The position numbers were made by a program, and so were the translations under genes. A DNA stretch of 64,000 nucleotides from Pseudomonadota bacterium (GTDB lineage: Bacteria > Pseudomonadota > Gammaproteobacteria > JAKBBU01): the NCBI GenBank assembly GCA_021808365.1, contig JAKBBU010000003.1, positions 4,685 to 68,684 of the forward strand, written 5' to 3'. Below, piece by piece: positions 1-64,000 of the stretch. Position 1 is the stretch's first letter. Every line of letters starts with the position of its first letter. The notes beneath the pieces are model-generated. The model did not search any database and was not told where the DNA came from. It saw only the letters and a list, made by a program, of their open reading frames with translations.

Positions 1-1
1 G

Positions 2-3000
2 GCAACGGTTGCTCAATATCAAAATGTTTTGCGTGCAGTGACCTATCAAGATACTTCATCGACGCCTACTGTGGATACACGCACGATGACGTATACCGTC
101 AACGATGGTCCTTTAACCGCGAGTACAACAGGTTCTGTAAATGTTGGAAATCCACCGGTTGTGACTCTGGTGACGGCTAATCTTTCTTATGCCGCGGTCC
201 AAGGTGCTGTGGCTGAAAGCCCATCGGTCACTATCACCGATCCCGCAACGTCAACATTAACCGGTGCGACCGTGCAAATCACGACAAATTATGCAGGTTC
301 GCAAGATGTGTTAGCCGTTCCAAATAGTGTATTAACGGCGAATGGATTAACACCGAGTGATGTCACGATTAATGGTGGATTATTAACAATTACCGGTAAT
401 GCTACGGTTGCTCAATATCAAAATGTTTTGCGTGCCGTGACTTTTAGTGATGGTAGTGCACACCCTTCAACAACAACCCAAACCATTGTGTATAGCGTCA
501 CAGATTCTCTGAACCAATCGGCTAGCGATTCAGGAGGGATTGTGGTTCAGCAACCAGGCATTTCATTTTCGGGAAATGTTATGGGTGGCGGTGGTTATAC
601 GCAAACGAACTCACCCTATTCTGTCGGTGTTCAGAGCATAGGCATCGTTGATACTTATACTTCAACGCTTCAAACCATTACTTTTTCAATTTCGTCAGGG
701 TTTACGGTTGGAGATGTTTTATCTATTCCTTCTACAGACTTACCCTTGGGAACTACAGAAAGTTATAATGCGGCTACGGGCGTGTTAACCCTTACAGGCC
801 CTACGCCGGACAGCAGTTATTTTTACAACGGTCCGAGTAATGTCTTAGGCGATCTTCAATTTAGCACAGGTATAGAATCGGACACCACGACTTCTCGCAA
901 CATTAGTTTGCAAGCCTCGGACGGTACCTTTACAAGCACCAATCTTCTCTTTTGGTCAAATCTTGCAGTTTTTCCTATCAGTGATCAGCCCACATTAGCC
1001 AACTCAGATACCCTTAATTATAACGGAAATGATTTCATCAACAACCAAGCTGTTCCAGTGACACCTGGATTGACGTTGGCAGAAAATTATAGCAGTACGG
1101 TTAATATGACGAGTGCGACGGTGACTATAAATGGTTATCAAAGTGGTCAAGATGTGTTGAGTGTTTCTTCTAGCTTGCTTACAAACAATGGTGGGCTTAC
1201 GGCAAGTTTTAATACGTCAACGGGCGTCCTCACGATTTCAGGCTCTGCGACTGCTGCGCAATATCAGAATGTGTTAGAGGGTGTCTCTTATACAAATACA
1301 GATTCAGCCAATACAGCAAACACGACGACGCGGAGTGTGAGTTACGTGGTGACGGCTTCAGGTGCACATACACCAACAAGTAACACCCTGACCAGTACGT
1401 TAGAATTTATAGGGCCTGTTTTGAGTGGATTAAATACCACAACCGGCTATACCGTGCCGGCTGGGCTTTCTACAGTAGTTGCGGGAACAGGGGCAGTGAC
1501 TGAGCTTAATACGACGGGTTCTTTTTTTAATATAGGCGGTAATATTACAGTTGCCTATGGTTCAGGTGCAACGCAATATGATCAATTAACGATTACTGCG
1601 GGAGGTCAAGTGACTGTCTCTGGCAGTACGGTGTCTGTTAATAATCAGGCTGTAGGTACGATTTCAGGGGGCAGTAATGGGACACCTTTAGTTTTCACGA
1701 TTACTCAATCCATCACTCCAACCTTTGAAGTACAAGATATTTTAGATCGGGTTTCGTATTCCAATAACGCACCTGTCACACCGAATGCGCAACGAGTGTT
1801 AGATGTTACGTTGAATGACGGCAGTGGTAATACAAGCAATATGGAAACCGTCACCGTCAATACAAAATATAATTATTACGTGCAGATCAACGGATTATCT
1901 GATCCTGTGGGAACTGCTAATACCATGGGCACTTCAACAGGTGGAAATTTCAATATGAATGGCAACGGTTTTGGGGATCTTGTGATCGGGGCACCTACGT
2001 CAACAACCACATCAGGGGGAACCCATACAAATGCAGGTGCAATTTTCGTGTATCTGGGTTCAGCGACAGAAGGGACACCCACAACTGCAATTTCATTACC
2101 GAGCACGAACCAAGGTGTTGAATTTTACCTACCCACCACAGGGGCTTTACTAGGCACCTCTGTTGCAGGAGTGTCTAACTTCGATAACAGTGGTTATGGT
2201 TCTATTCTAGCCAGTGCTCCTGGTATTAACACGACCTATTTGATCTATGGTAATTTCTCAACGGGTAATCCAAGCACACCTTACAATTTAAGTACTTATG
2301 CAGCCGACACGAAGATCACCGATAGTATTAGCACGAATTTAGGTATTGCTGTGGGTAGCGTTGATAATTTTAATGGCAATGGGCTCAGCGATCTTCTTAT
2401 TTCAGATAATACCAATACGTATGTCATCTTTGGTACTGGTGCTACGTTGGGAGCCACGTTTGCGGTTTCTTCATTAAATGGCGCGAATGGTTTTGAAGTA
2501 TTGAATGCGACCAATGGAGCAGCGGGTTCTATGCAATTAAATTCTGTCGGTGATTTCGTAGGAAATGGGTTCAGTGACTTTATTATCGGTAGTCCAGGTG
2601 CCGTGACGGATGGGCGTGCCACAGTGATCTTTGGTAGTTCCAGTGCTTTTGCTGCTACGATTGATGCAAATACATTAACGGGTAGCAATGGGTTTACCTT
2701 CAATGGTACAGCAGCTGTCAATGATGTGGGTAGTTCTGTTACAGGGATTGGTGATTTCACAGGGGCAGGGCATAATGATATTGCGATTGCTTCAGGCACA
2801 AATGGACTGGCCTATGTCATCACGGGCCAAACAACGATTCAAGGTAGTTATTCACCCACGGATATCGGTGGTGCATTGCAAGGTTTCACCATTCAAGCGC
2901 CTGCAGGGGATACGATTTTCTCAGTGGCTAGTGCCGGTGATTTCACCGGTGATGGGTATAGTGATTTATTAGTGGGCGTGCAAAATGGTACGACACTGAC

Positions 3001-3775
3001 TGCCTATTTAATTTATGGGACCAATACGATTGCCAATGGTTCAACACTTTCATTAAGTTCATTTAATAGCTCTGAAGGATTAATGTTTACAACAGTTGCG
3101 AACAATGCGAGCAGTATACCCGGCAATGCGATATTACAAGGCGTAGGTGATGTGACAGGAAATGGATTTAGTGACTTTGTATTCGGTGTTCCGAATCCAT
3201 CGACAGGTAGCTCGGGTGTTCAGTTATTTTATGGTTATAACCCTAATTTAACGCTTCAAGGTACTAGTGGTACACTGACAGGAACAAATAATGTCAATAA
3301 TGTGATTGAGCTGACGGGTAATGGCACCATTATTGGCGGCGGTGGAACAGCAACGAATACTTTGATTGCTGGTCATGGTAACGCTACGATCACAGCGGGC
3401 CCGAATAATGATACTATCATCGCAGGTAATGGGACGGATATTATTAATTTGGGTGCTGGTAATGATAAGGCATGGGTAGATGGAAATGCAACATTCAACT
3501 ATGCTTTAGGCGATGGCAATGATCAAATTCATGGTGCGACTGGGCAAGGGTGGACAGATGTGATTAACCTCAGTGGCGTAGCAAGTTCCCCTTCAGCAAC
3601 TCTCGGAGGCGTAGGTAGTTGGGTATTAACGGTTGAGGGGCATGTCGTTAATAATTTGCCCGCTACCGCAACCAGTGATACCCTTTCGGGGCCCTTGTCG
3701 GGTACTGTGACCCTTCATTCAACATCAGGCGTTGAAACGATCCAATTTGACCATATCGAAAAATTGCAATGGTAA
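2..3775 (+). CDS. Giant repetitive surface adhesin, 5'-truncated by the window edge: cadherin/VCBS-like tandem repeats, at least five FG-GAP-like repeats, C-terminal RTX-type Ca-binding nonapeptides (probable T1SS substrate)
   Basis: ORF runs open from the window start. Repeated motif ..ATVAQYQNVLRAVT.. and FG-GAP-like GDFxGNGxSDxxIG units are present. The C-terminus carries GGxGxDxxx repeats (GNGTDIINLGAGNDKAWVDGNA..). Confidence 0.7.
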   Translation, partial: ATVAQYQNVLRAVTYQDTSSTPTVDTRTMTYTVNDGPLTASTTGSVNVGNPPVVTLVTANLSYAAVQGAVAESPSVTITDPATSTLTGATVQITTNYAGSQDVLAVPNSVLTANGLTPSDVTINGGLLTITGNATVAQYQNVLRAVTFSDGSAHPSTTTQTIVYSVTDSLNQSASDSGGIVVQQPGISFSGNVMGGGGYTQTNSPYSVGVQSIGIVDTYTSTLQTITFSISSGFTVGDVLSIPSTDLPLGTTESYNAATGVLTLTGPTPDSSYFYNGPSNVLGDLQFSTGIESDTTTSRNISLQASDGTFTSTNLLFWSNLAVFPISDQPTLANSDTLNYNGNDFINNQAVPVTPGLTLAENYSSTVNMTSATVTINGYQSGQDVLSVSSSLLTNNGGLTASFNTSTGVLTISGSATAAQYQNVLEGVSYTNTDSANTANTTTRSVSYVVTASGAHTPTSNTLTSTLEFIGPVLSGLNTTTGYTVPAGLSTVVAGTGAVTELNTTGSFFNIGGNITVAYGSGATQYDQLTITAGGQVTVSGSTVSVNNQAVGTISGGSNGTPLVFTITQSITPTFEVQDILDRVSYSNNAPVTPNAQRVLDVTLNDGSGNTSNMETVTVNTKYNYYVQINGLSDPVGTANTMGTSTGGNFNMNGNGFGDLVIGAPTSTTTSGGTHTNAGAIFVYLGSATEGTPTTAISLPSTNQGVEFYLPTTGALLGTSVAGVSNFDNSGYGSILASAPGINTTYLIYGNFSTGNPSTPYNLSTYAADTKITDSISTNLGIAVGSVDNFNGNGLSDLLISDNTNTYVIFGTGATLGATFAVSSLNGANGFEVLNATNGAAGSMQLNSVGDFVGNGFSDFIIGSPGAVTDGRATVIFGSSSAFAATIDANTLTGSNGFTFNGTAAVNDVGSSVTGIGDFTGAGHNDIAIASGTNGLAYVITGQTTIQGSYSPTDIGGALQGFTIQAPAGDTIFSVASAGDFTGDGYSDLLVGVQNGTTLTAYLIYGTNTIANGSTLSLSSFNSSEGLMFTTVANNASSIPGNAILQGVGDVTGNGFSDFVFGVPNPSTGSSGVQLFYGYNPNLTLQGTSGTLTGTNNVNNVIELTGNGTIIGGGGTATNTLIAGHGNATITAGPNNDTIIAGNGTDIINLGAGNDKAWVDGNATFNYALGDGNDQIHGATGQGWTDVINLSGVASSPSATLGGVGSWVLTVEGHVVNNLPATATSDTLSGPLSGTVTLHSTSGVETIQFDHIEKLQW

Positions 3776-3790
3776 GCTAATGGAACAAGC

Positions 3791-5302
3791 ATGAGCGAGT
3801 TCGTGAACAATACAAAAAAATGGTGGGTTCTCGTTGGTGTAAGCATTGCGAGTTTTCTCGGGTGTATTGATTTTACCATCGTCAATACAGCATTGCCCGC
3901 CATTCAATTGGGCTTGCACGCAACCGTCACGCAATTACAATGGATCATCAATGTCTTTATCTTAGCCTTATCAACGTTCATGGTAATCATGGGGCGTTTG
4001 GCTGATCTCTATGGTCGGCGTCTTGTGCTCTACATCGGCATGATCGTTTTTTGTCTTTCTTCATTAGGTGCCGGATTATCCAATACAATGCACCTTTTAA
4101 TCCTCTTTCGTTTTATACAAGGGATTTCTTGCGCTATTTTATACACCGCTTCGGGCTCGATCGTTTTTCATGCTTTTCCATCGGAAGAACGAAATCAAGC
4201 GATGGGATTTTTCTTTGGGGCGAGTACGCTCGGCCTAGCAATGGGCCCTGTTGTGGGAGGGCTACTTGTTGGAGCCTTGAGTTGGCGCTGGGTTTTTTTT
4301 GTGAATGTTCCGACCATTATTCTTGGATTTATGATTTGTCTGGCCAGTGTTCAAGAGTCATATAATCGAGCGCATGGATCCAAAATTGATTGGTTTGGCA
4401 TGATTTTTCTAATGCTTGGTTTAACGGGATTAATTTTAGCAATAACACAAGGTGGACAATGGGGATGGCAGTCATGGAAGACAAACAGTTTATTTTTGAC
4501 GGCATTTTTAGCGTTCAGTTCGTTCTATTTCATTGAAAACCGAGTGGAATCGCCCATTATTCAATTTCACTTATTTACGAATCGTATTTTCATTTCAAGT
4601 GCGATCGCGACATTTTCATTAGCATTTTTTTATTGTTTGGCCTTTTTCTTGTTGCCGCTTTATCTTCAAAATATGCGCAATGAAACGGAATATATCGTTG
4701 GGTTTATGCTGCTGCCTGCAACAGCCATGGTTGCACTCTGTTCACCGGTAGCAGGTAAATTGGCCGATCGTGTTGGTGTTAAAATACCGCTTTTATTAGG
4801 GTTTTCTTTCTTAGTGATATCCGCTTTATTGCAAACGCAATTGGCGCCGAGCAGTTCTTTATCATATGTTATGATATCGTTTATTCTTTTTGGGATGGGT
4901 TGGGCTTGCATTTTAGGGCCATCAACCGTCGCTGCACTTTCTTCTGTTCCAGAAGACATCAGTTCAGTGGCTATAGGATCGTCATGGACGATGCATAATG
5001 TGGGAGGAGCGGTCGGTCTTGCTATTGGCGTAGTTGTTTATCATGCAGGTGCACAAGCGGCATTATTAGGTGATTTGGCGGCTCGTCAAGTTACACCAGG
5101 TGCTTGGGCGGGTGATATATTGAGTGATCCCAGCAAGGCTGTGAATCTACTTGGCCAATATTCTAATTTAGGGAGTTCAGAAATAACCTCCATTTTTCAA
5201 AGCTTTTTTATGTCGGGATTTCATTGTGCGATGTGGTTACTTGTTGGTGTTTCATTAGCGGCGCTTGCAGGAATTGCGTGGGGACTTCGAAAAACACCTT
5301 AA
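3791..5302 (+). CDS. MFS drug-efflux transporter, DHA2 (EmrB/QacA-like, about 14 TMS)
   Basis: Hydrophobic 503-aa protein with an MFS signature around GRLADLYGRR. Confidence 0.8.
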   Translation: MSEFVNNTKKWWVLVGVSIASFLGCIDFTIVNTALPAIQLGLHATVTQLQWIINVFILALSTFMVIMGRLADLYGRRLVLYIGMIVFCLSSLGAGLSNTMHLLILFRFIQGISCAILYTASGSIVFHAFPSEERNQAMGFFFGASTLGLAMGPVVGGLLVGALSWRWVFFVNVPTIILGFMICLASVQESYNRAHGSKIDWFGMIFLMLGLTGLILAITQGGQWGWQSWKTNSLFLTAFLAFSSFYFIENRVESPIIQFHLFTNRIFISSAIATFSLAFFYCLAFFLLPLYLQNMRNETEYIVGFMLLPATAMVALCSPVAGKLADRVGVKIPLLLGFSFLVISALLQTQLAPSSSLSYVMISFILFGMGWACILGPSTVAALSSVPEDISSVAIGSSWTMHNVGGAVGLAIGVVVYHAGAQAALLGDLAARQVTPGAWAGDILSDPSKAVNLLGQYSNLGSSEITSIFQSFFMSGFHCAMWLLVGVSLAALAGIAWGLRKTP

Positions 5303-6084
5303 AAATTATTTTTCCATTCCCGCATCGCTGCAAAAACATCAATTTCATTCGTCAATTTTTTCCCAACCTTCATTTCAACAGCATGAATTACCGTTTCTTC
5401 ACGACAACGCAAGAAAGGATTAGTTAAAAGTTCCTCGCGCAATGTTACAGGTAGGGTAGGTTCGTGGCGTTCCATTTTTTTCTGTACTTCCTCAAATCGA
5501 TCTAAAGTAGGTTGATGATCAGGATCAACGGCCAAGGCAAAGCGTAAATTAGCCAAGGTATATTCATGCCCGCAATACATTAACGTTTCAGGTGATAAAG
5601 TGGCTAATTGTTGCAAACTGGCATACATTTGCGTGGGTGTTCCCTCAAAAATTCGCCCACATCCTGCGCCAAATAAAGTATCTCCACAAAATAAACGCAT
5701 CCCATCATAATAGGCAACGTGTTCTAAAGTATGTCCTGGAATAGCCAAGACATGACACTCTAAGCCAAACTCAGGGAATAAAATGACTTGACCTCCAATG
5801 ACGGTATCGGTGACATGAGCAGTTACAGCGCCCACAGGTGCATAGACGCGAACATGATGAGATTTTAATTGAGCAATTCCGGCACAATGATCCCCATGTT
5901 TATGTGTGATTAAAATAGCAGAGAGCGTTAAGCCCTGATCATTTAAAAAATGCTCCACTGGCGTTGCTTCACCTGGATCAACAACGATCGCTAATTTTGC
6001 TATAGGGTTGACGATCGTCCAAATGTAATTATCCTTGAGTGCGCGCAATGGGTGAATGGTGAGCTGTAGATTCGTTTTATTCAT
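5299..6084 (-). CDS. gloB: Hydroxyacylglutathione hydrolase (glyoxalase II), metallo-beta-lactamase fold
   Basis: ITHKHGDHCAG metal-binding motif. Aligns by eye along the full length of E. coli GloB. Confidence 0.8.
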   Translation of the reverse strand: MNKTNLQLTIHPLRALKDNYIWTIVNPIAKLAIVVDPGEATPVEHFLNDQGLTLSAILITHKHGDHCAGIAQLKSHHVRVYAPVGAVTAHVTDTVIGGQVILFPEFGLECHVLAIPGHTLEHVAYYDGMRLFCGDTLFGAGCGRIFEGTPTQMYASLQQLATLSPETLMYCGHEYTLANLRFALAVDPDHQPTLDRFEEVQKKMERHEPTLPVTLREELLTNPFLRCREETVIHAVEMKVGKKLTNEIDVFAAMREWKNNF

Positions 6085-7451
6085 GATAAGAATTTCCTAT
6101 CTTTTTTTCTCATAGAAATGGCAAGGATGAGCCCAATAACACTGATGAAAAATAATAGCCACATGCCATGCTGATAACCTGTTACAAAATTACTTTCGGA
6201 GTTAACCACAACGACAGTAATGGCCAATCCAAGACCTCCACCTGTTTCTTGAATTGTGATGAAGGAGCCTGATGCAATACCGGCATCTTCAGGCGCAAGT
6301 GTACAGATAGCATCTGTGGTGGTGGGTCCCCAAGAAAGGCCCCAACCGATACCCAAAAGGAGGGCGCCTAATTCAATGACCAGCGTGGGTGTATGCGCAT
6401 TGAAATTGATTTGAATCAGAGTTGATGCAATAAAAAATAGAAAGCCCAAGATGATCAGAGGTCGTCCTCCATGCTGATTGTATAATTTACCTCCTATGAG
6501 TGAAAAGATAGACAATGGAATGGTGAAGAACAGCATGATTAAACCTGTTTGAAGAACAGAGTAATGACGTGCATTCTGTAAATACAAGGGCATTAAGAAG
6601 AAAATAGCCCATATGAAGAAAATGATACAAAAATTAGCGGCTGATGCAGTTAAAAATAAACGATTTTTAAAAAGATCTGATCGAATAATTGGATGTTTAG
6701 CTTTTCGTTCAACAGCCCATAATGCGAAGAAGCTCGCAAGGCTAGTGGCATAAATACTTGCCACGATGCCATATGGCCATGATGACGTTTGTGTGATACC
6801 TAATACAAAAAAACCAACAGTTAAAGCGAGAAAAAAGCTGCCCAGCCAATCGATGGATTCCGTATCGTTTGCTTTCCGTGATTCTGATACATAGAGCACT
6901 GTAAAAATGGCGCTAAAAATAGAAACTGGAATATTGATTAAAAAAACCCAACGCCAACTGAGTGCTGTAATTACAAAACCACTTAATAAAGGGCCTATTG
7001 CCAAGGCAACACCCGAAATGCCCGCCCATAAACCAATCGCTTTCCCGCGATCTTCCTTGGGTACTGCATTACAAAGTAAAACTTGTGAAACGGGTAATAT
7101 GATTGCGGCTGAAAGCCCAAATAATATTTGACCGATGAAAATCCAAATTATATTTGAAGCGAATCCTGAGCATAACATTGAAACCATCATGCCGAAAATG
7201 CCTAGCAAGTAAAGACGCTTTCTTCCATACATATCTGCAATGCGGCCAGCAATTACAAGAGAACTACAAATACTGATGCCAAAGATATTCATGATCCATT
7301 GCAATTCGGTAATCGATGCTCCAAGATCATGGCCAATGGAGGCAAGCGCCGTGCTAATAGTCGAATAGGCAATGCCACCTATTGATAAACCTAAGCTTAC
7401 CCCGATCAGGGCTAGAATGCGCTTAGTTTTGGGGTTGTTCATTCTGAGCAT
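6081..7451 (-). CDS. MFS transporter (DHA2-like). The track ORF extends to 7571; the likely true start is MLRMNNPK at 7451.
   Basis: Multi-TMS hydrophobic protein. The upstream 40 codons overlap a REP-like repeat and are Cys-rich. Confidence 0.7.
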   Translation of the reverse strand: MLRMNNPKTKRILALIGVSLGLSIGGIAYSTISTALASIGHDLGASITELQWIMNIFGISICSSLVIAGRIADMYGRKRLYLLGIFGMMVSMLCSGFASNIIWIFIGQILFGLSAAIILPVSQVLLCNAVPKEDRGKAIGLWAGISGVALAIGPLLSGFVITALSWRWVFLINIPVSIFSAIFTVLYVSESRKANDTESIDWLGSFFLALTVGFFVLGITQTSSWPYGIVASIYATSLASFFALWAVERKAKHPIIRSDLFKNRLFLTASAANFCIIFFIWAIFFLMPLYLQNARHYSVLQTGLIMLFFTIPLSIFSLIGGKLYNQHGGRPLIILGFLFFIASTLIQINFNAHTPTLVIELGALLLGIGWGLSWGPTTTDAICTLAPEDAGIASGSFITIQETGGGLGLAITVVVVNSESNFVTGYQHGMWLLFFISVIGLILAISMRKKDRKFLS

Positions 7452-7528
7452 GATTGAATGTCTGATTGAGATGAAAAAGCTGAGCTTATTATGATACCAG
7501 TTCAAAAGTTTGTCAATTTTGCAAAAAA

Positions 7529-7568
7529 TGTAGGTTGGATTAGCGCAATTGCGCGTAACCCAATAACA
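7529..7568. repeat. REP-like unit variant (GTAGGTTGGATTAGCGCAATTGCGCGTAACCCAAT) upstream of the MFS gene
   Basis: Same outer sequence with a GCGCAATTGCGC palindromic centre. Confidence 0.6.
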
Positions 7569-7974
7569 CAATTTTTTATGAATTCTAAAGAAAGTGAGTG
7601 ATCAAAGAAAATGAAGATACAAAACATTTACGATAACGCTGATTTTTCCATTCATAAAATTCGACCGCCCTTATTGGTGATATCCGCAATGAAGAGTTAA
7701 GGTTGAAAAAATCTTGTGATTGCTATAAGGGTTAGATAATTCCTTGATAGGTATCTGACAGCGCGAGGGTAGCATTTTTTAGAATGTCAGCATACTTCTC
7801 AACAAATTACATAACGCTTATATCAATGACGATATTTTTATTAGCACGCAGGCATATTTCTCCAAACAGCCTCACCAAACCTGCCGATCGGAATTTTTAT
7901 CATATTTTTGTTGCGATTATAAAAAAATAACGATAAAATTCATAGCCTCAGAAAATAACAAATGGGAGAATAAT

Positions 7975-9021
7975 ATGGAACTTAACGAAGAGCAAAAAGC
8001 ACAATTTAGAAAAATTAAAAATGACTCTTTTTATTTATTAGCTAATATTCTTGAACAATCCAATCGCCATAAAAATGAAAAAAATTTTCTGGATGATCTG
8101 ACAAAACAAGTGACGGTAATACGCGACTCGGCGATGGAGAAAATAAGTTTATTTAAAGAAAACATTATAAACGAAATTGAGTTGTATGAAGCTTTCGAAT
8201 ATTTTAGCAAAGGACTGTCTATTCTTAAAAAAATGCTAGACTCAGGTTTTGAAGCGGACGATATGGAGGTTGTCGTTCCTAACGATAGAATAAAATTGTC
8301 AGAATATCCTCCTGTTCACATTGTAAGAAAGTTGGATTTTGATAATATCCCTGATTTAGAACCTGTTGGGGATGGACTTCCATTTTTTCCGAGTGAAGAT
8401 GAAAATGAGTTCACTCTGGCTAAAAATCAATTGATTGCTAATTTAGCAATGATTTTAAATCAAATAGGTGATAAAAGTTTTGCTTTTCCATTGCTGAATA
8501 ATCTTTTAGAATCAATCATGAAAGTAGAGAATCCAGAAGATCTTGCAAAAATAGATATGCAAAAGATGGTTAGTGAGATGATTAATCAAAATATGTTTTT
8601 GCCTGATCCTGTTCAAGCTTACAAAAAGAACGCTATTAATGATTTGAAACAATTCTTAGAAGAGCGTCTTGAGCCCCATGATGTGAAGGAACTTTATGAT
8701 ACTTACTCCTCACAGATCAACGCCGCTACTACAGAGGATGAAATTAAGCAATGTGGGGAAAAAGTTAGCGCAGAAACGAGAAAAAGAATTTCGCTTCCAG
8801 CTTCACCGACTTACAAAGAACAAGTCATTAATGAGTTGAAAAAATTATCAGAACAGAACCTTGAGTCTGATGATGTGAATGAGCTTTATGAGGTTTACTC
8901 CATAAAGATCAGCATGGCCGAAACATTGGGTATGGTTAATAAATGCAGGGAAGAAGCTTGGAGCGATATTAATGAAAGAGTTGATTTAGCATCTGCGTTA
9001 GCAATGTCACTCCAATATTAG
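7975..9021 (+). CDS. Hypothetical acidic protein with an internal duplicated motif (..DV.ELY..YS..I..A.T..); candidate secreted or effector-like protein
   Basis: AT-rich ORF preceded by a very AT-rich 400-bp leader. No recognisable catalytic motif. Confidence 0.45.
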   Translation: MELNEEQKAQFRKIKNDSFYLLANILEQSNRHKNEKNFLDDLTKQVTVIRDSAMEKISLFKENIINEIELYEAFEYFSKGLSILKKMLDSGFEADDMEVVVPNDRIKLSEYPPVHIVRKLDFDNIPDLEPVGDGLPFFPSEDENEFTLAKNQLIANLAMILNQIGDKSFAFPLLNNLLESIMKVENPEDLAKIDMQKMVSEMINQNMFLPDPVQAYKKNAINDLKQFLEERLEPHDVKELYDTYSSQINAATTEDEIKQCGEKVSAETRKRISLPASPTYKEQVINELKKLSEQNLESDDVNELYEVYSIKISMAETLGMVNKCREEAWSDINERVDLASALAMSLQY

Positions 9022-9049
9022 CAAGAGCATAGTTTAGCAAGTTGAATGC

Positions 9050-9430
9050 TTAATTTGGTTCCCACGCGCCTTGATCCACATAAGCAACTTCATCTGCGCC
9101 AGGCCAAGGCGGCATCGTCACACAAATAAAAACGAGATCATCATGATCACTGCGATACTGAAAATCCGTGCCTAATGGAATATCAATAGTAACGCCTGCT
9201 TCAAGAGGCGTGATCGATTCATATTCGTCATCTCTGCGCCAAATTGCGCCCTTACCCGAAAGAACATGCCAAAATTCACTGACTGTTTTATGCCGAACAA
9301 CTTTCGATATTTTTTGATCTTCAAGCGTGCAATGCGCAATGCCGCCATGTTGATTATTCATTAATACTCTGACTTGCGCACCTGCAGGTGAAGTGTGTTG
9401 ATATTTCTTTGGAATAGAAACTGTTTTCAT
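9050..9430 (-). CDS. Cupin-domain protein
   Basis: Small beta-rich protein with the G(x)5HxH..E..G-like cupin pattern. Confidence 0.5.
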   Translation of the reverse strand: MKTVSIPKKYQHTSPAGAQVRVLMNNQHGGIAHCTLEDQKISKVVRHKTVSEFWHVLSGKGAIWRRDDEYESITPLEAGVTIDIPLGTDFQYRSDHDDLVFICVTMPPWPGADEVAYVDQGAWEPN

Positions 9431-9439
9431 ATTAATCCT

Positions 9440-9904
9440 TCAATGATGTCCGCCACAGCAACCTTCAGCAGAGTGTATGTGTTCATCACCTAAATAACTG
9501 CAGAACGTCCAACTATAGCCATCCAAATCTAATAAACAACATGCGCGATCACCCCAAAACATATCACTGGGTTCAAAGACAACTTGAGCACCTTGTGCAA
9601 CAGCATGTTTAAAAAACGCATCCACGTCATTGACATAAACACAGAGACAGATAGGGCTAGAAACACCCGTTGTTTGAGGAGAACACATGGGCATATCATG
9701 CTGTCCCTCTAAGCCGATCATAATGAGCGCATCATGATGACGCAGCTCGGCGTGCATCAACTGACCATCTTCACCTTCGACACACTCAGTTAATTTAAAG
9801 TCGAACGCTTTTTGATAAAAATCAATGCTACGTTGCACATTGGGAGACATCAAGTAAGGGTTTAACCAGGCTGCGCCCGGCGCTCTTGGATCATGTTTAG
9901 TCAT
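9440..9904 (-). CDS. VOC-family (glyoxalase/bleomycin-resistance fold) protein with a C-terminal CCGGHH tail
   Basis: Length and motif pattern fit the VOC fold. The Cys/His tail suggests metal binding. Confidence 0.5.
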   Translation of the reverse strand: MTKHDPRAPGAAWLNPYLMSPNVQRSIDFYQKAFDFKLTECVEGEDGQLMHAELRHHDALIMIGLEGQHDMPMCSPQTTGVSSPICLCVYVNDVDAFFKHAVAQGAQVVFEPSDMFWGDRACCLLDLDGYSWTFCSYLGDEHIHSAEGCCGGHH

Positions 9905-10217
9905 TATTTTTTCTCCGGTTCATTAAGAACAATGAAGGGGGTAGGTCGTGTTGGACCAATTATAAGTCTTTTCACCTGCGTGATGTCAATTATTTGCCGA
10001 GTGAAAAATTGTTTCAGAGGTATGATTTTGGCTTTTTTAAACATAATTTATGTGAAGCACCATGCCCAAGTGAGGGAATGATTGCTTAAAACTGGTCTAA
10101 CAGGGAGATCATTAAGATTAAACGTTTGATAGGGTCTTTGTGATAGGCCTACTAAAAAATCTTACTTATTGCGAAACCTTCTTTTGTTTTTTAATTGTTT
10201 GATTTTAAACGAAAAAA

Positions 10218-10293
<76 letters not shown>

Positions 10294-10614
10294 ATTTGGT
10301 TTGTTTTAAAGCAAGAGGCTTGAACGCCAACTTTAAAAAAAGACCGCGGATGCGCATTAAACCCACTCTGCAGCACGAAGTCAAGGTCTTTTCAGAGAGG
10401 ATACTATAAAGCGCAGTTTTAAAACCAACGGTCCAACGGTTTGGTGTAACTAAGATGTTTTAAAAAATATGATATCTCTTACATGGATAGTGTTCCGTTC
10501 CCCCGTAAAGTTATGGTAAGCTCACAAACTGAGTCCTATATGACGGTCTTTTTTGTCTTCTAATTTCTGGCAAGGGGCTTTTTAAGGTTTCGATTTTTCA
10601 GGGAGAGCGGGGCG

Positions 10615-19806: not shown

Positions 19807-22074
19807 CTATTGCAACAACGACAAATCCACACTCTCTAGAAACAGCTCATCCAAAGCCTTCAACAAGCGCAAACGATTGTTACGGACTTTTTCATCCTCA
19901 TCCATCACACGAACCGTATCAAAAAAGCAATCAATAGGATCGCGTAATTGAGAGAGTTCATTGAGAATTTTTTTACAATTTTCTGTATAGTTTTTTCTAT
20001 AATTGGTGTCATTGGAAATTGTTTTTGAATTCTTCTCTGCTATCGAAGCTTTTGTTTTTTCTAATACAGTCCAAAGATCTTTTTCTTCTCGCATCGAAAA
20101 CAAAGTAGCTTGAGGTAGTCCAGATAAATTTATATTTTCTTTCTTCAAAATATTACGCGCACGTTTACTGCCTGTTTTAAGGGCATTGAAAGCTTCTGGG
20201 TTAGTTTTTTCAAACTCATCAAGCGCGTTAAGCCAACAATCAATATGTAAAGGCTCTTTCAAATTTTTGGCTAAAATAACAGTGATCTGATCAGGTCTAA
20301 AATTTTCACTATAATACGCCCGCAAACGCTCCAAGATGTAATTAAAACTATCATCGACAGTATTAGAATTTTTAAGCGAAATATTTTGGTCTTTATAAAA
20401 ACCAGCCGCTAATTCGAGAAGTTGATATAAATTAAGAGGCAGATCTTTTTCAATCAAAATTCGCAAAATCCCAAGCGAAGCACGTCGCAAACCAAACGGA
20501 TCTTTGTCGCCTGTTGGTATTTGACCTGTGCTAATGATCCCAATGATTGTATCAAGGCGATCGGCGAGGGCGAGGGCTTGGGCACTAGGCGAGGTTGGTA
20601 AAAGGTCATTTGCAAAACGTGGCCAATAATGTTGTTCGATAAATTCGCCTGAAGCAGGTTTAGCTTTATCAGAGATGGAATTATCTTGATTATAATAATG
20701 AGTTCCCATTATTCCTTGTAGCTCAGGAAATTCTCCAACCATTTGTGTCATCAAGTCAGACTTACATAGTTGACCAATTTCATAGATACGCTCGGCAGCA
20801 GGATCAGAAGTTCCTTCTTGAGAGTGTCTCATTTTATGTAAAATTGTACGCGCGAAACGGGCGATTCTTTCACTCTTATCCCAAAGCGTTCCTAATCCAG
20901 TTTGAAATGATACTGTTTTTAATCCTTTACGATGTTGTTCTAACGTTTTTTTCAAATCTTCGTGATAAAAAAATTCAGCATCTGACAATCGAGCACGCAT
21001 GACACGTTCATTTCCTGATTTAATATTAGGATGATCACCTAAATTACTTACAGCAATAAAACAAGAGTCTAAATCATAAACTAAGTCACCTATTAGTTCA
21101 TATTCCTCATTTTCATAGGGTGTTTCTTTGAAATGTATATCTTTTTTTAATGCTTGAGGTCGTCCTCGAACGATAAGACTTACTGGAAAACATTTCTGAT
21201 GTTCCCACATTGAGGCAGAAAGCGCTTCTTTCGGAACTTGAAGAAAACGTGGTTCAAAACTACAAACAACAACAGTAGGCCATTCCACTAATCCTGTAAC
21301 TTCTTGTAATAGGACTCCTTCATTCTTACCATCAAGCACAATAACATTGCCATTTTTATCTTTGTCTAAGGTAAAAACTTTTTTTTGTAATATCTCTTCT
21401 TTAATCTTATCCCGCCGCTTTTCAAAACTCGCAACAACCTTCGCCCCTTCCAACACCTCTTCATAATCCGCCGCATGTTTTAAAATCACAGCTTCTGGAT
21501 GCAAAAACCGATGCCCATATGTTTTACGATCCGCCTCCAATCCAAACAAACGCGCAGGAACAACATCTTCACCCAATAACAAAACAACCCACTTCACCGG
21601 ACGAATAAACTCAAATTCACTCTGACCCCAACGCATTTTTTTTGCGACAGGAATTTGACTCAAGGCTTTCTCAACGATCGCAGGTAACAAATCCGCAGCT
21701 TTTTTCGGAGTTTCTTTAATGCGAGCGACAAGCCACACACCTTTACCTGTGTCTTTACGTTCAAGCTGATCCACAGAAACACCATTTGCGCGCACAAAAC
21801 TTAAAATCGCTTGTGTGGGTTGACCATTAGCATCAAATGCAGCTTGAAGGGCAGGGCCGCGTTTTTCAATTTCACGTGCAGGTGTTTGTGTGTCAAGATC
21901 ATGAACCAAGAGTGCTAAACGGCGCGGTGTTGCAAATTCTTCAATTTTTCCGTAAGTTAAAGAAGCTTCATTTAACCCATTTTCCATTGCCTTTTTAAAG
22001 AACTCAATAAAACCCAGCAAAGGTTTGGCAGGTAATTCTTCGGTGCCAATTTCAACTAAAAAATCTGCTTTCAT
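19807..22074 (-). CDS. glyS: Glycyl-tRNA synthetase beta subunit, with a roughly 55-aa lineage-specific insertion
   Basis: Collinear with E. coli GlyS from FLVEIGTEELP to LLKALDELFL..DLSLLQ. Confidence 0.9.
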   Translation of the reverse strand: MKADFLVEIGTEELPAKPLLGFIEFFKKAMENGLNEASLTYGKIEEFATPRRLALLVHDLDTQTPAREIEKRGPALQAAFDANGQPTQAILSFVRANGVSVDQLERKDTGKGVWLVARIKETPKKAADLLPAIVEKALSQIPVAKKMRWGQSEFEFIRPVKWVVLLLGEDVVPARLFGLEADRKTYGHRFLHPEAVILKHAADYEEVLEGAKVVASFEKRRDKIKEEILQKKVFTLDKDKNGNVIVLDGKNEGVLLQEVTGLVEWPTVVVCSFEPRFLQVPKEALSASMWEHQKCFPVSLIVRGRPQALKKDIHFKETPYENEEYELIGDLVYDLDSCFIAVSNLGDHPNIKSGNERVMRARLSDAEFFYHEDLKKTLEQHRKGLKTVSFQTGLGTLWDKSERIARFARTILHKMRHSQEGTSDPAAERIYEIGQLCKSDLMTQMVGEFPELQGIMGTHYYNQDNSISDKAKPASGEFIEQHYWPRFANDLLPTSPSAQALALADRLDTIIGIISTGQIPTGDKDPFGLRRASLGILRILIEKDLPLNLYQLLELAAGFYKDQNISLKNSNTVDDSFNYILERLRAYYSENFRPDQITVILAKNLKEPLHIDCWLNALDEFEKTNPEAFNALKTGSKRARNILKKENINLSGLPQATLFSMREEKDLWTVLEKTKASIAEKNSKTISNDTNYRKNYTENCKKILNELSQLRDPIDCFFDTVRVMDEDEKVRNNRLRLLKALDELFLESVDLSLLQ

Positions 22075-22102
22075 TCACTCACCTTAAATAATATTGAATT
22101 CT

Positions 22103-22220
22103 TGTGTAGGTTGGGTTAGCACAGCCGCTAGGCTGAGCGTAACCCAACAAAAGCACTTTGCAAAAAGGAGAATGTTGGGTTACGCTCGCCCTTCGGTCGT
22201 GCTAACCCAACCTACACTGT
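22103..22220. repeat. REP-like composite palindrome (two inverted GTAGGTTGGGTTAGCAC..GAGCGTAACCCAAC units) filling the glyQ-glyS junction
   Basis: Arms of about 44 bp are near-perfectly inverted. Single units recur at 17622..17668, 7529..7568 and 45789..45812. Confidence 0.8.
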
Positions 22221-22222
22221 TT

Positions 22223-23227
22223 TCATGCCGATACCTTTTTATTTTCTAATAAAGGAAAACCCAATTCTTCACGCACAGCATAATAACGTTCCGCAATCGC
22301 ACGCGCTAAACTGCGTACGCGCAGCAAATAACGTTGACGTTCAGTGACGGAAATGGCATGGCGGGCATCGAGCAAATTAAACGTATGCGAGGCTTTTAAC
22401 ACCATTTCATAAGCAGGCAGGGGTAATTTTAATTCCAGCAAACGTTGGCATTCTTTTTCATAATCTTCAAAATGTTGAAATAACATTGCCGTATCAGCAT
22501 GCTCAAAATTATAAGCCGAACATTCGCGTTCATTTTGTGAGAATATCTGGCCGTAGGTCACTTCATTTCCATCAGGACCATACGTCCATACTAAATCACG
22601 AAAATGATCTTTTCCCTGTAAATACATGGCTAAACGTTCCAGTCCATAGGTGATTTCACCCGCTACAGGCTGACAGACAAGTCCTCCGACTTGTTGAAAA
22701 TATGTAAATTGAGTGATTTCCATGCCATTTTGCCAGACTTCCCAGCCCAATCCCCAAGCACCAAGCGTGGGTGATTCCCAATTATCTTCCACAAAACGAA
22801 TATCATTTTGCAGTGGATCTAGACCAATGGCGCGTAATGAATTGAGATATAAATCCACAATATTGTCAGGAGAAGGTTTTAAGATCACTTGAAATTGATA
22901 ATAATGCTGTAAACGGTTAGGGTTTTCACCATAACGCCCATCCGTCGGGCGACGGCAAGGTTGCGCAAAGGCGGTATTCCACGGCTCTGGCCCAATCGCT
23001 CGCAAAAAAGTGGCTGGATGAAAAGTCCCCGCACCCACTTCGAGATCCAGGGGTTGCATGATCACGCAGCCTTGATCCGACCAGTATTTTTGGAGGGTAA
23101 AAATCAATTCTTGAAAAGTAAGCGGTTGCTTGTTTGTACTCAAGGGGGAGAATCGCGATTCTCCCCCTTGAGAATCCCCCATCGCGTAAGGTTCAGCGGG
23201 AACCGCTGGTGGTTTTTTATTTGACAC
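22223..23227 (-). CDS. glyQ: Glycyl-tRNA synthetase alpha subunit. The 5' end is ambiguous: ATG 23227, ATG 23182 or TTG 23143.
   Basis: [32 protein letters not shown].. aligns with E. coli GlyQ. A hairpin repeat is embedded in the first 25 codons. Confidence 0.85.
23139..23209. repeat. Family-B composite hairpin element lying inside the 5' end of the glyQ ORF
   Basis: ctcaagggggagaatcgcgattctcccccttgagaatcccccatcgcgtaaggttcagcgggaaccgctgg. Confidence 0.8.
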
Positions 23228-23244
23228 AGAGGCCTCTTTAAGTT

Positions 23245-23751
23245 CTACATATTCGCTTTGCGAAATTTCTCTACTTTTTTCAGAATGCGCTGTTGTTTCA
23301 ATCGGGATAAATAATCAATGTACAATTTGCCATCCAGGTGATCGATCTCATGTTGAAAGACAGAAGCTGCACGAAGATCATCCGTTTCGATAAATTGCTC
23401 TTTAAAATCTTGGTCGAAATAACGAACCTTAACCCAGGCAGCACGTTTGACTTCATCGTAGTGCCCTGGGACGGATAGGCAACCTTCCTGGGCAAGCTGC
23501 TCGCCGCCGCGTTCCAGGATTTCAGGGTTGATGAGGCAAAAAGGCTCGGGGCGTACATGCGCATCGTCGATTACCACGATCCTTAGTTGAATGTTGATCT
23601 GTGTCGCAGCCAAACCAGCGCCATGGGAAGCCTCCATGGTTTCAAACATATCAGTGATGATTTGGCGAACCTGATCATCAAGCGCCGGAACAGATTTTGC
23701 GATCTTTCGCAGGCGTGGGTCGGGAACAATGAGTACTTCGTGTATGGCCAT
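23245..23751 (-). CDS. def: Peptide deformylase
   Basis: [16 protein letters not shown] motifs. Confidence 0.9.
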
Positions 23752-23788
23752 GGGAACCTTCTAATTAAGTTTTTTACCAGCTTATCCC

Positions 23789-23880
23789 ATTTCTCACATT
23801 AATCAGTTACAGTGAAGGCTGCAGCAATGCCACAAGGCACATTGGTATAGTCTTCACTGTAACTGATTAATGTGAGAAAT
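23789..23880. repeat. 92-bp imperfect palindrome with a CAATGCCACAA core (family A)
   Basis: atttctcacattaatcagttacagtgaag...cttcactgtaactgattaatgtgagaaat. Related copies at 41848..41934, 44011..44107 and 57675..57742. Confidence 0.8.
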
Positions 23881-23940
23881 GAGATAAATCTTACTATAAG
23901 GCAGACAGGGAGGCAAGTAACTGTTAATTTTTTGCTCATT

Positions 23941-26900
23941 TTATATGAAATGGGTTTGTGTCGTCTCATTTCTAAAATCATTACTTTCCTTTTTATCATC
24001 TTTTTCCAAGTTGCTTTTATTGGGTTTATAAGAAGAGGCTGATAAAATAATATTTATATGAGGTATGGGTTGATCTTCACGAGTAACATCTTGATTATTG
24101 TTATTATTTGCTTCTCTCATTCTAACAAAGCGATTGTTATTTTGACCATTAAAAGCCTGATTAAAACAAGATAGGTAAGTTTTAGCTGATTGTAAGATGT
24201 CTAAAATATGACCTCTTGAAATGTCCTCAACAAGGGTATCCAGCTCACCATCTTTCGTGAGGAATGTTGGGGTTTGTTCAGATGCCGCTGCATCATGAGC
24301 CAAGAAATCTGTTAATACATTGAAAGTTGTTTGTTGTACTTTGTTTTTTCTAAGTAAATTGCTAAATTTACTATATTTTTCATCATTATTTAAATTCTTT
24401 AATCCATCACGGATTAAAAGCATCATCATTTTGATGCAGGCTGGAATGTAATGATCTTCTTCTAGCAAAATGTCTTTCTTTTCAGGGTTGTTATAAATAT
24501 ACGTGTGAATAGAAACAAGCATATTAAGTGCATAATTTACATTTTCTTTGGCGATGCTATTAATGTCGGGTTGGATAATATTTTCAAATTGGAAATCTAA
24601 TGGTTGACAATCGAGCAATTCTTCAAAGTTGAGTGTGATTTTGTCGCTGTTATTTAAAGGGATATTTTTCAATTTTTTCGTGATTTTAAAATGATTTTCA
24701 AAAGCGATCAATCCTCGAAGCGACTCAATGAGCGCTTTTATTTTTTCAGGATTATTAAAAAAATTGGTAGAGAACCCATGTTCAGCAGGATGTCTTAACA
24801 AGTTTCGGATCTTATTGGCCTGTCTTAAATAAGAGTCATTTTTAAAAATATTTAAATGATCTGTCGAAAGTTTTTTATCTTGGTGCTGTTTAATTAGCAC
24901 GTCGAAAGCATGAAAAAACTTAAAATTTTGATAGACAATTGCAGCGGGCAAACAACCCATTGGTGTAGAAATTTTTTTTGGATCAATGACCAAAAAGGCG
25001 TGTAGCCGTTCAATATATTGATTTACTAAAGCTTCTTGTTCATGCAAGATGGGTTTGCCAGATTTTTGCTCGATAGGCGTTATACGATTTTTTTTCTTAT
25101 AATGTCTTTTTTCTGTAGAAATTTTAATATTATTAAAATTTTCTGAAAGACGATCTTGTTTTGGAGGAAGCACATGCCAGTATTCTGGATTTTCATATTT
25201 AACTTCATTGAATTTTTCTTCAAGTTTTTCTTCCTCAAATTTTATTTCATCCGGTTTTTTTTGATCATTAACTATTTCTTGTTTTTTTTCTTGATTTAAA
25301 GCTGGAGTGGAGATCTTTGGAACTTCTACTTTGATTTTTTCATTATTAGGCTCTAAACCATCATCTTCTTCAGGATGATCAGCTTGAATGATAGCTTCAG
25401 CAGTTTCTAATTCGCAAGAAATAAATTGTACTTCAAGTTTAAGTTGTTTGACCTGTTCATCTAGATCGGTTGAAACAGCTTGACAAGTTTTAATGAATTT
25501 ATTTAATTGATTTGTTTTTTCTTCTAAGATTTTTAACGTGTCAAGATGTTTTTGTGCGTTTAAAAGGGTATTAATGCGTTCTTCTGATATATGACTGTGC
25601 AATGGAGATAAGATTTTCTGAATGGCTTCAATTTCAATATGTAAATTGTTAATATATTCATCATATTCTAATTTTCCCATTAATTCATTGTTTTTATTTT
25701 TTATTGTTTGAATGGTTTCTTCTAATTTTGTTAGTTTTTCAAGATTTTCTTTTTTTATTTTATATTTCTCTGTGGGTAAAAAGATAATATTTGAATTTTT
25801 AGTGAGCTTTTTAAGCTTATTTGACTGAGTGTCAAGATATTTTTTTGTTTCTTTTTGTTTGTTTTTCATGAGTTCAATTTGTTTGGATGAAAAATTAGTA
25901 TTAGTTTGAATGAACTCAAATTTTGATTTAATGATGGGCCCTTTTTTAAGCAAGTTATTTCCAGTATCTAGTAATTTTTTATGTAAAGTATCGATCGATT
26001 TTTTTCTAATAAAAGAGTTTTTTTTCAAAGTTACAGTGAGATTATTTTTATCATAAGAGGAGATGGCGGTTAAGAAAAAGTCAAGGATCATGTGAAACAA
26101 AGATGTTCGGATGAAAAAAATATTGTTTTTTTCAAAATGAACTCCACAGCCCTTGATGTTAATTTTAAATAATTTATCAATCAAATTCAGGTTGATGAAT
26201 TTTTCTAGAGGTTTAAGTGTTTCTTTAGTGATAGATGTGAATTCTGATTTTTTGTGACTCTTCAATAACTTATTTATTTCTGTTTTGAAAGACGCTTCTC
26301 TTTTGCTAATTGATTGGTTTGGAAAAAAGAGGTTGTCAAGTCGTATTGAATGTTCTTGGGCTTTTAAATGAGCTATTTCTTCAATAAATTTTGTAATATT
26401 TGAATCACAAAAAACATTTTTTTGATCAAGCTGCATTTCTAAGGCGGTTTTTGCAGAAAGATAAAAATCTTTATCTGAGGCATCAAGCATTTTACTCTGC
26501 TTGTAGAGCAAAGTAAACAAACCACCACACCAGAATATAAAAAAAATACTAATCCATGTATGAGAATTTGACCAATAAATCGGTTTGTTTTCTGAAAGAT
26601 ATTGAGTGATTACGTTTTTAAATTTATTTTCAAGATTGGAGTTTTCTGTAAGAAAATTTTCTATCTCTAGAAGGTATTGAGCATTTTTGAGTTCTTTGCG
26701 CGATAAAAATTTACGAAACTGACGAACACTATTTCCTTTCATTTCGGATAGAATTAATTGGCTGAAGAGCGTTCTTGAAAATGTTGTTATTGCTAAAGTT
26801 TTATTTGGTCCACCGTACGTAAAATCAATGGATATTTTTTGGCCATTAAATAAACTGTTTAAAAAAACATTTTCTAAAAAATCCATATAGGTCAATTTTA

Positions 26901-27684
26901 AATTTAAAACGCGATTGTGAAAAGCGATATTGTTTTTTATCTTATCAAATGTTGGGATCACTGTCTGATAATTGATGTTTTGGGGAGGGTTCATTTCGAA
27001 AAAAGCGACGGTGTTAATTAAAAAATCAAAAAATAAAAAGTGGCATTCTAATGAGAAATCGGTTAATAATATGTGTATTGTTTGGATGTCAATTAATTCA
27101 ATGTTAATTGCTTTTTTGTAAGCCAATGATTTGTAAAATGAATTTAAAGATTTTTCAGCGTTTACAGAGTATTCTCGCAAGCTAGAAAATGATGCAATAT
27201 ATTTTTTGGTGGTTTCGTTAGATTCTAAATTTTTAGTTTTTTCTATTTCTAAATCAATGATTGTACGATGTTGGTCAAAAGTAATGGCTGAAAAGTTCAA
27301 AGTATTATTTTCAAATAATAAATTATTATGCTTTAAAAAATCCAGGCTGTTCGATGAGTTTTTTTGACTTGGACTTTCAGAGGCTCTGAAGATAGAAGGG
27401 AGTGCTTGGAAGATGATGGGTAGTATCATAAACAATAAGACAGTGGCAAAAATTAGCGTAAGGATTAAGAGTAAACCCAGTAAAAAATCTTTAGGTTTAA
27501 TTGAACTCTTCGTAGTTTGTCGTGGGCGCAAAATAAAAGGGTTTTCAGAGGGGTGAGAGTGCCGCTCGGATCCATGGTCGCTCTGAGGGGGTTCACGCCC
27601 CGTTGAGCAGAGTACAAATTGATTTTCTACGGATTGTTTAGAGCTCTTTTCTTGATGGTTCGATTGTCTATTCATAGGGTTCAT
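23941..27684 (-). CDS. Large (1247 aa) Asn/Lys-rich protein: N-terminal TM helix, second TM about residue 385, long coiled-coil segments; candidate secreted or membrane effector
   Basis: AT-rich composition, well below that of neighbouring housekeeping genes. Heptad-like K/E/L repeats. Hydrophobic stretches LLGLLLILTLIFATVLLFMILPIIF and WISIFFIFWCGGLFTLLY. Confidence 0.6.
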   Translation of the reverse strand: MNPMNRQSNHQEKSSKQSVENQFVLCSTGREPPQSDHGSERHSHPSENPFILRPRQTTKSSIKPKDFLLGLLLILTLIFATVLLFMILPIIFQALPSIFRASESPSQKNSSNSLDFLKHNNLLFENNTLNFSAITFDQHRTIIDLEIEKTKNLESNETTKKYIASFSSLREYSVNAEKSLNSFYKSLAYKKAINIELIDIQTIHILLTDFSLECHFLFFDFLINTVAFFEMNPPQNINYQTVIPTFDKIKNNIAFHNRVLNLKLTYMDFLENVFLNSLFNGQKISIDFTYGGPNKTLAITTFSRTLFSQLILSEMKGNSVRQFRKFLSRKELKNAQYLLEIENFLTENSNLENKFKNVITQYLSENKPIYWSNSHTWISIFFIFWCGGLFTLLYKQSKMLDASDKDFYLSAKTALEMQLDQKNVFCDSNITKFIEEIAHLKAQEHSIRLDNLFFPNQSISKREASFKTEINKLLKSHKKSEFTSITKETLKPLEKFINLNLIDKLFKINIKGCGVHFEKNNIFFIRTSLFHMILDFFLTAISSYDKNNLTVTLKKNSFIRKKSIDTLHKKLLDTGNNLLKKGPIIKSKFEFIQTNTNFSSKQIELMKNKQKETKKYLDTQSNKLKKLTKNSNIIFLPTEKYKIKKENLEKLTKLEETIQTIKNKNNELMGKLEYDEYINNLHIEIEAIQKILSPLHSHISEERINTLLNAQKHLDTLKILEEKTNQLNKFIKTCQAVSTDLDEQVKQLKLEVQFISCELETAEAIIQADHPEEDDGLEPNNEKIKVEVPKISTPALNQEKKQEIVNDQKKPDEIKFEEEKLEEKFNEVKYENPEYWHVLPPKQDRLSENFNNIKISTEKRHYKKKNRITPIEQKSGKPILHEQEALVNQYIERLHAFLVIDPKKISTPMGCLPAAIVYQNFKFFHAFDVLIKQHQDKKLSTDHLNIFKNDSYLRQANKIRNLLRHPAEHGFSTNFFNNPEKIKALIESLRGLIAFENHFKITKKLKNIPLNNSDKITLNFEELLDCQPLDFQFENIIQPDINSIAKENVNYALNMLVSIHTYIYNNPEKKDILLEEDHYIPACIKMMMLLIRDGLKNLNNDEKYSKFSNLLRKNKVQQTTFNVLTDFLAHDAAASEQTPTFLTKDGELDTLVEDISRGHILDILQSAKTYLSCFNQAFNGQNNNRFVRMREANNNNNQDVTREDQPIPHINIILSASSYKPNKSNLEKDDKKESNDFRNETTQTHFI

Positions 27685-27886
27685 TTTTACTTTTCTATTG
27701 TACTAATGGTTAGTATTTTATGTTTCTGAGCCGAGTGTATCAAAGTTGAACAAACTATTGAAGAGGTAAATTTGCGACTGTACTTTTGCTTGTCTCAAGC
27801 CTCCTATCCTGATATGATGCGCGATTCTCCTTGCCTCACTGGGCTTGATGGTCAAGCTTGGGAGGCTGGAATCCACGGGGAGTTAT

Positions 27887-28276
27887 ATGAGACATTACGA
27901 AATTCTTTTTATGGTCCACCCGGATCAAAGTGAGCAAGTGCCACAGATGATCGAGCGCTATACGGCGATTGTTACTGGGCGCGAAGGTCAGGGTAAGGTC
28001 CACCGCCTGGAAGATTGGGGCCGCCGTCAACTGGCCTATCCTATCAATAAGCTTCACAAAGCCCACTACGTTCTCATGAATGTAGAATGCGGCCAAGCGG
28101 CCATGGACGAATTGGCTAACTTGTTCCGTTACAATGATGCCATCATTCGCAACATGGTTATAGCAACCAAAAAAGCGATTACTGAACCTTCGCCAATGGC
28201 ACGACGTGAAAAAGATGATCGTGATCGCGGTGGTGATCGGGATCGGGCTCAGGATTCACAAGAGAGGGCAGAATAA
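27887..28276 (+). CDS. rpsF: 30S ribosomal protein S6 (acidic C-terminal tail)
   Basis: [14 protein letters not shown].. with a GGGGAG SD at the correct spacing. Confidence 0.9.
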
Positions 28277-28510
28277 ATGTCAGCACCTACTAATTTTCGT
28301 CGTCGCAAGTATTGCCGGTTTACCGCAGAAGATGCGACTGAAATTGATTACAAAGATGTTGCCTTATTAAAAGGCTTCATCACAGAAACCGGTAAAATTG
28401 TTCCTTGTCGGATCACCGGTACAAAGGCGTACTATCAACGCATGTTGACGACTGCGATCAAACGTGCGCGCATGATGGCCTTATTGCCCTTTTGCGATGG
28501 GCATGGTTGA
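28277..28510 (+). CDS. rpsR: 30S ribosomal protein S18
   Basis: [38 protein letters not shown]. Confidence 0.9.
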
Positions 28511-28519
28511 GCGTGCAGC

Positions 28520-29431
28520 GTGCATAGACTTGGTGAGTTCATCCTGCGGGGGCGTTGGCATGCTGTTTTAATTGCCTTTGCTCTGACTTTTATTCCTCTG
28601 TTGAGTTGGCTTGGGGCCGTCATCATGGGATTAGTGACTCTCCGCAAAGGTCCAAAAGAAGGAGGGATGGTAGCGCTTGCTATTTCATTGCCCGCGATCG
28701 TTTGGGCTTTTCTTGGGCATCCGCAAGTCTTGCTTGGGAATGTGCTCTACGGTTCACTGCTTGTTTACATTGCGGCATTGTGTTTACGGATCTTGCCTTC
28801 TTGGCGCATTGTGCTCCAAGTGACGGTGTTGATGGGGATCGCAGGCGTCTTGGTGACGCACTTGGTTATTCACGATGTTGTCGTAGCTTGGATACATTAT
28901 TACCAACAGCTTGCAAAAACAGCGGGTCAATTGCTCGGTTCTGCTGGACTTGAGCAAGGGCGTGAAAATTGGAGAATGTTGAAGGCAGCTTTGGAGCAAC
29001 CTTACGTTGTTCAAACTATGGCCAAGATGTCAACGGGTATTTTTATTGCCTTCAACATCTTGGGAAGTTTGCTAAATTTAGTGATTGCCCGACTTTGGCA
29101 GGCGGCTCTTTATAATCCAGGTGGATTGCGTCGGGAATTATTAATCATTCGCCTGCATTCCGCATGGATTGGCGTGTGGTTAATTGATCTGCTTGGGATC
29201 TGGGGGCATGTTAATCTCGCCTGGGATATTTTGCCCTTACTGTTCTTGCTTTTTTTACCTGCGGGCTTAAGTGTGGTTCACGCCAGCCTTGCAAAACGAT
29301 CCAAGCCGTGGTTTTGGATCATCAGCTTTTATGCTGTATTAATTCTGCTGTCACCTTATTCGGTGATTGCATTGATTTTGGTGGCTGTATTAGATAGCGT
29401 TGTTGATCTTCGGCAGCGCTTCTCCTATTGA
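28520..29431 (+). CDS. Polytopic inner-membrane protein of unknown function, inserted between rpsR and rplI
   Basis: Six to eight hydrophobic helices and no catalytic motif. No priB is present at this locus. Confidence 0.5.
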   Translation: MHRLGEFILRGRWHAVLIAFALTFIPLLSWLGAVIMGLVTLRKGPKEGGMVALAISLPAIVWAFLGHPQVLLGNVLYGSLLVYIAALCLRILPSWRIVLQVTVLMGIAGVLVTHLVIHDVVVAWIHYYQQLAKTAGQLLGSAGLEQGRENWRMLKAALEQPYVVQTMAKMSTGIFIAFNILGSLLNLVIARLWQAALYNPGGLRRELLIIRLHSAWIGVWLIDLLGIWGHVNLAWDILPLLFLLFLPAGLSVVHASLAKRSKPWFWIISFYAVLILLSPYSVIALILVAVLDSVVDLRQRFSY

Positions 29432-29443
29432 AAGAGGTGCATG

Positions 29444-29893
29444 ATGGAAGTAATTTTGCTTGAAAAAGTACATAATCTTGGGAACTTAGGTAAGCAAGTG
29501 ACCGTGAAGCCTGGTTATGCGCGCAATTATTTATTGCCCAAGGGCAAGGCTGTGACGGCAACGCCCGAGAACAAACGCAAATTTGAGTTGCGTCGCGCTG
29601 AGCTTGAAAAAGCTGCTCAAGAAATTTTCTCAAAAGCGCAAGAACGTGCAAAAACATTTGAAAATATTTTGTTAGAAGTAGCAGCCAGAGCCAGTGATGA
29701 AGGTAAATTATTCGGTTCAGTGGGCCCACGTGAATTGGTTGAAGCGTTTGAAAAATTAGGTCTTGAAGTGGATAAGGCTGAAATCTTGCTACCTGAAGGG
29801 CCTTTCCGTCAAACGGGAGAACATGAAGTAAGCTTGCAATTGCACAGTGATATTCGTGTAGCTGTGAAGTTGATGATCATCGCGGAGGCTTGA
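29444..29893 (+). CDS. rplI: 50S ribosomal protein L9
   Basis: MEVILLEKVHNLGNLGKQVTVKPGYARNYLLPKGKAV. Confidence 0.9.
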   Translation: MEVILLEKVHNLGNLGKQVTVKPGYARNYLLPKGKAVTATPENKRKFELRRAELEKAAQEIFSKAQERAKTFENILLEVAARASDEGKLFGSVGPRELVEAFEKLGLEVDKAEILLPEGPFRQTGEHEVSLQLHSDIRVAVKLMIIAEA

Positions 29894-29894
29894 G

Positions 29895-31301
29895 ATTATT
29901 CAGCAACCATTCAAAACACCCCCTCATTCGCTTGAGGCAGAACAATCTGTTCTGGGCGGTTTGATGCTGGATCCCGAAGCCTGGGATAAAATCAGCGATA
30001 AAATTAGCACGGATGATTTCTACCGACTCGAGCATCGCACGTTGTTCAACGCAATGCTTGAGCTCGCCCGCAGAGATGTGCCCTTTGATGTGGTGACACT
30101 TTCCGATGCTTTAAAAGCCCGACAGCAATTGGATGCTGTCGGTGGCGAAGTTTATCTGTTCGAATTATCCCGCAATACGCCAAGTGCTGCAAACATTGCG
30201 GCCTATGCCGCGATTGTGCGTGAGCGCTCTGTCTTACGTCAATTGATTCAAATTGGTACGCAGATCACCGAATCAGGTTTCAAACCTGAAGGCCGTGAAG
30301 TTGCAGAAATTCTCGATGATGTGGAACAACGTATTTTTGCAGTGGCTGAGCAAGGTGCTCGTCCGGGTGGCCCTGTTAGCATCGGTGATTTATTTGGTCA
30401 GACCATCGATCGCATTCATGAATTAACGGAAAGCGGCGGTGAGCTGATTGGTTTAAGCACAGGCTTTAAAGATCTCGATCGTAAAACTTTGGGCTTACAA
30501 CCATCAGATTTGATCATTGTGGCCGGTCGGCCCTCCATGGGTAAAACAATGTTTGCCATGAATATTGCTGAATCTGCAGCGATTGAAGGTGATAAGCCAG
30601 TTTTAATTTTCAGTATGGAAATGCCAGGTGTGGCATTGGCGACACGGATGCTTTCATCCTTGGGTCGTATTGATCAACAACGCATACGAACAGGGAAATT
30701 AGACGACTCAGATTGGGTTAAGATCAGTTCTACATTAAGTATTCTTGCCGATAAAAAATTATTCATCGATGATACTCCTGGTTTAAGTCCTTCAGAAGTG
30801 CGCGCACGCGCGCGACGCTTGATGCGATCACAGGGGCAGCTTGGGTTGATCGTGATCGATTATTTGCAATTGATGCAAGTGCCTGGATCGAAAGAAAATC
30901 GTACGGCTGAAATTTCTGAAATTTCACGATCGCTTAAATCATTAGCCAAAGAATTAAATGTGCCCGTCGTTGCATTATCACAATTAAATCGTAGCTTGGA
31001 GCAGCGCCATGATCGCCGCCCCGTGATGTCAGATTTACGTGAATCAGGTGCCATCGAGCAAGATGCAGATCTCATCATGTTTATTTACCGTGATGAGGTA
31101 TACAATCCTGAAACGGCGGAAAAAAACAAAGCAGAAATTATTATTGGTAAACAACGGAATGGCCCAATCGGGACCATACTACTTACGTGTTTGGGACAGT
31201 ATACTCGTTTTGATAATTATATTAGTGAAAATGCTTATTCATCTTATGATCCACAAGTCAGTCAGCGTTCCAACTTACCCTCTACTCGAGAGTATGTATG
31301 A
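29895..31301 (+). CDS. dnaB: Replicative DNA helicase DnaB. The track start (TTG 29961) truncates the conserved N-terminus; the proposed start is ATT 29895.
   Basis: In-frame PPHSLEAEQSVLGGLMLD lies upstream of 29961. Walker A GRPSMGKT and IVIDYLQLM are present. A GGAGG box sits 6 nt before ATT 29895. Confidence 0.8.
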   Translation: MIQQPFKTPPHSLEAEQSVLGGLMLDPEAWDKISDKISTDDFYRLEHRTLFNAMLELARRDVPFDVVTLSDALKARQQLDAVGGEVYLFELSRNTPSAANIAAYAAIVRERSVLRQLIQIGTQITESGFKPEGREVAEILDDVEQRIFAVAEQGARPGGPVSIGDLFGQTIDRIHELTESGGELIGLSTGFKDLDRKTLGLQPSDLIIVAGRPSMGKTMFAMNIAESAAIEGDKPVLIFSMEMPGVALATRMLSSLGRIDQQRIRTGKLDDSDWVKISSTLSILADKKLFIDDTPGLSPSEVRARARRLMRSQGQLGLIVIDYLQLMQVPGSKENRTAEISEISRSLKSLAKELNVPVVALSQLNRSLEQRHDRRPVMSDLRESGAIEQDADLIMFIYRDEVYNPETAEKNKAEIIIGKQRNGPIGTILLTCLGQYTRFDNYISENAYSSYDPQVSQRSNLPSTREYV

Positions 31302-32377
31302 GTCGTGGCACTTGGGCTGAAATTGATGCCTCTGCCCTGCGGCATAATGTCAAAACCATTCAACACATAGCCCCTCATCAATTAATCATCGCCATGATTA
31401 AAGCAAATGCCTATGGGCATGGCATTAATCCCATCGCCGCTATTTTATCTGAAACTGATATTGAAGGTTTAGGCGTGGCTGTTTTAGAGGAAGCACTTGT
31501 GTTGCGGCAAGCGGGTATTTCCAAACGTATTATCTTAATGGAAGGTGTTTTTAATGCTGCGGAGTTAATTCATGCCGCGAGTGAAAACATGGATGTGGTT
31601 GTTCATCATCTTGGGCAATTAGAATTACTTGAACAAGTGATATTGCCTCATCCGATTCGCGTGTGGTTGAAAATCGATACAGGTATGCATCGCCTTGGGT
31701 TTTCGCCAGAAGATGTCAAAATAGTTTGGCAGCGATTACACGCCCTGTCGCAGGTTGAATCTATTATTCTGATGTCGCATTTTGCCTGTGCTGATCAGCA
31801 CCATGATCCGAAAACAGAAGATCAATTTAAGGTCTTTGAGCAGATTACAGCGGGAATACCAGGGTTAAAAAGTCTCGCTAATTCAGCGATTATTTTACAT
31901 CACTCTGAGAAGCATGCCGATTTATTAAGACCTGGAATTATGTTGTATGGTATTTCGCCTTTTTCAGATGAGTTGGGTGAAGACTACAATTTAAAGCCGG
32001 TGATGACCTTGCATGCACGAATTATTGCCGTAAAAACATTAAAGGCAGGTGAGTCTGTCGGTTATGGTGCAATCTGGAATTGCCCTTCGGATCGAAACAT
32101 CGGTGTGGTGAGTGTCGGTTATGGGGATGGTTATCCGCGCCATGCGATCAATGGCACGCCTGTGCTGGTGAATGGCAGGCGGGCCTCATTAATTGGCCGC
32201 GTTTCAATGGATATGATTACGGTAGATCTTTATGATCAACCCGATGCAAAAGTGGGTGATCCGGTTATTTTATGGGGACGTGGCTTACCCATTGAAACCA
32301 TCGCGCAATGTGCAAATACGATTGCCTATCAATTAACAACGCAGGTGACAGCCAGGGTGCCGAGGGTTATTGTTTAA
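31298..32377 (+). CDS. alr: Alanine racemase
   Basis: PLP-lysine motif IKANAYGHG. ATGA overlap with dnaB. Confidence 0.85.
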   Translation: MSRGTWAEIDASALRHNVKTIQHIAPHQLIIAMIKANAYGHGINPIAAILSETDIEGLGVAVLEEALVLRQAGISKRIILMEGVFNAAELIHAASENMDVVVHHLGQLELLEQVILPHPIRVWLKIDTGMHRLGFSPEDVKIVWQRLHALSQVESIILMSHFACADQHHDPKTEDQFKVFEQITAGIPGLKSLANSAIILHHSEKHADLLRPGIMLYGISPFSDELGEDYNLKPVMTLHARIIAVKTLKAGESVGYGAIWNCPSDRNIGVVSVGYGDGYPRHAINGTPVLVNGRRASLIGRVSMDMITVDLYDQPDAKVGDPVILWGRGLPIETIAQCANTIAYQLTTQVTARVPRVIV

Positions 32378-32467
32378 GGAAAAATAAATGCTCCGTTTTT
32401 CAATGCTTTTTGATTATTCATCAATACTCTGATGGCTTTTTCAAACTAAAATGTGATAAAAAACTAT

Positions 32468-32535
32468 TTTTTGCATTAAATACCTGAATTCATATAAATT
32501 CCAGTATTATAATACCGGAATTTGTATGAATTCAG
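32468..32535. promoter_or_regulatory. Near-perfect 31-bp-arm inverted repeat with no spacer, in the AT-rich gap upstream of the AAA+ ATPase gene
   Basis: aatacctgaattcatataaattccagtatta | taataccggaatttgtatgaattcaggtatt (2 mismatches). Confidence 0.4.
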
Positions 32536-32585
32536 GTATTATGCTATCCTTCTTGTATCGTTTAGATTTTAAATGATCAATCAAG

Positions 32586-33728
32586 GTGGCTTCCCCGATG
32601 TATATTCCCCAATATTGGCTCAATACCCTCCAAGATCATCCCCTCGTGAACAAAGTGGTCGTTATTCTGGGTCCCAGGCGTGTGGGTAAGACAACGCTAC
32701 TAAATCATCTTCTACTTCATGAAAAAAACTATCTTTTTGTGAGTGGCGAAGACATTGATGTGAAATCTTACCTAGAAAGTCAATCAGTTACAAAATTAAA
32801 ATCGTTTGTAGGGCAACATTCACTTTTAGTGATTGATGAAGCTCAAAAGATCAACCAAATTGGCTTGAATTTAAAATTAATGATCGATCATATTCCGGAC
32901 TTACGGATCATTGTTACAGGTTCTTCTGCTTTTGATTTGGCCCAGCACGTCGGGGAGCCACTAACAGGTAGAAAAGTAACGTTCCCCATGTTTCCTCTTT
33001 CTCAAATGGAATTAAACAATTTAGAAAACCCAGCTCAAACACGAGCGAACCTTGAGTTGCGATTGATTTATGGCAGCTATCCCGAAGTAATCTTAATGTC
33101 AGATCTGCAATCAAAACAGCAGTATTTGAATGAGCTTGTTTCCTCTTATCTTTATAAGGATATTTTAGAACTAGAAGGAATACGTAAATCTTCCCATATT
33201 ATGCAGTTGTTACAGCTGTTAGCCCTACAGTTAGGGCGAGAAGTTTCGCATGAAGAATTAGGTAGACAGTTAGGTATGAATCGGCGTACCGTTGAACGTT
33301 ATTTAGATTTATTAGAAAAAGCGTTTGTGATTACGAACGTGCGTGGATTCAGCAGAAATCTTCGAATAGAAGTCACTAAAAATTCACGTTATTATTTTTA
33401 TGATTTAGGTGTGCGAAATGCCATTATTAACCAATTCAATCCACTTGCATTGCGTAGTGATATTGGGGAGTTATGGGAGAATTACATCGTCATTGAACGA
33501 TTAAAAAAACAAGCGTATCATCGAATTATCAGTCATAATTATTTTTGGCGTACTTATCAACAACAAGAGATTGATTGGATTGAAGATCGAGGTGGTGTTT
33601 TACATGCGTATGAAATTAAATGGAGATCACCATCAAGACTGAAACCACCTACGGCATGGGACAATGCATATCCTGGTTCAACATTTACTGTGATTCATCA
33701 AGAGGATTATTTGGATTTTATTAGCTGA
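32586..33728 (+). CDS. AAA+ ATPase of the AAA_14/DUF4143 family
   Basis: Walker A GPRRVGKTTLL, Walker B LLVIDEAQ, C-terminal YFYDLGVRNA..AYEIKW module. Confidence 0.6.
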   Translation: MASPMYIPQYWLNTLQDHPLVNKVVVILGPRRVGKTTLLNHLLLHEKNYLFVSGEDIDVKSYLESQSVTKLKSFVGQHSLLVIDEAQKINQIGLNLKLMIDHIPDLRIIVTGSSAFDLAQHVGEPLTGRKVTFPMFPLSQMELNNLENPAQTRANLELRLIYGSYPEVILMSDLQSKQQYLNELVSSYLYKDILELEGIRKSSHIMQLLQLLALQLGREVSHEELGRQLGMNRRTVERYLDLLEKAFVITNVRGFSRNLRIEVTKNSRYYFYDLGVRNAIINQFNPLALRSDIGELWENYIVIERLKKQAYHRIISHNYFWRTYQQQEIDWIEDRGGVLHAYEIKWRSPSRLKPPTAWDNAYPGSTFTVIHQEDYLDFIS

Positions 33729-33810
33729 TCTATAGCTGAGGCTTGAAATTCCTATTCTCTTTTTCTTAATATTTACTTAATGTTCATTAAATATAATACC
33801 AAGAAGGGCT

Positions 33811-34719
33811 GTGCTACAAAAATGTAGTTTTTGTAGTTCTAATAATAAAAAAGTAGAAGAAACCATGAAAGAATTGAATTCCCCCATTTCATCAGAATAT
33901 ATTCCTGAGTCAACCTTGATGTTTCGACAAAATCAGCTAATAAATGATGGCATTATTAGAAAAAAAGATGGTATTTGCTTTGGAGTATCAGCAAGTTGGA
34001 TACATCTATTGTATAAAACACCTAGGCAGCGTCATAATCTTTTTGAACTTAAAGGGGATGGGTTTAAAAATTTTGTTTCAAGAGCTGTTGAAATTCAAGA
34101 GAGGTATGAATCTTTGGGGGATATTGATGAAGCTTTATTCTCAGAGTTTAATGTGCCTAAAGTTGGAGTTAAACTGGTTAAAAATATCGCTGATTTACTC
34201 GAGGTTGTTAGAAATAAAATAAAAAATGAAAACATATTTTTTATTTGTTTAAACATGAAGGTTACTACAGAGAGTGGGGAGCTGGTCAATGAGACGCATG
34301 CAATAAATATTTTTCGTTATGGGAGCAGTATATTTTTTTCCGAATCTAATTACGGGGTGGTAAAGTTTTCTTCTTATGAAAGCTTTGAAGGTTGGCTTGC
34401 AGAAAAAATGTCGGATGGAGAAGAGTTTGAATTTTATAAAAAAAATTCAAAAAAGTCAATCAGAGGAAATGAAGGGCAGATAATACAGTGTGATTTAATT
34501 GTTGATAGTTTTATGGTTTATCATTTTAATTTAGAAGAATCCTCGCTGGAGGAAATAAAAGAAATGAAAAATCAATTTAACTTTTCAAAAAAATTCGATA
34601 ATAAAATAAACGATCGGATCAGGCTGTTCAGTGGATCACAAGAAAGAACAAACAATCAAATTCATTTTTCGAGGTCTGTGCAAGAAGAAGCAGACTATCG
34701 AATTCTTTCGAAGTTATAA
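33811..34719 (+). CDS. Hypothetical Asn/Lys-rich protein, possibly a papain-fold Cys/His enzyme (start probably MKELNSP at 33865)
   Basis: DGICFGVSASW (Cys) and later ETHAINIFRYG (His), with spacing reminiscent of a C58/YopT-like or CHAP dyad. Weak support. Confidence 0.35.
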   Translation: MLQKCSFCSSNNKKVEETMKELNSPISSEYIPESTLMFRQNQLINDGIIRKKDGICFGVSASWIHLLYKTPRQRHNLFELKGDGFKNFVSRAVEIQERYESLGDIDEALFSEFNVPKVGVKLVKNIADLLEVVRNKIKNENIFFICLNMKVTTESGELVNETHAINIFRYGSSIFFSESNYGVVKFSSYESFEGWLAEKMSDGEEFEFYKKNSKKSIRGNEGQIIQCDLIVDSFMVYHFNLEESSLEEIKEMKNQFNFSKKFDNKINDRIRLFSGSQERTNNQIHFSRSVQEEADYRILSKL

Positions 34720-34761
34720 ATTTTTTTCGTGACGAGGCATTGCGAAACAGTTGCCACATCA

Positions 34762-35367
34762 CTATTCATAACGTCTCTGTAATTTCAGTAAAACAGAATT
34801 CACATCAATTTCACATTGTTTCAACAAAACCAAGAGGTGAAACAATAAATCAGCAACCTCGCTGATTGTTTCTTCTCTTTGGCCCAAGGCACTGGCTAGG
34901 GCAACTTCAACACCTTCTTCACCAACTTTTTGGGCAATTCGCGCAATACCTGAATTAAATAACTCAGTGGTATAGCTGTTTTGTGGTCGTTCTTGAAAAC
35001 GCTGCTCGATTCGTTGTTCTAATTTAGCGAGCAGACCTAAACCTAGATGCTGTTCTGTATTAAAACAGCTCGGTGTATTTAAATGACAACAAGAGCCTTG
35101 TGGGTTGGCTAAAATTAATAAACTATCTTGGTCACAATCGGCAAAAATATCGACCAATTCTAAAAAATGTCCAGAAGTTTCACCTTTGACCCATAAACGT
35201 TGCTTACTTCGACTGTAAAATGTCACCTTCTTTGTGGAAAGCGTTTGATCCAGTGCCTCTTGATTCATATAACCTAGCATTAAAATTTGCAAGGTTTTAG
35301 AATCTTGAATCATAGTGGGGATCAAACCATTCATTTTTTCAAAATTTAAGTGTTCAAATTTTTTCAT
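34762..35367 (-). CDS. hisIE: Bifunctional phosphoribosyl-AMP cyclohydrolase / phosphoribosyl-ATP pyrophosphatase
   Basis: HisI N-domain (WVKGETSGH) plus HisE C-domain. Confidence 0.85.
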
Positions 35368-36131
35368 AAACGTACCTTAATCATATTTGATTTTAAAAAA
35401 GACTTGAGCCAAGTAATATTCACCATCCTACTATGAAAAACACTCGCAGCTAAAGCACCCTCAACTGCAGTATCCAGAAATAAATCTTTAAAATCTTCTA
35501 ACGACCCAGCACCACCCGATGCAATGAGAGGAATGTTGATTAATGATTTAACAAGATTCAATTGAGTGAGGTCATAACCTTGACGCATACCATCTTGGTT
35601 CATGCAATTAAGCACAATTTCACCTGCTCCTCGGTCTTGAACTTCCTTGACCCAATCCACAGTTCTTTTCAAAGTAGCCCGTGTTTTTTTAGGATCACCG
35701 GTGTATTGATAGACATAATAATCATTATTTTCGCCATAACTATCAATACCTACAACGATACATTGCACACCAAATTCATTTGCAAGTTCGGTAATGAACG
35801 AGGGATTAGCCAAGGCCGGTGAGTTAATCGAAATTTTATCAGCCCCGGCGTTTAATATGTTTCGAGCTTGATCGAGCGAAGAAATGCCGCCGGCGACACA
35901 GAATGGAATATCTAAAATGTGCGCTATTTTCGTGATCCAACCGATATCGACAAGGCGTCCATCACTGCTTGCTGTGATATCATAAAAAACTAATTCATCA
36001 GCACCGGTATCACGATAATATTCAGAAAACTCTTCAATATCACCGATAATTTCATGGTTTTTAAATTGGATCCCTTTCACAATTTGGCCTTCTTTAACAT
36101 CCAGACAAGGAATAATGCGTTTAGCTAACAT
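35364..36131 (-). CDS. hisF: Imidazole glycerol phosphate synthase cyclase subunit
   Basis: [13 protein letters not shown].. typical HisF. Confidence 0.9.
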
Positions 36132-36853
36132 GTTAAAGCCTCTTCTAAAGTTATTTTCTTTTCATAAAAAGCGCGTCCCATAATCGTCCCTGCAACGCCC
36201 AGTGCTTTGAGTTGTTGCAGATCTGAACGGCAACTGACACCCCCAGAGGCTTGTAATTGCAATGAAGGAAAACGCGCAAGTAAGGTTTGATACAAATGAA
36301 CATCAGGTCCCTTCAATGTGCCATCGTTTGAAATGTTGGTACAAAGAAAGTGTCGTAAACCCATCGCTTGATAAAATTCTAAGAGATCAAAGATTGAAGT
36401 TTTGCTTACCTGCTGCCAGCCATTTGTCGCAACGAAGGGTATTGAACCTTGTTCATAGATTACATCTAGAGCTAAAACAAGTTGTTCAGGATTAAAAATC
36501 TTAAACCACGTTTTAACTAAATCAGGATTTTGCACCGCTAAGCTTCCAATGATCACACGTGCGGCACCTTGATCCAGTAAAGTTGTGATTTGTGCTTGGG
36601 TACGAATACCGCCACCGGTTTGGATGTTAAGCTTGCTTTGTTTGATTAATTCGATAATCAGAGGCATTTGATTTTTGTTTGGATCTTGAGCACCCTCTAG
36701 ATCAATCAGATGAATCCAATTTACACCTTCCTTAGAAAAAGTATCTAATAGTGAAAAAGGTTCATTATGATAAATCGTTTCTTTTTGATAATTACCTTGA
36801 TAAAGGCGCACACATTTGCCGCGATAGAGATCGATAGCAGGATAAATCACCAT
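36125..36853 (-). CDS. hisA: ProFAR isomerase
   Basis: [17 protein letters not shown].. HisA. Confidence 0.9.
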
Positions 36854-37441
36854 TTATAACTCCAAAAAATTTTTTAAAATTTGTGATCCGATTTTACTGG
36901 AACGCTCAGGGTGAAACTGAGTGCCATAAAAGTTATCGCGCTGCACGACGGCTGAAAAAGTATCACCATACAGACTGGTTGCACACGTATATTCATTGAT
37001 GGGTGCTGCATAACTATGAATAAAATAAACATAGGTATTTTCAGAGATATCCTGCAATAAAGGGATTTTTTTTAGCCGATTGAGCGTGTTCCAGCCCATG
37101 TGCGGAATGCTCAAATTGGGCTTTTTACTGAGTTTTTGAACCTTTCCTGGAATAAGACCGAGGCACTCAATATCATCTTCTTGCGAATAATCAAACAATA
37201 ATTGTAAACCTAGGCAAATTCCTAGGACAGGTTGTGTGAGGGATTTTAGAGTGACATCTAAGTCTTTTTGTTTTAAACATGCCATGCTCATACCTGCTGT
37301 ACCGACACCGGGTAAAATGATATGACTGGATTGTTTAATGCGTTCAGGATCATCACTCAATTGAGCACTTTTTCCTAAGCGGTGTATAGCAGCTTGGATA
37401 GAAAAAATATTGGCACCACCGTTATCGACAATTGTAATCAT
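36854..37441 (-). CDS. hisH: Imidazole glycerol phosphate synthase glutaminase subunit
   Basis: GVGTAG..CLGLQLL class I GATase. Confidence 0.9.
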   Translation of the reverse strand: MITIVDNGGANIFSIQAAIHRLGKSAQLSDDPERIKQSSHIILPGVGTAGMSMACLKQKDLDVTLKSLTQPVLGICLGLQLLFDYSQEDDIECLGLIPGKVQKLSKKPNLSIPHMGWNTLNRLKKIPLLQDISENTYVYFIHSYAAPINEYTCATSLYGDTFSAVVQRDNFYGTQFHPERSSKIGSQILKNFLEL

Positions 37442-38502
37442 AGAACACCTTTTGTACTTGGAAGTTCATAGCCTTGCTGAGTACTTGCTTGACGTAGAGC
37501 TCGACCCACACCTTTAAAAATACTTTCTATCATATGGTGTTCATTTTCACCTATAACTTTAATATGAAGCGTTGCGCCTAGGCTTTGAGCAAACGATCTA
37601 AAAAAGTGAGGGACTAATTCAGTCGGTAATTCACCAATTTTTTCACGTTTGAATTGACCTTCAAAAACAAAAAAAGGGCGGCCACTTAAATCAATCGCGA
37701 TCTGTGCTAATGCTTCATCCATCGGTAAAAGGAACCCATAACGACGGATCCCTAATTTAGAGCCTAGCGCCAGACGTAGCGCTTCTCCGAGTGCGAGTCC
37801 CGTATCTTCAACGGTGTGATGCTCGTCGATGTGCAAATCACCCTCGCAGCGCAGTTGTAAATTCCACCCGGCATGTTTCGCTAATTGTTCGAGCATGTGG
37901 TCAAAAAATCCGAGTTTTGTTTTGATTTGACTACATTCGCGGCCGTCGAGCTTAAGATGAACATTAATGCTTGTTTCATGTGTGTTTCTCTCAACAAGTC
38001 CACAACGAGGCTGACTGATCAATAGCTCTGAAATGGCTTTCCAGCCTTGTTCACGCGAATAAAGTAAGCTTTTGATCCCAATATTTTCAGCCAATTGGAG
38101 ATCAGTTGTCCGATCACCAATCACCCAAGAATTAGATGGATCCATCACACCGTCACGTAAATAATTCGAAACTAGGCCCAGTTTAGGTTTTCTGCAATTG
38201 CAAAGATCTGATTGGAAATGTGGGCAGATCAGTACATCTTCGAACACAATACCCTGACTTTTTAAAAGAGAGAGCAATAAATTGTGCGGAGAATCAAAGC
38301 TAATTTGAGGGAAAGAAGAAGTTCCCAAACCATCTTGATTACTGATCATGACAAACACATAGCCTGCCTGCTTTAAAGCCAATAAAGCGGGAATCACATC
38401 AGGCTCTAATTGAAGTTTTTCAAGATGATCAATTTGTTGATCCAAGGGTTCTTGGATTAGCGTGCCATCTCGATCAATAAATAATACTTTTTTAAAGCGC
38501 AT
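37438..38502 (-). CDS. hisB: Bifunctional histidinol-phosphatase / imidazoleglycerol-phosphate dehydratase
   Basis: HAD motif FIDRDGTL plus IGPD domain. Confidence 0.9.
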   Translation of the reverse strand: MRFKKVLFIDRDGTLIQEPLDQQIDHLEKLQLEPDVIPALLALKQAGYVFVMISNQDGLGTSSFPQISFDSPHNLLLSLLKSQGIVFEDVLICPHFQSDLCNCRKPKLGLVSNYLRDGVMDPSNSWVIGDRTTDLQLAENIGIKSLLYSREQGWKAISELLISQPRCGLVERNTHETSINVHLKLDGRECSQIKTKLGFFDHMLEQLAKHAGWNLQLRCEGDLHIDEHHTVEDTGLALGEALRLALGSKLGIRRYGFLLPMDEALAQIAIDLSGRPFFVFEGQFKREKIGELPTELVPHFFRSFAQSLGATLHIKVIGENEHHMIESIFKGVGRALRQASTQQGYELPSTKGVL

Positions 38503-39610
38503 TTAATACCTCCAGGCAACGTTGATTTTCAAAAGGGGTTCCTATCGTCATTCGAATACAGTTTTCTAAACTGTAGTCTTTGTGACGATTACGTAGGACG
38601 ATTCCATGTTGTATAAAAATTTTCATAACCTGTTGAGCATCTTCAACAGAAAACAAGATAAAATTTGTTTGACTATCCCATGCTTTTTTAATCTGAGGCT
38701 GATTTTTAAATGCGGACATTATTTTATTTTTTTCAAGTTTGATGAGGCTGATTTTTTCTTCAGTTTTCATTAAAGCTTCAGCACTCAGCTGTTGTTCAAC
38801 AAGATTGATGACGGGTTGAGCAATCGGATAAGGTGGAATTACCTTTTTAAGAAGATTGATCAATGCTGGATTAGCCAAGGTTGATCCACAACGCAATCCA
38901 GCGAGCCCATAGGCCTTGGATAGTGTACGTAGGATGATCAAATTGGAATGAATTTTTAAATAAGATGTCAAGCTGGCGCTGTCTGAAAACTCAATGTAGG
39001 CTTCATCGACAATAATTAAAGCTCTATTTTCAAAGATTGTACAAAGTTCAAGAATATCGCTTGTAGATAACAAATTGCCTGTTGGATTATTAGGTGAGCA
39101 TAAAAAAATGAGTTTGGTTGTAGGTTGCCAAGCTTTGAGAATTCCCCTAAGATTTAAAGAAAAATTCTGCTCTTTAATTAATGGAACCGTTAGTACGTGG
39201 GCATTTTGTATCGTTGCGGCCACTTGATACATACCATAGGTCGGTGGGCAAATTAAGATGCTATCTTGGCTTGCGTTGCAAAAAGCTCGAACTAATAGAT
39301 CAATACCTTCATCACTGCCCCGTGTGACGAGTACTTGATCGGTGTTAACGCCGTATAAATTGGATAAAAGATTAATCAAGTTCTTAGGTTGAGGCTCTGG
39401 ATAACGATTGTAGCGATACGGATCATCCCAGGGCGCTTCATTGGCATCGAGCCAAAAATCACCCTGCGAAAAATTACCCTGCCAAAAATTACCCTGCCAA
39501 AAATTACCCTGCCAAAAATTACCCTGAGTTTGTTCGCTTCGAGCTGAGCGATAAGCTTGCATATTCACAATTTCTGGACGCGCTAACGCTAATAATCTAT
39601 TCACGATCAT
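38492..39610 (-). CDS. hisC: Histidinol-phosphate aminotransferase (start probably M15 of the track ORF). Contains an in-frame 15-bp x5 tandem repeat.
   Basis: LARPEIVNMQAYRSAR ... WLDANEAP matches the HisC N-terminus, with (GNFWQ)n inserted between. Confidence 0.85.
   Translation of the reverse strand: MIVNRLLALARPEIVNMQAYRSARSEQTQGNFWQGNFWQGNFWQGNFSQGDFWLDANEAPWDDPYRYNRYPEPQPKNLINLLSNLYGVNTDQVLVTRGSDEGIDLLVRAFCNASQDSILICPPTYGMYQVAATIQNAHVLTVPLIKEQNFSLNLRGILKAWQPTTKLIFLCSPNNPTGNLLSTSDILELCTIFENRALIIVDEAYIEFSDSASLTSYLKIHSNLIILRTLSKAYGLAGLRCGSTLANPALINLLKKVIPPYPIAQPVINLVEQQLSAEALMKTEEKISLIKLEKNKIMSAFKNQPQIKKAWDSQTNFILFSVEDAQQVMKIFIQHGIVLRNRHKDYSLENCIRMTIGTPFENQRCLEVLNAL
39451..39525. repeat. 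Tandem repeat, 15 bp x5 (gccaaaaattaccct), in-frame within hisC, encoding QGNFW units
   Basis: Three perfect and two diverged copies, visible directly. Confidence 0.9.
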
Positions 39611-40907
39611 TCTCCGTAGATAAGCGAATATCAACCGCATTTTTATGTGCATCTAAACTTTCCAAGCGGGCTAATTCACAAATGGTGGGTGCTAATTGAG
39701 TGAGCCCTGTACGCGTTAATTCTTGAAAACTGATGGTTTTCATGAAATCACGCACAGACAAACCACTTAATGTTTTAGCAAAGCCATAAGTAGGTAATAC
39801 GTGATTCGTACCGCTGGCATAATCACCAGCTGATTCGGGTGACCAAGGCCCTAGAAAAACAGAGCCTGCAGCATGGATCGCATCCATATAAACTCGAGGC
39901 TGGGTCACTTGTAAAATTAAATGTTCAGGGGCATAAGCATTGGCAATAGCAATGGCTTCCATTAACGTTTCAACGAGAATAGAACAGCTATTCTCAAGGG
40001 CGTTTAGTGCAATGGCAGCTCTAGGTAATAATTTAATTTGTTGGGATAATGCACACTGAACACGATCAATAATATTCTCATCTGTGCAGACTAAAAAGAC
40101 TTGTGAGTCGGGACCATGTTCAGCTTGAGATAGAAGATCGGCCGCAATAAATTCAGGGTTGGCGTTTTCATCTGCAATGACCATTACTTCAGAAGGGCCA
40201 GCCGGTAAATCATAATCAGCGCCATTGGGATCTTGTGCAACCAATAACTTTGCCTGTGTCACCCAGGCATTGCCTGGGCCAAAAATCTTGTCAACCTTGG
40301 GTATTGTTTCGGTACCATATGCCATGGCAGCGATAGCTTGAGCTCCACCTAATTTATAAATGGTTGTGATATTGCAAAGTTTTGCAGCCATTAAAATGGC
40401 TGGATTGATATTGCCTTGTTGATCAGGGGGGGAACATAAGATGCGATTTTGGCAGCCTGCAATTTTAGAAGGCACACCTAACATTAATACACTTGAAATC
40501 AAGGGCGCAGTTCCTCCAGGAATATAAATCCCAATTTTATTCAAAGCACGCGGTTGATTTTCACAAAGAACACCAGGCGCTGTTTCAACGCTGAATGCAT
40601 TTAGTATTTGTGGTCCATGGAAATGGGTTAAACAGTTTATGGCTTGATTTAAAGCGTCTAAGGTTTGAGGTGCAATTTGTTCTTGGGCTTGTTCAAATTC
40701 AGCCGGGCTGACTTGAAAAGAGGTAAGGTCAACACGATCATACTGTGAGGTAAATTGACGCAAAGCGATATCGCCCTTGTATTTGACTTCATCAATGATT
40801 GTTTGTACTTGAGTTTTAAAGGCGTGATCATTTTTTCTCAGAGGTCTTTGCAGCTTCTCAGCCTGTTCTTTTATAGATAAATTATTCCAAATAATAGGAT
40901 TAAGCAT
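39597..40907 (-). CDS. hisD: Histidinol dehydrogenase (start probably MLNPIIWNNL)
   Basis: Full-length similarity to HisD; 8-bp overlap with hisG. Confidence 0.9.
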   Translation of the reverse strand: MLNPIIWNNLSIKEQAEKLQRPLRKNDHAFKTQVQTIIDEVKYKGDIALRQFTSQYDRVDLTSFQVSPAEFEQAQEQIAPQTLDALNQAINCLTHFHGPQILNAFSVETAPGVLCENQPRALNKIGIYIPGGTAPLISSVLMLGVPSKIAGCQNRILCSPPDQQGNINPAILMAAKLCNITTIYKLGGAQAIAAMAYGTETIPKVDKIFGPGNAWVTQAKLLVAQDPNGADYDLPAGPSEVMVIADENANPEFIAADLLSQAEHGPDSQVFLVCTDENIIDRVQCALSQQIKLLPRAAIALNALENSCSILVETLMEAIAIANAYAPEHLILQVTQPRVYMDAIHAAGSVFLGPWSPESAGDYASGTNHVLPTYGFAKTLSGLSVRDFMKTISFQELTRTGLTQLAPTICELARLESLDAHKNAVDIRLSTENDRE

Positions 40908-41577
40908 AACAGGCCTCCTGGGTAGAAATTCGATCAAGAAATATTTGTAAAATCGCTCGTTTTTCTTTTGAGCAGAGTCGCTTTGCTTGAATGAGAGCGG
41001 CCTCGCTCTTAAAAACAACCTCAACTTCTCGTAAGTTATTAGATTTTAAGGTACGTCCTGTAGAAACAAGGTCACAAATAGCATCAGCGATGCCAAGGCG
41101 AGGTGCAATTTCTACAGAGCCTGAAAAAGGAACAATGTTGATGTTAAGGTTTTTTTGTTTCAAAAAATTTTCTAAAATATTGGGATAAGACGTTGCTATC
41201 TTGCAGTTTTTGAGTGTGTTTATCGATTGATAATTAAATTGTTCGGGAACGGCAAGTGAAAGGCGACACAAGGCAAACCCAAGATTAGAAACAATTTCTA
41301 AATTGTAGGTTGTACTTGGCACATTTTTTCCAAACGCTTGCTCTTGCAGCACATTACTGCCCACGATCCCAAAGTCACAAAAACCAGAGGCAATTAAATT
41401 CGGAATATCATCATCGCGGACGAATAAGACATCTAAAGGAAAGTTATCGCTGTGACAAAATAATTGTTCTTTATGGGTAGATACTTTAATGCCACAGTCA
41501 GTGATGAAATTTAAAGACGCTTCATTGAGTCGGCCTGACTTTTGAATGGCAATACGGATCCGATTTTGATTTGTCAT
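40900..41577 (-). CDS. hisG: ATP phosphoribosyltransferase, short form (225 aa)
   Basis: Lacks the C-terminal regulatory domain of long-form HisG. No hisZ in the window. Confidence 0.8.
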   Translation of the reverse strand: MTNQNRIRIAIQKSGRLNEASLNFITDCGIKVSTHKEQLFCHSDNFPLDVLFVRDDDIPNLIASGFCDFGIVGSNVLQEQAFGKNVPSTTYNLEIVSNLGFALCRLSLAVPEQFNYQSINTLKNCKIATSYPNILENFLKQKNLNINIVPFSGSVEIAPRLGIADAICDLVSTGRTLKSNNLREVEVVFKSEAALIQAKRLCSKEKRAILQIFLDRISTQEACYA

Positions 41578-41847
41578 AGAACTCTCCCCAAAAAATACGT
41601 GAAAAAAAACCCTGGGTTGCTTTTGCCGCCCAGGGCTTCAATGGAGAGTCCATGAAGGGGGAGGCAAAGCCTCCCCGCCAGAAGAGACTTATCTCAACCG
41701 GTGATGGATATGATGTAGTACAAATTGAATAGACATAATGTTGACCTTTTCGAGGTAAAACCTCACTTAACATTAGATTATTCTATTTTTTCTAATCAGG
41801 CAAGGTTTTCTATCAAAAAAAATCAAAAAAATTTATAATAGGCCTTA

Positions 41848-41934
41848 TTCTCATATTAATCGAGTACAGAGAAGGATGCACCAATGCCACAACACGCATT
41901 GGTGCATCCTTCTCTGTACTCGATTAATATGAGA
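41848..41934. repeat. 87-bp palindrome, family A (loop CCACAACACG), in the divergent hisG / MFS promoter region
   Basis: ttctcatattaatcgagtacagagaaggatgcaccaatg..cattggtgcatccttctctgtactcgattaatatgagaa. Confidence 0.8.
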
Positions 41935-41958
41935 AAGGCAGCATCATAGGGATTTCGC

Positions 41959-43215
41959 ATGCACTCATCCAAACGCTCACATTATGGCCTATTCGGCTGG
42001 TTTATTTTTAGCATGGGCGCTGTTTTTTATAGTTACGAATTTCTTCTGCGCATTTTACCCAGCGTGATGACATCTGATTTAATGCAAGCCCATCATCTGA
42101 CGACAGCAGGGTTTGGTTATTTGGCCGCCACCTATTACGTGATCTATACTCTGATGCAATTACCGGTGGGTTTGTTGATTGATCGCTATGGGCCACGGCG
42201 ATTGTTATTATTTGCCAGTGGTATTTGTGCAATGGGTTCTTTTTTATTTGCCTCTTCATCGTTAACGTTTGCGGTGATCGGTCGGATTCTCATTGGATTG
42301 GGTTCTGCGTTTGGATTTGTGGGTGTGTTGCGTTTGGCTTCCCTATGTTTACCTCTACAACGGTTTGCCTTAGCAACCGGATTAGTTACAACGCTGGGTA
42401 TGATCGGTGGCGTCATTGGTGATCTTGGGTTGAGTCACTTAGTTGAGATCACAAATTGGCATATTGCAATCTTATCTTCAGCGTGGATGGGCGTGTTATT
42501 AATGATGATGTTTTATTGTATGCCTGAAATACGGCATCATTGGATTCATCAGCGTGAGCAACAGCCTCGTCATTTAAGCGAGCAAATCAAAACAATTTTG
42601 CGCATGCCTGTAATTTGGCTCAATGGGTTTGTAGGAAGCTTGCTCTATATTCCTTTATCGGTGTTTGGGGAATTATGGGGAATTTCGTATTTAGAAACCG
42701 TTCAAGAATTGACACGCCTCGAAGCGACGTTGGCAGTTTCGTGGTTGATGTGGGGGTGGGCCGTAGGTGCACCTCTGGCAGGTTGGTTGGCCGATAAAAT
42801 GGGACGTCGATACCGTGTGTTATTGAGTGGTAGTTTTTTGTCTTGCCTATTAATTTTATTCGTACTGCAGACACATTTTTCAAGTCATATTACTTTATTT
42901 TTTGCGATGTTTTTATTCGGTGTTTTCTGTTCAGGGCAAGTATTGGCGATGGTGATTGTACGTGACATTTGCCCATCTCCTTTATTGGGCACGGGACTTG
43001 CGATTACGAATATGATTATTATGGCGAGCAGTTTTATCGCTCAGCCCTTAATTGGTATCTTAATGCGTTCTCATTCTTTCGCATTAACCCATCATTTTTA
43101 TTATGCAAGCGTGTCTGTGGATTATCGCCATGCGATGTATGTTGTTCCTGCGAGTATTTTTTTAGGGATAGTGATTTTGGTTGTGCAGATAAGATGGGTT
43201 CGGGTTAGGTCGTAA
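41959..43215 (+). CDS. MFS transporter (12 TMS)
   Basis: Hydrophobic profile with an MFS loop motif around DRYGPRR. Confidence 0.65.
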   Translation: MHSSKRSHYGLFGWFIFSMGAVFYSYEFLLRILPSVMTSDLMQAHHLTTAGFGYLAATYYVIYTLMQLPVGLLIDRYGPRRLLLFASGICAMGSFLFASSSLTFAVIGRILIGLGSAFGFVGVLRLASLCLPLQRFALATGLVTTLGMIGGVIGDLGLSHLVEITNWHIAILSSAWMGVLLMMMFYCMPEIRHHWIHQREQQPRHLSEQIKTILRMPVIWLNGFVGSLLYIPLSVFGELWGISYLETVQELTRLEATLAVSWLMWGWAVGAPLAGWLADKMGRRYRVLLSGSFLSCLLILFVLQTHFSSHITLFFAMFLFGVFCSGQVLAMVIVRDICPSPLLGTGLAITNMIIMASSFIAQPLIGILMRSHSFALTHHFYYASVSVDYRHAMYVVPASIFLGIVILVVQIRWVRVRS

Positions 43216-44005
43216 TGTAGATATCAAACCGATTTGTTTTTCCAATGAGCTGATGATTAGGTTTGCGATCACTGATGAGCGGATCAAGGCTGTGTCGTTT
43301 AACGACAACGCGTTGGCGCGCGGCATGATAAGCGGCGTTGAAAAGGGTTGTTGCATCGGGATCATCGCCGACAAGATCGCGCAAGATTCTCATCTCTTTT
43401 TTTACGAGGGCAGAGGAGTGTCGTTGGGGGAACATGGGGTCGAGGTAAATGACATCAAAGAGACCTAAGTGTTTTTCTTGTTGAAGATAAGTGGTGGCAT
43501 CGGTGATGGTTAGTTCAAAGTGTCGATCTTGCCAGAGGGGATGAGTTTTGAGGCGTGTGAGTCCATCAGCGAGGAGGGCAGCAATCGGTAGGGCGCGCTC
43601 GAGACTTTGGACGGTACAGCCGAGTGAAGCCAACAAGAAGCTATCTCGTCCGAGACCGGCCGTGGCATCGAGGACATGAAGTTTGTTTTTAGGCTTGAGA
43701 CCGATTGCGCGGGCGAGGGTTTCATTTTGAGTGGAGCTTCGTTGTTGCCGACGGACGAGGGGGCCGTTAAGGAAGTCAACATGGATCGGTTTGAAATTTT
43801 TTTCTTGTAGGTGCCGGAGTTGAAGGTAGTTGGGTGTGCATTCGAGTAGGAAGGTGGGTTGGACTTGTTCGTTGAGGATCGGGAGGCCTAATTGTTTGGC
43901 CCAGGCGAGGGTTGTGGCTTGTTGCTCGGGTGAGGTGTGGGTGATGGCGCAGATAGGTTTTTCAGTCATGCGGTGTAGTTTGTCTTGGATGGGGTTTGAG
44001 AGCAA
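43205..44005 (-). CDS. rsmJ: Class I SAM-dependent 16S rRNA (m2G1516) methyltransferase RsmJ-like
   Basis: LDATAGLGRDSFLLASLGCTVQSLER resembles the RsmJ/YhiQ signature. Confidence 0.6.
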   Translation of the reverse strand: MLSNPIQDKLHRMTEKPICAITHTSPEQQATTLAWAKQLGLPILNEQVQPTFLLECTPNYLQLRHLQEKNFKPIHVDFLNGPLVRRQQRSSTQNETLARAIGLKPKNKLHVLDATAGLGRDSFLLASLGCTVQSLERALPIAALLADGLTRLKTHPLWQDRHFELTITDATTYLQQEKHLGLFDVIYLDPMFPQRHSSALVKKEMRILRDLVGDDPDATTLFNAAYHAARQRVVVKRHSLDPLISDRKPNHQLIGKTNRFDIYITT

Positions 44006-44010
44006 GAGAT

Positions 44011-44107
44011 TTAGGCGCGTGATTGCATAGTGACAGGAAAGGCTGCACCAATACGTGTTCTGGTATTGGTGCAGCCTTTCCTGTCACTATGCAATCATGC
44101 GCCTAAA
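44011..44107. repeat. 97-bp palindrome, family A, in inverted orientation, between ihfB and rsmJ
   Basis: ttaggcgcgtgattgcatagtgacaggaaaggctgcaccaata..tattggtgcagcctttcctgtcactatgcaatcatgcgcctaa. Confidence 0.8.
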
Positions 44108-44127
44108 TCATGAAAAGTAGGTGCTGG

Positions 44128-44436
44128 CTAATCAACCAAAGCTTCATTCACACGCTCGCGCAATTCCTTTCCAGGTTTGAAATGGATTGCAAAGCTGGGT
44201 TCTGTCCGCCAGCTTTCACCCGTGACCGGGTTTCTAGCATATCGAGCGCCCCATTGATTGCGGCGAAAGCTCCCAAAGCCACGAACCTCAATGCGTCCGC
44301 CCTCATTGAGGGTGTCGGAGATTTGGTCAAGCAAGGTGTTTACAGCCTTGCTGATGGCTTCATCTTGTTCTGGCGTCCCATCGCGTTCAAGCTCAAGGCG
44401 AGCAACCAGGGAGTTGATCAGTTCTGATTTCGTCAT
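44128..44436 (-). CDS. ihfB: Integration host factor beta subunit (start MTKSELI at 44436)
   Basis: MTKSELINSL..RIEVRGFGSF..HFKPGKELRERVN vs E. coli IhfB. Confidence 0.8.
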   Translation of the reverse strand: MTKSELINSLVARLELERDGTPEQDEAISKAVNTLLDQISDTLNEGGRIEVRGFGSFRRNQWGARYARNPVTGESWRTEPSFAIHFKPGKELRERVNEALVD

Positions 44437-44569
44437 ATCGTTCTTCCTATTATTCTTAGTGTGGTCAACATTAAACCATATTTTTGAGTAAGAAGCAAGC
44501 GAAATCCTACGGATCTCCACTATTGTCACAATCTACGCTAGGATCCTATTTTAACCTCGAGGGATTCCC

Positions 44570-45787
44570 ATGCACCATGCCGTTGAAAAACCAAGAGCTG
44601 CAGTCCACTTTACCCCCTACCAAAAAAAGATCCTCTTTTTTTCTTGTTTAATCCTCGTGATCGGCTTATCCGCGATTGATTTTATCAATCCCTCCTTGCC
44701 CTATATCATGAAAACCCTGAATGTTTCGCAAAGTACCACCAAGGGCCTCATGATTGCCTATATGATTACCCTAGGTGTGGCGCAATTATTTTACGGCGTT
44801 TTTTCCGATAACTATGGGCGAAAAAAAGCGATTCTAGTGTCATTTGTGATCGCCATTCTTGGGTTTATCGTCTCAGCTCTGAGTCAAAACATTGCAATGT
44901 TGTATGTCGGGCGCATTCTGACCGCCTTGGGTACAGCGGGTTGCCCCGTGATTGCCAGAGCGTTAATTTCCGATATTTGTACTGATTCTATTCATGTGAA
45001 AAAAGCATTTTCTTATTTCAGTATGTCATCGCAATGCTCACCGGCCTTTGCGCCGATCTTAGGCGGTGCCATACAACAATATGCCGATTGGCATTGGTCA
45101 TTTGTCGCTTTGGCGGTAATCAATATAGTTGCGTTCTTGATATTGTTTATGATTTTGCCTGAAACGCATCGAATTCCTCAAGCAAAAAAAATCTTGAGTG
45201 AACAAGTGAAAGTTTATTGGGAATTATTGGGTCTACGACGATTCATGTTTTTTAATTTTTTCTCTTCATTAATGTTTGTTTTTACAATCGGCTTTTACAG
45301 TTTAACGCCCTTTGTATTTAAAGCGCTCGGTCTTGCACCGATCGAAAATGGTTTGTTCTATGGCATTTACGCAATCGGCCTTGTGGCAGGGTCTTTGGGG
45401 TTGGCAACTGTTTTTTCAAAGATGAATTCAGAGAAAACATTTTTCTGGGGATTGGTTTTATTTTTCATTTTATTCACGCTTGGATTAGCCGTATTTTCAT
45501 TCACGAATAGTTTAATTCTCATTGGAATTTTTTCATTTATATTGGCATTTTTGTGTGGTCTAGTGGCCCCTCTGGTCATGTCATTATGTTTGGAAGGATT
45601 TAGCGTGAATAAGGGTGCGGCCAGTGCTGTTCAGAGTTTGATTAAATTGGGTTTTTCAGGTGTAGTTTTGTTTATGTTCAATTTTGTGGAGTTGTACTCT
45701 TTTATCGACATTTTAATGATTTTTGAAGTGATTGCGATTGTTTTATGGCTGGGATATGGGGTGGAAAAATGGTATCAAAAAATGTAG
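44570..45787 (+). CDS. MFS transporter, Bcr/CflA-type
   Basis: 12 TMS, GVFSDNYGRKKAIL motif. Confidence 0.7.
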   Translation: MHHAVEKPRAAVHFTPYQKKILFFSCLILVIGLSAIDFINPSLPYIMKTLNVSQSTTKGLMIAYMITLGVAQLFYGVFSDNYGRKKAILVSFVIAILGFIVSALSQNIAMLYVGRILTALGTAGCPVIARALISDICTDSIHVKKAFSYFSMSSQCSPAFAPILGGAIQQYADWHWSFVALAVINIVAFLILFMILPETHRIPQAKKILSEQVKVYWELLGLRRFMFFNFFSSLMFVFTIGFYSLTPFVFKALGLAPIENGLFYGIYAIGLVAGSLGLATVFSKMNSEKTFFWGLVLFFILFTLGLAVFSFTNSLILIGIFSFILAFLCGLVAPLVMSLCLEGFSVNKGAASAVQSLIKLGFSGVVLFMFNFVELYSFIDILMIFEVIAIVLWLGYGVEKWYQKM

Positions 45788-45878
45788 GTTGCGTAACCCA
45801 ACAATGCAATCGCGAAACGTATAGTATTTTAATTTAAGAACAGCTAAAATGAACCAATCTTATTTGAAAGGGGTCTCC

Positions 45879-46205
45879 ATGAGCCAATACACACTTGCTG
45901 TCACTGACGAATCGTTTGAAGTTGATGTTTTGAAGTCCGAAGCGCCTGTTCTTGTTGATTTTTGGGCGCAATGGTGCGGACCCTGCAAAATGATTGCGCC
46001 TACACTTGAAGATATTGCTAAAACTTATGAGGGCCGTCTTAAAGTGGTTAAGATTGACATCGATCAAAATAATGAAACGCCAGCGAAATATGGAGTGCGC
46101 GGGATCCCAACGCTCATCTTGTTTACCAAGGGCGCTATTCAGGCCACAAAGGTGGGCGCATTGACCCGTTCCCAATTAGTTGACTTTTTGGAAGAACACC
46201 TGTAA
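45879..46205 (+). CDS. trxA: Thioredoxin
   Basis: WAQWCGPCK active site; start MSQYTLAV. Confidence 0.9.
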   Translation: MSQYTLAVTDESFEVDVLKSEAPVLVDFWAQWCGPCKMIAPTLEDIAKTYEGRLKVVKIDIDQNNETPAKYGVRGIPTLILFTKGAIQATKVGALTRSQLVDFLEEHL

Positions 46206-46523
46206 GCTTCTTGCAGTAGTTTCTTTTTTCTTGTGGACAGAATCAAAAACATCTGCTAACCTGAAATTGTACTCAAAGTGATTCATTTTTAGGCTAGAAT
46301 GCCTAAGAATGAACCGAGAAGAGTATATCTTCCTTGGGTCTGTTTTCAGCCCCTTAATCTTAAAGAATTAATCTCAGTAATGCGGGGATCTCCCTTTCTA
46401 GGAAGATCTGCTGGTTTGCTAGAGATTAATCGATAAATTCTAAACACCCATCTGGATCCCACATCTATGGCAAATCATACAAGTAAAAAATCTTCTGTTG
46501 ACCTTCTTGATCCCGCAAAATCG

Positions 46524-47786
46524 ATGAATCTATCTGATTTAAAAAAGAGGACTCCTGCAGAACTCCTTGAACTATCAAAAGAATTAGGCTTGAGCGCCGA
46601 GCAATTCGGGCGTTTGGACCGGCAGAGTATGACGTTTAACATCCTTAGGGAAGTGGCCAACCGGGGTGAACATATTTTAGGTGGCGGCGTATTGGAAATC
46701 TTGTCAGAGGGCTATGGCTTTCTACGGACGCCTGAAGCAAATTACTTGCCGGGACCCGATGATATTTATGTGTCTCCTGCACAAATTCGACGCTTTGGTC
46801 TTCGTACTGGTGATACCGTTGAAGGGCATATTCGTCCTCCTAAGGAAAGCGAACGTTATTTTGCACTGCTCAAAGTTTCGACGATCAATTATGAATCGCC
46901 CGAAAGTGCCCGCAATAAGATTTTATTTGAAAACTTAACGCCCCTGCATCCCGATCGTCGCATTTGTTTGGAAATCGGCAATGGCAGTACGGAAGATATC
47001 ACTGCACGTATCATTCATATGGTTTCACCCCTTGGTAAGGGGCAACGTGGTTTGATCGTTTCCCCACCCAAGGCGGGTAAAACGATGATCCTCCAAAATA
47101 TTGCTCATTCAATCGCGGCTAATCATCCTGAATGCTATCTCATTGTCTTACTCATTGACGAACGTCCTGAAGAAGTGACGGAAATGACACGTTCTGTTAA
47201 GGGTGAGGTGGTTGCGAGTACCTTTGATGAACCTGCTTCCCGCCATGTGCAAGTGGCCGAAATGGTGATTGAAAAAGCAAAGCGCTTAGTCGAACATAAG
47301 CGAGATGTCGTGATCTTGATGGATTCAATGACACGGCTTGCTCGTGCATACAATACTGTTGTGCCTTCTTCAGGAAAAGTATTAACGGGTGGTGTGGACG
47401 CTAACGCGCTCCAACGGCCAAAGCGTTTCTTTGGTGCTGCACGGAATATTGAAGAGGGTGGCAGCTTAACGATCCTTGCAACTGCTTTAGTCGATACGGG
47501 ATCAAAGATGGATGAAGTCATCTATGAAGAATTCAAAGGCACAGGTAATCTCGAATTACATTTAGATCGTCAGATCGCTGAGAAGCGGATATTCCCTGCA
47601 ATTGATATTAATCGTTCGGGCACACGCCGCGAAGAATTACTTTTGAGTCCAGAAGAAAAGAAAAACATGGATATTCTGCGTAAATTATTGCACCCCATGC
47701 CACCGCCACCGGCTGCGGAATTTCTACTTGATCGTCTCAAGGCGACTAAAACCAATGCAGATTTTTTTGCATCTATGAGGCGTTAA
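46524..47786 (+). CDS. rho: Transcription termination factor Rho (start MNLSDLKK by homology; an in-frame ATG at 46467 would add 19 aa)
   Basis: Near-collinear with E. coli Rho. Confidence 0.9.
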
Positions 47787-47934
47787 TTAAGACTTCTTTC
47801 TGAAACCAAGAATTTTGTGCAAGTTCAAGGCGCATGGCCTTCGAACAGCGGAGTTTATTGGGCATAAATGAGCAGCGGAGAAGGACATGCAACATAGAAA
47901 TTGCGCAAAAGGCGATGGTTTCGAAAGAAGTCGG

Positions 47935-49398
47935 ATGAAATATGCGGATCTGCGGGATTTTATTGACCTGCTTGAAAAACGCCAATTACTCAAGCAAATA
48001 GATATTCCCGTCGATCCCTATCTTCAAGTCACAGAAATTGCTCATCGAACGCTTCTTCAAGAAGGTCCGGCTTTACTTTTTACAAAGCCGAAGGGTTCAT
48101 CTATTCCATTATTATGTAATTTATTTGGCACCACCGAACGTGTTGCGCTTGGCATGGGTGAAGAACAAGTTTGTGCACTACGCGATGTTGGAAAATTACT
48201 CGCCTTCCTCAAAGAACCTGAACCACCGCGCGGCATGCGTGATGCCTGGCAAAAATTACCTATTTTCAAACAAATTCTGGACATGGCACCCAAGGAAGTG
48301 CGTCATGGGCCTTGCCAAGAGATTGTTTGGGAAGGTGATGCTGTTGATCTTTACAAATTCCCGTTGCAAACCTGTTGGCCCGATGATGCAGGTCCTTTAA
48401 TTACTTGGGGATTAGTGACCACGCGCGGGCCTGATAAACCTCGACAAAACTTAGGTATTTATCGTCAGCAAGTCGTCGCGCGCAATAAAGTCATTATGCG
48501 TTGGCTCGCGCATCGCGGGGGCGCGCTTGATTTTCGGGATTGGCAATTAGTGTATCCTGGGAAACCATTTCCAGTGTCCGTGGTTTTAGGTTGCGATCCT
48601 GCAACTATTTTAGCGGCTGTAACACCGATCCCTGATACATTGGCTGAATATGCCTTTGCAGGATTATTGCGAGGATGCCGAACGGAATTAGTACGTTGCC
48701 TTGGAAATGATCTCTTAGTGCCTGCGCGTGCTGAAATTATTTTAGAAGGATTTATTGAGCCTGGTGAATTTGCACCTGAAGGTCCGTTTGGCGATCACAC
48801 TGGTTATTACAATGAAGTGGAACATTTTCCAGTCTTCACGATTGATCGGATCACGATGCGTAAAGATCCCATTTATCACAGCACGTATACAGGGCGTCCT
48901 CCAGATGAGCCGGCCATTTTAGGTGTTGCACTCAATGAAGTATTTATTCCCTTGCTGCAAAAACAATTCCCAGAAATTGTCGATTTTTATTTGCCGCCGG
49001 AGGGGTGTTCCTATCGGTTTGCGATTGTGACGATTCGTAAACAATATTTAGGTCATGCGAAGCGTGTGATGTTGGGCGTATGGTCGTTCTTGCGTCAATT
49101 CATGTACACGAAATTTGTAGTTGTCACAGATGAAGATATTAATCCGCGTTCTTGGCCTGATGTGATCTGGGCGATCACGACGCGTATGGATCCGGCTCGC
49201 GATACGGTGCTGATTGAAAATACGCCGATCGACAGTCTTGATTTTGCCTCACCGACAGCAGGATTGGGATCAAAAATTGGATTTGATGCGACCACGAAAT
49301 GGCCTGGTGAAACGAATCGCGAGTGGGGCCGACCAATTACGATGTGCTCGGATGTTATTCGAGAAGTCGATGAGTTGTGGGATTCGCTGGGGATCTAA
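47935..49398 (+). CDS. ubiD: 3-octaprenyl-4-hydroxybenzoate carboxy-lyase
   Basis: [15 protein letters not shown].. collinear with E. coli UbiD. Confidence 0.9.
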
Positions 49399-49401
49399 AA
49401 C

Positions 49402-50742
49402 ATGCAACCCATAAAACCTGGTAAGAGAATCATTGCTCTCGCCCTCCCTATGGCAGGCAGTCAATTTGTCAGTGTGGCGAGCGGCTTTTTATGTATGGCT
49501 ATGCTAGCCGCATTAGGTCACGATGTCCTTGCCGCAAGCGCGCTTATTTTTTCGACACAATTGTCGATCATAGTGAGCGGCATGTCTATTTTATTTTCCC
49601 TGAGTGTTTTAGTCGGCCATGCTCATGGTGCAGAAGATCATCTGGCCGTTGGCAATTATTTACAACAAAGTTGGACATTATCACTCCTCATCAGTATTCC
49701 CATTATGTTTCTCTTTTGGCATATTGATGCCGTATTAATTTTCTTTGGTCAATCTAAAGAAATGGCGAGCATTGTACACGCCTATTTTCACGCTTATGTA
49801 TGGACTGTGCTTCCCTGGTTTTTAACCACCTGCAATATGCAATTTGGTTACGGGATCCATAAAAAAGCGCTTATTGTCACAACAAGTGCGCTCAGTGTCA
49901 TTGTACTGCTCATCGCAGCATATACCTTGATTTTTGGAAAATTCGGCATGCCCAAATTAGGCGTTGCTGGGCTTGGCTATGCAAGCTGTATTCAATCTAG
50001 CTTTTTCTTTATCGTGACCACGCTTTTTTTCTATCATGACAAAAGCTTTACACGATTTGAATTATTTCGTTATCGCGTCCATCAGAATTTGAGCTATTTT
50101 GCAAAAATGTTTAAATTAGGCTGGCCCATTTGCGTACAAATGAGCGGGGAAATGTTCTCGTTTTTTGTCAGCGGTATTATGATCGGGTGGATAGGAACGA
50201 CCGCGTTGGCTGCCTTTCAGATCATCAATCAGTATTATATGTTAATCGTTATTCCTATCTTTTCGCTTTCACAAGCCAGCGGCATATTAGTAGGGCATGC
50301 CTGCGGCGCTGAGCAATTTTCTGACGTGAAAAAATTAGCCTATGCCAGCATTAAAATCGTTCTTGTAGCCAGTTCTATCGTTGCGCTTATATTTTTATTC
50401 TTTCCTAAAAGCTTAGCGGCATTTTATATGAGCGTGAATGATCCTGCCAATGCAGCAACACTGCACTTAACGATTTTACTCTTCATCATTATTGCGTTTT
50501 CTCAGATGTTTGATGCTGTGCGGAATGTGTTAATCGGGATATTACGGGGATTGTTTGATACCCATTTTGCGATGTATACGAGTTTGTTAACCATCTGGAT
50601 CATTGGAATGCCCTTGAGCTATCTTTTGGCTTTCCCGCTTCATTTAGGCGCCGTGGGGTTTGTCATTGGCGGCATGTTGGGGATGCTGGGCGGTGTGACC
50701 ATTTTGGCTTGTCGATGGATGGTGTTGAGTCGGAGGTATTGA
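49402..50742 (+). CDS. MATE-family efflux transporter
   Basis: 12 TMS with MATE-like repeats. Confidence 0.7.
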   Translation: MQPIKPGKRIIALALPMAGSQFVSVASGFLCMAMLAALGHDVLAASALIFSTQLSIIVSGMSILFSLSVLVGHAHGAEDHLAVGNYLQQSWTLSLLISIPIMFLFWHIDAVLIFFGQSKEMASIVHAYFHAYVWTVLPWFLTTCNMQFGYGIHKKALIVTTSALSVIVLLIAAYTLIFGKFGMPKLGVAGLGYASCIQSSFFFIVTTLFFYHDKSFTRFELFRYRVHQNLSYFAKMFKLGWPICVQMSGEMFSFFVSGIMIGWIGTTALAAFQIINQYYMLIVIPIFSLSQASGILVGHACGAEQFSDVKKLAYASIKIVLVASSIVALIFLFFPKSLAAFYMSVNDPANAATLHLTILLFIIIAFSQMFDAVRNVLIGILRGLFDTHFAMYTSLLTIWIIGMPLSYLLAFPLHLGAVGFVIGGMLGMLGGVTILACRWMVLSRRY

Positions 50743-51016
50743 GGATGAATATACCCGAAGCGAATGAGTTTTCGGGTATATCATCCTCGAGATTGTAACG
50801 ACTACTAATTCGTTGACAGTTTTGATTAGCCCGAGATGGCTGCATCAACGAGATCCACCATAGTTTTGCCCATCAAAATGCCATCCCCCAGAAATTTTTA
50901 AACAACCAAGCGTAAGCACTTGACAGGCGGGAAGTATCCGAACTAGAATCGCGCCTCCCCTGTTTAAGAAGGGCTTGAGTGTTACTGCTCAGCTCCGATT
51001 GAAATTGGACGAAAGC

Positions 51017-51072
51017 TTATCGCGATGGGGGATTATTAAGGGGGAGAAACGCGAGTTCTCCCCCTTAATTGC
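51017..51072. repeat. GGGGGAGAA..TTCTCCCCC hairpin element (family B), inverted copy, upstream of rpsL
   Basis: cgcgatgggggattattaagggggagaaacgcgagttctcccccttaa. Other copies at 15254..15322 and 23139..23209. Confidence 0.75.
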
Positions 51073-51125
51073 GAGCCGAGGCTTTGCCTTGGCGAAGCAT
51101 TTGAATAGTAACGCCGGAGTTATCA

Positions 51126-51500
51126 ATGCCAACAATTAATCAGCTCGTCAAAAGCGGGCGACAAAGAGCGGTGGACAAGTCAAATGTCCCAGCGCTTCAG
51201 AGCTGTCCTCAAAAACGGGGCGTTTGTACGCGTGTGTATACCACAACGCCTAAGAAACCAAACTCAGCTTTGCGTAAGGTTGCGCGTATTCGCTTAACCA
51301 ATGGCTACGAAGTCACCGGTTACATCCCTGGGGAAGGCCATAACCTTCAAGAACACTCGGTGGTAACGATTCGTGGCGGTCGTGTGAAGGATTTGCCTGG
51401 TGTGCGTTATCACATTATTCGCGGTAGTTTAGATACGGCGGGTGTAAACGGTAGACGCCGTGGTCGTTCGAAATACGGTACAAAGAGACCTAAAGAGTAG
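51126..51500 (+). CDS. rpsL: 30S ribosomal protein S12
   Basis: [13 protein letters not shown].. Confidence 0.95.
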
Positions 51501-51521
51501 GCCGAAAGATAGGATAAAGTT

Positions 51522-52043
51522 ATGTCTAGAAGAAAAGCAGCCCCGAAACGTGAAATCCTCCCTGATCCAAAGTACGGAGATCAAGTTTTGGCTAAATTCA
51601 TGAATCACGTCATGAAGAGCGGTAAGAAATCGATTGCAGAACGTATCGTTTACGGTGCTTTGGAAATTGTTGAAGCTAAATTGAAGAGTGGTCATGCGCT
51701 TTCTGAAGGAGAGAGTCGTGAGGGCGAAAGCGGTGGTTCTCGTGCACTCGATGTCTTCGATAAAGCATTACAAAATGTTCGCCCGATGGTGGAAGTGAAA
51801 TCTCGCCGCGTGGGCGGTGCAACGTATCAAGTTCCAATCGAAGTTCGGCCAGTACGTAGTTTGACCTTGGCGATGCGTTGGTTGGTCGACTCAGCAAAGA
51901 CACGTGGCGAAAAGTCAATGCCCCAGCGTTTAGCGGGCGAGCTTCTTGAAGCGGCATCAAATCGTGGGAATGCTGTTAAAAAACGCGAAGATACGCATAG
52001 AATGGCCAAGGCTAACCAAGCCTTTGCGCATTATAGATGGTAA
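51522..52043 (+). CDS. rpsG: 30S ribosomal protein S7 (about 16-aa internal insertion)
   Basis: Ends ..AFAHYRW. Confidence 0.9.
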
Positions 52044-52058
52044 GAGTTTGAGGAATTT

Positions 52059-54176
52059 ATGGCAACAGCAGAATCAACACGTTCGACACCGCTCCATCTC
52101 TATAGGAATTTTGGGATCGCTGCGCACATCGATGCGGGCAAGACCACAACAACAGAGCGAGTTCTTTTCTATACCGGTGTTTCTCACCGGATCGGTGAAG
52201 TGCATGAAGGCGCTGCAACGATGGATTGGATGGAACAAGAACAAGAGCGCGGCATCACGATCACATCTGCAGCCACAACCTGCTATTGGAAGGGGATGGC
52301 GGGTCAATACGAATCTCATCGTTTTAATATCATTGATACCCCTGGACACGTTGACTTTACCATTGAAGTGGAGCGTTCCTTACGCGTACTCGATGGCGCA
52401 ATCACCGTTCTTTGTGCAGTAGGTGGTGTTGAGCCTCAAACAGAAACGGTTTGGCGGCAAGCAAATAAATACGGTGTACCTCGGATCATCTTTGTTAACA
52501 AAATGGATCGCTCAGGCGCTGATTTTCTACGGGTGGCTGAACAAGTTCATACGCGTCTTGCAGCAACGCCGGTTGTGATGCAATTGCCTATTGGTGCAGA
52601 AGAGCATTTCAAGGGTGTTATTGATCTCGTTCATATGAAAGCCATTTATTGGGATGATGCGACGCAAGGTATGACATTTAAAGAGCAAGATGTGCCTGAA
52701 GAGATGATGGCAGATTGCAAAAAATGGCGTGAAAAATTGGTAGAAGCTGCCGCAGAATCCACAGAAGAATTGATGGATAAATATTTAGGCGGCGAAGAAT
52801 TATCGATTGAAGAAATTAAAACAGGTATTCGCTCACGAACACTTCAAAATGAAATTATTCCTGTGTTCTGCGGCTCTGCATTTAAAAATAAAGGCGTTCA
52901 AGCCGTTTTAGATGCTGTTATTGACTATCTTCCATCACCGATGGACGTTCCTCCTGTCGTTGGGCATCTCGATGATGCTGCAGCCACAGAAGCTTCGCGT
53001 GCACCTTCGGATGATGAGCCTTTCTCAGCGCTCGTTTTCAAAATTGCAACGGATCCTTTTGTAGGAACATTAGCATTTTTCCGTGTGTATTCAGGTGTTG
53101 TTAACACGGGTGATACGGTGTATAACCCCGTAAAAGAAAAACGTGAGCGAATTGGTCGCTTATTGCAAATGCATGCGAATAATCGCCAAGAAATTAAAGA
53201 AGTGCGCGCAGGGGATATTGGCGCAGCTGTGGGTTTGAAAAATGCGACGACGGGTGATACGCTGTGTGACCTTAACAAGATCATCACATTGGAGCGCATG
53301 GAATTCCCTGAGCCTGTGATTGCAGTTGCTGTTGAACCTAAAACAAAAGCCGATCAAGAAAAGATGGGACTGGCCTTGAATAAATTGGCTCAAGAAGATC
53401 CTTCCTTCCGTGTTCATACGGATGAAGAGTCTGGCCAGACGATCATCGAAGGAATGGGTGAATTACACCTTGAAATTATTGTTGATCGGATGAAACGTGA
53501 ATTTAAAGTTGAAGCAAATGTCGGCAAACCTCGCGTAGCTTATCGTGAAACCATTCGCAAATCGGTTGAGCAAGAAGGCAAATTTATTCGTCAATCGGGT
53601 GGCCGTGGACAATACGGGCATGTATGGTTGAAGATTGAGCCTAAAGAAGCTGGAACGGGTTATGAGTTTGTAAATGCCATCGTCGGTGGCGCAATTCCGA
53701 AAGAATATATTCCTGCTGTTGATAAAGGTGTGCAAGAACAATTGCAGAATGGGGTGATTGCGGGTTATCCTGTCGTCGACGTAAAGGTCACCTTGTTCGA
53801 TGGAACCTACCATGACGTAGATTCAAGCGAAATGGCCTTTAAAATTGCAGGCTCGATGTGTTTCAAGGAAGGTGCGAAGAAGGCAAACCCTGTTCTTCTC
53901 GAACCGATCATGAAAGTTGAGGTCACGACACCCGAGGATTACATGGGTGATGTCGTCGGTGATTTAAATCGACGCCGTGGTATGATTCAAGGCATGGAGG
54001 ATCTGTACGGCAACCTGAAAATGGTCCGCTGTGAAGTTCCTTTGGCTGAGATGTTTGGTTATGCGACCGATTTGCGTTCTGCAACGCAAGGCCGTGCAAC
54101 CTATTCAATGGAATTTTGTAAATACAATGAGGCACCGGCGAATGTCGCTGATGCTGTTATTAAACGCGACCAATAG
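52059..54176 (+). CDS. fusA: Elongation factor G
   Basis: G1 AHIDAGKTT, 705 aa. Confidence 0.95.
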
Positions 54177-54192
54177 CTAGAGGGGTACTTAA

Positions 54193-55383
54193 ATGGCAAA
54201 GGAAAAATTTGACCGGTCTAAACCACACTGCAACATCGGAACGATTGGGCACGTGGATCACGGTAAAACAACATTGACAGCAGCAATTACGACTGTGTTG
54301 TCAAAGAAGGGCGGCGCAGTGGCAAAAGCCTATGGTGATATTGATGCAGCGCCTGAAGAAAGAGCACGTGGTATTACGATCAATACTGCACACGTGGAAT
54401 ATCAAACCGATGCTCGGCATTATGCGCACGTTGATTGCCCAGGACACGCGGATTATGTGAAGAACATGATCACCGGTGCGGCGCAAATGGACGGTGCAAT
54501 CCTTGTGGTTTCAGCGGCTGATGGTCCTATGCCTCAAACGCGTGAACACATCCTCTTGGCCCGCCAAGTCGGTGTACCAGCTCTCGTGGTTTTCATGAAT
54601 AAAGTTGACATGGTTCAAGACGAAGAGTTATTAGAACTTGTTGAAATGGAAATCAGAGAATTACTGAGTAAATATGAATTTCCTGGTGATGATATTCCAA
54701 TCATTAAAGGATCTGCTTTAAAAGCATTGGAAGGAGATACAGGTCCATTAGGTGAGCCAGCCATCCTTGAATTGATGAAAGCCGTTGATGAATATATTCC
54801 TCAACCAGAACGTGAAACAGACAAACCTTTCTTGATGCCCGTGGAAGATGTGTTCTCCATCTCAGGTCGTGGTACGGTTGTGACCGGCCGGATCGAGCGC
54901 GGTATCATTAAAGTGGGTGAAGAAATTGAAATCGTTGGTTTGAAGCCTACGGTTAAAACAACTTGCACAGGCGTTGAAATGTTCCGCAAATTGTTGGATC
55001 AAGGTCAAGCTGGTGATAACGTCGGTATCTTGTTACGTGGAACGAAGCGTGAAGATGTTGAACGCGGTCAAGTGTTAGCAAAACCCGCTTCAATCACACC
55101 GCATACGAAATTCGAAGCAGAAGTATATGTGTTATCAAAAGAAGAAGGTGGCCGTCATACGCCATTCTTCAAAGGCTATCGTCCTCAGTTCTACTTCAGA
55201 ACGACAGACGTAACCGGTGCAGTGGAATTACCTACGGGCGTTGAAATGGTAATGCCTGGAGATAATTTGAAGTTTGTTGTGACCTTGATTTCGCCCATCG
55301 CGATGGAAGAAGGGTTACGTTTTGCAATCCGCGAAGGTGGCCGTACAGTGGGTGCCGGCGTTGTGACGAAAGTAATAGAATAG
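54193..55383 (+). CDS. tuf: Elongation factor Tu
   Basis: [10 protein letters not shown], 396 aa. Confidence 0.95.
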
Positions 55384-55400
55384 TTAGAGTAAGTAACATT

Positions 55401-55727
55401 ATGGCAGTAAGTAAGAACGGTCAGACCATACGCATTCGTATGAAGGCGTATGATCATCGCCAGATCGATCAGTCAACACAAGAAATTGTAGAGACCGCAA
55501 AGAGAACGGGAGCACAGGTTCGTGGACCGATCCCGTTACCCACGCGTAAGGAACGGTTTGTCGTCACGACATCACCGAATATCGATAAGGATTCACGGGA
55601 TCAATTCGAGATTCGTGTTTATAAGCGTTTGGTTGATATTGTTCAACCTACGGATAAAACAGTGGATGCCTTGATGAAGCTTGATCTCGCTGCCGGTGTT
55701 GATATTCAGATCAGTGTTGAGAGCTAG
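55401..55727 (+). CDS. rpsJ: 30S ribosomal protein S10
   Basis: [15 protein letters not shown].. Confidence 0.9.
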
Positions 55728-55767
55728 CGATAAGAAGATGAAATATCGGATTTATTTTTTTCGTCAT

Positions 55768-55824
55768 CCCGGGATTTAATGGTTCTTAGCGAGTACTCTC
55801 GCTTAGAACCACTAAATACCCGGG
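55768..55824. repeat. 57-bp palindrome in the rpsJ-rplC spacer, plus a second small hairpin at 55884..55901
   Basis: cccgggatttaatggttcttagcgag tact ctcgcttagaaccactaaatacccggg. Confidence 0.7.
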
Positions 55825-55928
55825 ATCCAGAAAGTAAAAAAAGATTTTTTCATTAACAGAAGAAATCTTTTTTATAAGACTGGATTCCCGCCTCCGCGGG
55901 AATGACAGCAATGTGTGAGGTTTTTAAA

Positions 55929-56582
55929 ATGGCAATTGGTTTAGTAGGCCAAAAAATAGGCATGACACGCGTATTCACACCAGAAGGAGTGTCATTACCC
56001 GTTTCTGTGATCCAGGTGACACCCAACCGCGTTACACAAGTTAAAACGCTTGAAAATGATGGTTATCGTGCACTCCAAGTGACCACAGGGACACGTCGTG
56101 CTTCAAGAGTCACGCGTCCTATGGCAGGGCACTTTGCAAAAGCAGGTGTTGAAGCGGGGCGTGGTGTTTGGGAATTCCGCTTGGCTGAAACTGAAACCAC
56201 TGATGTTACCGTTGGACAAGAATTAAATGTCGATATCTTTGCAGAAGGTCAAGAAGTCGATGTCACCGGCACATCAAAAGGGAAGGGATTTGCAGGAACA
56301 GTTAAACGCCACAATTTCCGTACGCAAGATGCGACACATGGTAATTCGCGTTCTCACCGTGTTCCAGGGTCAATTGGCCAACGTCAAACGCCAGGTCGTG
56401 TTTTCAAAGGTAAGAAAATGGCCGGGCATATGGGATCGGAGCGTGTGACCATTCAAACACAAAAAATTGTCCGTGTTGATGCAGAGCGAGGATTGATCCT
56501 TGTGTGCGGCGGGATCCCTGGCGCACCCGGTGGCAATGTGATCGTCAGACCTGCAGTAAAAGCGAAAAGAGTTAAAGGTTAG
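55929..56582 (+). CDS. rplC: 50S ribosomal protein L3
   Basis: [17 protein letters not shown]. Confidence 0.9.
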
Positions 56583-56603
56583 AATTTAATTAGTTTATAT
56601 AAG

Positions 56604-56745
56604 GTGAAGTTAAGAGAACGTTCAATGTTGAGTCAAGGTTGGACGAAAAATTGACGAAAAGGGGCGCAGTGTATAAGGACATACATGAGCACTTTGAGGC
56701 AATTTTTCGTTCAAGATTGACCAACAGTGGACGTTCCCCTAAAGA
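56604..56745 (+). mobile_element. MITE-like element of about 140 bp with about 18-bp terminal inverted repeats, copy 1 (rplC-rplD spacer)
   Basis: GAGAACGTTCAATGTTGAG ... CAACAGTGGACGTTCCC. About 85-90% identical to copy 2 at 61344..61487 and to copy 3 (inverted) at 63103..63236. Confidence 0.8.
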
Positions 56746-56757
56746 GGAACAATCACA

Positions 56758-57375
56758 GTGGAATTACAATTAAGACAGTCCGACGGAACACAAGGCGGCA
56801 TGATCAGCCTGTTGGATGATGCATTTGCTCAACCCTTCAACGAAACTTTGGTGCACCAAATCATTACAGCTTATCGTGCGGCTGCACGTGCAGGTACAAA
56901 AGCTCAAAAAACACGCGCCCAAGTTCGTGGCGGCGGTGCAAAACCTTGGCGCCAAAAGGGGACAGGTCGTGCTCGTGCAGGAACAAGTCGTAGCCCGCTC
57001 TGGCGTAAAGGTGGCGTGATTTTCGCCGCCGTACCCAGAGATTATACGCAAAAAGTAAATAAGAAAATGTACCGTGCAGCGATGCGGTCCATTGTGTCTG
57101 AACTGATTCGCCAAGAACGCATTTCAATTGTTGAATCATTTGAAGTTGAAGAGCCTAGAACTAAAGCCATGTTAGCGAAATTAAAAAATTTCGCCTTCGA
57201 TGGTGGTTTGATCATCACCGATTACGTGAGTGACAACCTTTGGTTGGCAACACGCAATTTATTTAAAATTGATATCTGCGAAGCGCATGAAGTTGATCCG
57301 TACACCTTGGTTCGTCATGAATATGTATTGATTACTGTTGCGGCGCTTAAGCAATTAGAGGAGAGACTGGCATGA
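56758..57375 (+). CDS. rplD: 50S ribosomal protein L4 (GTG start)
   Basis: Collinear with E. coli L4. Confidence 0.9.
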   Translation: MELQLRQSDGTQGGMISLLDDAFAQPFNETLVHQIITAYRAAARAGTKAQKTRAQVRGGGAKPWRQKGTGRARAGTSRSPLWRKGGVIFAAVPRDYTQKVNKKMYRAAMRSIVSELIRQERISIVESFEVEEPRTKAMLAKLKNFAFDGGLIITDYVSDNLWLATRNLFKIDICEAHEVDPYTLVRHEYVLITVAALKQLEERLA

Positions 57376-57665
57376 ATACTGAACGCCTCATGAAGGTCAT
57401 CCTTGCACCGCTCATTTCTGAAAAAGGTAATCGGGTTGCAGAAAAAAATCGTCAGGTTGTCTTTAAAGTAATGCCTTGCGCTAAAAAACCAGAGATTAAA
57501 GCTGCGGTTGAATTGATGTTTGAAGTAAAAGTTGATGCAGTTCGTGTGCTCAACGTAGGAGGAAAGAAGAAGCGCTCTGGGCAGATCCTCGGCCAACGTA
57601 AATCTTGGAGGAAAGCTTATGTTTCCTTGCAAGAAGGGCATGATATTAATTTCGCAGATTTGTAA
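57372..57665 (+). CDS. rplW: 50S ribosomal protein L23
   Basis: 97 aa; position and motifs. Confidence 0.9.
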   Translation: MNTERLMKVILAPLISEKGNRVAEKNRQVVFKVMPCAKKPEIKAAVELMFEVKVDAVRVLNVGGKKKRSGQILGQRKSWRKAYVSLQEGHDINFADL

Positions 57666-57674
57666 CGAGAAAGA

Positions 57675-57742
57675 GTATCAGTACCAGGGAAGGTTACATC
57701 AATACCACAACAGTATTGGTGTAACCTTCCCTGGTACTGATA
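57675..57742. repeat. 68-bp palindrome, family A (CAATACCACAACAG core), in the rplW-rplB spacer
   Basis: tatcagtaccagggaaggttacatcaatac cacaacag gtattggtgtaaccttccctggtactgata. Confidence 0.8.
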
Positions 57743-57773
57743 GATTCTAAGATAAAGTAAAAAGGTAGTTAGC

Positions 57774-58601
57774 ATGGCTATTAGAAAACTAAAACCGACT
57801 TCGCCAGGCCGACGCGGTGTTGTTGTCGTTTTGCGAGATCACCTCCACAAAGGTGAACCGCATGCGCCATTACTAGAAACACTGTCAAGCACAGGTGGCC
57901 GTAACAACAATGGTCGTATCACGGTTCGCCATCAAGGCGGTGGCCACAAACGTCACTACCGTGTTATTGATTTCAAGCGGAATAAAGATGGTATTCCTGC
58001 AAAAGTTGAACGTTTAGAATATGATCCAAATCGTAGCGCGCATATCGCCTTGGTTTTATACCGCGATGGTGAACGCCGTTATGTGATTGCTGCGAAAGGT
58101 ATGAAGGTCGGTGATGAAATCCAATCCGGCGTTGATGCGCCGATCAAACCTGGAAATTGTTTACCACTTAGAAATTTACCTGTAGGTAGCCAAATTCATT
58201 GTTTGGAAATGCGACCAGGCAAGGGTGCGCAACTTGCTCGAAGTGCAGGTGCTGCGGTTCAGTTGGTTGCTCGGGAAGGTGCTTACGCAACGATTCGGTT
58301 ACGTTCTGGCGAAATGCGGAAAATTTCTGTAGAATGTCGGGCTACCCTCGGTGAAGTTAGTAATTCCGAACATAATTTGCAACAATTTGGTAAAGCTGGG
58401 GCAAAACGTCATCGTGGAATTCGGCCTACTGTGCGCGGTGTTGCGATGAACCCGGTTGACCATCCTCATGGAGGTGGTGAAGGCCGTACCTCGGCTGGGC
58501 GACATCCTTGCAGTCCATGGGGCCAACCCACGAAGGGCTATAAGACTCGTCGTAATAAACGGACGACTCAGTGGATTGTTCGCCGTCGCGATCGTAAATA
58601 G
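57774..58601 (+). CDS. rplB: 50S ribosomal protein L2
   Basis: 275 aa, ..DHPHGGGEG.. Confidence 0.95.
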
Positions 58602-58615
58602 TAAGAGAGAAGTTT

Positions 58616-58909
58616 ATGTCACGTTCACTAAAGAAAGGTCCGTTCATTGATAATCACCTTCGCATTAAAGTTGAGAAGGCTCAAGCAACAAGTGATAAAC
58701 GGCCGATCAAAACATGGTCACGTCGCTCAACGATTTTGCCAGAAATGGTTGGGTTGACCATCGCTGTACACAATGGGCGTCAACATGTCCCTGTATTCAT
58801 CACTGAAAACATGGTGGGTCATAAGCTTGGTGAGTTCGCTGCAACGCGTACCTTTAAGGGGCACTCTGGTGGCGATAAGAAAGTTAAAGCAGGCGCTAAA
58901 GCTAAATAA
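58616..58909 (+). CDS. rpsS: 30S ribosomal protein S19
   Basis: [11 protein letters not shown]. Confidence 0.9.
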
Positions 58910-58946
58910 AGCCAAAGGCGAGGGCCAAAAAAATCTAGAGGGCATG

Positions 58947-59282
58947 ATGGAAACGCAAGCAATACAAAAATACGTTCGAATTTCTGCGCAAAAAGCGCGG
59001 TTAGTGGCTGATCAAGTTCGTGGTAAAACAATCGCGAGAGCATTTGATATTTTATCGTTTAGTCCTAAGAAAGCAGCTGTTTTAATCAAGAAGGCCTTGA
59101 GTTCTGCTGTTGCAAATGCAGAGCATAACGATGGTGCAGATATCGATGAATTAGTGGTTTCAACGATCTGTGTGGATGAAGGTCCTTCCTTAAAGCGAAT
59201 GAGTCCTCGTGCAAAAGGCCGTGGTAATCGCATTGTGAAAAGAACCTGTCATATTACTGTCAAAGTGAGTGATGTTCGTTAA
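58947..59282 (+). CDS. rplV: 50S ribosomal protein L22 (start METQAIQ)
   Basis: Collinear with E. coli L22. The track ORF is over-extended upstream. Confidence 0.9.
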
Positions 59283-59303
59283 TGTAGTTAAAAAGAGAAC
59301 TTT

Positions 59304-59972
59304 ATGGGTCAAAAAGTAAATCCAATTGGCATTCGTCTCGGTATCATCCGGGAAGCCGATTCAAAATGGTATGCGGGTTCAAAGAATTTTGCACGTATGC
59401 TTCATGAAGATATTTTAGCACGTCGTTGCCTCGAGCGCGATCTTGCAGCAGCAGGTATCAGCCGTGTTCGTATTGAACGGCCCACACGGGAATCGGCTAA
59501 AGTCACAATTTTGGCAGCACGTCCTGGCGTGATCATCGGTAAAAAAGGCGAGGATATTGAACGTATCAAGTCGAAAGTTAGCAAGATCCTCGGTGTTCCT
59601 GCTCATCTGACCATTGAAGAAGTGCGTAAGCCAGAAATGGATGCACGATTAGTTGCACAAGCGATCACGCAGCAATTGGAAAAACGGATTATGTTCCGTC
59701 GCGCAATGAAACGTGCGGTGACGACAGCGCTTCGTCTCGGTGCCTTGGGGATTAAAGTTTGTGTATCAGGCCGTCTGGGCGGTGCAGAAATCGCGCGTAC
59801 AGAATGGTACAGAGAAGGGCGAGTTCCTTTGCATACATTCCGTGCTGATGTTGATTATGGTACAGCTGAAGCAAAAACAACCTATGGCATCATTGGTGTG
59901 AAGGTTTGGATTTTTAAGGGTGAGATTCTCGAAAAAAATGCTGGAACAGCAAAAGAAGCTCAAGAGAACTAG
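59304..59972 (+). CDS. rpsC: 30S ribosomal protein S3
   Basis: [13 protein letters not shown]. Confidence 0.95.
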
Positions 59973-59996
59973 AACTACAGGCTCAGGAACAACACT

Positions 59997-60410
59997 ATGT
60001 TGCAACCAAAACGTACAAAATATCGCAAGCAAATGAAGGGCCGTAATCGGGGACTTGCAACCCGTGGTTCTTCAGTGAGCTTTGGTGAATTTGGCTTGAA
60101 GGCGATCGATCGAGGTCGTTTGACTGCACGTCAAATTGAAGCAGCGCGTCGCGCGCTGACCCGTCACATTAAACGGGGTGGTAAGGTTTGGATCCGTGTA
60201 TTTCCGGATAAACCCATCACGAAAAAACCTTTAGAAGTTCGGCAAGGTAAAGGTAAGGGTTCGGTGGAATATTGGGTTGCTCAAATTCAGCCGGGTCGCA
60301 TCTTGTTTGAAATTGAAGGTGTATCCCGTGAACTTGCGGAAGAAGCGTTTACGCTGGCAGCCGCAAAATTGCCTTTTAAAACGACCTTTGAGCAGCGAAC
60401 GGTGATGTAA
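59997..60410 (+). CDS. rplP: 50S ribosomal protein L16
   Basis: [12 protein letters not shown]. Confidence 0.95.
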
Positions 60411-60607
60411 TGAAAGCAAAAGAATTACGTGTAAAAACAGTGAATGAATTAGAAACCGAGTTGCACGCTTCATTGCGCGAGCAGTTCAATCTACGGATGC
60501 AAAAAGCAGGTGGGGCACTCAAGCATAATCATCAGATTAAGCAAGTACGCCAGCGCATTGCAAAAATTAAAACCATTATTACTGAACTTCAGAGGGCCGC
60601 AAAATGA
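60410..60607 (+). CDS. rpmC: 50S ribosomal protein L29
   Basis: MKAKELR.. Confidence 0.9.
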
Positions 60608-60870
60608 GCGAGATCGTTTCAAATCATCGTATCGTTACGGGTACTGTTGTCAGCACAAAAATGGATAAGTCGATCGTCGTTCGTGTTGAGCGTCGTGTGA
60701 AACATCCGATTTATGAAAAAGTGATGAATCGTTTCACAAAGCTTTATGCACATGATGAAAAAAATGAATGTGGTCTTGGAGATATCGTAGCACTGCAAGA
60801 ATGCCGTCCTCTTTCAAAAATGAAACGTTGGCGTTTAGTTGAAATTGTTGAGAAAAAGACTGCAGAATAA
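60604..60870 (+). CDS. rpsQ: 30S ribosomal protein S17
   Basis: 88 aa; position and motifs. Confidence 0.9.
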
Positions 60871-60957
60871 AAACTGCTGGCTCTGTTTGGTGCCGCGGTG
60901 TATACTGCGGCACCTGCTTTCTTAAGGGTTAAGCAAAAGCAAATCCGAGGAGTTGAA

Positions 60958-61326
60958 ATGATACAAATGGGAACCGTGCTGACTGTCGCTGACAATAGCG
61001 GCGCGCGGCAGATCATGTGCATTAAAGTGTTTGGCGGTTCTAAGCGTCGTTACGCAAGAGTCGGTGACGTGATTAAAGCATCTGTAAAAGTGGCTACGCC
61101 CAATGGTAAGGTTAAGAAGGGTGATGTGGTCAATGCAGTTGTGGTTAGAACACGTCAGGCCGTTCGTCGGACAGATGGTTCTGCACTACGCTTTGACTCC
61201 AATGCGGGTGTGCTTCTGAATAATCAGATGCAGCCCGTCGGTACTCGTATTTTTGGCCCAGTGACACGCGAACTGCGCGGTGAGAAGTTTATGAAAATTG
61301 TCTCATTGGCTGAAGAAGTGCTTTAA
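60958..61326 (+). CDS. rplN: 50S ribosomal protein L14 (start MIQMGTV, GAGGAG SD)
   Basis: Collinear with E. coli L14. Confidence 0.9.
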
Positions 61327-61343
61327 GTTTTAATAGGAAATAG

Positions 61344-61487
61344 TGAAGTTAAGAGAACGTTCAATTTTGAGCTCAGGTTGAACGAAAAATACTCGAAAAG
61401 GGGCGCAATGTATAGGACATACATGAGCACTTTGAGAGGATTTTTCATTCAAGATGAGCCAAAAGTGGACGTTCCCATAAAGAGGCT
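61344..61487 (+). mobile_element. MITE-like element, copy 2 (rplN-rplX spacer)
   Basis: Same TIRs and interior (AAAAGGGGCGCAATGTATAGGACATACATGAGCACTTTGAG) as copy 1. Confidence 0.8.
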
Positions 61488-61495
61488 GAGTGGTA

Positions 61496-61825
61496 ATGCA
61501 AAAAATTAAACAAAATGATGAAGTCATCATTCTTACAGGAAAAGATAAAAAACAGCGTGGAAAAGTACTTCGTGTCGTCAAAGCTGCTGGCAAAGTCGTT
61601 AAAGTTTTGGTAGAAGGGGTTAACAAAGCAAAGAAGCATGTTCGTCCTAATCCTCAACTCAATCAAAAAGGTGGCATTATTGAGCGCGAAATGCCGCTTC
61701 ATGTCTCCAATGTTGCTTTGTATAATCCGGCAACAAAGAAAGCTGATCGCGTAGGTATTCGTATTTTAGAAGATGGTCGGAAAGTTCGTTATTTTAAATC
61801 CAATGGCGAAATTATAGACCTTTAA
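61496..61825 (+). CDS. rplX: 50S ribosomal protein L24
   Basis: [18 protein letters not shown]. Confidence 0.9.
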
Positions 61826-61837
61826 AGAGTGAGTGTT

Positions 61838-62380
61838 ATGGCAAGATTAAAAGAGTTCTATCGCGATACCGTCGTCAAGCAATTGATGGACAGGTTTGCT
61901 TACAAGAACATTATGCAAGTTCCGCAGATCACGAAGATTACCCTCAATATGGGTGTTGGTGAAGCGGTGGCAGATAAGAAAGTGATGGATGCTGCAGTTG
62001 CCGATATGGCCGCTATTGCAGGTCAAAAGCCTATTGTCACCTTGGCGCGTAAATCGATTGCCGGGTTTAAAATTCGTGAAGATTGGCCTATCGGTTGCAA
62101 GGTAACCTTGCGACGCGATCGCATGTATGAATTTTTTGATCGATTAGTTTCCATTACTTTGCCACGTGTACGTGATTTTCGGGGGATGAGCCCCAAGTCA
62201 TTTGATGGCCGTGGTAATTACAGCATGGGCTTGCGCGAGCAGATCGTGTTTCCTGAAATCAATTACGACAAAATTGATATGTTGCGTGGTTTGGATATTA
62301 CGATCACGACATCAGCAAAAACAGATGAAGAAGCAAGGGCGTTACTTACCGCTTTTGGTTTTCCGTTTAAAGAAAAGTAG
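61838..62380 (+). CDS. rplE: 50S ribosomal protein L5
   Basis: [10 protein letters not shown].. Confidence 0.9.
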
Positions 62381-62390
62381 GAGAGGAAGC

Positions 62391-62696
62391 TTGGCTAAAA
62401 CATCAATGATAATACGCGACCGTGATCGTACTGCGATGGTCAAACGCTTTGCCGCAAAGCGCAAAGCGTTGAAAGAAAAAACAGGCAATATCCACTTGGA
62501 TTATGATGAGCGGTTAGCGGCACAACAGGCTTTGCAAGATCTTCCTCGCGATGCGAGCCCAAGCCGCCAACAACGTCGTTGTGTACTCTGTGGGCGAACC
62601 CACAGTGTGTTTCGTAAATTTGGTTTATGTCGCATTCATCTTCGGGAATTTGCCATGAATGGTAAGATCCCTGGAATTAAAAAAGCGAGCTGGTAG
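62391..62696 (+). CDS. rpsN: 30S ribosomal protein S14 (probable TTG start; the track ORF is over-extended)
   Basis: (M)[23 protein letters not shown] vs E. coli S14. Confidence 0.8.
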
Positions 62697-62706
62697 GAGT
62701 AGAATA

Positions 62707-63102
62707 ATGAGTATGCAAGATCCAATCGCGGACATGTTGACACGTATACGTAATGCCCAGGCTGTAGAAAAAAAAGGTGTTTCCATGCCTTTTTCTAAGC
62801 TAAAAAAAGCAATTGCCCAAGTTTTAAAAGATGAAGGTTATATTGCTGACGTGAGCGTTGAGGAGCATGAGGGCAAGCGTGATTTAAGAATTGCACTTAA
62901 ATATCATCAAGGGCGCCCTGTGATTGAAATGATTAAACGCGTTAGCCGCCCAGGCCTTCGTATTTATCGTGGCAGCGATGCAATTCCACGAGTTTTGGGT
63001 GGTTTAGGTATTGCGATTGTATCGACCCCCAATGGCGTTATTACGGATCGCGAAGCGCGTCGTCTGCGTGTAGGTGGGGAAGTATTGTGTTTAGTTTCGT
63101 AG
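62707..63102 (+). CDS. rpsH: 30S ribosomal protein S8
   Basis: [17 protein letters not shown]. Confidence 0.9.
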
Positions 63103-63236
63103 GAGACGTCCATTTTTGGCCAATCTTGCACGAAAAATTTCTTCAAAGTGCTCATGTATGTCCTATACACTCCGCGCTTTTCATTAATTTTTCGTGCAAC
63201 CTTGGCTCAAAACTGAACGTCTCCCAACAGAGGTAG
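63103..63236 (-). mobile_element. MITE-like element, copy 3, in inverted orientation (rpsH-rplF spacer)
   Basis: Reverse complement matches copies 1 and 2 along its whole length; begins directly after the rpsH stop. Confidence 0.8.
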
Positions 63237-63242
63237 GTTAAA

Positions 63243-63782
63243 ATGGCATCAAGAGTAGGGCGCAACCCAATCACCTTGCCAAAGGGCGTTGAAGTGAAGC
63301 TCGATGGACAAAAAATTGCTGTTAAAGGCAGCAAAGGACAATTAAACCTTGAAATTCATTCTGTCATTGGTGTTTCTATGGAAGGCAATGTATTGCAATT
63401 CCAAATGAAAGAAGACAGCATCGCAGCGAATGCAATGATGGGTACAATGCGTGCCTTGACCAATAATATGGTCAAAGGTGTTCATGAAGGTTTTGAGCGC
63501 AAGCTCAAACTCGTTGGTGTAGGTTATCGAGCTCAAGCTAAAGGTAATATTTTAAATTTAGCACTTGGTTTTTCACATCCAGTTGATTATGAAATTCCCC
63601 AAGGCATTACGATCGAAACACCAACACAAACTGAAATTACGGTTCGTGGAATTGATAAACAATTAGTAGGCAGTGTCTCAGCAAAAATTCGGGCCTATCG
63701 TCCTCCTGAACCTTATAAGGGGAAAGGAATTTGTTATTCGGATGAAAAGATCATCCGCAAAGAGACCAAGAAGAAGAAATAA
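63243..63782 (+). CDS. rplF: 50S ribosomal protein L6
   Basis: 179 aa. Confidence 0.9.
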   Translation: MASRVGRNPITLPKGVEVKLDGQKIAVKGSKGQLNLEIHSVIGVSMEGNVLQFQMKEDSIAANAMMGTMRALTNNMVKGVHEGFERKLKLVGVGYRAQAKGNILNLALGFSHPVDYEIPQGITIETPTQTEITVRGIDKQLVGSVSAKIRAYRPPEPYKGKGICYSDEKIIRKETKKKK

Positions 63783-63824
63783 TTGTAAATTTGTTGCTGC
63801 AGAGTATCTAAAAAGGGTTTTATC

Positions 63825-64000
63825 ATGGATAAAAAAGCATCACGAGTTCGTCGTGGATTGCGTACGCGGTCTCACATTAAGCGCCTTTGCGTATCGCGTT
63901 TGAGTGTGCATCGTACGCCGCGGCATATTTATGCCCAGATTTTTGACGAGACCGGCACGCGTGTTTTAGCGGCTGCATCGAGTCTTGATGCGGCTATTCG
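63825..64000 (+). CDS. rplR: 50S ribosomal protein L18, 3'-truncated by the window edge
   Basis: [22 protein letters not shown]. Confidence 0.85.

Follow-up and report, generated by a model that had tools for sequence, protein, structure and literature searches.

Four hairpin-forming palindromes with a conserved apex and a variable base in a gammaproteobacterial genome

The 64-kb stretch of DNA analysed here (the window) carries four copies of one palindromic sequence, designated Family A. The window comes from a metagenome-assembled genome without close relatives, and the source organism is an uncultured and probably host-associated gammaproteobacterium. We consider it somewhat better than an even chance that Family A is a lineage-specific, non-autonomous, hairpin-forming interspersed repeat (REPIN/MITE-like in the broad sense) with subfamilies, which is co-transcribed with host genes. 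The four copies and their apical modules are as follows.

Copy 1, 23782-23887, + strand: 106-bp palindrome with 48-nt arms, 90% complementary (43/48 paired), and a 10-nt loop
Copy 1 apical module, ~23810-23859: loop CACAAGGC on the + strand
Copy 2, 41848-41935, + strand: 88-bp perfect palindrome with 40-nt arms, 100% complementary (40/40 paired), and an 8-nt loop
Copy 2 apical module, 41867-41916: loop CACAACAC on the + strand
Copy 3, 44008-44109, - strand: 102-bp palindrome with 47-nt arms, 98% complementary (46/47 paired), and an 8-nt loop
Copy 3 apical module, 44034-44083: loop CAGAACAC on the - strand
Copy 4, 57676-57742, + strand: 67-bp palindrome with 30-nt arms, 97% complementary (29/30 Watson-Crick pairs plus one T-G), and a 7-nt loop
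Copy 4 apical module, 57685-57733: loop CACAACA on the + strand

The first-pass annotation had placed near-perfect hairpins at 23789, 41848, 44011 and 57675. All four palindromes exist, the coordinates were right to within 7 nt, and the arms (30-48 nt) are 90-100% complementary. The folding energies, which the annotation had proposed as a check, were far outside chance. RNA folding of the copies gave -51 to -86 kcal/mol (z -12.7 to -19.7), DNA folding gave z of -12 to -20, and 0/200 shuffles folded equally well.

The gene calls agreed with the labels that had been given to the neighbouring genes. Every copy lies at a gene boundary, 11-53 nt past a stop codon or 24-39 nt ahead of a start codon. 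Copy 1 is located 53 nt 3' of the stop codon of a 1247-aa orphan (minus strand, without a Pfam match) and 31 nt upstream of def; a 60-aa ORF, P0122, was called across it. Copy 2 occupies the divergent hisG/MFS region, and the MFS start codon is 24 nt downstream. A TATAAT hexamer (41834-41839) stands immediately upstream of copy 2, and two contigs from one public assembly terminate on either side of this copy or within it. Copy 3 is located 18 nt 3' of the stop codon of an HU/IHF-family gene and upstream of rsmJ (PF04445, RsmJ), both genes being on the minus strand. Copy 4 begins 11 nt past the rplW stop codon, within the S10 operon, between rplW and rplB. Co-oriented genes flank 3/4 copies.

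A terminator role had been suggested for these hairpins, and strong hairpins do stand 3' of stop codons in three cases. However, a T/U tract after the stem is absent at all copies, and a terminator scan returned none. One copy separates rplW from rplB within an operon that requires read-through, another lies in a divergent promoter region, and a shared 50-nt sequence is unexpected if terminators evolved independently. The view that the copies are ordinary intrinsic (Rho-independent) terminators that are alike by coincidence is already largely refuted, and we consider it highly improbable.

The gene-boundary placing may also suggest cis-acting elements selected by the host and not selfish, either a regulon-like RNA/DNA hairpin to which a host protein binds or dedicated RNase III/mRNA-stability sites. 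The loop is sense-oriented to the presumed transcript of the downstream gene in 3/4 copies, and the asymmetric apex, with its CACAACAC loop and TGCACCAAT stem, is conserved across copies; both observations point the same way. On the other hand, the adjoining genes (def, an MFS transporter gene, rsmJ and rplB) are unrelated in function, the copies differ in their orientation with respect to transcription, the apex has decayed in copy 1, and the rplW-rplB element is missing from the two nearest relatives. Nor did Rfam supply a family: at the gathering score only two tRNAs of the window passed and no Family A copy did, and relaxed E-values returned only generic plant miRNA-precursor hairpin models, each below the gathering score. 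We regard host selection of this kind as unlikely.

The core sequence CAATRCCACAACAYGYATTG was matched exactly at 41882, with 1 mismatch at 44049 (minus strand) and with 3 mismatches at 23825, which gives 3 matches against 0.02 expected; at 57700 the match requires a 1-nt deletion. The proposed core of about 20 bp is present and the copies form one family, but the conserved block is wider. It comprises the loop CACAACAC and the first 21 stem positions on either side (CAGnRAAGGnTRCAnCAATRC), counted from the loop, giving an apex of ~50 nt. An 18-nt left-arm pattern found precisely these four elements in the 64 kb and nothing else convincing. Twelve of positions 1-21 are invariant, and every one of positions 22-30 has at least 2 Watson-Crick pair types. 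Between copies 2 and 3, the identity is at least 81% at positions 1-21 and 21% at positions 22-40. The termini are unlike between copies (TTATCCCATT..., TTCTCATATT..., GATTTAGGCG..., TATCAGTACC...). In copy 1, all five inner mismatches are in stem positions 1-13, and positions 14-43 are paired without a flaw.

The claim that the outer arms differ between copies and that the differences are compensated within each copy was borne out: 20/40 stem positions have at least 2 Watson-Crick pair types, and relative to copy 2 there are 34 two-sided (compensated) differences versus 7 one-sided ones. The arms of copy 4 resemble those of copies 1 and 2 at positions 24-29. Past approximately position 33, no similarity between the arms of copy 3 and those of the other copies is detectable, yet 13/14 positions pair, so that its outermost ~14 bp are dissimilar to copies 1 and 2 with pairing retained. 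In copies 2, 3 and 4 combined, 115/117 pairs are Watson-Crick, with a single G-T. Such nearly strict Watson-Crick pairing fits a DNA-copying process better than RNA-level selection.

One such process is replication template-switching within a quasi-palindrome, in which one arm is copied from the other, so that the complementarity is made and kept in place at the DNA level. It would perfect the palindrome and possibly lengthen it outward, the apical module alone would be ancestral or mobile, and local flank would have been converted into some of the outer arms (e.g., the outermost 14 bp of copy 3). The pairing statistics and the dissimilar but paired arms of copy 3 argue for this explanation, and a quasi-palindrome process that makes inverted repeats perfect or more so is established in E. 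coli (PMC7202029). However, copies 1 and 2 share the outer arms TTCTCAYATTAATC at unlinked loci, and these arms were therefore not made from local flanks. Their likeness had been noted in the first-pass annotation and amounts to 15/19 identical nucleotides at positions 22-40. In addition, copy 1 retains 5 uncorrected mismatches near the apex, and the flanks of copy 4 are unconverted, with an insertion of at least 92 nt versus a palindrome of 67 nt. We consider template-switching as the main explanation rather unlikely. The arms common to unlinked copies 1 and 2 also speak against the idea that arms are built de novo at each insertion, and indicate that in this subfamily the arms travel with the element.

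A comparison of orthologous regions had also been proposed, and at rplW-rplB it showed an occupied site here and an empty site in the two nearest relatives available, which are distant (L4 identity 70% or less; 70% in L076). The rplW-rplB spacer is 108 nt here versus 16 nt in L076 and 24 nt in L099, and neither of these two spacers contains a palindrome. The Shine-Dalgarno sequence AAGGTAGTTA is kept on the far side of the insertion. This comparison supports the reading of copy 4 as an insertion relative to these nearest, distant relatives. Between strains, no presence/absence polymorphism was found, all public contigs of the organism being ~100% identical to the window.

Artefacts of assembly or amplification (fold-back chimeras) were also considered, as the contigs of some assemblies terminate at or within the palindromes. 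The elements are nevertheless small and intergenic, their core is common to four loci, and they are 100% identical in independent assemblies that differ in both sample and pipeline (several ENA MEGAHIT-style assemblies, Logan and two NCBI MAGs). This identity rules out an assembly artefact, and the probability left to any such artefact is negligible.

Four Family A copies were found in the ~84 kb of the source genome examined (the window plus L085 and L089). The right-hand 10 kb flank contained none, and the left flank of the window is a 3380-aa gene. Searches of 185,579 species genomes and of JGI metagenomes, IMG/VR, plasmids, phages and Rfam detected no copy. The search of genome contigs with RAAGGNTRCANCAATRCCANAA, in a collection that evidently lacks the source genome, returned 71 matches, which are chance matches because they are single, come from unrelated taxa and are in no case palindromic. 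Two metagenome scans gave 0 matches and then 8 chance, non-palindromic matches. The IMG/VR scan gave 23 matches, each of which belonged to a group of related phage coding sequences and 0 of which were palindromic, and blastn against plasmids and phages gave no match. A six-frame pseudo-protein of the four elements found nothing at E<=10 in the protein database, but this negative carries no information, as the search also missed its positive control P0122, which is in the protein collection searched and has a local score of E=5e-7. A two-member OMP paralogue profile, used to look for further loci, returned only the two window genes and, from a different sample, a protein that is unrelated (33% identical), and an EF-Tu look-up for a second tuf locus found one locus only.

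No transposase, RAYT-type gene or IS was found in the window and its 10-kb flanks (~84 kb). The search for target-site duplications at the four copies yielded only direct repeats no longer than 4 nt, with sliding boundaries, different at each copy and compatible with chance; four copies are too small a sample to reject a duplication of 2 nt. Several other palindrome families occur in the same genome. In the 64 kb, 11 hairpins have a stem of 14 bp or longer, versus 0-1 in shuffles and none in the loci of relatives. Multiple palindrome families are the pattern of a repeat-invaded genome. An identity as attC site, retron msd or CRISPR-like repeat was rejected, as an array and an adjacent integrase or reverse transcriptase are lacking and conservation follows the wrong pattern.

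For the interspersed repeat that we favour, we propose that an ancestral palindrome of ~70-100 bp spread among intergenic sites and gave rise to subfamilies (copies 1 and 2; copy 3; the short copy 4). The apical ~50 nt (21-bp stem and CACAACAC loop) would be the most strongly constrained part and may be what the propagating machinery recognises, while pairing would be the sole requirement in the stem base. Each copy would be young enough to remain nearly perfect. If only palindromic masters propagate and the copies are young, the differences between subfamilies would be two-sided. Compensatory changes in a mobile hairpin repeat have been documented for REPINs (PMC3116915). The inserted copies would be co-transcribed with their neighbours and form perfect RNA duplexes of 30-47 bp, which would serve as RNase III substrates or mRNA-end stabilisers, not as terminators. 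RNase III processing of transcribed inverted-repeat elements is known for Correia elements (PMC2649163, PMC10969869).

Several observations count against this reading. No more than four copies were seen in ~84 kb, the termini are not conserved and the target-site duplications are not consistent, mobilising genes are lacking in the window and 10-kb flanks, the strains show no polymorphism, and the relatives with the empty site are distant. The architecture is also inverted, the apex being conserved here whereas REPINs conserve their ends. Copy 1, with a decayed apex and perfect outer arms, is not predicted by a simple model of young copies. A hairpin element of an undescribed kind is conceivable, in which the conserved apex would be the recognition module, the base would be built or extended by snap-back or template-switch synthesis, and new paired outer arms would later be carried elsewhere. 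We find this very doubtful. If it were true, the architecture would be the inverse of that of REPINs and classical MITEs, and mobilisation would depend on an enzyme that has so far had no known link to repeats of this type.

If the interspersed-repeat reading is right, Family A is another case in which small hairpin repeats have colonised a compact genome, and such repeats enter even ribosomal-protein operon spacers, where they would necessarily shape mRNA processing. The constant apex and variable base, together with the near-strict pairing, offer a natural case for separating hairpin selection from DNA-level palindrome correction. In practice, metagenome assemblies of this organism break at the palindromes, which also draw spurious gene calls.

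Among known systems, REPINs are hairpin-forming REP doublets whose mobilisation depends on RAYT tyrosine transposases (Bertels & Rainey 2011, PMC3116915). The cognate RAYT gene, of the IS200/IS605-like Y1 type, lies in the same genome with copies of the repeat on its flanks. Like Family A, they are ~100-bp symmetric, intergenic, multicopy and non-autonomous hairpin repeats in which two-sided compensatory changes are common; REPINs lack target-site duplications, and none was detected in Family A. However, REPINs consist of two inverted REP units with invariant ends (REP 16-mers) and a variable, compensating central spacer (PMC3116915), whereas in Family A this gradient is reversed, the centre being conserved and the ends variable, and its arm is not a small REP hairpin in itself.

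Tagged REPs (GTAG and CGTC super-families; Di Nocera et al. 2013, PMC3733652) are likewise palindromic, intergenic, mostly located 3' of coding regions and plausibly transcribed as RNA hairpins, and some genomes contain several families, as here. They are 20-40 bp long with an unpaired GTAG/CGTC at one end, whereas the Family A copies are 67, 88, 102 and 106 bp and untagged: GTAG, CTAC, CGTC and GACG are absent from the elements and their 15-nt flanks, except for one GTAG 8 nt outside copy 3.

Correia/CREE of Neisseria and ERIC of enterobacteria, bacterial MITEs that form long hairpins in mRNA, resemble Family A in size, inverted-repeat structure, location between operon genes and co-transcription (PMC2649163, PMC10969869, PMC2229807). 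The expected effects are also alike, namely cleavage by RNase III or protection, and a change in mRNA stability. In these MITEs the terminal inverted repeats are conserved, the internal core is distinct and target-site duplications occur, whereas Family A has variable termini, no detected duplication and an unpaired centre of merely 8 nt. The target-site duplication of Correia elements is TA. Classical, IS-derived MITEs have conserved terminal inverted repeats that match those of a parent IS, and the termini of Family A differ between copies.

Integron attC sites, like Family A, are imperfect palindromes. They measure 57-141 bp and are recognised in a folded, single-stranded form, and their sequences vary while pairing is kept, as among the members of Family A. 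They have conserved outer R/L boxes, a variable centre and extrahelical bases and stand in tandem cassette arrays beside intI, and none of these features applies to Family A.

Quasi-palindrome template-switching (Ripley model; Klaric, Perr & Lovett 2020, PMC7202029) would produce strictly Watson-Crick, two-sided changes such as Family A shows. It is, however, a mutational mechanism and not an element family, and it leaves unexplained both the 50-nt core at four unlinked loci and the arms shared between loci. Overall, the four palindromes appear to add a new sequence family to the familiar hairpin repeats of bacteria (REP/REPIN/MITE-like), a real finding of an ordinary kind.

The inverted-repeat scan of the 64 kb showed that the four Family A copies are the longest palindromes of the window, with loops of 7–10 nt.

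Family A copies in the window
23782-23887, copy 1: arms of 48 nt, 90% complementary; between def and an orphan gene of 1247 aa without a Pfam hit, both genes on the minus strand
41848-41935, copy 2: arms of 40 nt, 100% complementary; in the divergent region between hisG and an MFS gene, with the MFS start codon 24 nt further on
44008-44109, copy 3: arms of 47 nt, 98% complementary; the stop of an HU/IHF-family gene 18 nt before it, then rsmJ (PF04445), both genes on the minus strand
57676-57742, copy 4: arms of 30 nt, 97% complementary; within the S10 operon, beginning 11 nt past the rplW stop

The first-pass annotation had described four near-perfect hairpins at gene boundaries. The scan confirmed the hairpins, and the neighbouring genes had been named correctly at all four sites. 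The folds were very stable, both as RNA (-51 to -86 kcal/mol, z -12.7 to -19.7) and as DNA (z -12 to -20), and 0/200 shuffles folded as well. The 20-nt degenerate core proposed earlier matched three copies with 0–3 mismatches (expected 0.02), and copy 4 departed from it through the loss of 1 nt in the loop, but the shared block is wider than 20 bp. Searches with an nhmmer profile and with a left-arm pattern of 18 nt each recovered precisely the four elements; neither found further copies in the window, in 10 kb on its right, in 6 kb on its left or in the loci of the relatives.

The copies were aligned without gaps, starting at the loop and moving outward. Twelve of stem positions 1–21 were invariant across all four copies, and the left arms of copies 2 and 3 were identical at 17/21 of these positions. 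The consensus is CAGnRAAGGnTRCAnCAATRC, loop CACAACAC, GYATTGnTGYAnCCTTYnCTG. On sequence grounds, an independent origin of the four copies is excluded, because this apex of 50 nt is shared at four unlinked sites. Beyond position 21 the sequence diverged between copies and pairing was retained. At least two Watson-Crick pair types occurred at every one of positions 22–30, and at 20/40 stem positions overall. Relative to copy 2, 34 differences were two-sided (compensated) and 7 were one-sided, which bears out the earlier remark that the arms differ among copies and remain self-complementary. Watson-Crick pairs made up 40/40 positions in copy 2, 46/47 in copy 3 and 29/30 in copy 4, with one T-G pair in all. 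Copy 1 is the exception, with five mismatches, all within positions 1–13, three changes in the loop, and perfect pairing at positions 14–43. Three arm changes in its apex (23810-23859) are G>A or C>T transitions. The clustering of changes at this tip may stem from a mutational hot spot of hairpin tips or from selection against a perfect centre.

The outer arms distinguish the copies. As had been noticed earlier, copies 1 and 2 share most of their arms (15/19 identical at positions 22–40; TTCTCAYATTAATC...). Copy 4 is shorter and similar to copy 1 at positions 24–29. The outermost ~14 bp of copy 3 do not resemble the other copies, and 13/14 of these positions are paired. The first-pass annotation had given arms newly made at each insertion as one of two explanations, next to selection for structure. 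Copies 1 and 2 have matching outer arms at unlinked loci, which speaks against new arms: those of this subfamily do not derive from the local flanks, and the whole palindrome of ~90 bp is the copied unit.

A non-autonomous hairpin repeat whose subfamilies diverge is the most economical model, and we favour it with moderate confidence. Propagation that requires palindromy would produce the two-sided differences, and an apex serving as the recognised part would produce the conservation gradient. A contribution at the DNA level, in which template switching at quasi-palindromes perfects inverted repeats (PMC7202029), is plausible, if rather improbable. It would explain the near-absence of wobble pairs and the idiosyncratic outer arms of copy 3. 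With four copies, the mobile-repeat and template-switching models are inseparable, and they are mutually compatible.

By exact-protein look-ups, the source organism is an uncultured gammaproteobacterium found only in metagenome assemblies: the NCBI TPA MAGs GCA_027437335.1 and GCA_027437445.1, several ENA assemblies and Logan runs. These public contigs are 99.98–100% identical to the window; they confirm its sequence independently, without strain-level polymorphism. The closest ribosomal protein L4, that of the nearest relative, shows 70% identity, and all others show ≤63%; by these values the lineage is isolated. The ribosomal-protein operon spacers of the window (55400-63250) are much longer than those of contig L076, which comes from this nearest relative.

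Ribosomal-protein operon spacers, window versus L076
S10-L3: 200 nt versus 38 nt
L3-L4: 175 nt versus 0 nt
L23-L2 (rplW-rplB): 108 nt versus 16 nt
L14-L24: 170 nt versus 23 nt
S8-L6: 140 nt versus 9 nt

The rplW-rplB spacer of the next relative (L099) is 24 nt, and the palindrome is absent from this spacer in both relatives. In the window, an insertion of at least 92 nt is flanked by the stop codon and the Shine-Dalgarno sequence AAGGTAGTTA, which can both still be recognised. Since the relatives' junction lacks the palindrome, the comparison shows at least copy 4 to be an insertion relative to them. We regard a regulatory hairpin selected by the host as an unlikely explanation: the neighbouring genes are functionally unrelated, the sites are empty in the relatives, and the apex is decayed in copy 1.

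A terminator role, also put forward in the first-pass annotation, was rejected. No T-run follows the stem at any of the four copies, the terminator scan called none of them, and one copy lies inside an essential operon. Whatever the origin of the repeat, copies between co-oriented genes would be transcribed into perfect duplexes of 30–47 bp. By analogy with Correia elements (PMC2649163, PMC10969869), such duplexes are predicted to act as substrates of RNase III or as stabilising structures. The asymmetric loop is on the plus strand in three copies and in sense to the downstream gene in a different set of three; thus, the orientation is fixed neither to replication nor to transcription. A perfect TATAAT hexamer (41834-41839) lies immediately upstream of copy 2, at a site where the promoter scan reported no full promoter. 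Should the hexamer serve as a -10 box, the 40-bp hairpin would form the 5′-end of the MFS mRNA. Public gene callers place a 60-aa ORF, P0122 (23799-23981, minus strand), over copy 1 and partly over the end of the 1247-aa gene. This ORF is almost certainly no real gene, because its C-terminal 28 residues merely translate the palindrome.

The search was extended to public databases, in which the family was not found elsewhere. Pattern scans of 185,579 species (one genome each), JGI metagenomes and IMG/VR gave only non-palindromic chance matches, scattered in the species set, and blastn gave no match in plasmids or phages. At gathering scores, Rfam reported two tRNAs only in the window; at relaxed thresholds it added only generic miRNA-precursor hairpin models, every one below the cut-off. 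Paralogue search, look-up of a second tuf and flank extension gained no more loci of the organism. Four copies in the ~84 kb of the genome that the analysis covered would correspond to about a hundred per genome of 2–3 Mb (size assumed), which is only an extrapolation.

Several other palindrome families are present. The window contains 11 hairpins whose stems reach 14 bp or more, members of several other families, against 0–1 in shuffled sequence and none in the relatives' loci. Evidently, several families of palindromic repeats have colonised the genome, and Family A is the longest of them.

Other palindromes and inverted repeats
15252-15287, 23137-23174 and 51035-51069: second, shorter family, arms TTAAGGGGGAGA / TCTCCCCCTTAA; all intergenic (after a sigma-factor gene, in the def-glyQ interval and upstream of rpsL)
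22130-22223 and L085:16881-16935 (right flanking contig, ~window 70120-70180, after rplQ): third hairpin family, TGTTGGGTTACGC / GCGTAACCCAACA
56632-56721, 63113-63212, 55774-55817 and 55822-55888: imperfect inverted repeats in the inflated S10-L3, L3-L4 and S8-L6 spacers; two share CGAAAAATT
32479-32540: 62-bp palindrome without a loop

Independent public contigs terminate at or inside palindromes (~41833/41877, 23143 and 56681). Two ERZ27237223 contigs abut copy 2, Logan contigs end at the 23137-23174 palindrome, and another contig begins within the 56632-56721 repeat. These breaks probably arise through the effect that perfect inverted repeats have on de Bruijn graphs. One ENA contig begins with 89 nt (L094:1-89) that do not align to the window (~26189, within the 1247-aa gene), possibly as an artefact of the contig end or as a variant.

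The 1247-aa orphan gene (23941-27684, minus strand) has a G+C content of ~31%. A 3380-aa gene (29-3775, continuing leftward into flanking contig L089) gave faint FG-GAP hits and has internal repeats that are 30–38% identical. The region also encodes a eukaryote-like Ser/Thr kinase and many MFS transporters. Together, these genes suggest a host-associated lifestyle.

In function, Family A is similar to REPINs and to MITEs that form hairpins. Unlike REPs, its copies are too long and none carries a GTAG/CGTC tag (PMC3733652). In REPINs the ends are invariant and the spacer compensates (PMC3116915), whereas the gradient of Family A is reversed. In contrast to IS-derived MITEs, Family A lacks conserved termini; no consistent flanking direct repeats surround the copies, and no clear target-site duplications were seen. 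The earlier reading as a structured repeat family holds, but not as terminators or with arms generated at each insertion. Since Family A departs from the definitions of the named families in the features that were compared, we file it as its own: a new sequence family within the broad, known kind of interspersed palindromic hairpin repeats, outside all of them. The kind of element is already familiar; the noteworthy features of Family A are its inverted conservation gradient, its strict Watson-Crick pairing and its insertion in ribosomal-protein operon spacers.

Follow-up and report, generated by a model that had tools for sequence, protein, structure and literature searches.

Few gene arrays of bacteria are as compact and conserved as the S10/spc operon, which depends on translational coupling and autoregulation for its expression. 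In the stretch of DNA analysed here, a window of 64,000 nucleotides (64 kb), three intercistronic spacers of this operon carry copies of a non-coding, hairpin-forming element of 125–145 nt. All three lie at the places where the preliminary description had put them. It had also proposed to look for further copies, and a diverged fourth member was found outside the interval considered at that time. The elements and the ribosome-binding sites beside them are:

56604–56747, + strand: copy c1 in the rplC-rplD spacer of 175 nt, hairpin proper at about 56616–56736, CM score 146 bits
61343–61485, + strand: copy c2 in the rplN-rplX spacer of 169 nt, hairpin at about 61355–61475, CM score 139 bits
63100–63228, - strand: copy c3 in inverted orientation, rpsH-rplF spacer of 140 nt, CM score 136.5 bits on the - strand
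47793–47930, + strand: a fourth, diverged member between rho and ubiD, weak nhmmer hit; P about 1e-5 window-wide
56742–56760, + strand: rplD ribosome-binding site, Shine-Dalgarno AAGAGG at 56742–56747 and start codon GTG at 56758, unpaired, just 3' of the c1 hairpin
61480–61498, + strand: rplX ribosome-binding site, Shine-Dalgarno AAGAGG at 61480–61485 and start codon ATG at 61496, just 3' of the c2 hairpin
63229–63245, + strand: rplF ribosome-binding site, Shine-Dalgarno AGAGG at 63229–63233 and start codon ATG at 63243, just 3' of the c3 hairpin

The three close copies fall within 6.6 kb, and together with the diverged member within 15.5 kb of the 64-kb window; both orientations are represented. 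Over a core of 131 nt the identity amounts to 85.5% between c1 and c2, 78.9% between c1 and c3 and 75.0% between c2 and c3, instead of the 85–90% given before. The 21-mer GGACATACATGAGCACTTTGA has exactly three occurrences, at 56677 (+), 61415 (+) and 63143 (-); shuffled sequences are expected to contain none. Both ends of every copy carry terminal inverted repeats of the form GRGAACGTYCA..., and in a search of the window the terminal and inner-arm motifs were confined to these elements. Outside the hairpin c1 and c2 have a left flank of about 10 nt, GTGAAGTTAA, and a right flank, TAAAGAGG, in common, the right one serving in c1 as the rplD Shine-Dalgarno. Copy c3 is without these flanks, and the rpsH stop codon TAG (63100–63102) adjoins the foot of its hairpin. 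The distance from the hairpin foot to the start of the downstream Shine-Dalgarno is 3–5 nt, which corrects the immediate adjacency described before. In the fourth member 23 of the 27 apical nucleotides (47848–47874) are the same as in c3; of the four that differ, two together make one compensatory stem change. Its inner arms differ. The true start of ubiD is the ATG at 47935.

Each whole element is an imperfect palindrome over nearly its full length. The long imperfect hairpin expected from the preliminary description was found in all three close copies, with 44–47 base pairs each, a minimum free energy of the mRNA strand of -52 to -57 kcal/mol and z of -7.1 to -8.2 (roughly -7 to -9 for the stem of about 45 bp). 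The rho-ubiD member likewise forms a long hairpin (-54.8 kcal/mol, z -6.7). Inverted repeats of about 18 bp had been reported at the termini; inverted repeats are indeed present there, but as the foot of the nearly full-length palindrome. Across four members double changes keep the inverted-repeat symmetry at 14 of 44 pairs. The element's own + strand is the better folder in every case regardless of the direction of transcription, which fits a repeat at the DNA level rather than an RNA selected on the mRNA strand. The mRNA strand of the inverted c3 is the less stable one (-56.4 versus -64.5 kcal/mol). Counts of G-U pairs are symmetric between strands, and in the elements of this family RNA folding does not favour the transcribed strand.

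We compared the occupied junctions with those of other gammaproteobacteria. The rplC-rplD, rplN-rplX and rpsH-rplF spacers of 175, 169 and 140 nt correspond to junctions of -1, 23 and 9 nt without insert in L085, the nearest relative with DNA, whose L4 is 70% identical and which is not of the same genus. In 67–82 other gammaproteobacterial loci the median junctions are -1.5, 15 and 9 nt. The element was absent from the corresponding junctions of L085 and of all 67–82 loci searched. The expansion to about 170 bp claimed for all three junctions thus applies to the first two, and is smaller at rpsH-rplF. At rplN-rplX the c2 unit sits within an otherwise alignable spacer, with flanks that align around the insert to the 23 nt of the relative. 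Given the empty junctions in the relative and in other gammaproteobacteria, these are lineage-specific insertions and not a conserved leader. Judged from the sequences compared, insertion into the intercistronic spacers postdates the split from the nearest sampled relative. Altogether five S10/spc junctions measure 108–201 nt here versus -1 to 38 nt in L085: three contain the present family and two (rpsJ-rplC and rplW-rplB) contain unrelated hairpin repeats, that of rplW-rplB having three further copies elsewhere in the window. With these unrelated repeats at two junctions, several hairpin-repeat families are present in the genome.

The family described here also occurs away from ribosomal genes. 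Besides the rho-ubiD member, a clear relative was found in metagenome contig L091 between tdk and an MFS transporter gene (nhmmer 3e-18), so that at least one other organism has the family. The ends of this relative differ yet remain complementary, and between the organisms identity is 28–65% at the termini versus 74–78% in the interior. Over all five members the apical 21–27 nt are the best-conserved part. The 21-mer core was not found in GTDB representative genomes or JGI metagenomes, and blastn gave no match against 72,556 plasmids or, with word size 11 and E<=1, against a set of 5,426 complete E. coli genomes, in which ERIC copies are present. A gathering-threshold Rfam scan of the window returned two tRNAs only; an E-value scan of 50.7–64 kb returned only chance miRNA-like hairpin matches far below gathering scores. 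When all six frames were searched against 5.8 billion protein clusters, no ORF overlapped any copy, and reading frames are not conserved between copies. Promoter-like or terminator-like sites were not found in the three elements. The GC-rich stem with a U-tract behind it that marks an intrinsic terminator or attenuator was found in none of the three; their stems run into CCCCUAAAGAGG or CCCAACAGAGG.

Hallmarks of MITEs are present only in part. The copies, at 125–145 nt and non-coding, are within the size range of about 50–500 bp, each has terminal inverted repeats, and the short junctions in L085 and the 67–82 loci represent empty sites. As for dispersal, three close copies and one diverged were counted in 64 kb, plus the relative in another organism; so few copies in about 70 kb of DNA covered, all of them within 15.5 kb, and the absence of the 21-mer from the GTDB and JGI sets count against a widely interspersed repeat. 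Flanking direct repeats reach at most 4–5 nt and are not significant against shuffles (p 0.065–0.81). The strongest case, a GTAGG repeat flanking c3 (p about 0.065, not significant alone), is single in the empty site of L085. No matching autonomous IS or transposase, solo ends or extra end motifs were detected in the 64-kb window or the plasmid records, and termini less conserved than the interior are unusual for ends recognised by a transposase. Of the mobile element proposed earlier the inserted repeat is retained; mobilisation by a transposase, as a MITE, stays a conjecture, with no significant target duplication, no matching IS in the DNA covered and termini less conserved than the interior. 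That it is an inserted repeat and not a conserved ribosomal-protein leader was supported by the empty junctions, both orientations and non-ribosomal loci.

We conclude that the copies probably belong to a family of interspersed repeats not described before, short, non-coding and nearly palindromic, of the ERIC/Correia/MITE kind, to which Correia/NEMIS, RPE and the Coxiella QMITEs also belong. The sequence family is new and its location unusual; the type of element is familiar. The host is an uncultured gammaproteobacterium; from its genes, among them one for a eukaryote-like kinase and many for MFS transporters, our guess is a Legionellales-like intracellular organism.

Several other readings were weighed against this one. 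If the copies had spread locally in the operon, through duplication, recombination or gene conversion instead of transposition, the family would be a kind of spacer cassette. The homology of c1 and c2 runs from GTGAAGTTAA to the Shine-Dalgarno TAAAGAGG, past the hairpin and any inverted repeat, and could reflect such an event; the missing target duplication and transposase partner and the confinement of the close copies to 6.6 kb would also agree with it. Since c3 is inverted and has no such flanks, the rho-ubiD spacer, 8.7 kb upstream, has a diverged copy, and a relative with different but complementary ends occupies an unrelated locus in another organism, we regard local spread as unlikely. 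Equally doubtful is a module selected by the host, that is, hairpins recruited or retained as intercistronic processing or insulator elements, acting as RNase III cleavage sites or as stabilising stem-loops by which the relative yields of L4, L24 and L6 would be adjusted without overlap coupling. Of the four copies found in the window, S10/spc has three, each leaving the next Shine-Dalgarno free 3–5 nt past the stem, and c1 and c2 provide that site themselves. Conservation of interior and apex exceeds that of the termini, the full stem is kept in all copies although they are old (15–25% diverged), and the loci checked from other samples have identical nhmmer scores, so that their copies are probably identical. 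Against selection stand the inverted c3 with its less stable mRNA strand, the strand-symmetric G-U counts, the members at the unrelated tdk-MFS and rho-ubiD loci and the filling of other junctions of the operon by unrelated hairpin families; by a rough count the operon makes up about one third of the gene junctions of the window, and three out of three there would be an event of about 5%. A more specific version, to which we give still less credence, is a domesticated modular intercistronic hairpin with its own Shine-Dalgarno that, more than a selfish repeat which the host tolerates, would in this lineage have replaced overlap coupling in S10/spc and would direct RNase III segmentation or differential mRNA stability. 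If this were true, apex and inner arms (TTGNACGAAAAAT ... GAGTGTAT-loop-ATACATGAGCA) would be recognised by a host protein, and the stronger conservation of the interior relative to the termini would be accounted for.

An origin as a miniature Tn3-family derivative (TIME-like), mobilised by a Tn3-type transposase, appears very improbable. At their start the arms read GGGR, and they include TTGNACGAAAAAT, a sequence similar to GGAACGAAAAC of the Tn3/Tn1000 inverted repeat. In local alignment with the 38-bp Tn3 inverted repeat they share a match of 9–12 nt, GAACGAAAA (p 0.006–0.08 against shuffles), and c3 lies between direct repeats of 5 nt, GTAGG, a sequence that is single in the empty site of L085. 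These p-values are weak and post hoc, however, and the arms would need about 10 extra bases to match the 38-bp repeat. Neither 5–6-bp AT-rich target duplications nor the usual one copy per replicon were found, no duplication is significant, and the plasmids that gave no blastn match are rich in Tn3-family transposons. TIMEs are usually single-copy owing to transposition immunity (PMC4133298), contrary to three copies in 6.6 kb. Least credible of all is an independently expressed small RNA corresponding to the conserved apex, a possibility raised in the preliminary description. The conservation of the apical 21–27 nt across the five members would suit it, but neither a sigma-70-like promoter nor an intrinsic terminator was found in or beside the elements, Rfam gave no match, no folding advantage follows the transcribed strand, and inversion of c3 would mean expression of the other strand there.

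Under the preferred reading of an interspersed repeat, copies would have spread by a transposase acting in trans or by recombination, and been fixed through near neutrality. Each copy would be co-transcribed with the ribosomal-protein mRNA and fold into a stem-loop of about 45 bp. Such a fold would loop the insert out and keep the stop codon of the upstream gene spatially close to the ribosome-binding site of the next, with an unpaired Shine-Dalgarno either kept (c3) or supplied by the element (c1 and c2, TAAAGAGG). Likely side effects are a loss of overlap-type translational coupling at rplC-rplD, double-stranded RNA cleavable by RNase III and barriers to 3' exonucleases; such effects are known for Correia and ERIC elements. 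In co-transcribed MITE hairpins RNase III acts on Correia and RNase E on Yersinia ERIC (PMC10969869). The repeats do not indicate a new kind of biological system. They offer a natural experiment on the amount of structured 'junk' that is tolerable in a polycistronic ribosomal-protein mRNA, and on whether expression is preserved when stem-loops loop themselves out, and they provide a new repeat family for the annotation of poorly sampled, probably intracellular, gammaproteobacteria.

Among known systems, structured RNA within ribosomal-protein operons is familiar from the S10/L4 leader and the spc/S8 site. Such leaders are conserved within a lineage, fixed in orientation and tied to the target of a specific regulatory protein, whereas the present element is absent from relatives, has one inverted copy and non-ribosomal members and lacks an Rfam match. 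QMITE1 and QMITE2 of Coxiella burnetii are likewise MITE-like hairpin repeats of a gammaproteobacterial host (PMC5896051). Their host is intracellular, most copies lie in intergenic regions or 3' UTRs, and they are conserved from strain to strain; QMITE1 measures 300–400 bp and QMITE2 150–190 bp, the latter with direct repeats of 7–11 nt and a GTAG REP core that is a target of IS1111, and a link to ribosomal genes is not reported (PMC5896051). These descriptions set them apart from our elements, which show no direct repeats of at least 7 nt and whose host is not Coxiella. ERIC is also an imperfect palindrome, about 125–130 nt long and non-coding, located in transcribed intergenic regions within operons in either orientation and with a conserved central part, and co-transcribed ERIC can alter the fate of the mRNA (PMC10969869). 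It differs by host lineage and by lack of sequence similarity, as judged by blastn against the 5,426 E. coli genomes. The Correia/NEMIS elements of Neisseria, hairpins of about 100–150 bp with terminal inverted repeats, are co-transcribed with neighbouring genes, and the double-stranded stems of their RNA serve as substrates of RNase III (PMC10969869). Their sequence is unrelated, and no TA duplication, IHF site or outward promoter was seen here, yet by analogy Correia/NEMIS may serve as the best model for the behaviour of the present hairpins in mRNA.

Three inserted copies of the element occupy junctions of the S10/spc operon, as the preliminary description had claimed; direct reading, repeat finding and gene calls agree on their positions in the spacers. 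A diverged fourth member was located in the window with a covariance model (R1):

56604-56747, + strand, c1, direct copy, rplC-rplD spacer
61343-61485, + strand, c2, direct copy, rplN-rplX spacer
about 63100-63228, - strand, c3, inverted copy, rpsH-rplF spacer
47793-47930, + strand, diverged fourth member, rho-ubiD spacer

The window contains an invariant 21-mer, GGACATACATGAGCACTTTGA, three times and no more, where none would be expected, and a terminal motif GRGAACGTYCAMTKTTGRG and an inner-arm motif AGGTTGNACGAAAAAT, both found in both arms, are confined to these elements within the window. Pairwise identity over a 131-nt core is 85.5% for c1-c2, 78.9% for c1-c3 and 75.0% for c2-c3, somewhat lower than the 85-90% first estimated. 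To the left of the hairpin c1 and c2 have GTGAAGTTAA in common and to the right TAAAGAGG, flanks that c3 does not carry. Since c1 and c2 are homologous past the hairpin, the copied unit took in the Shine-Dalgarno sequence now serving rplD and rplX. The next gene's Shine-Dalgarno lies 3-5 nt past the last stem pair of each copy; the preliminary description had put it immediately after the element.

We compared the occupied junctions with those of L085, the closest relative for which DNA was found, where gene order is the same as in the window and the junctions are compact.

Spacer lengths in L085 and in this organism
rplC-rplD: L085 -1 nt; this organism 175 nt
rplN-rplX: L085 23 nt; this organism 169 nt
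rpsH-rplF: L085 9 nt; this organism 140 nt

The insert is absent from these junctions in L085. The described widening to about 170 bp fits the c1 and c2 junctions but overstates that of c3. In 67-82 other gammaproteobacterial loci the median lengths are -1.5, 15 and 9 nt in the same order; nhmmer did not detect the element in these loci, nor did the covariance model in the 35 also scanned with it. The c2 flanks GTTTTAATAGGAAATA ... CTGAGTGGTA align with the undivided rplN-rplX spacer GTTAATAGAGAAGCGAGTGAACC of L085, and by this alignment the two represent a filled-site/empty-site pair. Compact junctions and absence of the element in relatives, all of them outside the host genus, therefore point to lineage-specific insertions and not to an ancient leader. 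In L086, a seemingly expanded rplC-rplD junction holds no insert: it is an artefact of a 290-aa "L4" ORF from a high-GC organism (ENA ERZ27251435 contig, 416-1288), whose L4 sequence is duplicated internally, either through an assembly chimera or as a real partial duplication. In four loci of Oceanospirillales type (L012, L019, L031 and L050, from Marinobacterium, Amphritea and relatives) the rplN-rplX spacer is conserved and about 100 nt long; it contains a terminator-like hairpin, AAAACGCC...GGCGTTTTT, after which comes GAGCATGAGAGGGTAGTAGGAA. This spacer bears no relation to the element and could be an attenuator or leader specific to that lineage.

Each copy folds as a single long imperfect hairpin of 44-47 pairs, in line with the initial reading. 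On the mRNA strand minimum free energies are -57.3 (c1), -52.0 (c2) and -56.4 kcal/mol (c3), with z-scores of -8.2, -7.1 and -7.7 against dinucleotide shuffles. The 18-bp terminal inverted repeats reported before are indeed inverted repeats, though not a separate unit but only the foot of this stem. Double (compensatory) changes are seen at 14 of the 44 stem pairs among four well-aligned members. When the window copies are set against a metagenomic relative (L091, below), the outer 20 or so nucleotides of both arms differ with complementarity kept, while conservation extends over the inner arms TTGNACGAAAAAT / ATTTTTCNTNCAA and the apex GAGTGTAT-loop-ATACATGAGCA; the interior is 74-78% identical, the ends 28-65%. 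This pattern is compatible with a symmetric constraint, be it pairing or recognition of both arms by one protein. Every copy is more stable on the element's own + strand, and this holds for the inverted c3 too (-56.4 kcal/mol on the mRNA strand versus -64.5 on the opposite strand). G-U counts are symmetric between strands; neither measure suggests that the transcribed strand has been under selection.

Members of the family also occur outside ribosomal-protein genes. A degenerate inner-arm pattern returned three loci from JGI metagenomes, two chance matches and one true relative, L091 (contig OBEQ010004990.1, 3877-4007, nhmmer 3e-18), situated between thymidine kinase and MFS transporter genes on the same strand. 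The rho-ubiD member, 138 nt long, is likewise a hairpin (-54.8 kcal/mol, z -6.7). Its 27-nt apex equals that of c3 at 23 positions (window-wide P about 1e-5); of the four differences, two make up one compensatory stem change. Because R1 rewards any long hairpin, it also matched unrelated hairpins (family 2, below) on both strands, so that only strand-asymmetric matches are informative; the fourth member is matched on the + strand only. The element is therefore not tied to ribosomal-protein genes. The exact 21-mer core had no match in GTDB representative genomes or JGI metagenomes, and element patterns had none in viral contigs. The longest ubiD ORF starts at ATG 47887 within the fourth hairpin, homology (MKYADLRDF...) placing the true start at ATG 47935; gene callers may over-extend ubiD here.

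Two more junctions of the operon are widened by hairpins unrelated to the element. The rpsJ-rplC spacer (55728-55928; 201 nt versus 38 nt in L085) contains nested palindromes, CCCGGGATTTAATGGTTCTTAGCGAG...CTCGCTTAGAACCACTAAATACCCGGG and then GGGATCCAGAAAG...A/T-rich stem...CTGGATTCCC. The rplW-rplB junction (108 nt versus 16 nt) holds a copy of family 2, near-perfect hairpins some 70-100 nt long that share the core ...CAGGRAAGGYTRCAYCAATAC / GTATTGRTGYARCCTTYCCTG...; this copy has a perfect 30-bp stem (-55.8 kcal/mol, z -8.8).

57676-57742, family 2, rplW-rplB
23782-23887, family 2, non-ribosomal site
41848-41935, family 2, non-ribosomal site
44008-44109, family 2, non-ribosomal site

Hairpins of a third family, GGGGGAGAAnCGCG...TTCTCCCCC, lie at 15216-15321, 23130-23208 and 51021-51107, the last in the 383-nt MatE-rpsL spacer directly upstream of the str operon. 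A further family with GTTGGGTTA...TAACCCAAC arms is found at 17616-17669 and 22170-22223, and in L001 (18620-18700) downstream of rplQ, where the alpha operon ends. Five to six tandem units of 15 nt, GCCAAAAATTACCCT, lie at 39451-39526, near the point where two ORFs of the minus strand, 38492-39652 and hisD (39597-41024), meet. The unrelated hairpins at other junctions and window sites indicate that the genome carries several palindromic repeat families, and at least three kinds have entered the S10/spc operon. By a rough count from ORF lists the operon makes up about a third of the window's gene junctions, so finding all three close copies there is an event of about 5%, suggestive but no more. 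Three S10/spc junctions occupied by one element, and five widened in all, are uncommon and constitute a useful natural experiment.

Proteins identical to L24 and L4 came solely from metagenome assemblies of ENA and Logan, and an MFS transporter of the window also places the organism in the NCBI MAG GCA_027437445.1. The best L4 identity is about 60% among GTDB species representatives and 70% in a collection of 5.8 billion protein clusters, which marks the host as a poorly sampled gammaproteobacterium. Coxiella was rejected as host on these grounds, and with it the idea of a QMITE; the features of Coxiella QMITE1 and QMITE2 do not fit the element either. Genes of the window include a eukaryote-like Ser/Thr protein kinase (12582-14219; Pkinase, 2.7e-43), many MFS transporters and large orphan proteins. 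A 1247-aa ORF without Pfam match (23941-27684) lies inside an island of 30-33% GC. Another gene, for a giant FG-GAP-repeat protein (29-3775), continues upstream as a 3380-aa gene in L093. From gene content we would guess at a Legionellales-like, intracellular or host-associated lifestyle.

The elements are not a ribosomal-protein leader: they match no Rfam family, are absent from L085 and the other loci, and include one inverted copy, which the preliminary description had already taken as an argument against a leader. Both orientations and the non-ribosomal contexts of L091 and rho-ubiD likewise favor insertion. The small RNA proposed as an alternative found no support, as neither a sigma-70-like promoter nor an intrinsic terminator was detected within the elements. 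No reading frame is conserved across the copies, and six-frame translations of c1-c3, searched as one query against the protein clusters in case copies had been wrongly annotated as ORFs, returned nothing at E<=10. The element is thus an inserted, repeated, non-coding palindrome present in both orientations and varied contexts. Of the proposed MITE-like nature, the inserted repeat stands; a MITE in the strict sense is at most a candidate label, as flanking direct repeats are not significant and no partner IS is visible in the window, nor was there a blastn match in plasmid records. Spread could have occurred by trans-acting transposition or by local recombination.

The operon copies lie inside the transcription unit without a terminator, with downstream ribosome-binding sites just outside the stem. 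The elements would be co-transcribed with the operon and form stem-loops about 45 bp long, taking the insert out of the linear path so that stop codon and next start stay close in space. rplD, rplX and rplF would initiate independently, and the overlap coupling of rplC/rplD present in L085 would be lost. It is plausible that RNase III cuts the stems or that they hold up exonucleases, as is documented for Correia and ERIC elements (PMC10969869).

In a classical MITE the termini are the best-conserved part, whereas here the ends vary more than the interior, which is atypical. A conserved centre is also a feature of ERIC elements. The arms resemble Tn3-family inverted repeats, although this likeness is weak (p 0.006-0.08, post hoc test). 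We consider a Tn3-family-derived miniature element (TIME) unlikely, since it conflicts with Tn3-family immunity and the lack of significant target-site duplications. TIMEs are usually single-copy owing to transposition immunity (PMC4133298) and have significant 5-6-bp duplications, in contrast to the three close copies without significant duplications seen here. ERIC is unrelated in sequence: none of 5,426 E. coli genomes contained a match to the element. Though new as a sequence family, the element belongs to a well-known kind and is not a new type of system; in its way of working it is similar to ERIC and Correia-type elements.
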